Part shown: positions 1-52,230 of the stretch, one piece after another | Layout of the letters: each line of letters opens with the position of its first letter | How positions within the stretch are numbered: position 1 is the stretch's first letter | Assembly: GCA_048213135.1 (NCBI GenBank) | Contig: PS015016.1 | Span: 192,681-244,910 of the forward strand | Length of the DNA stretch: 52,230 bases | Direction of reading: 5' to 3' | From: Reclinomonas americana ATCC 50394 | Lineage: Eukaryota | Made by a program: the position numbers and the translations under genes | Notes under the pieces: generated by a model | Database searches by the model: none | Seen by the model: only the letters and a program-made list of their open reading frames with translations | Told to the model about the DNA's origin: nothing

Positions 1-78
1 GAGCGAGCACGAGCGATGTAAATAAACAACCAGTGAGTACAACACCTGCCATGCAAACGCAGAGTGGCGCAACGCAAC

Positions 79-930
79 ACTGTGCGTATGAAAAAAAAAT
101 TCAGCCACGACTGTCAGTCAGGTACAACAATTGCACGCAAGGGCTGAACAAACGCAACGCTATGGAGGCACCGAAAAGCGAGCCGCGGAAACACAAACGG
201 GATGTCAGTCTCTCACTGCACAAGAACACCGCACTACTCGACAAGACGCAACACTGTGCGAAAAAACACACGTGAGCACAATGAGACAAATACAAAAGAC
301 GGCAAGCACATCTGACTCACACTACTCGCGCGTGTGAGGCGGAGAGACGGTAAGTTCCCGAACAACGAAAGGAGCGATGCGAAACTGAAAAAATGAACGC
401 AACGCATGTGTGGGCCACCTGAATCGCAACGAGAAACACAGTGAGCACTTTGTGCACAAGCAAGCAAACTCACATAAACAGAGAAGGGGAGTCTCACCGG
501 TAGAGTCTCGTCACTGGCGTGTCCTCCGAACCGGTTGATGGTGAATGGACAGTCCCCTGCATAATGTGCGTGAGCAACACGCGCAGAGACCGCATGATAT
601 TCACTGTCAAAGAGTTCGCAACACTGCCAACAAGTTGTCGTGAGCAGAGTGAGATACACACAGTCGATAAGTGCACGACTTGGAACGCAACAGAATCGTC
701 GTTCGGCGGCAGGCGATTGCGACCCCACACCTGCAGCACACAATTCTCGTGAGGTCAGACCATTCTTTAGAGGAAATAATGTACTCCTGGTTACAACGCA
801 ACAAAGCCTGCAGATGCACGCACTGCATTGTTAGCAACAACGTATCACGCACGAACAGAACACAAATGACGCAACGAAGGAACAGCTGGCGCTCCTCGGC
901 GGTGAAGGACTGCAGCGCACGCCACAAGTA
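79..930 (-). CDS. HERC-type HECT E3 ubiquitin ligase, C-lobe part 1 (partial; on an apparently inverted contig)
   Basis: Minus-strand exons 930-876, 807-803 (5 nt), 730-692, 623 (1 nt), 556-498, 418-404, and 1-nt exons 321, 253, 159, 79. All have AG/GT boundaries and splice to YLWRALQSFTAEERQLFLRFVWGRNRLPPNDDSWDCPFTINRFGGHASDETLPVAHTCF(F), the HECT C-lobe with the catalytic Cys. Confidence 0.9.
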
Positions 931-1542
931 CTGCACGCTCACGCGATTAGCAGGAGCGTATGCAACAGTTCCTCTATCAGCCTGACCTGTCTCCGTGCCG
1001 AAATGATCTGTGCCTCTCTCTCTCACTCTNNNNNNNNNNNNNNNNNNNNNNNNNNNNNNNNNNNNNNNNNNNNNNNNNNNNNNNNNNNNNNNNNNNNNNN
1101 NNNNNNNNNNNNNNNNNNNNNNNNNNNNNNNNNNNNNNNNNNNNNNNNNNNNNNNNNNNNNNNNNNNNNNNNNNNNNNNNNNNNNNNNNNNNNNNNNNNN
1201 NNNNNNNNNNNNNNNNNNNNNNNNNNNNNNNNNNNNNNNNNNNNNNNNNNNNNNNNNNNNNNNNNNNNNNNNNNNNNNNNNNNNNNNNNNNNNNNNNNNN
1301 NNNNNNNNNNNNNNNNNNNNNNNNNNNNNNNNNNNNNNNNNNNNNNNNNNNNNNNNNNNNNNNNNNNNNNNNNNNNNNNNNNNNNNNNNNNNNNNNNNNN
1401 NNNNNNNNNNNNNNNNNNNNNNNNNNNNNNNNNNNNNNNNNNNNNNNNNNNNNNNNNNNNNNNNNNNNNNNNNNNNNNNNNNNNNNNNNNNNNNNNNNNN
1501 NNNNNNNNNNNNNNNNNNNNNNNNNNNNNTTCGCACATGCAG

Positions 1543-2232
1543 TGTTGCGTCTCTCGTAATCTGCTTTCTAACTGCCTCGATTGTGTGTCACTCACTTGGT
1601 CGTTTCTTGCATGTCCTGCAGCTCGGTTCGGCTGTATTTTGCTGTCTTTGTGCATGCTGAATATCTGTTGTGTGATTTGAGTGCTCACCTGTGCCACCTG
1701 CAACTCGCCCGGTTCGATGTGCACAGCTCGGTGAGTGCAGTGTTCTTTTTGAGTCACGTGATGGTGATTCTGATGCGGTTCTTGGTGGGGGAACGTGCAG
1801 ACTTGCCGGAGTACACGTCGCAAGATGTGCTGCGCGAGCGCATCCTGTTTGGTGTGTGTTCTTGATGGGCGACGTTGTTGTATTTCAAATGCATTGCTAA
1901 ATTTGTTGTTTCTCCAGCCATTGTCAACTGCCAGGCCATCGATACCGACTTCAATCCGGAGAGGTGAGGAGTGTTGTGAAGTGTGTTGTGTGTTTAATTG
2001 TGACTTGGCTAACTCTGTTTGTAACACACAGCTCTGCGTGCGTCGCATCGTGTCACGCACATCTTCTGCGGTGCTTGCTTGTTCCTCACATTTTTTTGTT
2101 GTTGAATGTTGCTGTACACAGCTGGTATGTTATCGTCCAAGAGGGTTGGGAAAAGGTGTAAGGTTGGCAATAGTGAGTGTGTGTGACGGTTCTTCTCGTG
2201 TGTGCAGGTTGGATGCCGGTGTCGAGGAGTGA
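1543..2232 (+). CDS. HERC-type HECT E3 ubiquitin ligase, C-lobe part 2 (C-terminus)
   Basis: Exons 1543 (1 nt), 1622-1625, 1727-1730, 1801-1851, 1918-1963, 2032-2037, 2122-2124 and 2208-2232 give (F)SLDLPEYTSQDVLRERILFAIVNCQAIDTDFNPESSAWLDAGVEE*. This matches the HERC1/2-like terminus LxLPxYxS...LxYAIxNCxxIDxD. Confidence 0.9.
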
Positions 2233-2788
2233 GCAGGTACAGGTGGACGTTGAATGGGAGGAACACGTGAAAAGATCAACAATGAATGCCATGGTTATAC
2301 TCTTTGTGACGTGATGGGAGAGGAGATGGTAACAGCTGTCTTGATGACCAAGTTCAAAACATCACACAAACACTAGTCTTGAGGACAACAATAGACAGTT
2401 CACTGATCCAGTCTGGAGATCCACACACAACAATGAGCATCTACCAGTGATCGCCAACAAGTCCCGTGTGCTTTCCTTCTACAACTAAAACTGTTAAAAG
2501 TGTGTTATCGATGTTGAGAATATAGCCCTATTCAGCACACACTGCCACCAGGCCAAGAAGAAGACTTCGTCAGCAGTGATTGCTAGTTACCGATTGGAAG
2601 ACGTCCATCGCAGTAACAGCAGGTTTCTTGTGTCTCTCACACATCTCACACACCATCGACAATGGGCGTGACAAAGGGAACAACACGTGCAGCAGTCTTC
2701 CCCTGCGCACTGACGTCCTCCTCTGGCAAACCTCATGCAAGAAAGAAGCAAATTTTCGCAGCGTGTCATTTGTTTGTTTGTTTTTGTG

Positions 2789-3404
2789 ATGGCGGAGGAA
2801 GAGCAGTACTTGTTCTCGAAAGAGTACTATGCTAACTTGCTTGCCCGCATCAAGGCGTTTGCTGAGCGTGCGAGTCGAAAAGTCTATCGGGACCACAAGC
2901 GCAGTTCGACTGTGACTGTGTTTCCTGGAGATGACTACGGTGGCGAGTATGATAATGCGGGAGAGGAAGTGGAGGTGATCGAGGACTCGGTTGGTGGCGA
3001 TCGTGATCGCGAGGTCGATGGCGGCTATCTCAGTGACTGGCCATGGGGCGAGTGCGCCAAGGACTCCACAGTTACGCCCTGCTCTCGCATTGTATGTGTG
3101 CCTCTCTCTCTTTGTGTGTGTGTGTGTGTATGTGCACGTGTGTGTTGGTGGTGGTGGTGTGCGTGTGTTGGTGGTGGTGGTGGCGGTGTGTTGCAATTGT
3201 GTAAAGATATTGGTTGCATTTTTCTGTGAACAGAGGCATCGTGCGGGCATGGCTGGTCATGAGCTTTTCAAGGTCGCTGCAGCTGCCAGTGCGGTAGCAA
3301 GTGTGCTTGATCATGAAGCTCCTTCGAATCCGGATCCACTGCCGGCGCTACATCCCGTCGATTTGCCACCAGCGTTGTTGCGTGACTTACTGATGGCACA
3401 TTGA
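2789..3404 (+). CDS. hypothetical protein (two exons)
   Basis: MAEEEQYLFSKEYYANLLARIKAF... open reading frame, a GTATGT donor near 3092, a GT-repeat intron, then a second exon ...RHRAGMAGHELF...LLMAH*. No family recognised. Confidence 0.5.
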
Positions 3405-5593
3405 TCTCACGCACACACACACTCTCGATGAGTGTTTCTGCTTGGCTGTGTGTGGTCTGTCGATCGTGGACCACACGCTCGTTGTCGATGTGTACAGGAA
3501 AGAAGAGTGTGCCCCAGCATCTCTTGCGCATGCCTGTTTGTTTCTTTGTGCTCGTGCGAGCGCCTTCATGTTTCTCCCTCTCTCCCTCTCTGTGCGATAT
3601 TTTACGCGTGGCGCGCACACACTCACACACCGCAGAGAGAGAGAAACAGCGTCGCTCTCGCGTTGTGCAAGTGTTGTCTCAAAGTGCCAGTTTTCTCTGC
3701 TTCTTTCTCTCCGTTTCTCCCACAGTTATTTTGCTTTGCCTGCACACACAAACACACACACGCTCAACTTTGCGGATGAGATCTAGAGTGCGCAGAGCGT
3801 GGCAAGTAACTATCTACGGTGTTGGTGGGTTTCCCATGGTCTGATCGAAGTGTGTAATATTTCCAAATTTGGCAGATCCTTTAAAGCTTTTGCCGGTATG
3901 TTGCATGATTTCTCTCTTCACGCATGCATGCACTCGCACGCTGTTCTTCCACATAAGAGAGAGAATGAAATTGATAGTACACACCACGGTGGATGTGTGT
4001 GTGTGTGTGTGAGTCTCTCNNNNNNNNNNNNNNNNNNNNNNNNNNNNNNNNNNNNNNNNNNNNNNNNNNNNNNNNNNNNNNNNNNNNNNNNNNNNNNNNN
4101 NNNNNNNNNNNNNNNNNNNNNNNNNNNNNNNNNNNNNNNNNNNNNNNNNNNNNNNNNNNNNNNNNNNNNNNNNNNNNNNNNNNNNNNNNNNNNNNNNNNN
4201 NNNNNNNNNNNNNNNNNNNNNNNNNNNNNNNNNNNNNNNNNNNNNNNNNNNNNNNNNNNNNNNNNNNNNNNNNNNNNNNNNNNNNNNNNNNNNNNNNNNN
4301 NNNNNNNNNNNNNNNNNNNNNNNNNNNNNNNNNNNNNNNNNNNNNNNNNNNNNNNNNNNNNNNNNNNNNNNNNNNNNNNNNNNNNNNNNNNNNNNNNNNN
4401 NNNNNNNNNNNNNNNNNNNNNNNNNNNNNNNNNNNNNNNNNNNNNNNNNNNNNNNNNNNNNNNNNNNNNNNNNNNNNNNNNNNNNNNNNNNNNNNNNNNN
4501 NNNNNNNNNNNNNNNNNNNNNNNNNNNNNNNNNNNNNNNNNNNNNNNNNNNNNNNNNNNNNNNNNNNNNNNNNNNNNNNNNNNNNNNNNNNNNNNNNNNN
4601 NNNNNNNNNNNNNNNNNNNNNNNNNNNNNNNNNNNNNNNNNNNNNNNNNNAGGCCGACATTATACGGCACACCAATCACTCCGCTCTGCTCATGCCGTAC
4701 TTCATGTGCTTGAAGAGAAATGTTAGTTGCTTGAGTTTTCTTTGCTCAAATAAGCAAAATGAAAGAAGAACGAGTAGGAGACAATACTTATGTCGACTGC
4801 TCGTTCTTCACTTTCAGAAACCATAGTATACCATAAGTAACTAATTAAGCTGCGACAGCGGCTCCATGGCCAGGCGCTAACGGAAACCGTCCTAGGCCTG
4901 CTGCGCCATGATGCTAGCGCTGCGCAGCCGCCACACCAATTGCAGTCCAGTGCTGGCAGTCTCGAGAAGACATTGGGGCACAACACGGTATCAGACCGGC
5001 GGACATATCGCAACGTCTTTTCGATGGGAAGATGCTGATTGTTGTGTGCATGCGTGCAGACTTGTCGGTGCGCAGTGTGTGCGTTGAGCTGCATTCGTGG
5101 TGGCATGTATCACTTGGCCCAGTTTTCTCGCGAGGCAACAAGCACTGCGGCTGGCAGCAACAACGTTGAAACAAGGGGCTTCTGGAAGGAGATTGACGCC
5201 TGCTTTGTTTGAGAGCAAAAGAAGAGCGAAAACGAACAGGACAACTGAATGAAGTGGTGGTTCCTGCTGCCTGGTCGTATCTCACTCTGAAAACCTAAGT
5301 ATACCAATCGGACTAGCGACCTGCGGAGGTCGGTAGTCCCGATCCACACAATTGCAACACATGTAATACAACAAAAACCCGCGGCCGGACCCCATCTACA
5401 AATTGTTGTTGATTTCTCGTGTGCGCTGGCATTTCGAATTCAAAGCGCTGCGGATTGGCGACCTTCGCAATACAGTTTTTAACATGGACTGCAGTGAAGG
5501 CCGCATGTTTGTCGTTTTCGGAATGCCACCAAATCCACAGTCCACCCAAGTGACCAAAAACGCAATCACAGTGTTTCTCTTTCCACACGCAAC

Positions 5594-8055
5594 ATGTCAC
5601 AGAAAGTCCAAGAGCGTCATCAGAAGATCCTGCGCGATCTTGTGCAGCTTCCCGACAACCGCCGTTGCTTCTCGTGCTCCACTCGAGTTGCGTCATCTGC
5701 AACAGTTGTCGACGCAGTACGCACACACACACACTCTCTCTCTTGCTCTCTGTACATTCCCTCCCCTGTCAGTGCTCTCTCTCTAGAGACAGAAAGAATG
5801 TGTGTGGACACACCCAATTTGCGTGTGTTGCTCATGTCCACACCATCGTCGCTCGACACGCGCACACACGCAACACACACGCGCGCGCTCAGCCGCTTCT
5901 GTGTGTACGCATGAGCACGCGTGTCTCTGCGCGTGTGCACCACGCGCGCGGTTTTCTCTCGCTCTCTTTCTCTTCACACTGCATCACATTGCGTGGGGTT
6001 GTCAATGCCCGCCACCACTCGCGCGCGCACACACGCCCACACTCTCGCTCCCTTCCACTGATGCGTGTTTCTCCTCTCGCCGCGCACTCGTGTTCTCCTG
6101 CCTGCACACTTGTGTTGTGAGAGTTCTATTTTTCTTGCAAGCTCACATCCACGCCACACACACACGCGTTCACAGGGCAACGTGTACGCGGTGCTGCCGT
6201 TCAACATCTTTGGTTTGTTGTCTACTTGCTGCCTAGAGGTAAACCTCCTCCCCTCGCCACGTCATTGACTCATATCTCCTGCTGTGCAGTCTGCACGCAC
6301 TGTGCCGGCATTCAGTTTCGTCTGTTTCTCGTCCTCGGGAGTCGCACTGTTGGCTTACTGTCTGTGTGTGTTTGTGATAGCCGCAAGTTCACCAACCACC
6401 GCGTCAAGGGCATTGGTATGGCCAATTTTACCCCCGATGAGGTCAAGGCGCTGCAGGAGGGCGGCAACAAGGTCTGCTGGAGCTCGCTGACTTCGCGCGC
6501 TCTCTCAATCTATCACACTCACCACCACCTCTCCTCTCTTTTGTTTCTTTATTCATAGGTCGCTCGCGATGTCTGGCTCGGCCAGCTGAAGGACAGCGAC
6601 ATTCGTCTGCCCGACCCCAAGGACGATCGGTTCGTATTCGGCCGCCCCTTCTCGTTGTTCATGCACTGATCTCTCTGTCTCGTTTGCAGTCTGATCGAGG
6701 CGTTCATTCGGAGCGTCTTTGAGCAGAAGCGCTACTACCGCGAGCCAGGAGAGGGTGGCTCGGGCGGCTTTGACGACGATGTTGCGTCGCACGCATGCAT
6801 CACAGAGTGAGAGGATTCTTGTGTTGCTGATCGTGACGCAGGGTGAGGTCGATTCCATTCCGCAAGCCGACGTCCGCGAAGTCGTGAGGGAGCTGCCAAA
6901 GCTCCATGTTGCGTCTTCCTGCTCTATAACGCGCCCTTGCGTCTTTTATGCTCATGAGAACGAGCAGGTGTCGGATCCGGGCACTCGCCCCCGCTCTGGC
7001 TCGGGCCGCAAGATGCAGCTCGGCGGTGGAGGTGGTGGTGCTGGTAGCTCTGCCACACACGCTCGTCGCGATCACTCGCCCGAGAAGCCGGCGGCCGCGG
7101 AGAAGCCAGCTGCCGCAGCCGGTGGCAAGAGCGGTGGTGTTGCGTCACTCGTGCACAAAGTTGGTTTATCGCAGCAGATGATTGACATGTGCATGTTTGG
7201 CTTGCAGGATGATCCATTTGGATTCTTTGATGGCCCCGACCCGCATGCCAGCGCCGCCAAGGCACCTTCGGCGGCCGTGGCTGGTGAGCATGCGTCATAT
7301 CACGCGCGATACATAATGTCCACTCACGTGTACTTGTTGCAGGTCTTGATGAGTTTGACGCCGCGTGGGACGATGATGGAGTGCGTCGTCGCATGTTTTT
7401 GATTTCATGTTGGCGCTTGCTTTCACTCACTTCGTCTGTTCTGTCCAGGCTGCGGCTGCGGCTTCGGCAGCACCTGCCAAGGACAAGAAGTCGATTGTGT
7501 CGGATCTGTTCAAGTCGGTGAGTCGCTCCCTCTCTCGTTTTACCACTGTACCTCTCCCTTCCTCTGACACATGAAATCAGATGCCGGGTGGTGGCTTTGG
7601 TGGTGGTTTTGGCGGTCAGGCGGCACCCTACGGCGCCAACCCGTACGGCGCGCAAGCCAATCCCTACGGTCAACCGGCTGGCGGCAACCCCTACGGCCAA
7701 CCGGCCGGTGGCAATCCGTACGGACAGCCGGCTGGTGGTAACCCCTACGGGCAGCCGGCTGGCGGCAACCCGTACGGCCAAGCTGCGGGTGGCAACCCAT
7801 TCGGCGGAGCTGCTGGCGGCAACCCGTTCGGTGGTGCTGCCGCAGGCGGTTACAACATGCCGCAGCAGGCCAACCCCTACGGCGGAGCCGCGCAGGGTGG
7901 CAATCCGTTTGGTGGACAGCAGGCGCAGGGCGGCAATCCGTTTGGTGGTGGTGAGTTCCATTTCTGTCCATTTTTTCCTGTCTTTAATGTTCTCGTACTC
8001 ATGTCAGTTGTCGCCAGACATGGGTGGCTTTGGCGGTGGCTACCCGCAGCAGCAG

Positions 8056-8090
<35 letters not shown>

Positions 8091-8885
8091 GCAGCAGTAC
8101 CAGCAGCAGATGTACGCGCAGCAGATGATGGCTCAGCAGCAACAGCAGCAGATGATGATGGCGCAGGGTATGCTCCCGTACGGCGCCGCCGGCGGTTATG
8201 GAGCTCACCAGGGTGAGTTCCACTCGCCCCCTCCAACCGTGACGTTGGTATGTACTGACTCCACTCCGTAGGTATGATGGGCGGAGGTCTTGGAGCTGGC
8301 CTGCCGGGTATGCCTGGTCAGTCAGCGGCACAGCCTGGCGTCGGTGGTGGCTTTGGAGCACCTGCACCCGCACCAGTGAGTGACACGTCTCGTGTTTCTG
8401 GATGATTGCCACTTGTTGATCTGATTTTTTTGTGTCGACGCAGGAACCCGCTGCCCCTGATCCATTCGCGGGCATTGTGGACTTGAAGCACGCTAATGTG
8501 GCCAAGAAGCCTGCCGGTGCTCCCGCTCCGGCACGCCCAGCTGGTATGTTGCTTGCGCGCTGACGCATGCATTCTTATGTCTGTTTCGTCGTTTGACGTG
8601 TTTTCTTGCGCCAGCTGCCCCGGCGGCCGCACCATCAAATGGATTCGGCGACGCGTTCGGCGCCCCTGCTCCCGCTCGCGCCCCGGCACCCGCTGCCTCG
8701 TCGATGAGCAGCAGCGATCCGTTTGGTGACCCATTCGGTGCTCCTGCGCCTGCGCAAGGTACGACAAACGCTCCCGCTTGCCACCTGTCAGTCTATGCCT
8801 TCTCACACCATTCTCTCTCCGCACAGCGCCGAAGCCTGCAGCTGCTCCTGCGGCGGCCGCTGGCAATCCGTTTGACTTCTTCTAA
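5594..8885 (+). CDS. ArfGAP, AGFG/HRB-like, with NPF/NPY/DPF-rich tail
   Basis: Spliced N-terminus MSQKVQERHQKILRDLVQLPDNRRCFSC-x16-CTHCAGIHRKFTNHRVKGIGMANFTPDEVKALQEGGNK, i.e. a C4 zinc finger plus Arg finger. Followed by many short exons, GGNPY/NPF repeats, polyQ and DPF motifs. Ends GNPFDFF*. Confidence 0.9.
7630..7950 (+). repeat. 27-bp coding tandem repeat (GGNPYGQPA / GGNPFG)
   Basis: Repeated ggc/ggt-aac/aat-ccc/ccg-tac/ttc units inside ArfGAP exon 7581-7950. Confidence 0.85.
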
Positions 8886-9091
8886 GCTCCCTGTCAACCA
8901 CTTGCCCCTCTCTCCCTCTCTCCTGTCGCTAGTTGGCATGAAAAAGAAGTATTTCACCAGTATCCCGTGTAGTTGCTGTCCCTCGCTCGGACAGTTGTCT
9001 TTGTCTCGTTTCCTCACTCTCTGTTCCTTTTTTTTTTACTCTTTCGTTTTAGTAAACCTCCCATCTTTCTCTCTCACTCTCTCACTCTCTC

Positions 9092-9736
9092 TCATCGATA
9101 GTATCGCTGCACACTGTCGCAAATGGCCTCGACACCCGACTTGGCGTCGTCCTCGCTCACATTGCGCGGACACACCGCCCACCAGCACACAAGCAGCGTG
9201 TGCCGCAGCTGTGCAAACGAGGCCGGCAGCATCTCCACCGGCGCACTGCCAATGCCGAGATCCAGCAGCGCGGACAACTCGCCAATGCCCTCCGGCAACG
9301 CGCTCAGCTCCTCATTGCCGTCCACATGCAGCACCTGCAGTCGCCGCAGCTGACACACCTCATCCGGCAGGCGGCGTAGCCTATTACGATCCACTCGCAG
9401 CTCACGCAGGTGCACCAGCAGTGCAATCTCCCGTGGCAGCTCCTCCAGCGCATTGTCATGCAACGCCAGGTGCGTCAACGAACCCGCTAATGAGCGACAC
9501 AGTGGCGCTGGTAGACACCCGCGCAACGCATTGTGATCCAAGTACACGTGCACAGTGCGGCTGCCGACCGCCTCAGCGAGCGCCACCCACACCTCGTCTT
9601 CCACGGACTCGAGCGTGCGATCATGAGCGTCGATCACCACCTCCTCGTGTGACGCATTCTGCTCGATCGCTCTCAACGTCGCCAGTGACGAGAGTCGCCA
9701 CACGTGGTCGTCGCACGCAGGAACACGCCACTCCAT
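9092..9736 (-). CDS. leucine-rich repeat protein (single exon)
   Basis: MEWRVPAC... with typical LRRs: LTHLALHDNALEELPREIALLVHLRELRVDRNRLRRLPDEVCQL. Confidence 0.85.
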   Translation of the reverse strand: MEWRVPACDDHVWRLSSLATLRAIEQNASHEEVVIDAHDRTLESVEDEVWVALAEAVGSRTVHVYLDHNALRGCLPAPLCRSLAGSLTHLALHDNALEELPREIALLVHLRELRVDRNRLRRLPDEVCQLRRLQVLHVDGNEELSALPEGIGELSALLDLGIGSAPVEMLPASFAQLRHTLLVCWWAVCPRNVSEDDAKSGVEAICDSVQRYYR

Positions 9737-9812
9737 CCAAGGTGCAAAGAAAGGCGAAGGAAGGACACGATCGGGCGGGACACCACTTTGTGGACGGTAT
9801 ATAATAGAAGGA

Positions 9813-10915
9813 ATGGGAGAGAGGGAGGTGTGGCTGGCGACCGCCAGCAGTGACCCCGTGTCTACAGTGGACGAGTACACCTCCAAGGCCGGCGGTCGTC
9901 CGGTGCGTGCACGTCACACACTCACATAACATGCACACTCTCTTCATCATCCTCTCACTCTTCCTGCACACCAGGTGTGGCTGGTGCCGCCTTCTGCTGG
10001 AAGCGATGGAGAAGGTGTGCGCTGTCTGTCATGCGGAGGTGCACTGTGGCTGCTCGTGCAGGTGCACTATCCCATGTGCGGAGTGGAGGAGCTGATGATG
10101 TTGGTGTTTGGGTGTCCATCGGCTGCATGTTGCGGCAAGCCGGGCAGGTGCGTGCGAGTCGCCTGTCTCTCGAGCTCCTCGGCGGCGCACTCAAGTGTGT
10201 GTGTGTGTGGTCAGTGTGAGGGCGTTCCGATCGCAGAGGAGGCCTGCACCAGTGGCAGCGACGACGACAGCAGCTGCGGCGTCGCCTGTTGTCAAGTACA
10301 CGGCCACGTTTGCTGTCAGCGATGACTGGGGCGCAGATGATGACGACGACGAAGAGGAAGAGGAAAAAAAGAAGGCGGTGGAGGAGGAGGAGAAGGTTGT
10401 TGCACCGGTACCATCGCAGGCGTCGAGCAGCTCTGGTGCGATTGTTGAGGAGGGCGAAGAGGAGGTGGAGAAGCCGGAGGCCGTGGCCGAGGTCGAGGTG
10501 GAAGGGGAGGCCGAGGTGGATGTGGATGCTGACATTGAGGCGCTGCTGCAGCTGCGATTACAGCAGCTGACGGGCGATCAGCGAAGGAAACCGAGTTGCG
10601 ACGACGCCACTCGTTCATCTACACAATCGCGTCACTCACTTGGGGCATGTCGCAGAGCGATCGGCAGCGGCTCATGCACCATCGACCGACGTTGGAGAGG
10701 AAGGAGGGGGAGGGGGAGGTGAGGCATCTGGCAGCGGCAGCAGCAGTGGTGGTTCGGCTGCGTTCCCGGAGATGTACCTGGCTGTGTTTCGCGAACCCGA
10801 TGCCTCGGCCGAGCTGGCCGACGACGACGAGACCTCTCGACTCATGCACGAGTACGAGGCACACGCAGCAGAGCGCGAAAGCGAGGAAGCAGAGTCGGCA
10901 GCAGGCGGTGGCGGC
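9813..10915 (+). CDS. PDCD2L/TSR4-like protein, N-terminal part (truncated by gap)
   Basis: MGEREVWLA...YTSKAGGRP|VWL...CLSCGGALWLLVQVHYP...LVFGCPSAAC matches the PDCD2-family N-terminal motif. Acidic DDWG linker follows. The C-terminal domain is lost in the N gap. Confidence 0.75.
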
Positions 10916-11056
10916 NNNNNNNNNNNNNNNNNNNNNNNNNNNNNNNNNNNNNNNNNNNNNNNNNNNNNNNNNNNNNNNNAATTGTACATCGAGACGACTG
11001 ATCGACAGACAGACGGACTCATCGCACTGTTTCTTTTCAGTGTCTTTGTTGCGCGC

Positions 11057-11450
11057 ATGCTGTCCATCACAGGCCTCTTCAAGCTCATCATCCTCTTCCT
11101 CAACGCCTTTGCCATCCTGTCAGAGACGTTCCTGGCGCAGAGTTACGCTCTCTCCCACACTCTCTCTCTCAGTGTGTCTCTCTCACACGAATCGCACACA
11201 GTCGGTCTGGCCGAGCCCAAAGGCCAAGGCGCACACGATGCCGCCTTTCTGCGCCAGATAGGCGGTGCCTCGCAAGACTCTGTGCGCATTCGCCTCATGA
11301 AGTTCCTGGAGAGCGTGCGCTTCCTCATGCGAAGTTACACTCAGTCTTCCTCTCATGCACACACACGCACACACTGACTGTTAATGTGCACACAGCACCA
11401 CTGATCTTCCTCAACACGCTCACCATGGCCGTGCTGATTGTGTTTGGATA
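11057..11450 (+). CDS. YOS1: Yos1/IER3IP1 ER-Golgi membrane protein
   Basis: Three exons give MLSITGLFKLIILFLNAFAILSETFLAQIG...KFLESVRFLMRTPLIFLNTLTMAVLIVFG*, matching the Yos1 signature. Confidence 0.88.
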
Positions 11451-11503
11451 GCACATTGAGTAAACAACGTTTGAGTTGTCCTTCATGTTCGCGCTCTTTC
11501 CAC

Positions 11504-12489
11504 ATGGCGTCTTCGTCATCACCATTAGGCAATGGTGCTCAAGATGAGGAGGAGGAGGCACTGCGTGAGGAGTTTGAGCAGTTGCTGGAGGAGGCGAGCA
11601 GTGAGGATCGTGTGGCGCGACAGCAACGACTGGCGCAGTTGGTGTTCACACGTGGAGTGCCACGCGAGACAGAGGTGTGCGCACATATGTGAGCACGCGC
11701 GCGCGTGTGTGTGTGTGTCTCACACATGTGAACAAAGGAGGAGGTCATGCGCTTGCAGACGCACATGGAGCCTGGATTGCGCGCGCGACTGTGGAAGGCG
11801 TTTCTTGCAGTGCCACCATATGAGGCTGAAGAGTTGAGCAAGAGAGAGAGGCACACACGCACATGCCACGTGCGCGCGTATTCATGCTTTGTCCACACAT
11901 GGTGCAGGTACTTGAGGTATGTGCATTGCGATGATGAGCTGGAGGCGTGGAAGGAGGCGGCGATCATTGAGGACGATGCACCGCGCACGTTGAAGAAGAA
12001 CTTTGAATTCTCCGCGCGTGCTCCTCAAGACATTCTGCGGCGTGTCTTGTACTGCATCCTGCGTGCGATTCGTTGAGTTGTCTCTTGACTCATTCTTTCT
12101 TAAAGCTTCTCTCCTGCGACTGACTGAGTGGGCTCTCTCGCAGCAACGCAAAAGTACATTCAGGGCATGAATGTGACGNNNNNNNNNNNNNNNNNNNNGT
12201 GAGGCATTCATGCAGAGCACCAAGTTGCGCAGACGCCGTGGCATGCATCGATGATTGCTTCCCCCACTCATGCTGCGACAGGTCGGTGATCGCCAAGTCG
12301 CTGGTCGAGGATCGGCATTTTGAGGCACGCCCGCTGCAACGCGAGGCGCTGGCCGCCGCCGAGTGGACCGCCGAACACCACCCTGACCTGTACGACGACT
12401 GCGTGCAGCACTGCCTAGACGTGAACGTGTGCGAGCGGTTATTCAACACCCACGGTCGCTTCCACCGCATGGCACACGAACGTCGATAA
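11504..12489 (+). CDS. TBC-domain GAP, Bub2/Cdc16-like (middle lost in gap)
   Basis: LRARLWKAFL, IEDDAPRT (IxxDxxRT Arg finger) and KYIQGMNV (Gln finger). The post-gap exon ending HERR* is assumed to belong to the same gene. Confidence 0.75.
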
Positions 12490-12529
12490 AAAAAACATAA
12501 CCCGCCTCATGTGTTTTCGTGTTCTTTTT

Positions 12530-12934
12530 TTACAAGTGGCGCTTGCCGAGGGTCCTCACACGCGCGTCAAACGTGCGCGTAGTGATGGGCTTGGTGGGGC
12601 TGAAGAAGGGACTCATCATGACCTTCAGGAACAACTCGTAGACCTCCTTGAAGAAGGCCTTGACTCCGTCCTACCAGCAACAGCACAGTGAGACAACAAG
12701 GAGAGAGAGAGAGAGACAGGCACACACTGTAGGCGCAACTGGCGGCAGGTTATCGTGCAACAACATGAACTGCGCACACAGCACAAGTGGTGAGCGTGAG
12801 TCGACACACTGAGAGAGAATGAGACTGACCCGAACACCCGACGCCGTGATGAACGCCGACACAATGTAGTCATTGAAGCGGTCGACGCTGCCACTCTTCA
12901 GAAACCTGTGTTGTTGTTGTGTCAACATGCGTGA

Positions 12935-12967
<33 letters not shown>

Positions 12968-13268
12968 CGCAACATGGAGGTTGTCTTCCACTGCTCCTCA
13001 TCGACAAAGTCCAGTGCGGCGTGGATCACAAACTGGTTCAAGTGGCTCGAGTCCTCGCGCTATGCGAGGAAAGTCAGCACACAGAGAGACAGACAGAGAG
13101 AGAGAGAGAGAGCGCAACTCGTGATCCTCCTGTGAACTCGGCCTGTGTGTGTGACACGAGTGAGTGCATGTGTGTGTGTTTGAGTGTGTGTGCGTGGAGA
13201 ACCTCATAGATGGGCGTGTCCTTGTCGCCGACAATCACAAAGCATGAGTACTTCGAGGCCGATGACAT
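12530..13268 (-). CDS. TRAPPC2: TRAPP complex subunit 2 (sedlin/Trs20)
   Basis: Six exons: FVIVGDKDTPIYEAEF...[52 protein letters not shown]...FFKEVYELFLKVMMSPFF...FDARVRTLGKRHL*. Confidence 0.95.
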
Positions 13269-13574
13269 CGTTGCCTCACACAACAAGAAGAAGAGAGAGT
13301 GGAGTGATTGTCGATCGACCGATCGCGCGTGTTGATTGCGTTCGTGTGCGTGTGTGTGTGCAGCAACGTCACAACACACACACAGAGACAGACAGACAGA
13401 CAGAGAGAAGGTGTGTGCGCGTGCGTGTGTGTGCGTGTGTGTGGGATGAACGCCATCTCTCACTCTTTCTCACTCACTCACGCCCTCTCTCTCTCTCACT
13501 CACTCACACACGCACACTCTCTCTCACTCACACTCGCTAGAGAGCGCCTGCTGCCTGACGTCGCATCCACCACA

Positions 13575-13777
13575 ATGAAGGGCTCATCGACATCGTGTCA
13601 GTACTGCCCGAACGCACAGTTGATTGACGAGTTGCGTGCACACACTCACACACACTCTCACTCTCACACACACTCACTGACACTCGCTGTGTGAAAACCA
13701 ATCGCAGTCGATTACATTCAGTCATTGTGTGTGAACGATGTCGTCGAGTTGCGTGCGCGCGCTTTCCAGTGTGACCA

Positions 13778-13821
<44 letters not shown>

Positions 13822-15978
13822 CATGCTGATAGAGTGTGTGTGTGCAGGTTCTGGAGGAGCGACGAACGGACACGGGTGAGGTGACGATTGGACCGGAGGA
13901 AGATCAGCTCTTGTGTGTGGTTCTCGAGGACTTGGTGGAGCACACACCCAACTTGGACGTTGCGTGCGCTCATGCCTTTCTCTCTCTCTCTCTCTCGCTC
14001 TGTGTGCGCTGATTGTCGCTCGCAGTTGCCCAACGATCCGTTCGGCACGCAAGGGTACATTACGGCGTTCAGGCAGGTGCAAGTGGCGCACGACTATGCG
14101 CTGACGGCCACGGCACGGTGTGCATGCATGCGGCTGCTGCTTGTCGTGCGTTTGCTCGTGCTGATGTTTGTGTTTTGCGGTCGTGCGCAGAACAATGGCG
14201 CCGACGCTGGCGGAATTCGAGCGCAGCATGAGCGATGTGTTGTTTGGCGATCAGTCGACCGACAGTTGCGCGTGCTCTCTTCCCTTACTCATCGCTTTTG
14301 CGGCGATCTCACGCGGCGCCAGGTGTACCGGTGATTGCGGCCATTGCGCCGACGACGCTCAAGGGCCTGACGACGTCGTACTTTCTCTGCCACGATCTGT
14401 GCGACATGTTTGGGCTGGAGACGTATGTGGCGGAGCGCATGGTCACCACGCTGAAGACGACGGTGTTGTCGGGCAAGCTGCGTTTTGGGAAGAGTGTGGA
14501 GCCGACAGTGTGCGCCGCGTTGGTGGTGGCGCTGGAGGGCGTGGAGCCATCGCCGGAGGTGCCGACCTTGGCGCAGATTGCCGACATGTATGAGCAGCCG
14601 ATTCACGATGTGGTGCGCTACGTGGAACTGATCAAGTTGCGTGACGATGCGCGCGTGGAGTACGTTGCGCGTCTCTGCTGCTCACCACTGCGTGCACAGG
14701 CAATCGACAAGAGCATTGGCGGCTGCGGCGGCAATGGCTGCTGCCTCCTCGGCGGCCGCTGGCTCGTCGACCACCACCACCGCCTCGGCTGGCGCTCCGT
14801 CAGGGTCGTCGGCGTTGTCCGTGCACATGTCATCGTCGGTCATGTCGTCGTCGTCGGCGGTGAGCGCTGCTGCTGCTGCGGCCGCCGCCGCTACAGCAAG
14901 TTCCATGTCGTCTCCATCGTCAGGGTCGGCCAGCAATGCGGCGTCACGGACCCTGGTACAGGAGGTGCTGGAGACACTCGATCGGTACATGGATCAGTTC
15001 GACTTGTCGCCCACCACGCGAATGATTGCAAAACACGTGGGCGAACACTTTGCCATGGTGTCCAAGCGCATCTCCATTTCTATTTCGGCGGCCTCCATGT
15101 GAGTGTTTTGATGAGATTGTCGCTTGGGAGAGAGAAATGTGCTGACTCGTGCCCGTCCAGCTACGTGACCACGCTGCTGGAGTGTGAATACCGAACACAA
15201 GCGGAGCTGTCGCAGGCCATGAAGGTGTCGAAGGTGACGCTGCGCAAGGTGGCGCGCGAGATCTCCGACCGGCTAGCTTCGTTGTTGCCGAGAGATTACA
15301 AGCCGAAACAGTCGGTGGAGGAGGTGATTTCGTGGTTCCGACGCGAGACCTCGGGTGGTGACAAGAAGGCCGATGTGAGTGTTATTAGATTCTGTGCTTT
15401 TGCCGATTTTGCGTTGTTGACAATACGTGTTTCGGCAGCGTCCGTGGGTCAAACCGAGGAAGACAAGCAACGGGACGGCGAGTGGCGGAGCCAGTGCCAC
15501 CTCGTCGACTGCCACCAGCACTACGACCACGACGACGACAACCACCACCGCTGCCACGGCCATTGCCGCCGCAGGAGACGCCATGTCTGCAGCAGCAAAG
15601 AACGCACGTGGCTCAAACGGCACACCAACCATGACCACGGCCGCCGCAGGCTCACAATCACCACCAGCCGCGGTACGTGCACATGGAATCCCAAGAGAGA
15701 CACGCATTCATTCATGTTGTTGACTGGTAACGCAGACGGCGGCGTTCCGACCGCGGACCCAGCAAGTGGAGAACTGGACCTTGCTGCTGGCAAACCAAGC
15801 TGCAGCCGCTGCAGCCGCCGCCGCAGCAGCAGCAGCATCGTCATCACCATCGTCCTCTTCCAGCCTCATTGCCGGCATCAGACCACCACAATCAGCAGGT
15901 GATGCAGCACTACCACCACCACCTCCTCCTCCGCCTCCGCCGCCACCACCACCACCACCACCACCGGGGGCGGTATAA
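13575..15978 (+). CDS. TFIIB-related factor of the pBrp (plant-type BRP1) subfamily
   Basis: Zn ribbon CQYC...CERCRRVLEER, then LCVVLEDL, NDPFGTQGYITAF, LAEFERS, KSVEPTVCAAL, HVGE, ISISAASIY and TQAEL...VTLRKV...LLPRDYKP. These parallel the motifs I recall from Arabidopsis pBrp. Confidence 0.85.
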
Positions 15979-16020
15979 TGATGCCTTTAAAAAGAAGAGA
16001 ATGTACGTTCCGATCATTCG

Positions 16021-16332
16021 TCATTCATCAGTGGCCGGCAATGCATCGCGCAGTTGTCGTCGCTGCTCACTGGTCAACGATCGCGGCACTGTCAGTCGCG
16101 CATATCGCACACGCTCGCGCCCAATGTCGACCACCAACACGCGGTCGCCCGGCTGCAGCTCCATGTCGGCACCACTGCATTCACAATCAGAGACAGAATG
16201 AGAGAGACAGGTGAAAGATTGAGACACAAAAACACGCAACGCAGAGACAGAATCGGCGCCATGCACGCGAGCGTACAGTGCACTGGCGAGAGAGGAGAGC
16301 GCAGAGAGGAGCGTGGAGAGCCCGAAGACCAT
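16021..16332 (-). CDS. small hypothetical protein (2 exons)
   Basis: MVFGLSTLLS... exon, a GTTGCG...TGCAG intron, then GADMELQPGDRVLVVDIG...ATDE*. Confidence 0.45.
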   Translation of the reverse strand: MVFGLSTLLSALSSLASALYARVHGADSVSALRVFVSQSFTCLSHSVSDCECSGADMELQPGDRVLVVDIGRERVRYARLTVPRSLTSEQRRQLRDALPATDE

Positions 16333-16423
16333 CGATAATGCGCGTAACAATCCACAGTCCACTGCAGTGAACGGATCATCGTGTTTCCTTATCGTTGCGT
16401 CTGTGTGAGCGAGTCTCCATTAA

Positions 16424-18454
16424 ATGGAGCTTGTGATTGGCGATGAGACGGGCCTGATCAAGAGTTGCGTTTGCTTTGTACCTGTTGCCTTGCCTAGTTG
16501 CTGACTTCGACTGTGTATGATAGACATTCGAGTGGGCCGCACCAATGTCGCGCTGCACAAGTGGGGTGTGCAGAACCGCGAGAACGGTGTCGTTGGACTG
16601 GTGTGGCGACCGGAGCACGAGTACCGGCAGGTTTGCGTGTGTTTTTTGGTCGGCATGTGCACATGCACATGTACATCTCCACTCACACACCGCAACAGAC
16701 GATTCACCTGTGCAACAATGGCACTGGCGCCGTGTACGATGTGAGCAATGGGAACGAGGTGGTGCAATTCGGAGGCGTGTTGCCGCATGCGATGGGCATG
16801 AGGGCCTTGTCGAGCGAGTTGCGTTTTTCTTGAAAGAAACATGCATCTCGTGGACATGCTTATTCATTCATTCCGGTGTTGCTCACAGCCACCCGTGTGT
16901 GTCTCTCTCCTCCCTGTAGTCGACTGGTGTGTGCTGATGCCGAGGGAAAGGTGCAAGTGGCGTCCTTTGCCGATTTGCTGGCATCATCGTCATCGTCGCA
17001 TGATGACGAGGATGAGCATGTGGCTGCCGATGAGGACGGACCACCACCTGTGTCGGTGCTGACGAACATGGAGTGCAATGGTCCCGTGTCGGCCTTTGAT
17101 TGCTGTGCAGCCACCGGCGAGGTGGTGCTGGGCGGACGGGAAAATCTCATCAAGGTTGGCGTGTTTTCTTGTCATGTTGCTGCCTTCTCAATCAAGCTCA
17201 CCTCATATCTCCTGCAGGTGTGGAATGTGGAAACGGAGCAATTGGTGTGGGCGGGCAAGAATGTCAGGCCCGACTTTCTCGACGTGCCGTTCAGAATATG
17301 GCCGCGCGGTGTGCGCTTCATGAACCACAACCCGCAGGTTTGTGTGCTCTCATATTTGTCTCCCTCGGCAAGCCACCGCGATGCTTACTCCTCTCTTTCT
17401 CTCCGTCTATCTCTCGCAGGTCATGTTTACGTGCACTGCGTACGCCCAGGTGCGCATGTGGGACCGTCGTGTGACGCGCTCACGGCGGCCAGTGGTGTCG
17501 GCCTTCCACGGAAAGACCATGTGCGACATTAGCGACCTGTGTTACCAGTGCTTGACCGTGAGCCCAGACGACACGCTGTTGGCGGTGGGCAATCGCGATG
17601 GTGGTGTGGCCGTGTTTGACGTGCGAAGATTAGGTATGTGTGTTTTGGGAGAAGAAACACACTTCATCGTTCTTTCCCTTCTTCTCTTGGTTCTCTTTCT
17701 CCCCCCTGCGAATGCACTAGCGCGCATTGCGGGCACGCCAACGTGGTGGCGTGCTCCGGCCCAAAGCAGGGAAAAGCAGAAGATGCAAGCAATGCCATTT
17801 CCGTACGATTTCTCCACGCGGATAGGGCTGATGATGTGTCGTACATTTTCTTTCCCCCCCCACCTTTCCCTTTCCTGCTCCCCTTCCATCCCTCTCTCTC
17901 TCTTGCTACCATTCCCGCTGCCGTGGCTCACACATTTTTTTTTTTTGCTGTCGTTTGTATGACCAGCTGCCCCGGTCCGTGCCTTTATCGGCGCCGGTGG
18001 CTCTGTGCGCAACATTGACTTTCACCCGACTCTGCCTGCCACGCTGGCCACGGTGTCGCTGGATCGCTTTGTGCGCGTTCACAGCATTGAGGAGAAGCGG
18101 CCGCTGTACAAGGTGTACATGAAGCAACGGCTCAACGCGGTGCTGTTCTCCAACGCGTTGCCCGAGGCGCCGCCGACCTCACAACAGGCCGCGTGGTCAG
18201 CTGCGGCTGCTGCTGCCAGTGCGGCGGCGGCGGCAGAAGATGAGCGAGGAGGATCGTCCAGCAAGGGCGACGACGACTTTGACGAGCGCTTCCGGGCAGC
18301 CACACAGCTGCCGCGCGACGCCGAGCTGCGACGCACAAGGAGAGCGTTGTCGTCGCGCAAGGCCATTGGTGGCAAGAGCGGTGGACGACACGCGGCGGCG
18401 GAGGAGGCTGAGCCACCAAAGAAGAAGCGGAGGAAGACAAGTCGTGAATTGTAA
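16424..18454 (+). CDS. WDR74: WDR74/Nsa1 ribosome biogenesis WD40 protein
   Basis: MELVIGDETGLIK, GGRENLIKVWNVE..VWAGKNVRPDFLD, QVRMWD..RRPV, GAGGSVRNIDFHP..VSLDRFVRVH..YKVYMKQRL, plus a basic NLS-like tail. Confidence 0.9.
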
Positions 18455-18529
18455 GCACAGATGTTTTGCATTCATCCATCGTCGGGGAGTAGATAGGGAC
18501 AAGAGAGAAGCAGCGACGGCTCCTGCCGC

Positions 18530-19021
18530 TCAATGTGACGGCGGCTGCACCGTGATGCCCTTCTTCTTCAGCTCCGCAATCGACCACTCAATGTCCTTCA
18601 CACAGAGAGGAGACATCAGCATGAAGGCACTGTGTGGACGCGACAACGGGAAAGCAGCTACCTTCTTCAGCAGATCATACTCCTTCGGGCACGACGGGAA
18701 GAAGAGGATGCGCAGCAGCACTCGCACTCCCGAGATAAGCACCCACGCGGCAAACACCGTCAGCGGCAACTGTGTGCGTAAAAAATGAGCACATGGAAAG
18801 AAAGCGAGGCAGTGTGGCCACCACTCACATAGGCCACTGCAGTGCTGAGGGCACCGGGCAGCGACGATGCCACTGGTCGCAGTGCGAGCCACGCCTGTGA
18901 TTGTGAAAGACAAGTGAGTGACAAGTGGCAGTGCATATTGTTTGCGTGGCAACCCCCCCACGCGTGAGCGCACCGCCAGCAGAATGAGAATGTTCAGTGC
19001 AACACGCTGGTATCGTTTCAT
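18530..19021 (-). CDS. DPM3: dolichol-phosphate mannosyltransferase subunit 3
   Basis: Four exons encoding two TM helices, then FPSCPKEYDLLKKDIEWSIAELKKKG, the DPM3 C-terminal signature. Confidence 0.8.
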   Translation of the reverse strand: MKRYQRVALNILILLAVRSRVGGLPRKQYALPLVTHLSFTITGVARTATSGIVAARCPQHCSGLCEWWPHCLAFFPCAHFLRTQLPLTVFAAWVLISGVRVLLRILFFPSCPKEYDLLKKVAAFPLSRPHSAFMLMSPLCVKDIEWSIAELKKKGITVQPPSH

Positions 19022-19098
19022 GTTGAGTGTGTGTGTGCGTGTGGATGAGTGCGTGTCGAATGATTGTGCGGAAAAAGGGGGGCAAAAATTCCCGCGCT

Positions 19099-22000
19099 TC
19101 ACTTGACAAATGCGTGGTCGAGCAACTCGTCGACCGAGAACCGCAAGTGGGGTTCCCTGCACAGCGCCACCAGTCAGATAGTTAGCATATGTGCGCTGCT
19201 CATCTGCTCCTCTTGCGGATCAGACCTTTGCAGGCAGTGCTCGAGAAAGTCCACAAGATCGGGCGGCAGTGAGTTGTCGGTGGGAATTGTCGGGCGCTGG
19301 CCAGCAAGGAGTGCGCTCACGATTTGCCACTGCCAGCCACACCACGCCATGTGCATGTGAGTAAACCGTGCTTCGCCCTTCATCGACAGCCACTCACCTG
19401 GTTCAATTTGCCCCACGGAGGTCTGCCGGTGGCCAGCTGCAACAGCATGCAGCCGAGAGACCACACGTCGGCACGCAGGCCGTAGCGCACCGAGCCCTCG
19501 TTGGTTGCACCTTCTGCGTCAAACGCCACGCAGCACACCTCCGGCGCAAAGTACGCCGGCGTGCCGGTCGATTGCGTGCCAGTTTGCGTCTCGGCGTCGA
19601 GCAGCTTGGCCACACCGAGATCGGCAATCTTCAACACATCGCCCGCCGATGATGGGCAGAGGAGCACGTTGCCGGGCTTGATGTCTGCGAGCGGGGATGT
19701 GAGGAGATGAGAGGCAAAGGAGAAGAATTTAAATGCATCTTGAAGACTTGCCTCGATGAACCACCAGATGAGAGTGCAAATAGGAGAGGCCATGCAACAG
19801 TTGCCTGTAATGCGGGAAAATGAGTGCTGGATGGAAGCAGTGTGCGAGAACAAGAGCACAGACCGCGTGTAGTCGCGCAAAATGTCCACCGGCAGCACTC
19901 GATACAGAGAGAGACGCTCGGCGAGTGTGCCACCCGAGCAGAGCTCCATGACTGTGTGCTCACCAAATGAGGTGACAGATGGCAGAAGGCAAAGAGAGAG
20001 AGAGAGAGTAACACACCTAGTTGAACCTCGGCAGCCTCGGGTACGTAGTGCACGTCGATGAGCTGCACCAGGTTGCGATGTCGCAGCTCCCGCAACAACT
20101 GCACTTCGTTGACCACCGCCACCACATGCTGCTCGGCGACGCCAGTCTGTGGCAATCGAATGCGCTTCACCGCCACTTGCGTGCCGCGTATTGGGCCCGA
20201 CAAGATCATTCCTACCGGGCGTCGTTTGCGATCAGCAACCGACTTGCCCTACGCATCTCATTCATTCACCGCGCTCACCTTGCATGACTTCGCCAAACGC
20301 ACCGCGGCCGAGCAATCGATCTACGGAAAAAACGCAGATGAGCACATGCACTTCCCAACGAGTTCACTCCATCACGCGCCTGTCATCGAGAACTGCACGT
20401 GGTCATCACCACAGAGAATGTCGGCCAGCAACACCGACAGAGACTGCGGATCGTCGCCGCCCGCAACAACAGTAGCGGATGAACTCTCACCGCCAGACTG
20501 CGAGCGCACCACCACTGTGCAGTCGTCGCCACCAATCGCAAACGAGCTATTTGCACTCGAAGTACCAGAGCTCCACGAGAATGATTGTGCACGAGTGCGT
20601 GGTGCGGACGGCTGGTCCACCACACGCCACGTTTGCTCCGAGCTACTGTACATCCACATGCGAGTGCCCTCCAGTGAAGACGCCATTATGTATTGTCCGT
20701 CAGCAGAGAAACACACATCGCGTGGAGGCTCCGAGTGCCCCTGCAGTGTGGCCACCCGCTCACTCCGAATAGATGACGGTGAATGTGGCTCACCCTCAGC
20801 CATCGCCAGTGACCACACATGCACCAAAGTGTCCTTGCAGGTGACTGCCAGCATGGAATTGTCGGGCGAGAACGCGACACCAAAACACGCCATATCATGG
20901 CGCAGGCGGGCAACTGCGCACTGCTCTCGCACAGACCACACGATTGCAAAACAGTCACGAGAAGCCGACGCCACCCAGTTGCCGTCAGGCGAAATGGCCA
21001 CGCGGAACACGTCTCCCTCGTGCCCACCATCCTTCAGCACACCCGTACACTGCCCCGTGTCCAACGAATACAAGCGAACGGTACGATCCCACGAAGCAGA
21101 TGCCGCAAGGTTCGGAACGGTCGCACATGTGGAGAGGCCCCACTGCACGACGGTGGGGAGGGAGAAGTGACGGAGGGAAGGACGAAAGAGTCTTGTCAAT
21201 GTGCACACGCACGCACGCAACAGTTGGGTGGTTGTGAGTTCCGGAGAAGCGTCGCAAATGCGTCAGCGTATCTGTTTCCCACTGATGAACGCCATCTCGC
21301 GCACCGGCGAGAAGTGTCGCGCCATCCGGCCACACAAATGCCAGCGAGCACACCGGCTCGTGACCGCGCTGCACAGTGGTCGAGCGCAGCATCTGCAGCT
21401 CGGGTGCCGGTGCATCGATGCTCCACTGCACAGAGGGAAAGAGAGAGAGGGAGAAAGAAGTGAGATGGAGTCATTGGACAGAGCAAGAGCGTGTTCAAAA
21501 ACCATCGCGATAGTTCCGTCTGCAGCAGCCGACGCTACTAATTGTGTATTCACAGGGTGAAACGCGACAGCGTACACCGAACCAGTGTGCAGTCGGCCGA
21601 TGCGAAGAACTGTGCTCCACACAAGAGTGAGAGTTATTTTCTAGTCACCATTATCATCACCAGCAGAGTGCGTACCCGGAAACTGCGGCACTTCGTTTGG
21701 TCTCGGCGATCCGACCGCACGCCTTGGACTCCTTTCTGCTTTGTTGCCTATATCCGCCTTTCCTTCCCTCCGCTTCTCCTCTTCCTCCTCCACTTCCTGC
21801 TGGTCGCTGTCATCGGCAGAGAGTGAATACAGGATGATTTTGGCATCTTGACCGCCACTTGCAAACTGATCGCCATTCGGTTGCCAGCACACACTGCATT
21901 GTTGATGCATGTGAGGAGAGCATGAATGAAGAGACGCACTGAGTGTGTCACAAAGACAGCAAACCTGTACACCGTGCCGATGTGACCACCGTTGGAGACT

Positions 22001-23310
22001 TCCGTGCTTTCCCCACCCTCTGTCCACAATCGCACTGTCTTGTCGCAGGAGCACGACAGGAGCGGCCACGACTCCGCAGACATGGCCTGTGGTCTCCACG
22101 CCACATCTGACATCCAGTACGTGTGCCCCCGCAGCACCTGTTCCTCCTCACCGGTCGCTGCATCCCACGTCCGCACCGTGTGATCTTGTGCGCTTGTCGC
22201 AATTCGTCGGCCATCCTCTGTAATGCGTGCGTGTCAGAGGATGCATACAACAGAGAGAGAGAGAGGAGCATGAGGCACTCAACTGCGCCACGATACGCCC
22301 CACAACGGAGCCTCGTGACCGCGCAGGGTGACAAGTTGATCCTGCGTGAAGGTGGACCACACCGAGGCCGTGCTGCGTAGCAATACACTCAGCGAATCAC
22401 ACAATAGGAGGGTTAACATGGCAGACGTGGATCGATGACACACTTGTCGGACGAGGCGAGAGCAAACATGCCACCTGTTGCGCGCAGGTGAGCGACAAAA
22501 AGACCACTTGGAACTCCACAGCATCCCAAACTCACCGTCAGGGCTGAACTGCACGCGGTACAGCTCTCCCGGCACCTTGACGGTCGCCATATGCTCTGAA
22601 TCTGACGACGACGACACCGTGTACAGCCGAAACGAAGAGTCGTGTGCCGTGGAACTGCACACACAGACAACAGAAAACTCTTCAACAACGTGATGACAGT
22701 CGCCGACTGAGGATTGGAGACCGACGCAACACCACCCAGTCGCCGTACTGTGCCCACGCCAGTCCCCACACACTGCACGTGGGACCCTCGAGCACTGCCA
22801 GACACTCGCTGGTCTCCACATCGAACACTCGCACGAGATGATCGGCGCCTCCGCTGCACACGCGTCGACCATCGGGTGACCTGTGTGGACGGGGATTCAC
22901 TCGACAAGCGCTCAAGCTCTTGCACTTTCCCAATCGAGACGCACCACACACAGACATTGGCGCCGCCGTTGTGTGCCCGCATGCACGACACCATTGATCC
23001 GTGTTCGCCACTGTCGAGCACCGCATTCAATCGCTTCTTGACATCGGCCGTCGGATTGCGTGAGGGCGGTGGTGCAGCTGCAGCTGCTGACACAACAGCG
23101 TCGGTGCCATCGGGAGGTGCGCAGCGGAACATGCGCAGGAAGCCATCCTGACTCTTTGTGGTGAGCGAATGAATGAACACGTGTGTTCTTTCCACACACA
23201 CTCACGTCGCCTGCTGAGCAGAGCAGTGGGTGCTGAGTGGGGCACCACGCCAGCGATCGTATAAAGTGCCGAGGGGGACAGGAGATCACACGGACGGTCT
23301 TGGCTCGCAT
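19099..23310 (-). CDS. multi-WD40 repeat protein with C-terminal MAP3K/STE11-like Ser/Thr kinase
   Basis: Many WD repeats (GHEAPLWGVSW, GHTYWMSDVAW, GHEGDVFRVAISPDG). Complete kinase follows: LGRGAFGEV, VAVK, HRNLV, MELCSGG, HRDIKPGN, KIADLG, GTPAYFAPE, DVWSLGC. One GC-AG intron at 19751-19685. Confidence 0.8.
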
Positions 23311-23370
23311 CCGTCAACGAAGTAAAATGTGTTGTCCTCTCTCGCTGTCGAGTTGGTTTACTACGTACTT

Positions 23371-24890
23371 CTACTTGGCGCCTCCTTGCATGGCGGCCGC
23401 ATACGACTCGGCCTTCTTTCTCAACACAATGCGCAAAAACTCGCGAACCTTGCGCGCCGCACGCGTGCACGCCTGCGACGCCGTACCAAACTCCTCTACC
23501 GTGAAACCCTCGCCCAGACTCTTGCAGGCCAGCACACCCAGCGTCGCTCGCGGCTTGCGCGACTTTCCTCGCTTTTTCGTCTTGTGGCCGTCCTCCCCTC
23601 CTTCTTCTTCCATCTCCTCCTCGTCACCGTCTTCGCCGGCCGGTCGCGCAGCAAACACTGGCGCCCGATCCTCCACAAACACAAACGTGTGCACCGACAC
23701 CGCGTTGCGCTCCTCCTCGCGTGTCGGATCAATCAGCAGCTCACCATCGGCAGTCACAGCGCACGTTGCTGGCGAAAACCACACGCGTGGTGAGGCAAGG
23801 ACGAGAAGACAATGAGAAGAGAGAGACGGGAAAAGTCGACTCTCACCAGCGCACGGAAGCAGTCGCATGGGAACGCCGGCGTCCATGAGGGCCAGCATGA
23901 GAGCATTGACGCAGGCCGCCAGACACGAGCCGTCGTCGTGCAGCACTTGCAGCACGGCGGTGACGATGGAGCGGGGGTGCATGGCCGTCAGCACGCATTG
24001 TTCCAGCAGAGACTCCAGGAAGCTGCGCCAACAGGGAAAGGAGATGAGTTCACGGAGAAGGGAGAGGGAGAAGGGAGAGGAAGGGAGAGTGAAAGAGGGA
24101 TGAGGGAGGGGGGAAGGGAAAGGGAAGGGATGCAGAGGGAGTGAGAAGTGAGAAGGGAGAGGGAGAAGGGAGGATCGGCGTGGGCATGGAATGCAGGGAG
24201 AGAGAAGGAGACAAGGGGTATGAGATGCAGCGAGAGAAGCATAGAAGGGTGGAGAGACACGAGGGAGTGAGGAGGAATGCATGGAGAGGAGGTAACAGGA
24301 GGGGACGAGCATGTGAGGAGGAGGGAAGGAAAGACGAAGAGGAACGTGAAGACAGTGAAGGAAGACTGAAGGAAGAGAGAGAGAAAGGGAGGAAGGGAGG
24401 AAGTGGGGAGGAGATGCATGTGGGAGGAGGGCAGGAAGGGCAGTGGAGAGGGAGTGAATAGAGAGGGGCAGTGCTGTTCCTGTGTATGCACACCCACCGT
24501 TCCCGCTGACGATCCTCGCTTGTGGGCATTCCCGAGCGCGGTCTCACAGTGACCTCAATGACGCACTTGCCCTGCACCTCCTTGCGTGCGGGCACCTCAC
24601 GAGGACCATACACGGCGACCAACACCGCAGTGTGATCTGCATTTGTGCAAAGAAAAATGATGATGAACAAAGAGTGCAGAGGAGACTTGGGTGAAGAGGA
24701 GGAGAGGAAGAGAACCTTGTGAGAGAGAGGCAGAACCATCGGCACGATTGAGAAGAGCGGCCTCGGCAGCCAGCTCTCGAATCTGATTGTATTCACGACC
24801 GTCGTGGCGACGCACTGTGTGTCGCTCACTCATGGACACATCGGTGCTCACAGAGGATGCTGATGCAGCAGCAGCAGCAGCAGTGGCCAT
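23371..24890 (-). CDS. RRP46: exosome complex component RRP46/EXOSC5
   Basis: RHDGREYNQIR..LLNRADGSA, TAVLVAVYGP, VLQVLHDDGSCLAACVNALMLALMDAGVPM, LIDPTREEE (RNase PH fold). Confidence 0.9.
24030..24495. repeat. long purine/pyrimidine-biased low-complexity intron tract
   Basis: About 460 nt almost entirely G/A on the plus strand, inside an RRP46 intron. Similar tracts lie at about 29200-29850 and 34580-35270. Confidence 0.8.
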
Positions 24891-24954
24891 TGCTCACGAG
24901 AATGAAGGGGAATGCGTGCAGGACATTTCATTGATCAATTGAGACTTGGGTGCG

Positions 24955-26372
24955 TCACTTCACGGCTCCGGTTCTAGCTTCCTCGTGCTCGTCGTGGTGG
25001 TGGTCGTTACGGTCCCGTCGGATCGCTCCTCCACGTCCTCGTCTACCACCTCCTCCTCTTCTTCCTCGACGATTTGCCTCTTGACCACCACGCGCTTGTA
25101 CTGCACAATTGTTTTGATCATGAGATGTTGCATGAACGGCGATGGGCAAGGAGGCGATTCGTGACGCAACTCGGCGGTGAATGGCTGTTCGCACTACGTT
25201 GCCGGCTGTGCGGAAGGAGACGGGGTGTTGCCGCGGGCTTGCACTCGCCTCGCGATGCGGGCTCCGACTTCGGTGCGGGCTCCGGCTGCCGCCTCGTGGA
25301 CTGCGTTCCGAGGGACTGAGGTCGGCGAAACTGCGCTCCAGCAGCTCCATCTCGTGATCCAACTCGTTCTCCAGCGTGCCCTCCTCGGGTAGCGGCAGCC
25401 GGAAGAGCGTGGCGGTGCCCGGGAACCTGCCAATCAACAATGAGACGTGCCATGCAAAAGTTGGCTCACGCTTGCACGACGGAACTTGAGATTGTGCACC
25501 GCCTGGCAGAACTGCGGGAACGTGAACATGTGGTCGGTCACACTGGCCGTGGCCCGCTGCACCTCATCCTCCACACTCGCAGGCGTCGCCGATTCACCTG
25601 TTAACAAAGCAATCAGCACTTCGCCGAAAAGGCACCCACATGCAGCACGACGAAACCTCGCGCGCGCCGAATGTGTCTGACCAAGTGCCGCAGCTCCGTG
25701 GCCTCCAACTTGCCGTCACCCTGCACCAACGCACCAATGGTGAGCGTTTCCCCCCTACTACAATTGTTTTCGAACACGCAACATTCACGTCGTACACCTG
25801 CGCACCACCACGCGGGCATCAGCGCAAAGCAGAAGAGGGAGGGGAGGGGAGGGAAGCAGATGCAACTCGGAAAATGTACTGCAGACGATCCTCACTGAGA
25901 TCGGCGTCGGAGTCAGGTGCACGAGGATCGACAGCCGCCAACCCTGCGCGAGAGTGGTGTGAGCAGTGTGAAGAGACTCCATTGTGAGCCACTGCCTCTC
26001 GCACCCAGCAGAAACTCGTTGGCATCAATAGATCCACTGCGGTCAAGATCAAACGCGGCAAAGTACTGCGCTCATGGCGTGAGTGAGAGCACACACACAG
26101 AGTGTGAGACAACTCATTTCATCACTCACACGCGGGCAGTACTTGCTGTTCACACCCCAGTGCACCATGAGACGAGTAAAGTCCACCAGCTGCATCTCCG
26201 GGCGACCATCAGTGGCCCACAAGAACGCGCTGCGCGATTCTCGAGTGTGTAAGAGAGAGAGAGAGAGTAAAGATGTGCGAGAGAGAGAGAGACTCAACTC
26301 GCGTGCTTTCTCCAGCTCCTCGCCAGTGAGCACCTGGAAGGGAGCTGCAGCTTCAATGCCCGATGAGGCCAT
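24955..26372 (-). CDS. EF-hand calcium-binding protein
   Basis: Spliced YFAAFDLDRSGSIDANEFLLGL and YIFRVYDVNGDGKLEATEL give two canonical EF loops. The 3' end is uncertain. Confidence 0.75.
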
Positions 26373-26436
26373 GGTTGGCGTGAGTGAGTGACGCAAAATG
26401 ACAATGAAATGCACACAGGACACGTTGTTCACTCAT

Positions 26437-26931
26437 TCACAGGGTGTGTTGGCGAGAGGAGGAGGAGTCACGGAGATGAAGAGCAATGGCCACGACAAGC
26501 AGCAGCGCAAAGAAGCCCGTTTGCGCCCAATACAGCGCAAAGACAGAGCTGACAGCGGCCAAGTCGGCTGACACGGTGACTGCGACCAGGCCGAGTACAG
26601 TCACCGACAAGGCGGTGAGTGCAACGGGGACAGCGGCCTTGTTGCGCGCTGCGTAGAGGAACAGAATGGCGTAGTTGATGACACAAAACGAGATGATCTT
26701 GTCTTGGTAGGCGTAGAATGGGGTGTCGTAGTACACAAAGAGCAGCGGGATCTTGAGGCTGAAGAAGTGCGCGGTGGCCATGAGGTAGAAGAAGGCCACG
26801 GAGATGAGGAGCAAAAGGCGGAGGAGAGGCGCGGGTGGTGTCGTCTCCGAGGCCTTTTTCGAGGGGCGGGAGAGGAGAATGGGCAGGCCGAGAGAGGCGG
26901 CCACGAGGGCGGCGAACAGTGCGGTCTCCAT
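26437..26931 (-). CDS. intronless multi-pass membrane protein
   Basis: 164-aa ORF with about five hydrophobic segments and the motif AHFFSLKIPLLFVYYDTPFYAYQDKIISF. Strong C/G third-position bias. Confidence 0.75.
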   Translation of the reverse strand: METALFAALVAASLGLPILLSRPSKKASETTPPAPLLRLLLLISVAFFYLMATAHFFSLKIPLLFVYYDTPFYAYQDKIISFCVINYAILFLYAARNKAAVPVALTALSVTVLGLVAVTVSADLAAVSSVFALYWAQTGFFALLLVVAIALHLRDSSSSRQHTL

Positions 26932-27072
26932 GGGGTGCGGAAGAGGGGGAAGAGAAGTGAGAGGGCGAGTTCCGACGGGACGAACACATTGATCACAAAG
27001 TACTCTTCCTATTAATTTAGCGACGAGAGGAAGGACAGAGGAGAGGATAGAGGAGGGAGAGAGAGAGAGGTG

Positions 27073-27528
27073 TCACATACGCAGGAGAGCCACGAGAATT
27101 ACGCGGAACGGCTCTCGCGCTCTCACAAAAGGCCACGCGAGGCTTTTCAGCCAGTTGGAGTGCTCTGTGTAGGCGGCGCTGAGGAACTCCATGCACTGCT
27201 CCTCGGTGGGTATCTCTGGCACTGTGCCCTCGGCCTGTGCGGCTCGGAGGGCCGCGCGTGCAGGAATGTAAGCGGAGGCGGCGTAGTCGATAATCGAACC
27301 CAGCAGCCACGCCGCACCGCCCCACCGGAATGCAGGGTGCTGCTTCTTGAACCACTTGACGAGTTCGCGCGACGCGCTGAACTCCTCGGTGACCTCGGCT
27401 GCTTTTGCGGTGTCGGAGAAGGTGCGGCGGAGGAGACTAGTACTGTTGACGTTGCCGGCGCCAGCGCGGGTGCGAAGAGGGGAGGGGGCGCTGCTGGCGA
27501 CCCGGCGGATTAGGGTGGCAAAGAACAT
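27073..27528 (-). CDS. hypothetical protein with mitochondrial-targeting-like N-terminus
   Basis: MFFATLIRRVASSAPSPLRTR...LLRRTFSD is R/S-rich and acid-free. Intronless ORF. Confidence 0.6.
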   Translation of the reverse strand: MFFATLIRRVASSAPSPLRTRAGAGNVNSTSLLRRTFSDTAKAAEVTEEFSASRELVKWFKKQHPAFRWGGAAWLLGSIIDYAASAYIPARAALRAAQAEGTVPEIPTEEQCMEFLSAAYTEHSNWLKSLAWPFVRAREPFRVILVALLRM

Positions 27529-27947
27529 GGTGTTGCGAGTTGCCTGCGCTCGATGGTGAAGTGGTGGGGTGGAAGATTGCGTTGGACAACAACGCGACAG
27601 ACGCGACAAATCCGAACCCGAACACGTCCAGCATGGACAGCACCAAGACATCTGCTGTGTGGACGAGACATGGCGGTGGTGGTGAGACGGAGACGCGGAG
27701 TCCACGCGCTTTCCCATTCGCGATATCGAACGAGGTCGAAGTTGTTTCTTGCAATACATTGACACTTGAAAAATGTTCTCCTCCGTGCCCGAGTGCTTCT
27801 CCTCTCTCTGCTACATGGATTTCTGGGGCTGCGTCCAGAATCCGCGCTGCTTCTCTTCCTTGTATCGCGAACTTCGAAGACGTACAATTGCTCGCTCGCC
27901 GAACTGTCCACCCTTACTACAATTTGCGGCGGCAGCGCGACACAACC

Positions 27948-29061
27948 ATGGCGATTGGGTGAGTCGCCAGACAGACATAACAGACAGGTGGCAGAGGGCA
28001 GACGCAGGAAGCGCACTGGCGTGTGCGTGTGGCGGTGGTGCGGGTGTGAGGGAGAGAGAAGTGTGTGGGCATGAACACATGCGCATGTCGGTGCCATGCA
28101 TGGCGCACAGCCCCTCTCCTCCCTTCTCGCCCGCCTCCCTCCTCCTGTGCACACGTGTATATGCGTATGGGTGGTGGAGAGGGAGAGTGCTCCAGTGCAA
28201 CACGTGCACTTTCTGCGAGTGTGAATGTGTGATTGATTGATGGAGACGATGGATGTGTGTGCGCTTGAGACTGCTGCCTCTCTCCCTCCGTCCCTCTCTC
28301 TCCCTCTCTCTTTCTTGTGCTCTTGTTGACAGAGTCACACGCACGACTTTTCCGCACACTGTGCCATGATCAGATCTCTCGATCACACCCGTCATCTTAC
28401 TTTCTCTCTCCAATCCCCATAACCCAGCATGCTCACCACTTGTGCGCCCTCCTTCCTCCTCCCATTAACAGAAAGAACCCGATGAAGAGCAAGTACACCA
28501 AGAAGGGGTCGAAGAAGAAAGTGTTGCGTGCCATGGCATGTCTGCTGTGCTCACTCGCTGCGCACTCACCCTTTTCTTCCCCTCCTCTCTTTCCTTCTTG
28601 GTTAATCGCCGCCAACAGCATTGACCCCTACTCACGCAAGGTGCGTTGTTTCTGTCGTTTGCTTGAGAATCTTAATGGAAGAGACTCGGGGTGTCACTCA
28701 CACTCGGTCTGTGCAGGAGTGGTACGACATCAAGGCCCCGGCTGTGTTCCGCGAGCGTGAGGCGTGCAAGACCATTGTGAACCGCACTGCCGGCACCAGT
28801 TGCGTCTGCGTGTACAGGGGGAAAAAGAGAAGCCGAATTGGGGCTAATCGCGCTTGCTTGCTTGTCCACAGAGATCGCCTCTGAGGCGCTGAAGGGCCGC
28901 GTGTTCGAGGTCAACCTCGGCGATTTGCACAAGAACCCCAACCTCGGCAACCGCAAGATCAAGCTGCGCGTGGAGGACGTCCAGGGCCGCGCCTGCCTCA
29001 CCAACTTCTACGGCATGGTGTTCACCACTGATCGCCTGCGCTCGCTCGTCCGCAAGTTTCG
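27948..29061 (+). CDS. RPS3A: 40S ribosomal protein S3a/eS1 (N-terminal part; remainder lost at gap)
   Basis: [36 protein letters not shown]...[29 protein letters not shown]...[36 protein letters not shown]. Confidence 0.97.
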
Positions 29062-30145
29062 TGGGCGCGATAGGAGAAGGGGGATGAGGGCGAAGAGTGG
29101 GAAAGAGAGAAGAAGATCGGTTCTTATCTTTCGTGACGGCTTTTGTTTCGTTGCCGTGTTCTCTTCGGACTTCGTAGGTGCTGAGACTGATCTCTCTCTC
29201 TCTCTTGTGAATCTGTCTGTTACCCTTCTTTGTTGACTGCTGGGCTGATGTTCGTGGTCTTACTTGCCGTCAGTCTCTCTTGCCTCTGTTTCTTGTCTCC
29301 GTCGTTGTAGTCTGCACGCGTTTCATATTTTCCATTCATACTCCACTCCCCCTTGTTACACTCGTCCAATTTGGGCCACTTTCTCCCTTTGTGCAACGTG
29401 TACGCGCTTCACTTCCTCATTTCAGTGCTTGTTTTCTGTTTGCCCCCCGTCTTTGTGGACTCCGTCTTCTTCTGCGCACATGGCTCATTTCTTCTTTCGT
29501 GCTCTGTTTGTGGCTCTCTTTTATTGACTCTTGTCTCTGCTCTCCTCTCTCAGTACAACTTGCACGTGTTCATCTTCTGTTGCATGTTTGCTCTCTGTTC
29601 CCCCTCTCTCTTTGTTGATCTAGTCTCTCTAATCTGCACACCTGGCAGCTTCTCTTCCTTTCGTTCGGTCTCTCCTCTCGAGTCCTGTTCCTCTTCTCAT
29701 TCGTTGCATCGCGTGTGTGCGCATCCTTCCTCCTCCTGTTAGTCACACCGCAGCTTCTGTGCCTTCTCTCTTTCTCTCTCTCTCTCTCTCTTCCCCCTCT
29801 CCCTCTTCCCTCCCACTCCCTTCCCCTCTCTCCATCTCTCTCTTCCCCTCCCCNNNNNNNNNNNNNNNNNNNNGTCGCCGTGAGCCAGCCGCTGCAATAT
29901 ATCGAAACCAGAAACATCAACAGGTGGGGGGGGGGGGGGGGGGGAAGTACATTGTTGACAGTGAGTCGTGAAGAAAGACAGCGCGGTGGGAGATGATATA
30001 TAGTAAAGATTACACATTTAACGAGGCGGCCGCAGAAGCCGATGTCCATAGACGACCGCTTGTCAACAGTCGGGAACGCTCGCCAACTTCGATGTCCTGA
30101 TCATGAGCTGTATTGTTGTGAGAGTCAGCAACAAACACACCGAAA

Positions 30146-32792
30146 TCAGTGGCGCAAATAAACATCACCTGCGCTCCAATTGTCACTTGGAGTGTCTTCG
30201 GCGATCTCCTTCTGCTTATTTCGAGCCAGCTTCTGAAGGCGATTTCGAATTGACTGCGAAATCCCCTGGTGCAACCCAGAGATGAACTCGGACTCCTTCA
30301 GCAGAAACTTCTTGACCAGCATCATGATCAACACGACCAGCGAGCACACGGTCGCGTAATGCTCAGCTGACTGCAGCTGAGCATCATCCAATGTGGCTTG
30401 TGCATGGCTCTCCAGTACGAACACTTCAATCTGCAGTCCAAGGGGCACTAAAATCATGGCAAGGCAGAATGCCAAGTATGCCACACGGCCGACGATCAAC
30501 TCCAGCGACCGTGGACGCGGAGCAAGTCGATACTTGACTTCGCTGCGCAGAGCGGAAGCGAGTGCATCGATGGAGGCAAGCAACACGACCACCAGCGAGA
30601 TGTCCGTGAGGCGTCGCGTATACAGCGGTACGACCTTGACCATATCGATGACGTGCAAAGCATTCACGCAAGAGTAAACTACGAGATAACCCATGGTGTA
30701 TCTCACTGCCATCGCCAAAACAATTGAGTATTGCAGTCAAACAAGCCTGCAAACAGTGATGATGATGGGCAACAACTCACCGAGTGCGGGGATCCACTTC
30801 ACGTTCCAGTCTGCAACTTGAAACAGAGGGGTCGTGTCGACCAAGTCCTTCAGTGAGATGTTGGTCATCATCCATACTGCCGCAGAGAAAAACAGCCAGG
30901 CAGTGTTTGACATGAATACAGCAGCAACAGCTTGGATATCCTTAAGCACCAGAATTGCGACGAGAAACGCTCCCGTCCCTACAACGTGCAAGCAGAAGTT
31001 GTGCAACACCGAGATCACGAAACGAAGGAGCAGTCGTAGCAATACAACGGTGATACTCTGGGCCTGGAGGCACTTGTCCGTTGCTTTCCTCAACAACCTG
31101 CAATCGTCTACGTCAGATAGACTGAAATTGACTAATGCTTCGAACCGACACAAGAATACAGCATACCACAAGAGCACTGTTAGAATCAGCATAGCTGATG
31201 GGAAGACTATGACTGCGTACATCATTGTAACGCCCATGGCAAGTATCTCGTTCAAGAAACTGAAAAACCCAGTGGTGTGGCACTGTTTGTTGTTAAACAC
31301 TGTCCACGCAGCAGCATCGCACTGGTGCAACGCAGGCAAGAGGCCGTTCATGGCAAATGTGCACTTGCCAGTGTTGGCGTTTGGTGGTGCAGTACACCAA
31401 GCGCATGGCCCTGCACGCCCGTAAGCTGAACACCCAGATTCCGACAATGACTGACAGTCATCAAAAGTCAATGCTGTCGGACAGTCGACGTTCCCCTTCA
31501 GGTTCTTGCTGAAGGAGCTTGATGCAAGAGCATAGATCAATAGCAACGCAAGAAAGCCTCCACCCACAAACGTTATCACAATGCAGGTAATCGCCATGAC
31601 GGTATGGCAACTGCATCCGCCAGTGGATCTGACTTTATCGATACGCTTCCGCCAGGAAGAGCACCTACAGCAACAGCCGAAAATGTGAACCAGATACCTG
31701 GCAGGTAGATCCAGCGGAAAGGTTGTGCTTGACTCCTGTTTTGCGAAGACCTTGAGTCGTACATCATTCAGTGCAACACTGACGCCATCCACTGTGATCG
31801 TTGACTTGCTATCAAGTGGCTCTGCACCCCGCAGGTGAGTACAGAGAACAAGAACCATGTGCTCGTGCTGGACATTGACTTACCATTGTGGCACTTGATG
31901 AGGCTCTCGAGAACCTGCTGACGCTGAGCCTCGTCCAGTCGCAGCTGGCTCAACAGCCCGTAGAAACGACCGGTACGCACAGTTCGCGCACCAAGCATAT
32001 CGTGGAACCACTCCGAGCTTCGAACAGGATTTCCCTCGTGCACGAACAGGTTGCGGAGATCTTGGATCGCCTCAACGACGTTCAGCTGCCGACAGCAGAA
32101 AGTGTGTGTGCGAGACCGTCAAAGACAATTAATTGCGGCACTAACACACACACACACACACACACACCTCAGCCTGGTCTTCTGGGTCCGCAGGATCCAG
32201 AAGTCTGGCAATCCTGCCGCTGCTGAGATCCCTGGTGGCGAGATGAAGCAAAATGCTCGTGCACGCTGTGATATCGACATCGGGATTGGGAACTTGACTA
32301 GATCCAGCAGCTGCGGATGGAGCCGCAGCGGAAGACGGCGAGTGTCCGAGTGCGCGCCACCACACCAGCAGAATCTCCACTGCTTCATGCGACAGCTTCG
32401 ATCCCCGAGTCTTGCGATCCACGTTTACGATCGTGCTGCAAGATATCATCCGCGTGAGTGGAATGGCTCGGTACAAGCATACAGGCACCACAGGCAGACC
32501 GTTGATCACGATGGGGATTGTTGAGTTCGAATTCCCACTGCTGGATATGCTCCTCTGGATCAATGTTGCATTCACGAAGGAACGATGGCAGCAGTGTAGC
32601 GACGCGGCTCTGCAACGCGAACGTCACTGGACGCGCAAGTGTCAGATACGTCCGCAGTCCAAGTTCCTGCCTCTGCGCCTCATCGTCCACACGCTGGGCA
32701 CTGTTTGCACACACATTGAGCACACACAGCGCATCATGTTCAAAACGCAGTCGCTGTGCAACGCACCTCTCGACGTCGTCATTATCGCTCAT
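30146..32792 (-). CDS. large multi-pass membrane protein with Cys-rich loop, unknown family
   Basis: Linked ORFs from MSDNDDVER... through ORFs 30737-31858 and 30146-30718. Many TM segments and a CSAYG..CAWC..GKC loop. Boundaries approximate. Confidence 0.55.
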
Positions 32793-33037
32793 GGTGCTGC
32801 GGAAGCGAAGTGGCTGTGTTCCCCTGCCAGACAAATGTTGTGCGCAAAGAGGCGGTGTCGTCGCGTTGTCAGGAACGCAATCCCGACGACACGCAAGCTC
32901 CGCCGTCGTTCTCGAACATCCCGGCTGCTGGGGCTGCACAGACTGCTGAGGTGGCCCTCACCAGCCTTGCGTTTGCGTCGCCACACAACGACGACAAAAC
33001 GAACAGGACTTTTTCTGCGCGACGTTTGTTGCATAAA

Positions 33038-33751
33038 ATGCTAGAGCGGAGCGACGATCGCGCCCAACGACGCGTCATCCGCGATTTCCGCAAGCTCATC
33101 AAAGCAGTGCGCGGGTTTGCCATTCAGAAAATCACACGGCAGCGCAAGAAACGCGTGGAGGGCGGCGAGGTGCATTCTCTCCCGCTCTCTACCTCACCTC
33201 TCTCCTTTCCTCTCTCACCACTCTCCACGTACACAGAACGCCGCCACCTCCCGCGGTATCGCCCACCTAGACTTCCACCACGCTCTCCTCCGCGCCGCTC
33301 GTGTCACCGACGCCTTTTGCCTCGCCGTGCTGGCCTTTGCCCGCTCGCGATCCCGCGCCGCTCGTCGACACTGGAAGCAGTGTGAGCGTGGCAAGAGCGA
33401 GGGCGAAGACGACGACAACGACTCTGACGACGAAGCTGCAAACGAGAGTGGTGGTGGTGGCAGTGTGCTTCCACGGTGTGCGGCCAAGCGAGTGGCACGA
33501 GCGCTGGCCGCCGAGCAGCGTGTGCGGGACTTTATCGAGGAGCACGGGGAGCTGTTGCCGCCGTCCACCACGGAGAGCGAGGACGAGCGAGAGTCGTGGC
33601 CGGAGGGAGTGACGCATGTGTCGTGGTGGGTGTCGGAGGTGTCGTGGGGTTCCGTGATTAGTGAGACTCATTGCTCTGTTCGTGAATTAGGCTGTGTGCG
33701 CGACAGCAGCAGAGTCGGATGGCGCTGGAGAAGCGGCGACGCAAGCGGTGA
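33038..33751 (+). CDS. hypothetical basic/acidic protein (weak Bud22/SRFBP1-like N-terminus)
   Basis: MLERSDDRAQRRVIRDFRKLIKAVRGFAIQKITRQRK, spliced to end ...MALEKRRRKR*. Confidence 0.45.
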
Positions 33752-34076
33752 TGCACTCTCTCTGAGGCGGAAGGCGAAAGAAGAGGGAGCTATGCAGCCT
33801 CTCGGCGGCAGTCGAACGACGAGCCGGGCGCCACACCTCGCATGGATTGGCCAGTGCGACGTGTTTGTGGAACTCGCCACCGCCACACAGTTGTTCACGT
33901 TGATTGAGTGAACTCTATCACAACTGTACACCACGTTCCCTTCACTCTCGCAGTCATCGTTTGCGCATGGATCGGCCAGCGACGTGTGCCATGCAGTTGA
34001 TCACGTTGAGCGAGTGAACTTCTTCACACCCTACGACCTAACTGTACACCTCATGCCCTTCACTGTCACACTCCGA

Positions 34077-35018
34077 TCACTTGCGATACGCCAGGAAATC
34101 GTCGGCAAGTGCGCCCGGTGCACCTGGCCGCTGGGGCGCTGCGAAGCCACACAACTCTCTGAGAAAAGGACTCGCAGAATGCACAGCAGTGAAACAAACT
34201 TACCTGGAGGAGCTGCTGCAACTGGGGCTGCTGCTGCTGCTGGTGCCGAGGCGGCTGGCGGCAAGTAAATCCGCGACGGATCCTGTATGCACGTGCGACT
34301 GTCAGAGATGCGCGCACACAACTAAAACAGCAAGAAGCACACACATTGGGATCGACGTAGGCTTGCGGGGCCGAGGCGGCAGCGGCCGCCGATGACTGTG
34401 CTGCTGACGGCGCAGCGGGTGCGGAGGCAGCCACTGCTCATAGAAGGATGAGACTGCTGGCAACGATCTTCGTCTGCGAGTTCACGAGCATACCTTGCTG
34501 CACGGGCGGCGGTGCAATCGGCTCCGGGTTGTACCGCATGTGGGGTTGCATGGCCTGTGCCGTCGTCAGCGCGTGAGTGACCAATATCTTCTCTCTCCTT
34601 GCTTCCCAGGCCCTTCTTCCCTCCTTTCTCCGTTGTCTCCCTCACTGCCACTCTCAACCTTTCTTCTATCCCTCTTCCTCTTCTTCTCTCGATTTTCTCT
34701 CCTCGTGCTCTCCCCTATTTACCTTCCTCACTCCCCACGATCCCATTCACGCAATCCCTCTTCATCTATCTATTTTCTCTCCCAGGTCATTCTATTCTCC
34801 CTTCCTTCGTTGTCTCTCGTTATCGCTGCCACTCACCACCTTTCTCTTTTTCACTTCCGTTCTCTGATCTCTTTCCTCTTCCTCGTCCTCTTTCTCTCTC
34901 CATCTCCACCTTCGTCTCGAACTCTTCCGTCCCTTATCCTCATCTATATTAACTCTCCTTACTCTTTCTCCTCCGTTCTCTCTCNNNNNNNNNNNNNNNN
35001 NNNNTCTCTCTACTCTAT

Positions 35019-35078
<60 letters not shown>

Positions 35079-36191
35079 ACTGAATTCCGACCAACTTCGA
35101 CTTCTTCTTTTTCTCTCTCTTTCACTCACTTCCACTCAACCTCTCTTTCTACATTATCTCTCCTTACTCTCCCCAGGTCTTTCCTTCCTTTCTTCCTTTC
35201 TTTCCCCTTGTCCTCTCGCCCACCTTCCTCTTTCACCCTTCCATCCCTTTCTCTAATTCTCCCTTCCTCCCCCAAACGCAACAACCACAGCCGGCTCATA
35301 TGCTCCCACACCATAGCCGTCGACCATGGCAATGATATGCACTGGCGCGTTGGTGGTCGGGATCTGCACACCTGCGCCGATGCAAGTCTCTCGTCAGCAG
35401 GAAAAAAACATGCAATAAAACAGGAACAGCAACGTACCAAATCGCGCAGCTGCAACAACGCAAACAGAAAAACATAGGAGTGAGAAACAAACACACCCCA
35501 TGAGACGACACGAACACAGACCGCCAATGGCATGGATCATATTCTCGAACACATCGCCTGCACCGCCTTTCACGAACTGCAAGCGCGCGCGCGCGAGACA
35601 ACCGCAATGAGCACCTCATATCATCTCAACACACACAAGCATGCATACCTTGATAGAGAACTTGGCAGTGTCTCCATACAATCCGCGGTTGTCCACCTGT
35701 CTCCACACTGAGCAATGATCGCGCATCAAAAAACACACTTGCAAGAATAGGTGCCCGCACCACTCGCACACTGCCAGTGATCTTGTTGCTGCCAAACAGC
35801 GGCTGCTTCAGTGTCTCATTGGTGATGCCCACCAGCGGCAACTCGACAGCAGTGAAGCCGGGGTCGTCTTGCGGAATGTACACCACTCGGAAGCTGAACA
35901 CACATACGCAATCAGAGACAACACACACACACTCTCTCACACACAGAACAGCAGTTCGCGCGCAACGTGGTGACATAGACGGCGCCTCTCTTGCTGAGGT
36001 ACTTGGCACGCAGTCGCGCCTCTCCGTCCTCCTCCAGCTCAAACTCCACGTGTGGTGACATGTACAGGAAGCTGACAGAGGGCGCGCATGAGAGGCAGGA
36101 AAAGCGCATAAGGAGAGCTCACAACACACACACACCGTTCGCCTTCATAGTACACAGGCTCGCCACCTTGTGTGGGCGAGTTGAGCGCCAT
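34077..36191 (-). CDS. WBP2-like GRAM/PH-domain protein
   Basis: MALNSPTQGGEPVYYEGERF...GAVYVTTFRVVY...LKQPLFGSNKITG...FVKGGAG, with the tail motif AYVDPNDPSRIYL. Confidence 0.8.
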
Positions 36192-36252
36192 TGCTCTCAC
36201 AGACAAGACAACGATGATTTGGCAGTCAGTGCTCGCCTTCTATTGTGCTCTG

Positions 36253-37277
36253 ATGGAAGATGGGGTGGTGGAGTCGGCCATGGAGCTCTTCTCCAGCACA
36301 TGCGAGGCCGAGGCCACTGCTCTCCCACCAACACCAGCAGTGGTGGTGCTGAAACGAACACCAGCGCGCGTTGTGCGTCGATTGTATGCTTTGCTGAGTG
36401 CATTGGATCGCGTGTTTGGCGAGGTGCGTGTGCGCGTGTGTGTGGACGCGATGCACAGTACGGTGCGGTTAAGCTCGATCGCTCAGCTGGGCATTGCGTA
36501 CTGGGCGACGGGAGGCACGATCTTGGGCGCGCTCCGACATGGTGGTCTCATTCCGTGGGACGATGATGCAGGTGCGAAGAAGGCGGATCGACGCGAGTGG
36601 TCGTCTGTGTGCTGATTGATGATCGCTGGCAGACATCTGTGTGTTTGATACGGTGGTCGAATCGCTTCTGTTGCCGCATGCACGACCGCGATTGGAGCAC
36701 GAGCATGACAGTTGCTTCCATCACCGATCCTTGCTTGTCTTGCAGCTTCCGTGCTCAATCGCGCAGTTCGACTGGTGGAGGCACCGTTCGGGTGGCGCGC
36801 GTTTCATGCTGTCGAGTCCGACGAGATTGTCGAGGATCCGCTGGCGACGCATCGCTTCCCGTTTGTCGATATTTGGGTGTTCACCGACGGCCCGCCACGC
36901 AAGCGGTGTCGATTGGCGGTGAAGAGCAGTCGCGTGTGTTGGCCACATGAATGGCTCGGGGCGTCTTCTCCTTCTGCGTGCGGAGCTTGATGTGGGTGAG
37001 CTGACACTAATGCAGGTTTGAGAACGATGGTGTCGCGCGTGCCGAGCGACGCTGCTTTGGCGATCTGCACGTGCCGGTGCCGCTCGACGCCGAGGCATAC
37101 CTCGATCGGTACATTGGCGAGGAGTGGCGCGAGTGGGGTGCGTCGCCCACCTACGATCACATTCGACGCAAGTGGACAACTCCCGTGCGCTTCCGACTGC
37201 AACCGCAGCACTTGCGACCGGCATCCACACGCGACGAGGACGACGACGATGATGATGTGCTACGCGATGCATTATAG
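36253..37277 (+). CDS. LicD-family (fukutin/FKRP-like) nucleotidyltransferase
   Basis: [32 protein letters not shown] and VPVPLDAEAYLDRYIG. The start codon is uncertain (36214 is possible). Confidence 0.88.
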
Positions 37278-37515
37278 GCAACTGTTTATGATTCTTCCTC
37301 TTCTGTGTGTGAGCCGGCGTCCACACGCGACGAGGAGGACGACGACGACGACGACGATGATGTGCTACGCGATGCATTATAGGCGACTGTTTATGATTCT
37401 TCCTCCTCTGTGCGTGAGCCGGCATCCACACGCGACGAGGACGACGACGACGATGATGATGTGCTACGTGATGCATTATAGGCGACTGTTTATGATTTTT
37501 CCTCTTCTGTGTGAG
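37218..37515 (+). repeat. tandem triplication of about 100 bp spanning the LicD stop codon
   Basis: Units start at 37218, 37314 and 37419: ccggc(a/g)tccacacgcgacgagg..gatgatgtgctacg(c/t)gatgcattatagg...gtgag. Confidence 0.95.
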
Positions 37516-37526
37516 TAGTAGCTACG

Positions 37527-39083
37527 TCAGTACTTCTCCATGACAAAGCACGCGCCGTTCTCCGACACAAAGCACAAATACTCTTGGCGACCCGATAGTG
37601 CCGGTGGGGGCACACTGAGCGTCACAATCGGTGCCTGTGCGTCCTTGTAGATGCTATTGACCACGCTGTCGTTCTCCTCCTCGACATCGTCGCGCCGTGC
37701 CGATCGCCTCGAGCCGCCACCACTCATGTCGTCGTCTCCGTCGTCCTCCACGGTGCTGGCCAGCGAGCCGCCCTCCGTCGGACCTCTTGTCACCCACACC
37801 ACCTGCCCGTCTTGCGTGCACGCCACCACCTGTGGTGGTTGTGGCGAGGCCAGCAGTTGCACCTGCCACACTGGTGGACGGCGAAAGGGAGAGAGAAGAT
37901 ATGAGACCAGCAACCACATCACTTCTTTCTCTCAGTTGACGGTCTCACCAGAGGCCGGGAAGCTGGCATCGACCACCACCACTGGACTGCGTGGCTCACG
38001 AATGTCGTACACCCGCACACGACCCTCCGTGCTGCCGACGGCCACGTGGTGCTTGGTGGCGTTGCTGCTGAGACTGGTGATGCGATCGCCCGGCAAAATG
38101 GAGCTGTGTGTCATGCACCCAATGAGCACCCATGCACGCCACGACTCGGGAGTGCCAGAGACGCGCGCAACTGTCGACACTCGAGCGTCAGCGTCTTTGC
38201 GTCGGCGTCGACACGCCAGTACGCCAGCGTGCCCGTGGACGACACCGACCACACATCCCTGCTGCTGACAAAGCGCACATCGGTGATGCTGCCGCAGTCC
38301 GCATCCGCTGCACACGCCGGCAAGTCAACAAACAACCCCTCGCCAGCTGCAAGCACAGCCACCACCTGTACTCACCCACAACAGCGACCTCCACCGGCTG
38401 CGCGCCCTGGCAGTCGACCAGCCGCAGCGCACCATCCTCACCACCAACCACCGCCAACAGCGATCCCGACAACACATCCAAGCACGTGAGCGGCAGCTCG
38501 TCGCACACTCGCAGCTTGGAGACCCGTTCTTGTCGCGCTGCATCAACGAGCAGAGGTGACGACACGCGGCAAAGCAGGGAGAGGGAAGAGAGAGAGAGGA
38601 GACAAACCATCAGCAAACGGGCGATAGACAACCACCAAGCCTGCACTGGTGGTGGCCACCACAGTCTCCCGTGCATGTGCATTCTCCGCCACCTGCACGA
38701 CAAGCAACAAGTCACGCCAGTGTATGTCTTGCCGCCTCCTCTGCTCACTCACTCACCGCGAGTGCCGTGACTTCGCCCTCCACCGACACACTATCAATGC
38801 GCTCCAGAGTGGCCACAGGCGCCGCCGCCGACGATCGCGCCACACACCACAACGCAAGTTGCTCTCTCTGCACACACACACACTGGTGAGACACAGACAG
38901 AGAGACAGTGCGTGTGTGCGTGAGAGAGAGACTGCCGACCTCATCTGCGGCGCCAGTGACCACACACAACGAGTGCGGATCGGCAGTGACAAAGGTGGCC
39001 ACTCGCACCACACTCTGTCCCAAGAACGTCGTCAAGAGGCGACGCAGGCCGAGACCAGGAGTCACAACTTTGCGTCTTTGCAT
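37527..39083 (-). CDS. WD40 protein, Nup43-like
   Basis: VTGAADE/QLALW, VEGEVTAL, LAVVGGEDGALRL, HVAVGSTEGRVRVYDIR and PVWQV..VACTQDG occur in an order resembling Nup43. Confidence 0.55.
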
Positions 39084-39175
39084 GACACAAGAATAGAAGA
39101 TGAAAGCGCGCGATCGATCGATCTATCAGACGACAGTGCGTGTGTGAGAGAGAGAGTGTGCGTGTGTGTGAGCAG

Positions 39176-40729
39176 ATGGGCGACGCAGCACTGGAGACAG
39201 CGCTGCGGTCGAGTCTGCGGCAGGTGGTGGAGGTCATACAGTCTATGGCATGTCGCACTCTCTCTCTCTCTCTCCACTCGCACACACACGCACACACGCG
39301 CGCGCTCACTCGCTCGCTCCTCGCTCACAGGAAGAGGATCTGGCACGCATCCACGCGCACCTGAGTCGACTGGTGACGCGCCTCACGCCACTGGAGAACA
39401 AGTTTCGCGCGCGCGTTCTCTCTTGCTCACGTGCTCACTCTCTCCCANNNNNNNNNNNNNNNNNNNNACGACCGCGGAGTCATTCGGGAGGAGCGTCGAG
39501 TGGGCTGGCCACGGCGGCCTCGGTCGGTTTGTGGGGAGCGCAGTCGCAACAGCAGCAGCAACGCCGTACGGTGCAAGCGGGATTGGCGGCGGCGCAGTCG
39601 GTGACGCTCGTCTCTTCGTCGTCGTGGTCGTCGTCACCGTCACCGTCGAGCCCGGCGCCAGCAGCAGCAGCAGCAGCTGCTCCTCCTCCGCTTTCGTCTG
39701 CGTCGTCTGCACCCACGACGGCGTCGTTGTATCGGCTGTTGATGGGCCGCGTGTCGTTGGATGCACAGCTCGACCGCGAGTTCAGCCAGTACCGCTCGGA
39801 GTTGGCCGTGCCGCGCTTCTGCTGCGCGCTCTGCTCCGAGTTGGTGGATCGCGGTGCGCGTGTACCTCATTCTTCCGCGCCCGTTTCTGTTCTCATTGCG
39901 CTGCGCAGTAATGTACAACAACAAGCTGGGTTGGGCGGCGCAACCCGATGAGGTTGCACTGCGTACCTCCCTCAAGGCACTGGAGCAGTACTGCAACAGC
40001 GCCGGCCCCGGCCAACTCGTGCTCTGGGCACCCTTCATGCGGGCGCAACGCGACAGCGGACTCATCTCGCTCTTCCAGCACTACCTCGTTGCGTTCGTCC
40101 TCTTCCCCTCCCTCCCCATTCCGTCGCCATTTGTTTCCACTCAGCACTGTGTGCAGGCCAATCTGCCGAAACCGCTCCTCGGCCAGTTCAATGAGAGCGA
40201 GTGGCGTGCGGCGACCAGCGGTGATCGTCTGCGCGAGTTCCTCGAGGACAGCCTGCCTGCCTCCTCATTAGCGCTGTTGTGTGTCATTGCACACTTGGCA
40301 GCCATGGTGGAGGCTGTGAATCGGAGGAGAAGGCGTGAGGAGGTGGCAGAGGGCTCGGGAGTGGCGGCCGTGGCCAATTGGTGCAGAAATCGATCTGTGT
40401 GACTTTTTTGTTGTCGTCTGTCTCCTCACGCGTCGTGCTCGTGCAGCCTTGGCACGCATTTGTTCCACACCATGAAGGATTCGTCGGCGAGTTCAGCGTC
40501 ACGCGCAGTGCGCTTCACGCGAGTTCTACTCGAACGGCTGCCAGCCGTGTTGCCGACTGCCTACGACATTGTGGTGATGCGCCGCATGCCCTCGCATCAC
40601 ATTTCGGTGTTGCAGTCGTCAACACTTCCGTCTGCGTCCGCATCATCTGTCGCCGACGCACCAGCGTCGCGCATTCCATCTGCCGAATCCTTCATACAGG
40701 GTCGCGAGCCACCAGCACCACTGCTTTAA
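39176..40729 (+). CDS. hypothetical protein with degenerate RhoGAP-like helical domain
   Basis: VPRFCCALCSEL and LFQHYLANLPKPLL resemble RhoGAP blocks. No clear G-x-F-R Arg finger. Confidence 0.45.
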
Positions 40730-40770
40730 TCCGCCATGTCTCCACTAATGTATGCTCATCTTCCCGACAT

Positions 40771-43436
40771 TCAAAAGTCGATCACTGTCAAAGATAAGCG
40801 TGGATTTGAGTACTCGGTTGCAGAATGCGTGCGGAATGGGAGCTCACCAGCAATCGGCCACATGTACTTGTTGGTGTCGTTGACCACAAAGTACTTCTTC
40901 TTGTCGACCCACTCGATTGTGTCACCTGTGCACGGCAGTACCGATTGAGCACCAACACACCACAGTGCCATGGTTATGCATACGCACTCTCCAGCAAGCA
41001 CTCGAACACGATCATGCGGTGCTCCTTGTCGGTGTATCCGATGCTAACCGAAGCGTTCAGCGCAAAGTAATCGCTGCGGCAACGATTTACATTGTGAGTG
41101 CGGGGGAGTGTGCGGCTGGCATGCAGACAAACGGTAGTAATGCGCACCCCTCGCCGTACGCCTTGCGCCTGCGCTTCTCAGAGTTGAAGCCTCCACTCAA
41201 GATAAGCGGCACAACCTGGCCTTTGGTTCCGTGGAATGCCAGCTGCTGGATAATCGGTCCTGCACGAATGCAACTCCAGCGTGTCAGGTCTCGTCGATTC
41301 TGCCACAATCTCCCTCTCTCTCACACACACACAGCGAGCGACTCACGTCCACCCACGGCGGCGCGCATCTCCGCCACGACCTCGTCGTGACGCTGGCGCG
41401 TCGAGGTGCTCCACACGACCATGGTGATTGCACGAATGTTCCGCGGCTTGCCGTTGATCCAGTCGGGATCCGCCAACCACCGGTTACGAATGCCCATCTC
41501 GACTTCAGGCAGGCACACGTCAGGTCGCTCTGCCGCGCGTACTCCCTGCGCCTCGAGTTCCGCTGCAATCGCGTCCAGGTCTGCCCTCCCACACACAGCG
41601 TGTCAGTATCGCACCTGCACTGCTGAACGAAAAGTCGACTCACCAAAGCGCACCACTTTCCGCACTTCTTCCGCGTAGTCCAGCGTGGCCTGTCGCAACC
41701 CCGGCGCGTGTGAGGACAATGAGCGAGGCAACCGGCAGCACGATGGTAAACTCACCTCCATTACGCCCCCGTCCACTGCGGTGACTGAAACACACTTACC
41801 GCAAATGTATTCGGGCAGACCTTCCGTGCTGAGCTTTTCACGGTAGAGTGCAATTCCTGCCTCTCGCGATTGCTGTTTACACGACAGTGTGAGCTTTGTT
41901 TTTGCACGACCCCACTGCAGACAACGCGAGTGCACGCACCGCATTGAGACGCACACGACGCACAGCTCGCACACCACCCTCCAGCTCGAGCACTGTACAG
42001 AAGGGAGAAAAGTTAGCGTCGACCGACGCCCCAAACCCCGACTGCCCACGCAACAGTAAGCGTAGTTTCCGTCGTGCAGCTCGCCGCAGTTCTTGCGGAA
42101 CGTAATGGACGGATACGTCCGGAGCCTGCAGTCGCATCCAGTCAGCGAATGGATCACAAGAAGAACCAACAGCAACGCACGATTGGAACTCGGCATCCGA
42201 CTGCAGCGTCGCGGGACTGACTCGGTAGTGGGGTGGACCGAAGAGAGTCGGTGGACCAGCATCGTCGAACTCGTCGTGTTCCACGGCTCGACTGTGGCTG
42301 CTCGATCTGCGATCGTCGGAGCTGAACCGGTTGCCGACCGAAGAGGCGGCCGAGCTGCCGGCAACCGACAGTCGACCGGCGGCCGATGGCGCCTGCTACC
42401 ACACCGAGTGAGTGGTCCCGATGGAAACAACACTGCCTCTCTCCCTATCTCTCACACCTCGGCTGCAACGTCGAATAGACTGGTGGCCACCGAGGACCCA
42501 GCGTAGCGACCGGTGGAGGCCGGGTGAGGTGGCGCGACAACGAATCCCTGGTGCATGTTTGCATGTGTGGCCACCAGCAGCGGCGGCTGTGGCGGCGGTG
42601 GCACCATTCCATGGTGCACGTAATGACCTGTTGCGACACTGTACGTGCGCATGTGTGCATGTGTCTCGAGCGGAGGCAGCGACGGTTCCGAACGGTGCGA
42701 ATGGAGCACGGGCTGATAAGCAGGAGGGGGGTGGTGGTGGTGGTGGTGCGCAGCCGGCGGTGAAGGCTGTGCGGCGCGTGGCTTGGGCGGCGGCCGTGAC
42801 TCGACCATTGCTTGCACCGTGGCCCGCACATCTCGCGGTTCGTGCTCCCGATCACGCGCGTCGTACGCGCAAATCGCATCATTGAGAGCCGTGTACAGCT
42901 GCGACGCCGAGGCCTCGCGCGGAGGCGACCGGCAGCCTGTGTATTTGAGCACGCCTTTCAGCGCCCGCAACAGAGAGAGAGAGAGAGCAGGGCAGACACA
43001 CGCAACGAAGAGGCTCCCAGGCGGCACGAGTGCACCGTGTCTGTGACCACCACTTGAAGAACATGGTGTAGGCCAGCACCAGCTTGCCCTGGTCCTCTTG
43101 GCTAAGCATCGCGCGCTCTTTGCAGATGCCACGCAGCAGCTCAACCGTGACCTTTTCCTCGTGCCACAGTCGGACGTCGTCCGCCGATGGACGCGAGTGG
43201 TCACGCATGTATGCTTCCACTGCGTGTGATGAGAGGGACGAGGGTGTGTGTTGTGAGCGCGTACACATATGTGTGTGAGAGAGAGACAGGGTGCGGAGAG
43301 AGAGAGAGAGGATGAGAGCGCAACATGTGCTCTGCATTTGGTCGATGACATCGCTGCAGAGGTCGGGAATCCCCATGTTCATGAATTCCCGCGTGTTGTT
43401 CACCAGCCGGTGGAGCCGCACCGAGTCGTCGGCCAT
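40771..43436 (-). CDS. protein with C-terminal PARP-like ADP-ribosyltransferase domain
   Basis: LAFHGTKGQVVPLILSGGF...AYGE(G)DYFALNASVSIGY..MIVFECLL...KYFVV..YMWP provides the HGT, YFA and S..Y signature motifs. Confidence 0.75.
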
Positions 43437-43631
43437 CTCTCTCTCTCTCTCTTTCTCTTTCTTTCGCAAGTCGTTGTCCCTCTTGTCCGCCGTGTTTCGT
43501 GTTGTCTGATTTCAAGAAATCCTTCGTCCATGATGGTCGTGGCGTGTGCACCGCATGCATGCGGGATCAAGCTCTGCAGCGCTAGCGAACAACCATCTCA
43601 TCCTTCACTTGGTCTTTTCCCGCTTCATGAT

Positions 43632-45290
43632 CTAAATGGTCTCCGTGCTGCACTCGGCCACCACTGGCATGGACTGCGATGAAGCACGTGAGGTGAGCAT
43701 GCGGTGACGTTCGTCTCTTTGTCCTCGTCGCGCTGTGCAACGCAACAACAAGTGTCCGTGTCTCCGGTCGCAGCATGCGCAGCCAGGTAAAGACAATGTC
43801 GTCGGGCGCAAAAACTTGAGCCATCCACTGCGCAGTCGCGATCGGGGAGAAGGAGAAGCGGCAGTCAGAGACACACTGACACCAATGTGGCGAGGGAGCT
43901 CGGGTCGGCAACGAAACCTCTTCGTGGCTGATCTTGCCGTCTTTGTTCGTATCAAGCTGCGGAAAAAGTGAAGCATGTGAGAGAGCGCAGCGGTTTGCGT
44001 GCGGGTGGCACAGAGACTGCAGTCACGCACTCGATGGAACAGGCGGTCGACGACCTCTCTGATGGACTCCTCCAGGGCACGTTCTCGCATCTGCATATCA
44101 ATGTTTGTCGATCATCGACATTGGAAGCGGTGATGCATGTCAGAGAAGTAAACCTTCACCACTTCGCGCGGCGACAAGGTTCCGAGCAGTAGGTCGTCCA
44201 TGGAGTCGTGGACATCGGCCCAGCCGACAGCCTGCAACGTGCAACCGGTCAGCCTCATCGACATCATAGACAACTAACTCTCCGATATTCATGCCTGTTT
44301 TCCCATCAAGAGCGACGCCGCTGCGACCTGTGCGCGACGCGCGTTGAGAGTCTGTCGGATACGTAGCACACTTCTGTGTCTCTCTACTCTACCTCGCCAG
44401 CGACATATGCTCGGATGATGTTGTAGGCCTCTTTCTGCACGTGCGAAAGTGATGAGTTGTCGCGAGCATTCTCGTTTCTTCATGGCTGTCGTACCTGCGT
44501 GATCACGCCATCGTGATTGACATCAAAGATCCTGTTGATATAGAGCCATGTCAGTCGCCATCACACACGTGGCATCGTGTTGCTGCTGCTGCGACGATGT
44601 GCACACCGAAAGGTAATCTCCAGTTTCTCCTCCATTGTTCCATGACCGACCGTCACCGCCTGGCACGCGAGGAATTCATCCAGATCCAGCGCCCCGCTGC
44701 GAATCGCATCAGGTTATCCCAATGCACTGCAGAGATCCCTCCCATCGTGGTGGACGCACCTGTGATCAATGTCGATGGCGTCAAACAGCCGCTCAAAAAT
44801 GCACTGCAATGAATATGGTCAGCGTGTCGTCGCCGTCGATGTTCGTCTGCACACACATGAATCATATGCACATACCACTGTGTCATGCGTGCAGTACGGC
44901 AGCAACTTTAGTGCCTCCAGGTACTGAGCCTTGGCAATCAGCAATTCACCCGTCGCTGGAGAGGGCGTTGCAAGTTCCGCAAAAGCGTGCTTCTGTTGAA
45001 ATGATGATGACGATGATGGTGTTGAGGATCAGCTCTTCCCGCGATCACAACAACACGCACACAACGCACCTGCTCCTCAAGCTCTCGGGCTTCGGAAGAG
45101 AACACGAGGCAGCGCAAATTCGGTCAGCACATCGATCGCGATCCACGCGGACGCACACACACACACNNNNNNNNNNNNNNNNNNNNCTCCTCTCTCTTGC
45201 ACAGAAGGCGCATTATTGTTCCTCACCGAAGAATTTCGACTGCACAGTTTCGCGATCAATGTGGTGCCCTTTGCCGGCGTGGTTGCCCAT
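43632..45290 (-). CDS. N-myristoylated NCS/calcineurin-B-like EF-hand protein
   Basis: MGNHAGK start, then ERLFDAIDIDHSGALDLDEF, GTMEEKLEITFRIFDVNHDGVITQKE and LDTNKDGKISHEEW. Confidence 0.85.
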
Positions 45291-45506
45291 CGATTATGTC
45301 TCCCTCTGTAGTGACACTCTCTCTCGCTCCCTTTCTCTGTCGCTTGTGCTTCCGACCGCGTATTACGAATTCTCTCGCACAATCAAAGAAATGGACAAGT
45401 TCGATTTGTCCCAAATTTCGGTTCGATATCACGGTTTTTTCCAGTTGCCCGCCTATTTCTTCGTTTACGATCGGTGGGCGCGCGCAGAGACTGCCAAGGT
45501 TCACAG

Positions 45507-47302
45507 ATGGGCAACACACTTCCACTCGCCGCCGACAAGGGCGCACAGGATCAGCACGGTGAAGTCACATTCTCTCGACTCGACGATCGCATTGCAGTTG
45601 TTCCTGAGGTGTGTTTCGGGGTGTTGCTCGCTCTCTCCCTCTCTTTTCTCACCATCGCACGCATGTCTGTGGCGCAGTTCGACGAGGGTCTCTTGGAGGT
45701 GGATGTGGAGGGCAGCAATGGTGTTCCGCTTCAAGAGCTGAACCGCCAGCGCCACGGCCATCGGCAACGATCGCAGCTGTCGGCACTGCCGACACCATCG
45801 GCGCGGCCGCTTCTGCTCCACAGTGAATCGGTGGATTCACCGGCGGGGGGAGAGGCGGCAGCCGAGGTGGCGTACGCCGGGGAGGGCGAAGACGGGCCAG
45901 AGACGGAGTCGTTGCGTGAGCAACATCTGCAGCTGGCGGGCGCCGAACCCGCGGCCATGAGTCCGGGATTCCTGCGTGTCGCTGGTCGTCTGCCTCCGAG
46001 CTCCATGCCAGCGCCGGCGCCCAAGCGAACGCGACCAGTGATGACCGAGTTGATCGATGTCATGGACACGAGTCACGATGAGGAGATTGCTCGCCGCCTG
46101 CAGATGCAGATGGAGGCCGAGGGCGACAGTGCGGTCGATGGTGCGCGTGACTTTTGTCGGTTCCACCTTTTGTTGTTGTCGTCGTGAGCCTCACATGCAT
46201 CGTCTGCACATGTACAGCTGCACTGGCGGAAGCCACACGACGCCACGAGCAAGAGCTCGCCGACGAAGAGATGGCACGCCAACTGTTTGCCATGGAGCAG
46301 CAGCGAGTTGCGTTTACTCTCTATCTCTCTATCTCCCTCTCTTCCCCCGTCCTCGTTGTGGCTGACATCTGTTATTTTGCTTTTGCTTCTGCAGCTGGCT
46401 CGTCGTCACGTACCACCCTCCGGTATCGTCCCTCCCTCGCCCTCGATGGCCAGCGGTCCCGTGCGCTCCGTGCTGCGTCGAAGCACTGCGCAGAGTGCGG
46501 CCGGTCGCGAGCGACGTGTCGCAGTGGCATTCGACGTCAGTGTCGACAGCCCGTCATCCACCACCTTCTCGTCGCCCGCCAGCGCCGCCGCCGACGCCGA
46601 AGCCTTCGGCAACGAACTGGATCTCACGCCGCTGTCGCCCTCCACTCCCAACTATGGTCCTTCTCGTCGGCGGATGCAGCAGCAGTTGTCGCGCACGCAG
46701 TACCACCAGTCAACCGGCTCTGTGATGGAGCAGATGTATGGCGGTGCGCCAGTGGCGAGCCCCAGCCAGTACGCCGCACAGCCGGAGGAGCTGCGAGTCA
46801 GCATCGCTGCATTGGACATTTTCCCCACATTCGAGTACGAGTCGCCGGCGAACGGGCCGCGCGACGAGTGCATGTGCTCCATTTGCCAGTGCGATTTTGA
46901 GGCGGGCGAAAAGTTGCGCGTGTTGCCCTGCCTGCATCGCTTCCACGTCGGATGTGTGGACGACTGGATGCGTCGCGGCCACTTCACGTGCCCCATGTGC
47001 AAGTACGAGTTGTTGCAGCATGTGCCCAAGTTGCGTCTCCCCCTCTCCCCCCTCTCCCCCCTCTCACACACTGCAGTTCGCTCACACGTTGCCCCCCCAA
47101 CAGGAGCATGCAACAACGTGCGGGATCTGGCCCTGTTCCCGCTCAGCAGCAGTCGTCCCATGGCCATCGCAGCCACCGCAGTGGCAGCTCGCGGTCGGGA
47201 TCGAGCCGACGCCACTCGCATCGCCATGAACGGGAGCACAGACACGGAAGTGATAGAGCTACTGCCGCTGCCGTTGACATGCATCGCTTGCGGCAGCCAT
47301 AG
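45507..47302 (+). CDS. RING-H2 E3 ligase with UIM/MIU-like motifs
   Basis: MGNT start, DEEIARRLQ and DEEMARQL motifs, and CSICQCDFEAGEKLRVLPCLHRFHVGCVDDWMRRGHFTCPMC. Confidence 0.88.
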
Positions 47303-47428
47303 AAAAAGGAGAAATAATACATGACAGTGGTGGATTTCGCCGGAAATCGAAATGCACCACACATGTAAACCCGGACAACACGACACAGTCGTGGTTGGAT
47401 TCGAACCAAAAGCACAACACAGTCCGCC

Positions 47429-48581
47429 ATGGAGCCAACACAACCTGCTCTCAGCAATTTGTGCGACCACGTGCACGTCAGCAGCAAAGAGATATGGCAG
47501 GGAATCGCCCATATCGGACGCTGTGTTGTCAATGCCACCACCAACACCACGCGTACGGGTTTCGAATTCGTGCGCGTCAGTCACACCGTACGAGCTCCTG
47601 TTGTCGAGACCACAGCTGCCGCCGCGACAGCAACCGCAGTGGCGACGCAGTCGGCACCGGCAGCCGTGGAATTGTGTTCAACCGCGACAACAGCAGCCGA
47701 GGAGTCGTTGTTCTCTGCCGGATCACCACTTGTCGCACTGGGCGTGCTCGCCGCGCTGCTGGCGCTCCTGGTCCTCATCATGTTCTATCAAAAGTGGCGT
47801 GAGGAACGCAGCCGGCGAGTCTTCGGTGCAGGAGACGTGATGAGTCGTCCTCCCGAGCCCGAGTACATCCACCACCACTATCAACCTCCTCCGCAGCAGT
47901 ATCGCGATCGTGCTGCGCATGCAGCTGCGCACATGCATGCTCCGGATCCAGTAATTGCCCCACAGATGAAGAAGGTGCTCATGGTCCTTCCCGGCTCACT
48001 TCAGGTTCGCGTGTGCGTGTACCTGGCCGGAGGTGTGGTGATCGTGGCTGATTTTGGTTTTCGATTTGCAGAGTCCGAGCTGGGCCTCGATCATCCACAC
48101 GGGTCGCACCATGGACTTTGACGTGCGTTTGGTGGGTGGTGGAGGCCGGCATTACGAGTACAACTCCAGAGACTTGCTGGTCGCCGACGCAGCGATCTGC
48201 ATGCTTCGCATTGACCACCGAATGCATGAGAACAACATGCAGTCCATGATTGACGCGGCCCTTCTTGACTCGGGTGAGTCTCGACAACTCTTCGCTCGAT
48301 CGCTCGCACGAACACAATTCTCACTGCGTCATTTTGCAGCCGCAGTGCCGCTGCACAAGCAGTACATGGTCATGTGCACGCCACAGACGGCGCCAATGTT
48401 GGACGACTACGGGTTGCGCACCATGCTCGGTGACCTGCTTGCCAAGAGGGGAGGGTTGAGGAAGAACGTACTCCGGCTGGTGTTCAACGACTGCATGCTG
48501 ATGCAAGGCGAGAAGCTCGTTCCCGATGCACAAGTGCGAGACATGTTCAGCTTTATCAGAGACGCAGAGCATCTTCAATGA
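47429..48581 (+). CDS. hypothetical single-pass membrane protein
   Basis: T/A-rich stalk, TM segment LVALGVLAALLALLVLIMFY, then a spliced cytosolic domain ending AEHLQ*. Confidence 0.55.
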
Positions 48582-49719
48582 AAAAAGCAATCTGTCGCCA
48601 ACAATCATCCGACACGGACAACTTGCCGCCGCTGCGAGTTGAGCCGACCACAACATGGCACACGCCGCGCACGTGCAAAGCATGCAAGTCGCGCTCTATC
48701 GCCTCCTGCAGGCCCAGTCTGTCCACGTCGCCAGCAGTGTCTGGAATGCAGCAGACCACACGAGTTGTTTGCGGCTGGATTCCTGCATGCCACACACACG
48801 ATGATGAATGCGTTAGTTGTCTTCACCTAACAAAACAAAAAGAGTGTGGCATGCATAAGCTGCAAACCATGATGCCGGCGCAGGCGATCGATTACTGGCA
48901 GCAGTTCCGCAGCTGGGCGGGAGCCTCGACCGTCGGCCAACCAAAAGAGCACAAGGTGATCATCTGCTTTTTCAGTGGTCCGCTCCTTCTCGCCATCAAC
49001 GACCTCTCGAGCCTGTTCCTTCTCGCCATCCTCATGATCAGCATGGTCAGTCACACACGTCTCCACGGCCTCCAGAGCTCGCTCCTTCTCGCCATCCTCA
49101 GCATGGTCAGTCACGCTCGTCTCCAAGACCTCCAGAGCTCGCTCCTTCTCGCCATCCTCAGCATGGTCAGTCACGCTCGTCTCCAAGACCTCCAGAGCTC
49201 GCTCCTTCTCGCCCTCCTCAGCATGGTCAGTCACGTTCGTCTCCACGGCCTCTCGAGGCCGCTCCTTCTCGCCCTCCTCAGCATGGTCAGTCACGCTCGT
49301 CTCCACGGTCTCCCGAGCTCGCTCCTTCTTGCCCTCCTTGACATGGTCAGTCACGCACGTCCGCACGGCCTCCCAAGCGCGCTCCTCCTTGGAATTGTCG
49401 AGCCAGCGAACTTGAGAGGTCGGCACCTTTCTGCGTTGCAAGAAGTGCTCCCCTCGCTTTTTTGCCTTTTTTGCACGAAAGCAAGGTGCCTGTGCGAATG
49501 CACATCAGCGTCACGGACAGGTTGGAGAGAGAGAGAGAGAGTAGAAGTGGTGAGACGCACCAGCCGATCGTGTTGCACAAGCACGTTGATCACAGTACGA
49601 GTGCGCTCAACGACGTTGACCACTGGCAACTCTACATCTCGATCTGGCTCATGACTGTGATCGGGGGCCACGCTATGTGAGATGCTCAACTTGCCAAACT
49701 GCTCGGTGAGATTGCGCAT
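48556..49719 (-). CDS. hypothetical protein with 20-aa tandem repeats (partial; ends uncertain)
   Basis: Minus-strand ORFs with repeated ERALEVLETSVTDHAEDGEK. Probable last exon 48556 to about 48785. Confidence 0.45.
48982..49390. repeat. 60-bp minisatellite, about 6.5 copies
   Basis: gctccttctcgcc(a/c)tcctcagcatggtcagtcacgctcgtctcca... recurs at 49081, 49141, 49201, 49261, 49321 and 49381, with degenerate copies upstream. Confidence 0.95.
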
Positions 49720-50733
49720 GTCGNNNNNNNNNNNNNNNNNNNNNNNNNNNNNNNNNNNNNNNNNNNNNNNNNNNNNNNNNNNNNNNNNNNNNNNNNNNNN
49801 NNNNNNNNNNNNNNNNNNNNNNNNNNNNNNNNNNNNNNNNNNNNNNNNNNNNNNNNNNNNNNNNNNNNNNNNNNNNNNNNNNNNNNNNNNNNNNNNNNNN
49901 NNNNNNNNNNNNNNNNNNNNNNNNNNNNNNNNNNNNNNNNNNNNNNNNNNNNNNNNNNNNNNNNNNNNNNNNNNNNNNNNNNNNNNNNNNNNNNNNNNNN
50001 NNNNNNNNNNNNNNNNNNNNNNNNNNNNNNNNNNNNNNNNNNNNNNNNNNNNNNNNNNNNNNNNNNNNNNNNNNNNNNNNNNNNNNNNNNNNNNNNNNNN
50101 NNNNNNNNNNNNNNNNNNNNNNNNNNNNNNNNNNNNNNNNNNNNNNNNNNNNNNNNNNNNNNNNNNNNNNNNNNNNNNNNNNNNNNNNNNNNNNNNNNNN
50201 NNNNNTCAGTGGCGGGTTGCTTGCGCTCGCGCCCAGCCTGGCAGTGCGTGTTCTAAGTGAGATTGCCACGAATTCATCACATCATCAACTTCACCAACCT
50301 CGTCGTGCTTCGCTGTACGGTTCCCCATCGTGTGTGGTATGCTGCGCACTTGCTGCGTCAACTCGGGAAATGGTGCGTTTCGGATCCCACTCGTGGTGTG
50401 ATCCGCCGGATTTGAAATACACCATGTCCGAAATCAGTTGACAATATCTGCCTGGTCGATTTCCATTCAGTCACATTTCCTTCCTTCTCGGAGCGCAGAC
50501 AAACAATCTCACCAGTAAGCCATGGGAGGCGGTCAATCGGTACGCCCCGTTTGCATATGACACCACAGGTCGGCAGACTCACTCACGACTTGACATGCTG
50601 ACAGCGATCACCATCGCCATCACCGCCGCCATCACCGCCGCCGTCACCACCGCGTCGTCGAGCGGCGCCACCACCACCACCGCCGCCGCCACCTCCGCCT
50701 CCACCACCACCAGTTGTCCGCGCACCCAGCCCC

Positions 50734-52230
50734 GTGGAACCAATGGAGGCACCCGACGCCCCAGAAGTGGCATGTGTCAGGACCACCCGCTCGCTCAAGT
50801 TCATCATCACTCTTCACGAGGACGACGACGAGGAGCAAATCATCGAGCACGTCATGGGTTTCCAGGTCACAGATCCGGCCCGACCCCACAGCGCGACCGT
50901 CGACATTCCGGTGATGCGCGATCGACGCACTGGCAAAATTCGCGGCGAGTACACCGTTGGCGACCTGGCCCCCGGCCAAGGCGTCACGCGCATCTTCCGC
51001 ATCTTGGTCAATCACCAAGAGATCGAGGAAGATAGCGCATGGACACCACGCCGCACATACTACACGTTGCGACAGCTGCCCGACAGTATCGATGAAGCAC
51101 GGCAACAGATCCTTGGTTTCCTGGAGAGCGTGGAGCCAGCCAATCCGCAACCAGAGACGCCCCTGCGCCATAGGTGCCCGGTGTCGCGCTTCCGCCTGCA
51201 AGTGTTTGGTGAGTCATGACTTCCACAGCATGCCATTCCTCTCTTTCTATCGTGTCTCACCCATTTATGCTCTCACAGGCGAGGCTCAGAGCGGCAAGAG
51301 TTCGTTTTTCAACACAGTCAAATCGATTCTGGAGAAGCGGTACTGCGCGTCGGCAGTGGTCGGCGCACATGTGGGAACCTCGGGCGTCGGTGTCACTCAT
51401 CACTGGTTCTCTACACCCATTGGCAAGGGAATTGCGCTGCTGGAGAGTTGGTGCGCCAGATTAGTCCAATCGCTCACTCTCTGCTGCCTCTCACTCGGTA
51501 CGACATGACACAGGGGGTTCTGCCTCACCGACGACGGTCAACCGCGTGGTGCGGCAGCAGCTGAAGCCACGCAAGCACTGAGCGACACAGACAGTACTGT
51601 GGCGGCCTCGTATGCACTCCACCTCGAGCCAATGCTGATTGGCGCTCTTCCGGAGGATTTCGACTGTGTCAGAGACCACATTCCCGAGCTGGAGGAGCCC
51701 ACCCTCGAACGCTGCGCGCACTGCGTCATCCTCCTCATCCGTGCCTCGGCCCTCACCGACTTGGACCGCCTGCGTCGGTACAGAGTCTTCTACGGCAGGC
51801 TCCTGGATCGCGGCCTGCAGCCACTGGTGGTCGTCACCATGTGCGACATGATCGATTCCAACATTAGCTGCGGCTCAGTCGCCGCCATCGCCGAGAGCAA
51901 TCCCGTCGAGGAGGCACTGAGCAAGTTCGCCGAAGACTTCGCCGTCGACCGCAGCCACATCTTCCCCATCGTCAACTATCGCGGTCCGTACGCACAACCC
52001 GATGCAGGTGATCAATGCACTCAATGCGTCGCCACCTTCGTCATGCAGCTCACCGTGTCACAGCACTCGAGTACTTGGTGCTCAGCGTACTGAAGGAGGC
52101 CGTGTACCGCGCCCACGATTTCATCGGTGAGTTGTGCATCATGCTCTACATGCACACGTGCGCGCAACAATGCACTCAAACACACAGTGCAGCTGGCGGC
52201 AACATGAGGCGATACAACGGTCACCGTTTT
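50734..52230 (+). CDS. IFI44/IFI44L-like P-loop GTPase (partial at both ends)
   Basis: RLQVFGEAQSGKSSFFNTVKSI (G1), GVT (G2), LLESWG (G3 variant), ERCAHCVILLI, PLVVVTMCD (G4) and IFPIVNY follow the IFI44 family layout. Confidence 0.8.

Follow-up and report, generated by a model that had tools for sequence, protein, structure and literature searches.

A shifted register of U1 pairing has been proven for a few human 5′ splice sites (Roca & Krainer 2009, via Tan et al. 2016, PMC4856993). As described there, GU-U is followed by the normal consensus one base further inward, the cut falls at the GU, and G+1 stands opposite the U1 nucleotide that otherwise receives G-1; all validated noncanonical registers combined account for 1.5% of human 5′ splice sites (PMC4856993). 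In the bulge +2/+3 register (Roca et al. 2012; Tan et al. 2016, PMC4856993), introns likewise start with GUU and the consensus is displaced by one base. Donor and U1 can also change together: the Entamoeba donor GUUUGU and U1 ACAAAC are a co-evolved pair, the same holds for Mastigamoeba, and U1 variants are mixed in Physarum (10.1101/2022.06.08.495308). According to that source the donors of these three carry U at +3 in a long, rigid consensus misfitting standard U1, but each genome uses one consensus almost throughout, and introns are few in Entamoeba.

We analysed one 52-kb window (the whole stretch of 52,230 nucleotides) of the intron-rich genome of the protist Reclinomonas americana, a small sample, with junctions taken from gene models and protein comparison. 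Of the 124 introns in the resulting table, 94 come from a gene finder blind to position -1; the other 30 were placed manually, and 9 of these, from a HECT-like gene, were taken over from the model in a preliminary description of the sequence. We called donors reading GTT[GA][CA]G S-core and those reading GT[GA][CAT]G N-core (normal). S-core donors begin 42 of the 124 introns (34%), and are thus a mainstream class in the window, as had been proposed; human shifted-register sites, in contrast, are a handful of the GUUAAGU kind (PMC4856993). Unlike the Entamoeba-type systems, Reclinomonas combines two coexisting donor forms with an intron-rich genome, and the choice between them goes by the last base of the exon.

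The 30 coordinates of the preliminary description (19 on the plus strand and 11 on the minus strand, where they mark the G at +1) all read exactly GTTGCG, GTTGAG or GTTAC: 26 GTTGCG, two GTTGAG (11833, 12072), one GTTACG (11142) and one GTTACA (11334). Its formula for the class, the usual GTGCG, GTGAG or GTACG plus a T, proved too simple; GTTGCG makes up 37 of the S-core donors, GTTGAG 3 and GTTACG 2, whereas the place matching the C/A at +5 is A19 C17 T13 in normal donors. The sites are as follows, those absent from the preliminary description being marked as new.

73-78, minus strand: GTTGCG donor after putative 1-nt exon T79, HECT-like gene (hand model); a candidate only, because the next exon lies beyond the window
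153-158, minus strand: GTTGCG donor after putative 1-nt exon C159; motif, model-dependent
247-252, minus strand: GTTGCG donor after putative 1-nt exon T253; motif and gene finder
398-403, minus strand: GTTGCG donor; the preceding exon ends ..CAC ACA TGC (LPVAHTC, which we take to be the HECT motif); motif
617-622, minus strand: GTTGCG donor after putative 1-nt exon T623, which finishes a TGG codon; the HECT-like frame needs one more base there
686-691, minus strand: GTTGCG donor after exon 730-692; motif
797-802, minus strand: GTTGCG donor after 5-nt exon GCTTT (807-803), which gives the reading FLRFVWGRNRLP
870-875, minus strand: GTTGCG donor after exon 930-876; motif
1544-1549, plus strand: GTTGCG donor after putative 1-nt exon T1543, second HECT-like C-terminus; motif
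3071-3076, plus strand: GTTACG donor, new; gene finder alone
3377-3382, plus strand: GTTGCG donor candidate, new, 419-nt intron; gene finder alone, weak
5687-5692, plus strand: GTTGCG donor, ArfGAP intron 1 (5687-6175); Pfam ArfGap
6781-6786, plus strand: GTTGCG donor, ArfGAP gene; read-through of the intron hits a stop codon
6908-6913, plus strand: GTTGCG donor, ArfGAP gene; intron-like form alone, since the intron is stop-free and its length a multiple of 3
7139-7144, plus strand: GTTGCG donor, ArfGAP gene; acceptor uncertain
11142-11147, plus strand: GTTACG donor, Yos1 gene; Pfam Yos1 on exons 1 and 2
11334-11339, plus strand: GTTACA donor, Yos1 gene, lacking G at +5 and +6; motif
11833-11838, plus strand: GTTGAG donor, TBC/RabGAP gene; Pfam RabGAP-TBC matches exon 3
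12072-12077, plus strand: GTTGAG donor, TBC/RabGAP gene; the frame runs on into YIQGMN
12734-12739, minus strand: GTTGCG donor, sedlin (TRAPPC2) intron 5; exact fit to the fly protein
12968-12973, minus strand: GTTGCG donor, sedlin intron 3; loop in the model exceeding that of the fly protein by 2 residues
13113-13118, minus strand: GTTGCG donor, sedlin intron 2; spacing within 1 residue, variable loop
13631-13636, plus strand: GTTGCG donor, TFIIB/BRF-like gene; preserves CxxC-15-CxxC, presumably the zinc ribbon of this gene
13748-13753, plus strand: GTTGCG donor, TFIIB/BRF-like gene; motif
13959-13964, plus strand: GTTGCG donor, TFIIB/BRF-like gene; gene finder
14265-14270, plus strand: GTTGCG donor, TFIIB/BRF-like gene; gene finder
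14636-14641, plus strand: GTTGCG donor, TFIIB/BRF-like gene; gene finder
16464-16469, plus strand: GTTGCG donor, WD-repeat (Nsa1/WDR74-like) gene, intron 1; by eye only
16818-16823, plus strand: GTTGCG donor, WD-repeat (Nsa1/WDR74-like) gene, new; gene finder
22725-22730, minus strand: GTTGCG donor, WD-repeat gene, new; gene finder
25165-25170, minus strand: GTTGCG donor, EF-hand gene, new; gene finder
25777-25782, minus strand: GTTGCG donor after a 15-nt exon, EF-hand gene, new; the junction completes the loop DVNGDGKLEATE, which we take to be an EF-hand pattern
26293-26298, minus strand: GTTGAG donor, EF-hand gene, new; gene finder
28523-28528, plus strand: GTTGCG donor, RPS3A, codon GT|C (Val); gapless alignment to relatives across the junction
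28799-28804, plus strand: GTTGCG donor, RPS3A, codon A|AG (Lys); exact, unique best boundary
35961-35966, minus strand: GTTGCG donor, new; gene finder
38166-38171, minus strand: GTTGCG donor, WD-repeat gene, new; gene finder
40088-40093, plus strand: GTTGCG donor; gene finder, weaker because its 57-nt intron is in frame
42049-42054, minus strand: GTTGCG donor, new; gene finder
43001-43006, minus strand: GTTGCG donor, new; gene finder
43319-43324, minus strand: GTTGCG donor, new; gene finder
46307-46312, plus strand: GTTGCG donor, RING-finger gene; gene finder
47030-47035, plus strand: GTTGCG donor, RING-finger gene, new; gene finder

On both strands of the window GTTGCG occurs 75 times, preceded by T34 C18 A17 G6. 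Its extension GTTGCGT occurs 37 times against 11.37 ± 3.41 expected, an approximately 3-fold excess that none of 100 dinucleotide-preserving shuffles reached. Across 29 gene spans (37,326 nt) GTTGCGT lies 31 times in sense and once in antisense orientation (binomial p=1.5e-8), compared with 22/27 for GTGAGT and 27/24 for GTGCGT. The class also emerged without any donor information: GTTGCGT was the top donor 7-mer by count when the gene finder worked from GT..AG, coding potential and an acceptor matrix only, and the run without donor scoring returned 13 GTT[GA][CA]G donors, none of them after G. An unsupervised 3-component mixture separated the donors into GT+GCGTG (56%), GT+TGCGTCT (32%) and a residue of 12%. 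The strand bias and the blind recovery both argue against an artefact, in which look-alikes, coding or non-coding, or sites actually cleaved elsewhere had been made into a class by manual or automatic gene models. Nevertheless, the tiny exons come from gene models alone, and 19 of 41 shifted-class intron lengths are divisible by 3, so a few of these introns may be false.

Conserved proteins place the junctions more directly. Five shifted junctions are fixed by RPS3A proteins of close relatives and by solved sedlin structures, those at sedlin 12973 and 13118 only approximately. The spliced RPS3A model aligns without gaps to three relatives (P0001, P0002 and P0003) across two shifted junctions; exons 3 and 4 match residues 29-55 and 57-117 of human eS1, respectively, and at 28523 GT..AG is the sole canonical option among the top-scoring boundaries. 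The sedlin exons fit exactly: between fly residue 81, where exon 4 ends, and residue 92, where the last exon begins, there is room for just the 10 residues of exon 5. The preliminary description had named RPS3A, TRAPPC2 and Yos1 as anchors; the first two hold, while in Yos1 Pfam matches exons 1 and 2 and the loop between them is variable. In the ArfGAP gene, exons 1 and 4 match profile positions 2-21 and 49-75, respectively; the model has 21 residues between them, the profile 23 positions. As shown by the conserved proteins, cleavage falls at the sole GU, before G+1. The gapless RPS3A alignment and the exact sedlin fit also speak against the artefact, which we consider very improbable; the +1-shifted donor class is real.

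Beyond the donor, the two classes share their signals. Median intron length is 70 for shifted and 67 for normal introns, a CTCAC/CTGAC branch-like motif lies 20 nt from the 3′ end in both, and both use a CAG acceptor, so that the shifted class consists of ordinary GT-AG introns. U12-type introns are a second class with a long, rigid, exon-independent 5′ motif. An identity with these minor-spliceosome introns was rejected, as the motif is not that of U12 introns and the class has the branch motif, branch distance, length and CAG acceptor of normal introns.

The shifted class is strictly coupled to the last base of the exon. This base is A18 T16 C8 G0 in S-core introns (n=42), whereas it is G in 35 of 49 N-core introns (Fisher p=6.6e-14); in gene-finder rows alone the counts of G are 0/22 and 31/45, respectively (p=2e-8). 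Codon-position composition predicts 13.3 of 41 S-core donors after G, and none was observed (P about 8e-8). The earlier claim that G never precedes these donors thus stands (0/30 listed sites), and so do its companions that exons ending in G (n=53) mostly use normal donors (N 46, S 2, O 5) and that other exons (n=71) use both classes (S 46, N 16, O 9). Donors starting G|GTT all proceed to G at +5 (GTTTG, GTTCG), none being GTTGCG. The -1 composition of shifted donors resembles that at -2 of normal ones (A12 T10 C9 G4).

This coupling bears on a bulged U, in which standard U1, and later U6, would pair in the normal register at G+1/U+2 with one U bulged and GCGU pairing as normal +3 to +6. Such a register is documented in human donors, with 68 predicted and 54 curated sites (PMC4856993), and U6 must anyway accommodate one additional base between the cleavage site and G+6. 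A bulge, however, keeps a G at -1 useful; because U1 position 9 is left free for it, G|GUUGCGU should be the best site, yet it is seen in 0/42, and none of the 53 donors after G starts with GTTG. In addition, the bulged base could be any, but +3 is T in 47/48, and predicted energies with bulges permitted are worse than at random sites. We therefore regard a bulge as unlikely; a shifted reading, which does not equally welcome a -1 G, fits better.

A burst of intron gain, in which new introns carrying their own donor heptamer were inserted at non-G sites, would make both the -1 rule and the rigid motif historical rather than mechanistic. In the hand model of the HECT-like gene such introns are clustered and separate exons of 1, 1, 1, 1 and 5 nt; the class is unevenly spread across genes (11/16 introns in the first 4 kb, 0/7 in the last 4 kb); and in RPS3A the intron at Lys56 is offset by 2 nt from the phase-0 intron of four other eukaryote loci. 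However, similarity among the introns is limited to (CT)n runs (best local score 25, all top pairs being CT-repeat introns), and no target-site duplications were seen by eye. Moreover, 14 of 17 phase-0 shifted introns have A or T at -1, against 31% A+T at third codon positions, which looks like ongoing selection. We hold this historical explanation to be improbable.

As for the shifted register itself, the invariant letters are G+1, U+3 (47/48), G+6 and U/C+7, and G+1, U+3, G+6 and U+7 hold the relative places of normal G-1, U+2, G+5 and U+6, in line with the proposed one-base shift (+7 is T31 C10 A1 G0, compared with T33 C9 A6 G1 at normal +6). Because the anchor letters keep these places, the same molecular ruler would suit both forms, most likely the 5′ end of U1 snRNA and then U6. 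Where the exon ends in G, pairing would run from the exon side and G at +5 would suffice; elsewhere, the first base of the intron would supply that G. In the shifted helix U+2 would be a constant mismatch, so the remaining positions would have to be near perfect, and the rigid GCG-T would follow. Such a shift would render the -1 G unnecessary, not harmful, and leaves the total absence of -1 G and the C at +5 unaccounted for.

The proposal that G+1 takes the pairing place of G-1 thus agrees with the anchor spacing, but not with predicted pairing to standard U1. Mean duplex energies with the standard U1 5′ end are -1.4 kcal/mol for shifted and -6.6 for normal donors against -2.8 for 1500 random GT sites, and only 8/42 best predicted structures place G+1 opposite U1 position 9. 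Standard U1 is predicted to prefer GUUGAGU (-4.1) and GUUAAGU (-4.0) to GUUGCGU (-1.8 kcal/mol), yet the class has 37 GCG, 3 GAG and 2 ACG, which counts against shifted pairing with standard U1. Unlike the human shifted sites, as far as these are described, the Reclinomonas motif pairs badly with standard U1 and occurs strictly after exons not ending in G. The weak pairing and near-exclusive GCG point to an altered U1 or an additional factor reading the shifted class; no U1 or U6 snRNA genes were found within the window.

A rival reading is that GUUGCGU is matched by a dedicated reader, either a U1-type snRNA (altered, or present as a second kind) or a protein, with a separate exon-independent code and its own register, the rest of the spliceosome being common. 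Consistent with this, shifted donors are far more informative than normal ones (+3 to +7 are nearly invariant), pair with standard U1 worse than random GT sites, and reach -9.8 kcal/mol with a hypothetical fully complementary 5′ end, against -4.9 for random sites. U1 5′ ends are reported to have altered along with the donor consensus in Entamoeba and Mastigamoeba, and standard and modified U1 to occur in Physarum; the same source, however, gives Thecamonas and Mamiellales a standard U1 although their donors have C at +4 (10.1101/2022.06.08.495308), so a new U1 does not follow from the GCG bias by itself. A dedicated reader also leaves unaccounted for both the exclusion of -1 G and the normal spacing of the anchor letters, and we consider it a tentative possibility.

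We put at about an even chance the reading that ordinary GT-AG introns of the major spliceosome have a genuine second form of 5′ splice site, GTTGCG(T/C) and in rare cases GTTGAG or GTTACG, used by about one intron in three here, with its signal read one base out of register. Irimia and Roy reportedly described, in 2008, strict GTGCG(T/C) donors in Mamiellales such as Ostreococcus. These resemble the Reclinomonas donors in the GCG-T core and in a G+C-rich protist genome, and their U1 is reported as standard (10.1101/2022.06.08.495308); unlike here, neither a shifted form nor -1 dependence is named for them in the literature, as far as we found. Nor did we find in the literature a description, for any genome, of shifted donors confined to non-G exon ends.

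The window (52,230 bases, nine N runs, about 57% G+C) is gene-dense, with many short introns per gene. A preliminary description had listed 30 5' splice sites in which an extra T at +3 moves the conserved G from +5 to +6, and had stated that none of them follows an exon ending in G. All 30 are exact in their coordinates (26 GTTGCG, 2 GTTGAG, 1 GTTACG and 1 GTTACA), and the last exon base (-1) is G in none (0/30). Both strands of the window hold 75 copies of GTTGCG; its extension GTTGCGT occurs 37 times, versus 11.4 ± 3.4 in shuffled sequences, and none of 100 shuffles reached 37. Within 29 gene spans GTTGCGT lies on the sense strand 31 times and on the antisense strand once, while the hexamers of normal donors show no bias there (sense/antisense, GTGAGT 22/27 and GTGCGT 27/24). 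Gene direction in this test was taken from coding potential and homology, and nothing else of the gene models was used; the 31:1 skew, resting on gene direction alone, thus identifies GTTGCGT as a sense-strand signal. The heptamer is also found immediately before start codons or in intergenic sequence, at 16394 (+), 43746 (-) and 16240 (-), where it may mark donors of 5'-UTR introns.

Genes were modelled with a small purpose-written Viterbi program supplied with GT..AG, an acceptor matrix, intron composition and coding potential; an earlier version without splice models fused genes and was dropped. With no donor motif supplied, the commonest donor 7-mer found by the program was GTTGCGT. When donor scoring was removed altogether, the run gave 13 GTT[GA][CA]G donors, of which not one follows G; it recovered 8 of the 30 proposed donors. 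An unsupervised mixture fitted to positions +3 to +9 gave GT+GCGTG (56%) and GT+TGCGTCT (32%), the remainder being residue, and the gene finder equipped with this mixture, to which exon bases were never visible, recovered 17 of the 30. We retained 26 gene-finder genes and discarded 17 low-scoring or antisense 'shadow' models; replacement of 12 gene-finder introns and the setting of 30 introns by hand from the sequence led to a table of 124 introns. Nine of the hand-set donors (HECT-like gene, 1-1029) were taken from the preliminary model and are not independent, and at all junctions other than the tested RPS3A ones GT..AG was a constraint of the gene finder. A comparison of open frames with introns retained or spliced, in which phase was guessed, proved unreliable, and just length-mod-3 counts were used. 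The intron statistics omit 30650-33030 and 43440-45500, in which the gene finder called no gene; these regions nevertheless contain long open frames, for example 30737-31879 (-).

Donors of the form GTT[GA][CA]G, with G at +6 (the shifted class), open 42 of the 124 introns (34%), making them a mainstream class in the window, as had been claimed. The base at -1 of these 42 is A in 18, T in 16, C in 8 and G in none, versus G in 35 of 49 normal donors, GT[GA][CAT]G with G at +5 (p=6.6e-14). The same dependence is seen in the gene-finder rows alone (0/22 versus 31/45; p=2e-8). Codon-position composition predicts G at -1 in 13.3 of 41 shifted donors, where none was observed, and for phase-0 introns A or T occupies -1 in 14 of 17 cases, although third codon positions are 31% A+T. 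Exons ending in G indeed mostly use donors with G at +5 (46 of 53; two have G at +6 and five have neither), and the other exon ends (n=71) use both classes (46 with +6G, 16 with +5G, nine with neither), in agreement with the preliminary description. Donors that read G/GTT (the slash marks the cut) do exist; after GTT they have T or C followed by G at +5, and none is GTTGCG. Position -2 is G in 20 of 42 shifted donors, a weak enrichment against background. The shifted class is made up of 37 GCG, 3 GAG and 2 ACG, in contrast to the normal class, which takes A, C and T freely at the matching place. At 11675 (+) and 16631 (+) the donors GAG/GTGTGCGC and CAG/GTTTGCGTG carry a GCG core displaced by two bases after G; both were counted as +5G donors, and they hint that the spacing from cut to GCG core is flexible.

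Conserved proteins had been proposed to anchor several of these junctions, which is borne out for RPS3A and sedlin (TRAPPC2). RPS3A exons 3 and 4 correspond to residues 29-55 and 57-117 of human eS1, leaving only a split Lys codon for the donor at 28799, and the spliced model (114 residues) aligns without gaps to the RPS3A proteins of three close relatives (P0001, P0002 and P0003) over both GTTGCG junctions. With every boundary within ±6 nt tried, GT..AG was the sole best solution at 28799; at 28523, where several boundaries tied, it was the sole canonical one. A cut placed one base further downstream (TT..AG) was rejected because it disrupts the reading frame of RPS3A. Among named relatives the closest RPS3A is that of the jakobid Seculamonas ecuadoriensis, with 82% over 114 residues, and two transcript-sized records match at 84-85%; a metagenome scan with exon 4 found 17 loci, with no close relative among them. 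In sedlin, the 10-residue exon 5 exactly fills the interval between exon 4, whose end corresponds to fly residue 81, and the last exon, which begins at 92; this fixes the donor at 12739. For the donors at 12973 and 13118 the fit is to within 2 and 1 residues, respectively, in loops, and the restoration of frame by the sedlin exons is consistent with solved structures. For Yos1 the proposed anchor amounts to a weak single-exon Pfam match in the correct order, as also found for ArfGap and RabGAP-TBC. Protein searches with the BRF-like exon and the WD-repeat exon gave no homologues, which leaves six more donors without a protein anchor. Some junctions lean on what we take to be the TFIIB zinc ribbon, the EF-hand loop and HECT motifs; others come solely from the gene finder.

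The RPS3A intron at Lys56 (28799) is in phase 1 (ACC A/GT..AG/AG ATC). In four eukaryote loci from the metagenome scan (L013, L015, L016 and L017) the intron lies 2 nt further on, in phase 0 and with an ordinary donor (ACC AAG/GT..), an offset that could reflect intron sliding or independent gain. The gene ends after exon 4; a CT-rich stretch of about 800 nt comes next, together with a gap (29061-29873), and the remaining codons, about 140, are absent from the window, probably through an assembly break.

Apart from the donor, shifted introns resemble normal ones. Median lengths are 70 and 67, respectively, and the CAG acceptor is common to both classes. A branch-like YTNAY motif is present in 32/39 shifted and 37/45 normal introns, with CTCAC the commonest form and CTCAC and CTGAC the top two in each class, at a median of 20 nt from the 3' end in both. 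Such shared length, acceptor, branch-like motif and distance exclude a separate U12-like system, which would have a 5' motif of its own and its own branch motif near the 3' end. Spread of the class by introner-like mobile introns was also rejected: when 108 introns were aligned locally, all versus all, no score exceeded 25 and the highest all involved (CT)n runs. With no common sequence beyond these, the introns cannot have arisen as copies of one mobile intron.

The preliminary description had suggested that the shifted donor is read in a shifted register, with G+1 pairing where G-1 normally does. The positions of the anchor letters support this. In shifted donors +3 is T in 47/48, +6 is G and +7 is T or C in 41/42, and in normal donors the anchors are U+2, G+5 and T or C at +6 (42/49); G+1, U+3, G+6 and U/C+7 of the former thus correspond to G-1, U+2, G+5 and U/C+6 of the latter. 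Likewise, the -1 composition of shifted donors resembles that of normal -2. Since the anchors keep the same relative places, one ruler fits both donor forms; most likely it would be the U1 5' end in a shifted register, with the cut still at the sole GU.

Pairing to a standard U1 5' end is predicted to be poor. The predicted mean duplex energy with it is -1.4 kcal/mol for shifted donors, compared with -2.8 for random GT sites and -6.6 for normal donors, and G+1 stands opposite U1 position 9 in just 8/42 of the best duplexes with this standard end, from which the organism's own U1 may differ. Standard U1 is predicted to favour GUUGAGU or GUUAAGU, whereas most of the class is GCG. Moreover, the shift mechanism contains nothing to forbid G at -1. 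An alternative in which a U is bulged at +2/+3 is unlikely, as it would make G/GUUGCGU the best site, and -1 is G in 0/42 shifted versus 35/49 normal donors. Together, the poor pairing with standard U1, the GCG bias and the exclusion of -1 G leave room, beside the shifted U1 register, for an altered or second U1 or an additional factor. A gathering-threshold scan of the whole window gave 0 Rfam matches, hence no U1 there. We consider it rather unlikely that two donor codes exist side by side, a normal one leaning on the exon-end G and an exon-independent one, (not G)/GUUGCGU, whose reader would be an altered or extra U1-type snRNA. If it existed, the second code would free introns from the need for a suitable exon end, which would account for the 57% of exons that end in a base other than G, for introns one base apart and for 1-nt exons.

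Single-base exons occur in the predicted, partly hand-set models at T623, T253, C159, T79 and T1543, each followed by GTTGCG; single cases of 1-nt exons have been reported in Arabidopsis and Fusarium. Two HECT-like C-terminal gene pieces, 1-1029 (-) and 1537-2232 (+), diverge across a 500-N gap, and both are predicted to need tiny exons to hold frame:

Tiny exons in the gene models of the HECT-like pieces
807-803 (5 nt) and 623, 253, 159 and 79 (1 nt each), minus strand, HECT-like tiny exons
1543 (1 nt) and 1727-1730 (4 nt), plus strand, HECT-like tiny exons

The string CAG-T-GTTGCG occurs four times in these pieces, and a Pfam search with a 21-residue piece of the HECT-like micro-exon model gave no match. 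A 15-nt exon (VYDVN) of an EF-hand gene, 25783-25797 (-), is flanked by GTTGCA-type and GTTGCG-type introns; with the next exon it presumably forms the textbook 12-residue calcium loop. At 37257-37460 (+) three tandem copies of a unit of about 99 nt, GATGAT/GTGCTACG...GTGAG/CCG, lie in an acidic tract; called introns in part by the gene finder, they may be no more than a repeat within coding sequence. In the stop-to-stop frame 48434-49654 (+), 20 residues match the Pfam model for the C-terminus of the Microvirus lysis protein (E=4.6e-9); low complexity is the most likely cause of this match.

According to PMC4856993, a shifted U1 register is proven at a few human sites, the +2/+3 bulge register applies to 54-68 sites, and all validated noncanonical registers together make up 1.5% of human donors. 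A preprint (10.1101/2022.06.08.495308) describes changed U1 5' ends in Entamoeba and Mastigamoeba and mixed variants in Physarum, and standard U1 in Thecamonas and Mamiellales despite GCG-type donors. A jakobid whose nuclear genome has been published is intron-poor, and hence not the organism of the window; the text consulted for it contains no donor logo. A literature search by motif and splice terms, with supplements outside its scope, found no description of a GTTGCG donor class. Shifted reading of a 5' splice site is itself known; what appears new, as judged from 52 kb and predicted gene models, is its rise to a main class tied to the last exon base.

The choice of a 5' splice site, and the share of U1 pairing, U6 pairing and the GU itself in setting the cut, are still debated on the basis of a few rare human sites. 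Shifted sites seem to number dozens per 50 kb in the window, and they seem to depend on a single exon base in a clean yes/no fashion. Should the pattern hold genome-wide, gene finders trained on +5G donors would miss about one-third of the introns and all tiny exons, and this intron-rich genome would offer a large natural sample for tests of register rules and a probable example of co-evolution between snRNA and splice site.

Follow-up and report, generated by a model that had tools for sequence, protein, structure and literature searches.

A Putative Run of Consecutive Single-Nucleotide Exons at the Catalytic Cysteine of a Likely HECT Ubiquitin-Ligase Gene

Introduction

A constitutive 1-nt exon is known from the Arabidopsis APC11 gene, where cDNA and reporter assays prove it (Guo and Liu 2015, PMC4674806), and a further one has been reported in the Fusarium P450 gene CYP621A, where it is shared by 20 orthologues, was confirmed in SRA reads and is termed only the second example (Nelson and Syed 2026, PMC12940212). 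Plant microexons more generally are described as spanning 1–15 nt (PMC8831610; MEPDB PMC12409088).

The locus described here lies in a 52,230-nt stretch of Reclinomonas americana DNA (herein referred to as the window) and probably belongs to a HECT ubiquitin-ligase gene, of which it would form the 3′ end; the eukaryote is rich in introns, with ~58% GC. Six 1-nt exons are predicted in it; five follow one another directly, and three of these together make up a single codon. As in APC11, whose 1-nt exon was missed by annotation, each base lies between two canonical GT–AG introns and is needed for the reading frame; as in CYP621A, where the base falls inside a conserved codon, the exons are deduced from exon phase and a conserved motif. 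The arrangement of canonical introns on both sides recurs at six sites in this locus, with the intron between T79 and T1543 crossing an assembly gap. Plant microexons are likewise ultra-short coding exons in conserved domains that annotation has missed. However, the APC11 exon is isolated and proven, whereas six are read here from genomic sequence alone, and the single CYP621A exon is backed by orthologues and reads, whereas the HECT chain is drawn from one locus. The plant studies, in their available portions, treat small internal microexons in general rather than a consecutive run of 1-nt exons.

Recursive splicing offers a further parallel, in which AG|GT ratchet sites (zero-length exons) divide long Drosophila and human introns. 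At such sites, as at this locus, an acceptor adjoins a donor, removal is stepwise and the upstream exon is re-used as the 5′ exon; ratchet sites nevertheless leave no base behind and subdivide very long introns, whereas the HECT gene would retain one coding base per step between introns of 66–101 nt. Zero-length recursive sites were rejected as a description of the locus, exactly one base separating AG from GT at six of six sites, as were stwintrons, since the units stand side by side with their own donor and acceptor each and the joined flanks make no new GT or AG. A literature search for introns lying next to each other or in tandem, and for runs of microexons, found nothing relevant. Single 1-nt exons are already known as isolated cases; if really spliced, the present array would be the most extreme exon fragmentation that we have found described.

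Exon–Intron Structure of the Locus

Approximately 285 nt of C-lobe coding sequence are probably split by ~14 ordinary short spliceosomal introns of 66–101 nt; a donor, a branch motif and a YAG acceptor are present in every intron unit of the locus. Because several of these introns sit one base apart, the predicted mRNA contains six 1-nt exons (T623, T321, T253, C159, T79 and T1543), together with two 4-nt exons and one 5-nt exon, a reading to which we assign a probability of roughly 0.65. The micro-exons stand among exons of 15–59 nt. Sequence further upstream in the gene, where a HECT ligase would have its N-lobe with the E2-binding region, lies outside the window. The minus-strand features, in order of transcription, are as follows.

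876–937, minus: HECT C-lobe exon encoding (V-Q-)Y-L-W-R-A-L-Q-S-F-T-A-E-E-R-Q-L-F-L and the first base of the next codon; 5′ boundary at 930 (acceptor GTGCAG) or 937 (acceptor GTGAG)
808–875, minus: intron of 68 nt, GTTGCG...CAG, branch motif CTAAC
803–807, minus: 5-nt exon GCTTT, giving Arg-Phe with the preceding C; in unbroken sequence
731–802, minus: intron of 72 nt, GTTGCG...CAG, branch motifs CTGAC and CTCAC
692–730, minus: exon encoding V-W-G-R-N-R-L-P-P-N-D-D-S
624–691, minus: intron of 68 nt, GTTGCG...CAG, two CTCAC motifs
623, minus: 1-nt exon T, first base of a TGG (Trp) codon; in unbroken sequence
557–622, minus: intron of 66 nt, GTTGCG...CAG, branch motif GCTCAC
498–556, minus: exon with GG, then D-C-P-F-T-I-N-R-F-G-G-H-A-S-D-E-T-L-P
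419–497, minus: intron of 79 nt, GTGAGA...CAG
404–418, minus: 15-nt exon GTGGCCCACACATGC, encoding V-A-H-T-C, its 3′ end exactly at the catalytic Cys
322–403, minus: intron of 82 nt, GTTGCG...TAG
321, minus: 1-nt exon T, TAG|T|GTGAGT
254–320, minus: intron of 67 nt, GTGAGT...CAG
253, minus: 1-nt exon T, CAG|T|GTTGCG
160–252, minus: intron of 93 nt, GTTGCG...TAG
159, minus: 1-nt exon C, TAG|C|GTTGCG, completing TTC (Phe)
80–158, minus: intron of 79 nt, GTTGCG...CAG
79, minus: 1-nt exon T, CAG|T|GTTGCG
1–78, minus: 5′ part of an intron, GTTGCG, with CTCAC at ~37–33 and no AG before the contig end

A start at 937 is favoured for the first of these exons because V/I-Q precedes the aromatic residue in HUWE1 and HECTD3. 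The chain thus leaves the minus strand at position 1; it resumes on the plus strand beyond a run of N, so that an inversion of contig 1–1029 is needed to join the two parts.

1030–1529: run of 500 N; the contigs on either side contain successive portions of a single gene, each on a different strand
1530–1542, plus: 3′ part of an intron (...CGCACATGCAG); with the part starting at 78 it would make one intron of 91 nt in addition to the gap
1543, plus: 1-nt exon T, CAG|T|GTTGCG
1544–1621, plus: intron of 78 nt, GTTGCG...CAG
1622–1625, plus: 4-nt exon CTCG
1626–1726, plus: intron of 101 nt, GTTCGG...CAG, the weakest donor of the chain, two mismatches from GTTGCG
1727–1730, plus: 4-nt exon CTCG
1731–1800, plus: intron of 70 nt, GTGAGT...CAG
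1801–1851, plus: exon starting ACTTGCCGGAG, read as AC, then L-P-E-Y-T-S-Q-D-V-L-R-E-R-I-L-F, then G
1852–1917, plus: intron of 66 nt, GTGTGT...CAG
1918–1967, plus: last coding exon, A-I-V-N-C-Q-A-I-D-T-D-F-N-P-E-R and the stop codon TGA (1965–1967), within an ORF at 1866–1967

Re-reading the sequence bears out the positions at which a preliminary description had placed the V-A-H-T-C exon, five 1-nt exons and both CTCG exons, and also its concatenation, in which the seven micro-exons after the catalytic Cys spell Phe-Phe-Ser-Leu and the first base of Asp and restore the frame. The introns that it had placed between the single bases are indeed ordinary ones, being complete units of a type used elsewhere in the genome. 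The branch motif (CTCAC or CTGAC) and YAG that it ascribed to them are found in the complete units, although the length range that it gave (67–93 nt) is slightly too narrow, as a 101-nt intron is present: from the Cys exon onward the introns measure 82, 67, 93, 79, at least 91 (78 nt, then the gap, then 13 nt), 78, 101 and 70 nt. New in the present analysis are the sixth 1-nt exon (T623), the 5-nt exon GCTTT (807–803), the requirement for a contig inversion and the TGA at 1965–1967 that closes the HECT reading frame.

Resemblance to HECT Ligases

In the usual HECT motif, five residues separate the catalytic Cys from L-P, and HERC-type HECT ligases carry xxTCFFxLxLPxY around this Cys, the motif quoted in the preliminary description. 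Family membership of the present gene is suggested by weak matches of single short exons. Among four single-exon translations, one matched Pfam HECT (PF00632), at 13.0 bits against a cut-off of 23.9 (E 0.081); this match covers positions 211–236 of the 306 in the profile and comes from the short exon 876–937 alone. Searched against the PDB with phmmer, one of the four likewise retrieved HECT chains, the C-lobes of HUWE1, HECTD3 and TOM1 (E 0.11–0.65), exon 876–937 aligning with HUWE1 (6fyh_A, E 0.11) and with residues 772–795 of HECTD3 (9r85_A, E 0.26). In these alignments the Phe supplied by the 5-nt exon (803–807) is conserved, within FLRFV in HECTD3 and FLQFV in HUWE1. For the exon at 692–730, HECTD3 has a G-R-S-R-L-P region whose conserved Arg and Ser are R795 and S796 (PMC13018541).

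The catalytic loop His-Thr-Cys-Phe is present, although its Phe depends on the joining of T321, T253 and C159. Most HECTs carry an HTCF loop, and the Phe after the catalytic Cys is described as functionally important in most of them, HECTD3 itself having STCS (PMC13018541). The model places 37 residues after the catalytic Cys, within the ~32–38 from the C terminus that is taken as a HECT criterion; HECTD3, with C823 as its catalytic residue in a protein of 861, has 38 (PMC13018541).

Database searches beyond these matches were negative. Translations of exon-bearing ORFs (P0001 residues 82–121, against longer and near lengths, and P0002 residues 20–59, against longer lengths) gave one to three word-sharing candidates each, none with E ≤ 10, and the four candidate single-exon proteins of the window had no identical record in the protein collection searched. 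Exact matches to 33-nt exon stretches in metagenome contigs numbered zero, and the neighbouring 380-aa ORF had no usable match in the ESM Atlas.

Reading Frame and Competing Splice Chains

The micro-exons restore the frame at three independent places where the larger exons, all of which are open and keep their HECT motifs, are otherwise out of register. Around the 5-nt exon, enumeration of GT–AG chains left 152 of 867 open in frame; the model with two GTTGCG donors yields R-F, where HECTD3 and HUWE1 have R/Q-F, and a rival chain that removes a single 140-nt intron from donor GTCATT yields R-C. At the T623 junction, 27 of 102 chains are open and in frame, and that containing T623 is both the shortest of these and the sole one with two GTTGCG donors. 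A single 135-nt intron (691–557) without T623 is out of frame, and retention of the 66-nt unit 622–557 is possible in frame, inserting 22 codons without a stop. Support for T623 comes from the frame, as no conserved residue tied to it was identified, and this argument would be weaker if the assembly were prone to homopolymer errors, since a GGGG run starts the next exon.

Beyond the catalytic Cys, 13 nt bring the frame into L-P-E-Y. With donors at most two mismatches from GTTGCG or GTGAGT, YAG acceptors, introns of 45–135 nt and the gap set to zero, 224 of 615 chains were open and in frame, and the two shortest keep 13 nt. One reads F-V-S-L-D through an acceptor at 46 and a 2-nt exon; the other, which is the chain of the preliminary description, reads F-F-S-L-D and is the only one with the best donors throughout. 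Skipping of some micro-exons can also keep the frame, as when one CTCG alone yields C-L-D-L-P.

Donor Type and Clustering

Outside the locus, a branch motif and YAG occur at intron distance downstream of GTTGCG in 18/64 cases and of GTGAGT in 19/62 (background 852/6414), and these are the top two GT-hexamers by this measure. In the ribosomal protein S3a gene of the same window, Pfam Ribosomal_S3Ae matches lie on both sides of a GTTGCG intron, and the HECT-locus introns resemble those of the S3a gene in donor, branch motif, YAG and length. GTTGCG is evidently a genuine donor type of this genome. It is unlike the Euglena donor consensus GTGTG and unlike the donors of six diplonemids, which are (G)/GTATG or non-canonical (PMC12621601), and literature on GTTGCG in introns gave nothing relevant among the matches listed. 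An Rfam search of the window returned zero matches, and hence there is no snRNA at hand to explain the donor.

The motif AG-N-GTTGCG occurs seven times in the window, both strands considered, against 3.14 expected from shuffles; five of the seven fall inside the 1.47-kb HECT locus, where 0.044 are expected (Poisson P(≥5) ~1e-9). Composite sites made of YAG, one base and a strong donor number six within the same 1.47 kb. A scan of the 52 kb for YAG followed by 1–8 nt and a strong donor, and preceded by intron signals, picked out nine micro-exon-like sites, seven in the HECT gene, one just 3′ of it and one elsewhere, and with this pattern no comparable micro-exons were seen in other genes of the window. 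RNA folding of 420–1 was unremarkable (z = −1.69), and an ORF-continuity screen for independent introns, with 10,952 candidates, was too noisy for use.

Alternative Explanations

The 500-N gap could contain further units or a conventional exon. Were a conventional small exon within it to encode the residues after the Cys, the flanking units would be parts of two longer introns with decoy splice sites, and the other gaps of the window (20, 64, 482 and 631 N) vary in size, so the 500 N at 1030–1529 may estimate real missing sequence. We consider this quite improbable: five perfect YAG-N-donor junctions would arise in functionless intron interiors with a chance of ~1e-9, complete signals are kept in units without mutual similarity, T623 and the 5-nt exon have the same architecture in unbroken sequence, and the visible single bases already spell Phe-Phe in frame. 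It is rather improbable, too, that the gene is broken, with contig 1–1029 truly inverted at a breakpoint in an intron, or is a pseudogene whose array is an unspliced relic. The halves do lie on opposite strands as assembled, the upstream part is missing from the window, and neither a transcript nor a protein record of the gene was found in the collections searched; against this, all of the larger exons are open with HECT motifs, donor, branch site and acceptor are intact in 14/14 introns, and a 1-kb contig beside a gap, at a probable scaffold end, is the classic setting of an orientation error. No inverted duplication was found between the flanks of the gap.

Real introns might also give a different mRNA with fewer 1-nt exons, through skipping of micro-exons, use of weaker sites or retention of 622–557, and the F-V-S-L-D chain, the single CTCG and the retained unit are all open in-frame options of this kind. 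Such an outcome is unlikely, as these alternatives either depend on weaker donors (GTCATT, GTTGTA) or remove or add residues beside the catalytic Cys, which breaks the usual five-residue spacing from Cys to L-P, and they lose the post-Cys Phe, described as functionally important (PMC13018541). Very improbable is an array of copies of a mobile intron-generating element (introner) in an insertion hotspot. Nine of 14 introns begin with GTTGCG, a 12-fold local excess of the hexamer, and a 15-nt junction motif is identical at 72–86 and 246–260; however, among 16 introns the pairwise local scores reach a maximum of 25 against a shuffled maximum of 27, the locus introns have no copies elsewhere in the 52 kb, and neither terminal inverted repeats nor target duplications were seen. 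As the introns are mutually dissimilar yet have intact signals, their continued use is the simplest explanation. The introner question concerns the origin of the units and not the use of the exons.

Proposed Splicing Mechanism and Origin of the Array

Strictly intron-defined, sequential splicing, as the preliminary description proposed, may reasonably be inferred from the array. Each intron would be recognized as a unit through the donor, branch site and YAG that it carries itself, and neighbouring introns would be excised in succession, since a donor one base past an acceptor cannot be engaged in a U1-type contact while that acceptor is being recognized; every removal step would then add one base to the growing upstream exon. 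This scheme would have contig 1–1029 mis-oriented in the scaffold, so that the intron starting at 78 ends at 1542.

As to origin, we offer tentatively, and with considerable doubt, the suggestion that the array records local intron seeding, in which new introns are born beside existing splice sites; one example of a route would be for an excised intron to be reverse-spliced in beside a junction that is already occupied. Repeated rounds would have broken two Phe codons up into single bases, and the result would be a recursion of "one base per step" in which the spliceosome defines introns with no exonic information and in an enforced order.

Implications

If the array is spliced as predicted, splice-site choice would be shown to work without exonic context, repeatedly and accurately, and the locus would serve as a natural substrate on which to examine the order in which introns are removed and the steric limits that neighbouring splice sites impose on each other. 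The array would also point to some mechanism by which intron gain becomes concentrated at a single place. Finally, gene finders and RNA-seq aligners have no means of placing 1-nt exons; the gene would test them severely, and genes of this kind would be annotated as broken.

Layout of the HECT Gene

The window starts with a 1,029-nt contig, followed by 500 N (1030–1529) and then continuous sequence, and consecutive parts of one HECT C-lobe are coded on the minus strand of 1–1029 and the plus strand of 1530–1967 (herein the locus). The preliminary description had read, after the catalytic Cys, a chain of five single-nucleotide exons and two CTCG exons; its coordinates all hold on re-reading of the sequence, and the observation is both confirmed and extended by like architecture upstream, where a GCTTT exon and a sixth single-nucleotide exon (T623, named by base and position) lie in gap-free sequence. 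The joined model has 14 introns in ~285 coding nt, or one per 20 nt.

Exons and introns of the locus in coding order
Minus, first of four HECT exons in order: Y-L-W-R-A-L-Q-S-F-T-A-E-E-R-Q-L-F-L
807–803, minus: 5-nt exon GCTTT, between GTTGCG introns of 68 and 72 nt
730–692, minus: HECT exon, V-W-G-R-N-R-L-P-P-N-D-D-S
623, minus: 1-nt exon T, between GTTGCG introns of 68 and 66 nt
556–498, minus: HECT exon, D-C-P-F-T-I-N-R-F-G-G-H-A-S-D-E-T-L-P
418–404, minus: 15-nt HECT exon, V-A-H-T-C, ending exactly at the catalytic Cys
403–322, minus: 82-nt intron, GTTGCG...TAG
321, minus: 1-nt exon T
320–254, minus: 67-nt intron, GTGAGT...CAG
253, minus: 1-nt exon T
252–160, minus: 93-nt intron, GTTGCG...TAG
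159, minus: 1-nt exon C
158–80, minus: 79-nt intron, GTTGCG...CAG
79, minus: 1-nt exon T
78–1, minus: intron start, GTTGCG, CTCAC, without AG up to the contig end
1030–1529: gap, 500 N
1530–1542, plus: intron end, ...CGCACATGCAG
1543, plus: 1-nt exon T
1544–1621, plus: 78-nt intron, GTTGCG
1622–1625, plus: 4-nt exon CTCG
1626–1726, plus: 101-nt intron, GTTCGG
1727–1730, plus: 4-nt exon CTCG
1731–1800, plus: 70-nt intron, GTGAGT
1801–1851, plus: HECT exon, L-P-E-Y-T-S-Q-D-V-L-R-E-R-I-L-F, opening ACTTGCCGGAG...
1918–1967, plus: last HECT exon, A-I-V-N-C-Q-A-I-D-T-D-F-N-P-E-R and TGA stop

The family matches are weak but consistent, weak because single-exon translations rather than the joined product served as queries: one exon matched Pfam HECT (E 0.081, profile 211–236 of 306) and, by phmmer against PDB, the C-lobes of HUWE1 (E 0.11), HECTD3 (9r85_A, residues 772–795, E 0.26) and TOM1, while three further exon-bearing translations gave no HECT match against PDB. 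No protein or metagenome contig of the gene matched the exon translations or 33-nt exon stretches in the collections searched. The TGA stop (1965–1967) overlaps a good donor, GTGAGG (1964), and intron-like units and open exon-like pieces, including CAG-CTCTGC-GTGCGT at 2029, continue on the plus strand (1964–2231) to a TGA near 2231; a longer alternative C terminus is conceivable there, one that would be at odds with the usual HECT tail length.

Reading Frame and Predicted Product

At three independent places the larger exons do not join in register, and at each of them micro-exons mend the frame. The first lies between ...L-F-L and V-W-G-R, where the model that uses two GTTGCG donors inserts Arg-Phe; HECTD3 has F-L-R-F-V and HUWE1 F-L-Q-F-V at this position. 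Enumeration of up to three GT/GC-AG introns of 30–400 nt each left 152 of 867 chains open and in frame, among them one 140-nt intron with a weak donor (GTCATT) giving Arg-Cys and a chain with a GTGCGT donor at 852 that replaces Arg-Phe with the eight residues R-C-V-I-C-V-L-F (+6 relative to the model). Between ...N-D-D-S and D-C-P-F, a single intron spanning 691–557 would be out of frame; 27 of 102 chains are open and in frame, and no other is as short as the chain through T623, the first base of a TGG codon, which alone has two GTTGCG donors. Retention of the 66-nt intron (557–622, minus) would keep the frame open into the next exon, adding 22 residues with the gene unbroken.

From the Cys to L-P-E-Y, the seven micro-exons supply 13 nt, coding Phe-Phe-Ser-Leu and the G of an Asp codon; the usual HECT motif has a five-residue spacing from Cys to L-P. 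Loose enumeration (any GT-AG, introns of 45–135 nt, the gap counted as zero, at most 22 nt retained) yielded 2,874 chains, of which 21 retain 13 nt. With donors at most two mismatches from GTTGCG or GTGAGT and YAG acceptors, 224 of 615 chains are open and in frame, and the minimum of 13 retained nt is reached by two of them: the chain described here and one giving F-V-S-L-D through a 2-nt exon and the donor GTTGTA. Spelling F-F-x-L and G in 13 nt has a uniform chance of ~2e-5, a figure softened by the freedom of chain choice. The model reads H-T-C-F with 37 residues after the Cys. A paper on the HECTD3 structure states that most HECT ligases have His and Thr before the catalytic Cys and a functionally important Phe after it, and that HECTD3 has S-T-C-S, its Cys being residue 823 of 861 (PMC13018541).

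Introns and Their Local Enrichment

GTTGCG is a genuine donor type in this genome. A ribosomal protein S3a gene (~28,480–29,056, plus) uses it twice: removal of a 96-nt GTTGCG intron joins K-K-K-V|I-D-P-Y, and the two exons flanking the GTTGCG intron at 28,799 hit neighboring stretches of the Pfam Ribosomal_S3Ae profile (14–37, E 1.7e-4; 36–95, E 8.7e-21). The exons of this gene are short (23, 82 and ~185 nt), and its introns, roughly 62–96 nt long, start, in order, GTTGCG, GTGCGT and GTTGCG, probably with a further donor GTTTCG at ~29055; a pyrimidine-rich stretch and AG lie 5′ of its first visible exon. When GT-hexamers outside the locus (positions of at least 2400) were ranked by a CT[ACG]AC motif and YAG at 50–112 nt, GTGAGT (19/62) and GTTGCG (18/64) came first, against a background of 852/6,414. 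The two differ at 4 of 6 positions and may reflect two donor-recognition modes, or variant U1 or U6 contacts; an Rfam search of the window found no snRNA genes. The donor consensus of the Euglena and diplonemid species studied is unlike that of this genome.

The intron-like units of the locus agree with the introns above in length and branch motifs, and none is a copy of another: the highest pairwise local score among 16 introns is 25, whereas 300 shuffled pairs reach 27, and the units do not recur elsewhere in the window, apart from a shared 15-nt junction motif. That motif (intron end, T, next intron start) is identical at 72–86 and 246–260, with 152–166 73% like it, and its CGCA could pair with UGCG in a 4-bp stem that encloses the exon base. 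For signals kept intact in units that are otherwise unrelated, use is the simplest explanation.

The window contains 7 AG-N-GTTGCG sites (3.14 expected from shuffles), and five of them fall on the coding strand of the 1,467-nt locus (0.044 expected; P ~1e-9). A wider scan (YAG, 1–8 nt, then GTTGCG, GTGAGT or GTGCGT, with donor and branch motif upstream) found nine sites in 52 kb, seven in the gene, one just 3′ of its stop and one elsewhere. GTTGCG itself occurs 75 times (50 ± 7 expected), 11 of them in the locus, a 12-fold local excess.

Orientation of the Gene Halves

As assembled, the two halves of the gene lie on opposite strands. They carry complementary, not identical, parts of the HECT domain, making two head-to-head paralogues unlikely, and no inverted duplication linking the flanks of the gap was found. 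The simplest reading of the sequence would be that the 1-kb terminal contig is set in the wrong orientation, in which case the intron from 78 would end at 1542 and measure 91 nt plus the true gap; a true inversion may instead have broken the gene. The gap may also hold further units, but the lengths of any extra exons would have to sum to a multiple of three, and such exons would make the catalytic loop longer.

The 52 kb contain nine N runs of 20–631 N (1030–1529, 4020–4650, 10916–10979, 49724–50205 and five of 20 N). The odd length of the window suggests an entire scaffold, in which case position 1 would be one of its ends. In-ORF tandem repeats lie at 49038–49386 (60 nt × 5.8, 90% matches), 37218–37511 (105 nt × 2.9) and 7658–7825 (27 nt × 6.2, coding a G-G-N-P-Y-G-Q-P-A repeat beside a long poly-Gln run), and intergenic sequence often carries CA and CT dinucleotide runs.

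Proposed Splicing and Origin

Splicing through the micro-exons is the best-supported reading, with a probability of roughly 0.65, and depends on the contig flip. The introns are so short that each is probably recognized across the intron by its own donor, branch site and YAG. With an acceptor just one base ahead of it, a donor could not be occupied simultaneously with that acceptor, and therefore neighboring introns would have to come out one after another, the growing 5′ exon gaining one base each time. Such stepwise removal is akin to recursive splicing, whose sites, in contrast, contribute no base. That GTTGCG introns are in excess at this locus and that a junction motif is shared hints at local propagation. 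The absence of similarity among the introns speaks against a recent duplication and against an introner family. A succession of 1-nt exons in one gene did not turn up in our searches of the openly searchable literature; if true, the chain described here would be a new extreme of a known phenomenon.

Follow-up and report, generated by a model that had tools for sequence, protein, structure and literature searches.

Only a few genes are known to contain exons of a single nucleotide, which count as curiosities. In plants, single 1-nt exons are reported in APC11 and VPS55; RNA-seq and RT-PCR have proven them, they are shared throughout the land plants, and they are needed for the reading frame, missed by annotation and hard for read mappers to place (Yu et al. 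2022, PMC8831610; Guo & Liu 2015, PMC4674806). Fusarium CYP621A contains one exon of this kind, reported with backing from 20 orthologues, from a relative without introns and from SRA reads (Nelson & Syed 2026, PMC12940212). Among the literature matches listed for 1-nt exons, the spliceosomal cases (plants and Fusarium) are all single, and the organellar ones are placozoan cox1 and fungal mitochondrial introns; several such exons in one gene are described in none of the matches listed for 1-nt exons, stwintrons and recursive splicing. Two further systems invite comparison, these are the stwintrons of fungi, in which an inner intron interrupts the donor, the branch site or the acceptor of an outer one, and the recursive splice sites of Drosophila, at which acceptor and donor abut (AG/GT) and no base is kept.

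Here we analyse a 52,230-nt stretch of DNA (the window) at one end of which a putative HECT ubiquitin-ligase gene seems to combine several micro-exons. Two of them, the single base T623 and the pentanucleotide GCTTT (807-803), both on the minus strand, had been proposed in a sequence-only reading; a script re-derived the same letters and coordinates, the first lying between units of 68 and 66 nt and the second between units of 68 and 72 nt. On balance we regard T623 and GCTTT as probable real, constitutive exons of this gene.

The host gene and its place in the window

The window is interrupted by nine N runs and has a GC content of 0.54-0.62 across most of its length and of about 0.5 in positions 1-6000 (N runs allowed for). 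This lower-GC first 6 kb is also the home of the intron-dense HECT gene. The first contig (1-1029) is free of N, and the first N run, a 500-N gap at 1030-1529, begins only at 1030. Therefore T623, GCTTT and their flanking intron units all lie within one contig, which bears out the earlier statement that both micro-exons are free of any assembly join. The body of the HECT gene occupies the minus strand of 1-1029 and its C-terminal tail the plus strand of 1530-2161, across the 500-N gap, so that contig 1 has the opposite orientation to contig 2, being inverted either in the scaffold or in the genome; this is explained most simply by a scaffolding error affecting a 1-kb contig. Rfam and tRNA scans of the window returned no RNA genes, and a homologue search with its WD40 exon gave generic matches only, at 40% identity or less. 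The minus-strand contig was parsed as follows, the chain from I6 onwards being recovered by dynamic programming.

876-1029, minus: HECT exon, its 5' side open at the contig end; encodes ...ANRVSVQYLWRALQSFTAEERQLFL and the first base of an Arg codon; ends in ...TTCCTTC
808-875, minus: intron I1, 68 nt; GTTGCGTC ... TGCTAAC ... CTGCAG; part of the top-ranked path
803-807, minus: 5-nt exon GCTTT; completes the Arg codon (C+GC) and adds the Phe (TTT) of FLR-F-V
731-802, minus: intron I2, 72 nt; GTTGCGTT ... CCTCAC ... CTGCAG
692-730, minus: 39-nt exon; encodes VWGRNRLPPNDDS; starts GTG TGG GGT, ends ...GATTCT; GC3 9/13
624-691, minus: intron I3, 68 nt; GTTGCGTT ... TGCTCAC (16 nt before the end) ... 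GGCAG
623, minus: 1-nt exon T; first base of TGG (Trp), the GG at 556-555 completing the codon
557-622, minus: intron I4, 66 nt; GTTGCGAA ... TGCTCAC ... ATGCAG
498-556, minus: 59-nt exon; encodes (W)DCPFTINRFGGHASDETLP; starts GG GAC TGT CCA TTC ACC
419-497, minus: intron I5, 79 nt; GTGAGACT ... GTGCTCAC ... ATTCAG
404-418, minus: 15-nt exon; encodes VAHTC
1-403, minus: intron chain I6 (403-322), I7 (320-254), I8 (252-160), I9 (158-80) and I10 (78-..., open)
321, 253, 159 and 79, minus: 1-nt exons T321, T253, C159 and T79, single bases between the intron units I6 to I10

The identity of the coding pieces was assessed by motifs and by searches of Pfam and the PDB. Motifs of the HECT C-lobe are present along the gene, namely the helix FL.FV, LP.AHTC and the tail LDLP.Y...L..AI, and we take VAHTC at 418-404 to be the motif marking the catalytic Cys of the HECT domain. 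The Pfam scans were run on unspliced pieces only (n=8), of which one matched HECT: piece 1029-876 aligned with positions 211-236 of the 306-position profile (PF00632) at an E value of 0.081 and 13 bits, under the 23.9 cut-off. The other seven unspliced pieces gave no Pfam HECT match. When the same piece was compared with the PDB, seven of its eight matches were HECT ligases (HUWE1, HECTD3 and TOM1; E 0.11-0.65), the PDB alignments with HUWE1 and HECTD3 extending along ...VQYLWRALQSFTAEERQLFLR and continuing as FLQFV in the former and FLRFV in the latter. The tail exon (1801-1851) retrieved HECT ligases in 12 of 12 PDB matches (Itch, E6AP, WWP1 and WWP2), each of them weak (E 0.97-1.7), at their extreme C-terminal RLDLPPY...LLFAI. 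PDB searches with short pieces of 26, 21 and 33 residues found no HECT match, and the piece from exon 1918-1963 by itself had zero matches. For the 51-residue HECT exon piece no orthologue was found among 13 candidates (lengths 91-2000), and a library of 1.84 billion yielded a single match, to a non-HECT repeat protein. As read from these motifs and alignments, the predicted host is a HECT ubiquitin-ligase gene of an intron-rich, GC-rich protist. Its C-terminal part is what the window contains, since the portion upstream of 1029, with the N-lobe and the rest of the protein, falls outside it (gap at 1030-1529).

Two probable micro-exons and their alternative splice paths

The three coding pieces of this region occupy three different frames, and therefore the frame changes between them are real. 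A complete GT...AG intron stands on either side of T623, I3 and I4 each having a GTTGCG donor, a TGCTCAC branch site and a terminal CAG. Reading through I2 once I1 has been removed leads to a TAA. A further segment, 966-931 (36 nt; GTTGCA...CTAAT...GTGCAG), was considered as an intron and dropped, being in frame and aligning as protein with HUWE1 and HECTD3; since it looks like an intron and yet is coding, splice-like signals alone can mislead in this gene.

To rank the possible parses, all combinations of up to two GT/GC...AG introns of at least 35 nt were enumerated between anchors in the flanking exons, and those that were in frame and stop-free were kept. Paths were scored with donor and acceptor matrices derived from 18 other introns, the two under test being left out, plus a simple branch-site term. 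With a score that adds a positive term for every intron and therefore favours two-intron paths by construction, the T623 parse came first of 27 in-frame, stop-free paths (34.9) and the GCTTT parse first of 96 (35.0). The second path at T623 (30.3) also retains a 1-nt exon, and the best one without any, combining I3 with a 48-nt intron (604-557), ranked third (28.9); splicing of I3 with read-through of I4 ranked eighth (18.3). Overall, T623 figures as a 1-nt exon in 5 of the 27 paths, 22 lacking any 1-nt exon. At GCTTT, an acceptor at 823, which makes a 20-nt exon, was second of 96 (31.7), and a single intron from donor 870 (FLRC-VWG) was placed 70th (9.0). Both parses stayed first when training was restricted to the six non-HECT introns, though with margins reduced to 1.5 bits at T623 (27.4 vs 25.9, the path with the 48-nt intron coming this close) and 2.2 bits at GCTTT (22.1 vs 19.9).

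These results also qualify the earlier claim that each micro-exon is required for frame. The T is indeed needed if I3 and I4 are both spliced, as in the parse ranked first of 27, and the statement is nonetheless too strong because lower-scoring in-frame paths exist (read-through of I4, the 48-nt intron, the acceptor at 823 and the donor at 870). The further proposal that GCTTT completes a conserved motif agrees with the PDB alignments, the Phe that it restores in FLR-F-V being the one found in HECTD3 (FLRFV) and HUWE1 (FLQFV). We know of no conserved residue corresponding to the Trp created by T623.

The alternative that survives best is partial splicing, in which T623 starts a longer exon, either 623-605 followed by the 48-nt intron 604-557 or 623-498 with I4 read through and 22 extra residues, and GCTTT either forms the end of a 20-nt exon (822-803) or falls within one intron (870-731) and is skipped. 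We consider it rather unlikely. All of these paths are in frame and free of stops: I4 is exactly 66 nt long and stop-free in frame, so its read-through keeps the frame without a 1-nt exon, and the first AG past the branch site of I1 is that at 824-823; moreover, the coding 36-nt segment 966-931 shows that intron-like signals can be false. Against this, every partial-splicing path scores lower under both training sets. None of the 20 measured introns (59-101 nt) is as short as 48 nt, the branch A and the AG at 823 are separated by only about 7 nt as compared with 12-23 nt in the other introns, and use of donor 870 would swap the Phe of HECTD3 and HUWE1 for Cys. The frame read through I4 has a GC3 of 8/23 vs 79/118 in the HECT exons (a count that leaves out the kinase piece), and the likelihood ratio of intron over coding for I4 is about 120, computed with a pooled coding GC3 that included a mis-framed kinase piece. 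Length speaks in the same direction: counted from the Arg that Pfam places at position 236 of its 306-position profile, our model reaches the LFAI Ile in 62 residues. In Itch this Ile lies 5 residues from the chain end, and the count fits the roughly 65 profile positions available, which leave no room for the 22 residues that read-through of I4 would add.

A predicted chain of micro-exons leading to the HECT tail

Beyond the gap, the gene is resumed on the plus strand by the following elements.

1530-1800, plus: end of I10 (...-1542), T1543, I11 (1544-1621), CTCG (1622-1625), I12 (1626-1726), CTCG (1727-1730) and I13 (1731-1800)
1801-1851, plus: HECT tail exon; encodes (D)LPEYTSQDVLRERILF
1918-1963, plus: next exon; its first bases complete an Ala and give Ile, yielding LF-AI as in Itch

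Tentatively, the gene would end at a stop near 2159-2161. On the same strand, near this end, two intron units enclose CTCTGC (2032-2037), which may be a 6-nt exon, and the frame is kept also when it is skipped.

No open frame resembling the HECT tail was found between VAHTC and the LPEY exon. For the chain parse, contig 1 was reverse-complemented and joined to contig 2, training was confined to introns outside this stretch, and the gap was assumed to hold no coding sequence. The best in-frame path from VAHTC to LPEY has eight introns separated by exons of 1, 1, 1, 1, 1, 4 and 4 nt and reads C-FFSLD-LPEY. The chain T, T, C, T, T, CTCG, CTCG, which links the Cys codon to ACTTGCCG, closes the frame exactly: its 13 bases and the AC of the next exon amount to exactly five codons, with Phe first and L-D before LPEY. 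The resulting spacing between the catalytic Cys and LDLP is the usual one for the HECT family. With per-intron penalties of 8, 12 and 16 bits other paths win; at these penalties as at 0, the best path includes at least one 1-nt exon. Any further exon bases in the gap would have to add up to a multiple of three. If the gap holds nothing coding, the exact closure of the frame would lend independent support to the use of single-base exons by the HECT gene, which by this parse would total six 1-nt exons (five of them consecutive), two of 4 nt and one of 5 nt.

The chain also bears on a second alternative, according to which the locus is either a HECT copy in decay that an inversion has disrupted or an erroneous draft contig, in which case the arithmetic of frames would be biologically meaningless. 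It could draw on the split between a gene body on minus (1-1029) and a tail on plus (1530-2161) with 500 N in between, on the fragmentary assembly seen elsewhere, where the RPS3A gene lies in a scaffold without its 3' half, and on the lack of any recorded protein like the HECT exon piece among the 13 candidates and in the 1.84-billion library. A decayed or scrambled sequence, on the other hand, is at odds with what the locus has preserved, since every exon piece is open, the motifs FLR-F-V, LP-VAHTC, LDLPEY and LF-AI are intact, and all 14 complete HECT intron units keep a donor and a YAG, most of them also a branch site. The chain across the gap, moreover, closes the frame exactly and with the usual Cys-to-LDLP spacing, and scaffolding often places a contig of 1 kb in the wrong orientation. 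The sequences of I3 and I4 differ from each other, which argues against a duplication or a haplotype artefact. We therefore hold a non-working or mis-assembled locus to be improbable, somewhat more so than partial splicing.

Intron signals and donor types

Complete introns (n=20) measure 59-101 nt with a median of 72, and the 14 complete HECT units have a GC content of 0.39-0.55 vs 0.52-0.67 in the exons. Donors were tabulated for these 20 introns and for the open-ended I10, 21 in all (15 from HECT, 3 from RPS3A and 3 from a kinase gene), and all are GT except one GC. A third alternative, in which 691-557 is removed as a single intron and the missing base is supplied by a non-canonical donor one base downstream (TT...AG), by RNA editing or by ribosomal frameshifting, would likewise restore the frame by taking G691 into the exon, with Gly in place of Trp, and is highly improbable, given that it needs a non-GT intron start, exceptional among the 21 donors, while T623 itself is bordered by an acceptor and a GTTGCG donor that are both perfect, and that no editing or frameshifting signal was seen.

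Two genes elsewhere in the window provide introns for comparison with those of the HECT gene.

28473-29059, plus: RPS3A (eS1) gene, 5' half; GTTGCGT donors at 28523 and 28799; 22-nt exon at 28619-28640
19685-19751, minus: GC-AG intron of the kinase gene, GCAAGT...CGCAG, between ...LVVHR and DIKPGN

In RPS3A, homologues with 78-84% identity establish where the exons join, and the 22-nt exon is needed for KKKV-IDPYSRK-EWYD. Its 65-residue exon had 165 matches, the best at 84% and 83%, with the jakobid Seculamonas ecuadoriensis as the best named one at 81% and green algae at 75-77%. From this one exon comes a tentative lead that the DNA may belong to a discobid, perhaps a jakobid-like one. The window lacks the 3' half of the gene, low-complexity sequence following 29057 up to a 20-N gap. 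The donors of the kinase gene (19.4-20.3 kb) are GTGTGT, GTCTGT, GCAAGT (of the GC-AG intron) and GTGAGT, and this variety makes GTTGCG one donor type among several. A pyrimidine precedes GTTGCG in 10 of its 11 donors, whereas 9 of the 10 remaining donors have a G at that place (Fisher P 3e-4), and AGT stands just upstream in 5 of the 11 GTTGCG donors. This pattern suggests two donor classes in the window, and it is tempting to speculate on a variant U1 reading the GTTGCG class. Nothing relevant to GTTGCG introns appeared among the literature matches listed, and a search of the jakobid intron literature returned nothing on micro-exons; Andalucia godoyi is reported to be intron-poor (PMC7050145) and so does not match the present DNA.

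GTTGCG itself occurs 75 times in the window vs 50 expected, a count reached in 0 of 100 shuffles. The composite YAGNGTTGCG, an acceptor and a donor one base apart, is found five times in the 52-kb window vs 1.54 expected, two of 100 shuffles reaching this number, and all five sites fall within 1.66 kb of the HECT gene and on the strand of the gene, where the local expectation is 0.024 (Poisson P ~7e-11, calculated post hoc).

Other origins and classes of intron were considered for these units. An introner-like family would be expected to show likeness beyond the splice signals, and none was found in an alignment of 12 introns, whose mean column identity is 40% with the ends alone conserved; in pairwise comparisons, 6 of 105 pairs exceeded z=3, the best local score being 25. 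A search of 1-2300 for terminal inverted repeats or target-site duplications detected no direct or inverted repeats of at least 16 nt. With dissimilar units and no repeats of this length, a mobile-intron or introner family was rejected and a recent mobile-element origin is unsupported. U12-type introns have the donor consensus RTATCCTT and the branch site TCCTTAAC; the minor class was rejected for the present units, which have GTTGCGT or GTGAG donors and TGCTCAC branch sites.

Proposed splicing of the micro-exons and origin of their introns

The splicing of the RNA as parsed, the order of intron removal and the origin of the arrangement are inferred from DNA. Each of the two micro-exons would lie between two ordinary short spliceosomal introns of 66-72 nt, whose recognition signals would all be intronic: a 5' GUUGCGU, a branch site UGCUCAC or UGCUAAC located 12-23 nt before the end and a terminal YAG. 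Under such intron definition no exon signal is needed, and an exon can therefore shrink to one base. Because acceptor and donor are one base apart and could not be handled simultaneously, neighbouring introns would have to be spliced in turn. In the first reaction the single base would become the end of a longer exon, and the second would then face what looks like a normal splice site. The same gene would also contain the five further 1-nt and two 4-nt exons predicted from the codon of the catalytic Cys to the LPEY tail.

The introns are crowded in pyrimidine-rich coding sequence (TTCCTTCGCTTT, GATTCTTGG, TGCTTCTTCTCGCTCG), which hints at a targeted gain of introns. Extending this line of thought, one could imagine a distinct intron class (pyrimidine/GUUGCGU...UGCUCAC...YAG) that is read wholly from inside, perhaps by a variant U1, and that has been gained repeatedly beside splice junctions in pyrimidine-rich coding sequence, eight introns now interrupting 13 bases (TGC/T/T/C/T/T/CTCG/CTCG/AC). 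We put this forward as a tentative idea that is more doubtful than the exons themselves. In such a class, recognition internal to the intron would make exon length irrelevant to splicing. If this were true, eight introns per 13 bases would surpass by a wide margin every packing of introns described, no longer run of 1-nt exons would be on record, and the gene would offer a natural test bed for splicing order and site-directed intron gain. A gene with six 1-nt exons, five of them in a row, together with exons of 4 and 5 nt, would show that a spliceosome is able to work without any exon information; it would impose a fixed order of intron removal that could be read from partly spliced RNA, and it would suggest that introns are gained at hotspots. 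Such a gene would be annotated wrongly by every gene finder and read mapper now in use, and the predicted proteomes of the lineage may consequently be systematically truncated.

Comparison with known systems

The systems introduced above share with the micro-exon parse different parts of its logic. Stwintrons, recursive sites and the arrangement proposed here have in common two successive splicing reactions, the first of which alters the surroundings of the second site. I3 and I4, in contrast to the components of a stwintron, both have their own signals intact and uninterrupted, on which ground the stwintron was discarded. A recursive site with a zero-length exon was rejected as well, one base being retained between acceptor and donor: in the parse, the base that separates CAG from GTTGCG at T623 would stay in the mRNA, and the units are of 66-68 nt.

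The closest counterparts are the 1-nt exons of other nuclear genes. APC11 and VPS55 are reported to present the same configuration, one coding base between two GT-AG spliceosomal introns, and the exon of CYP621A was detected in the same manner, its exon phases fitting only if the base between two introns is kept. In CYP621A the kept base restores a conserved motif. The differences lie in number, in donor and in kind of evidence: the plant exons are isolated and that of CYP621A is single, whereas the HECT gene would have six, five of them consecutive, with the donor Y/GTTGCG, as predicted from DNA. If real, its exons of 1, 4 and 5 nt would be among the smallest known, and the HECT gene as a whole, if confirmed, would take to an extreme a phenomenon already known to be rare.
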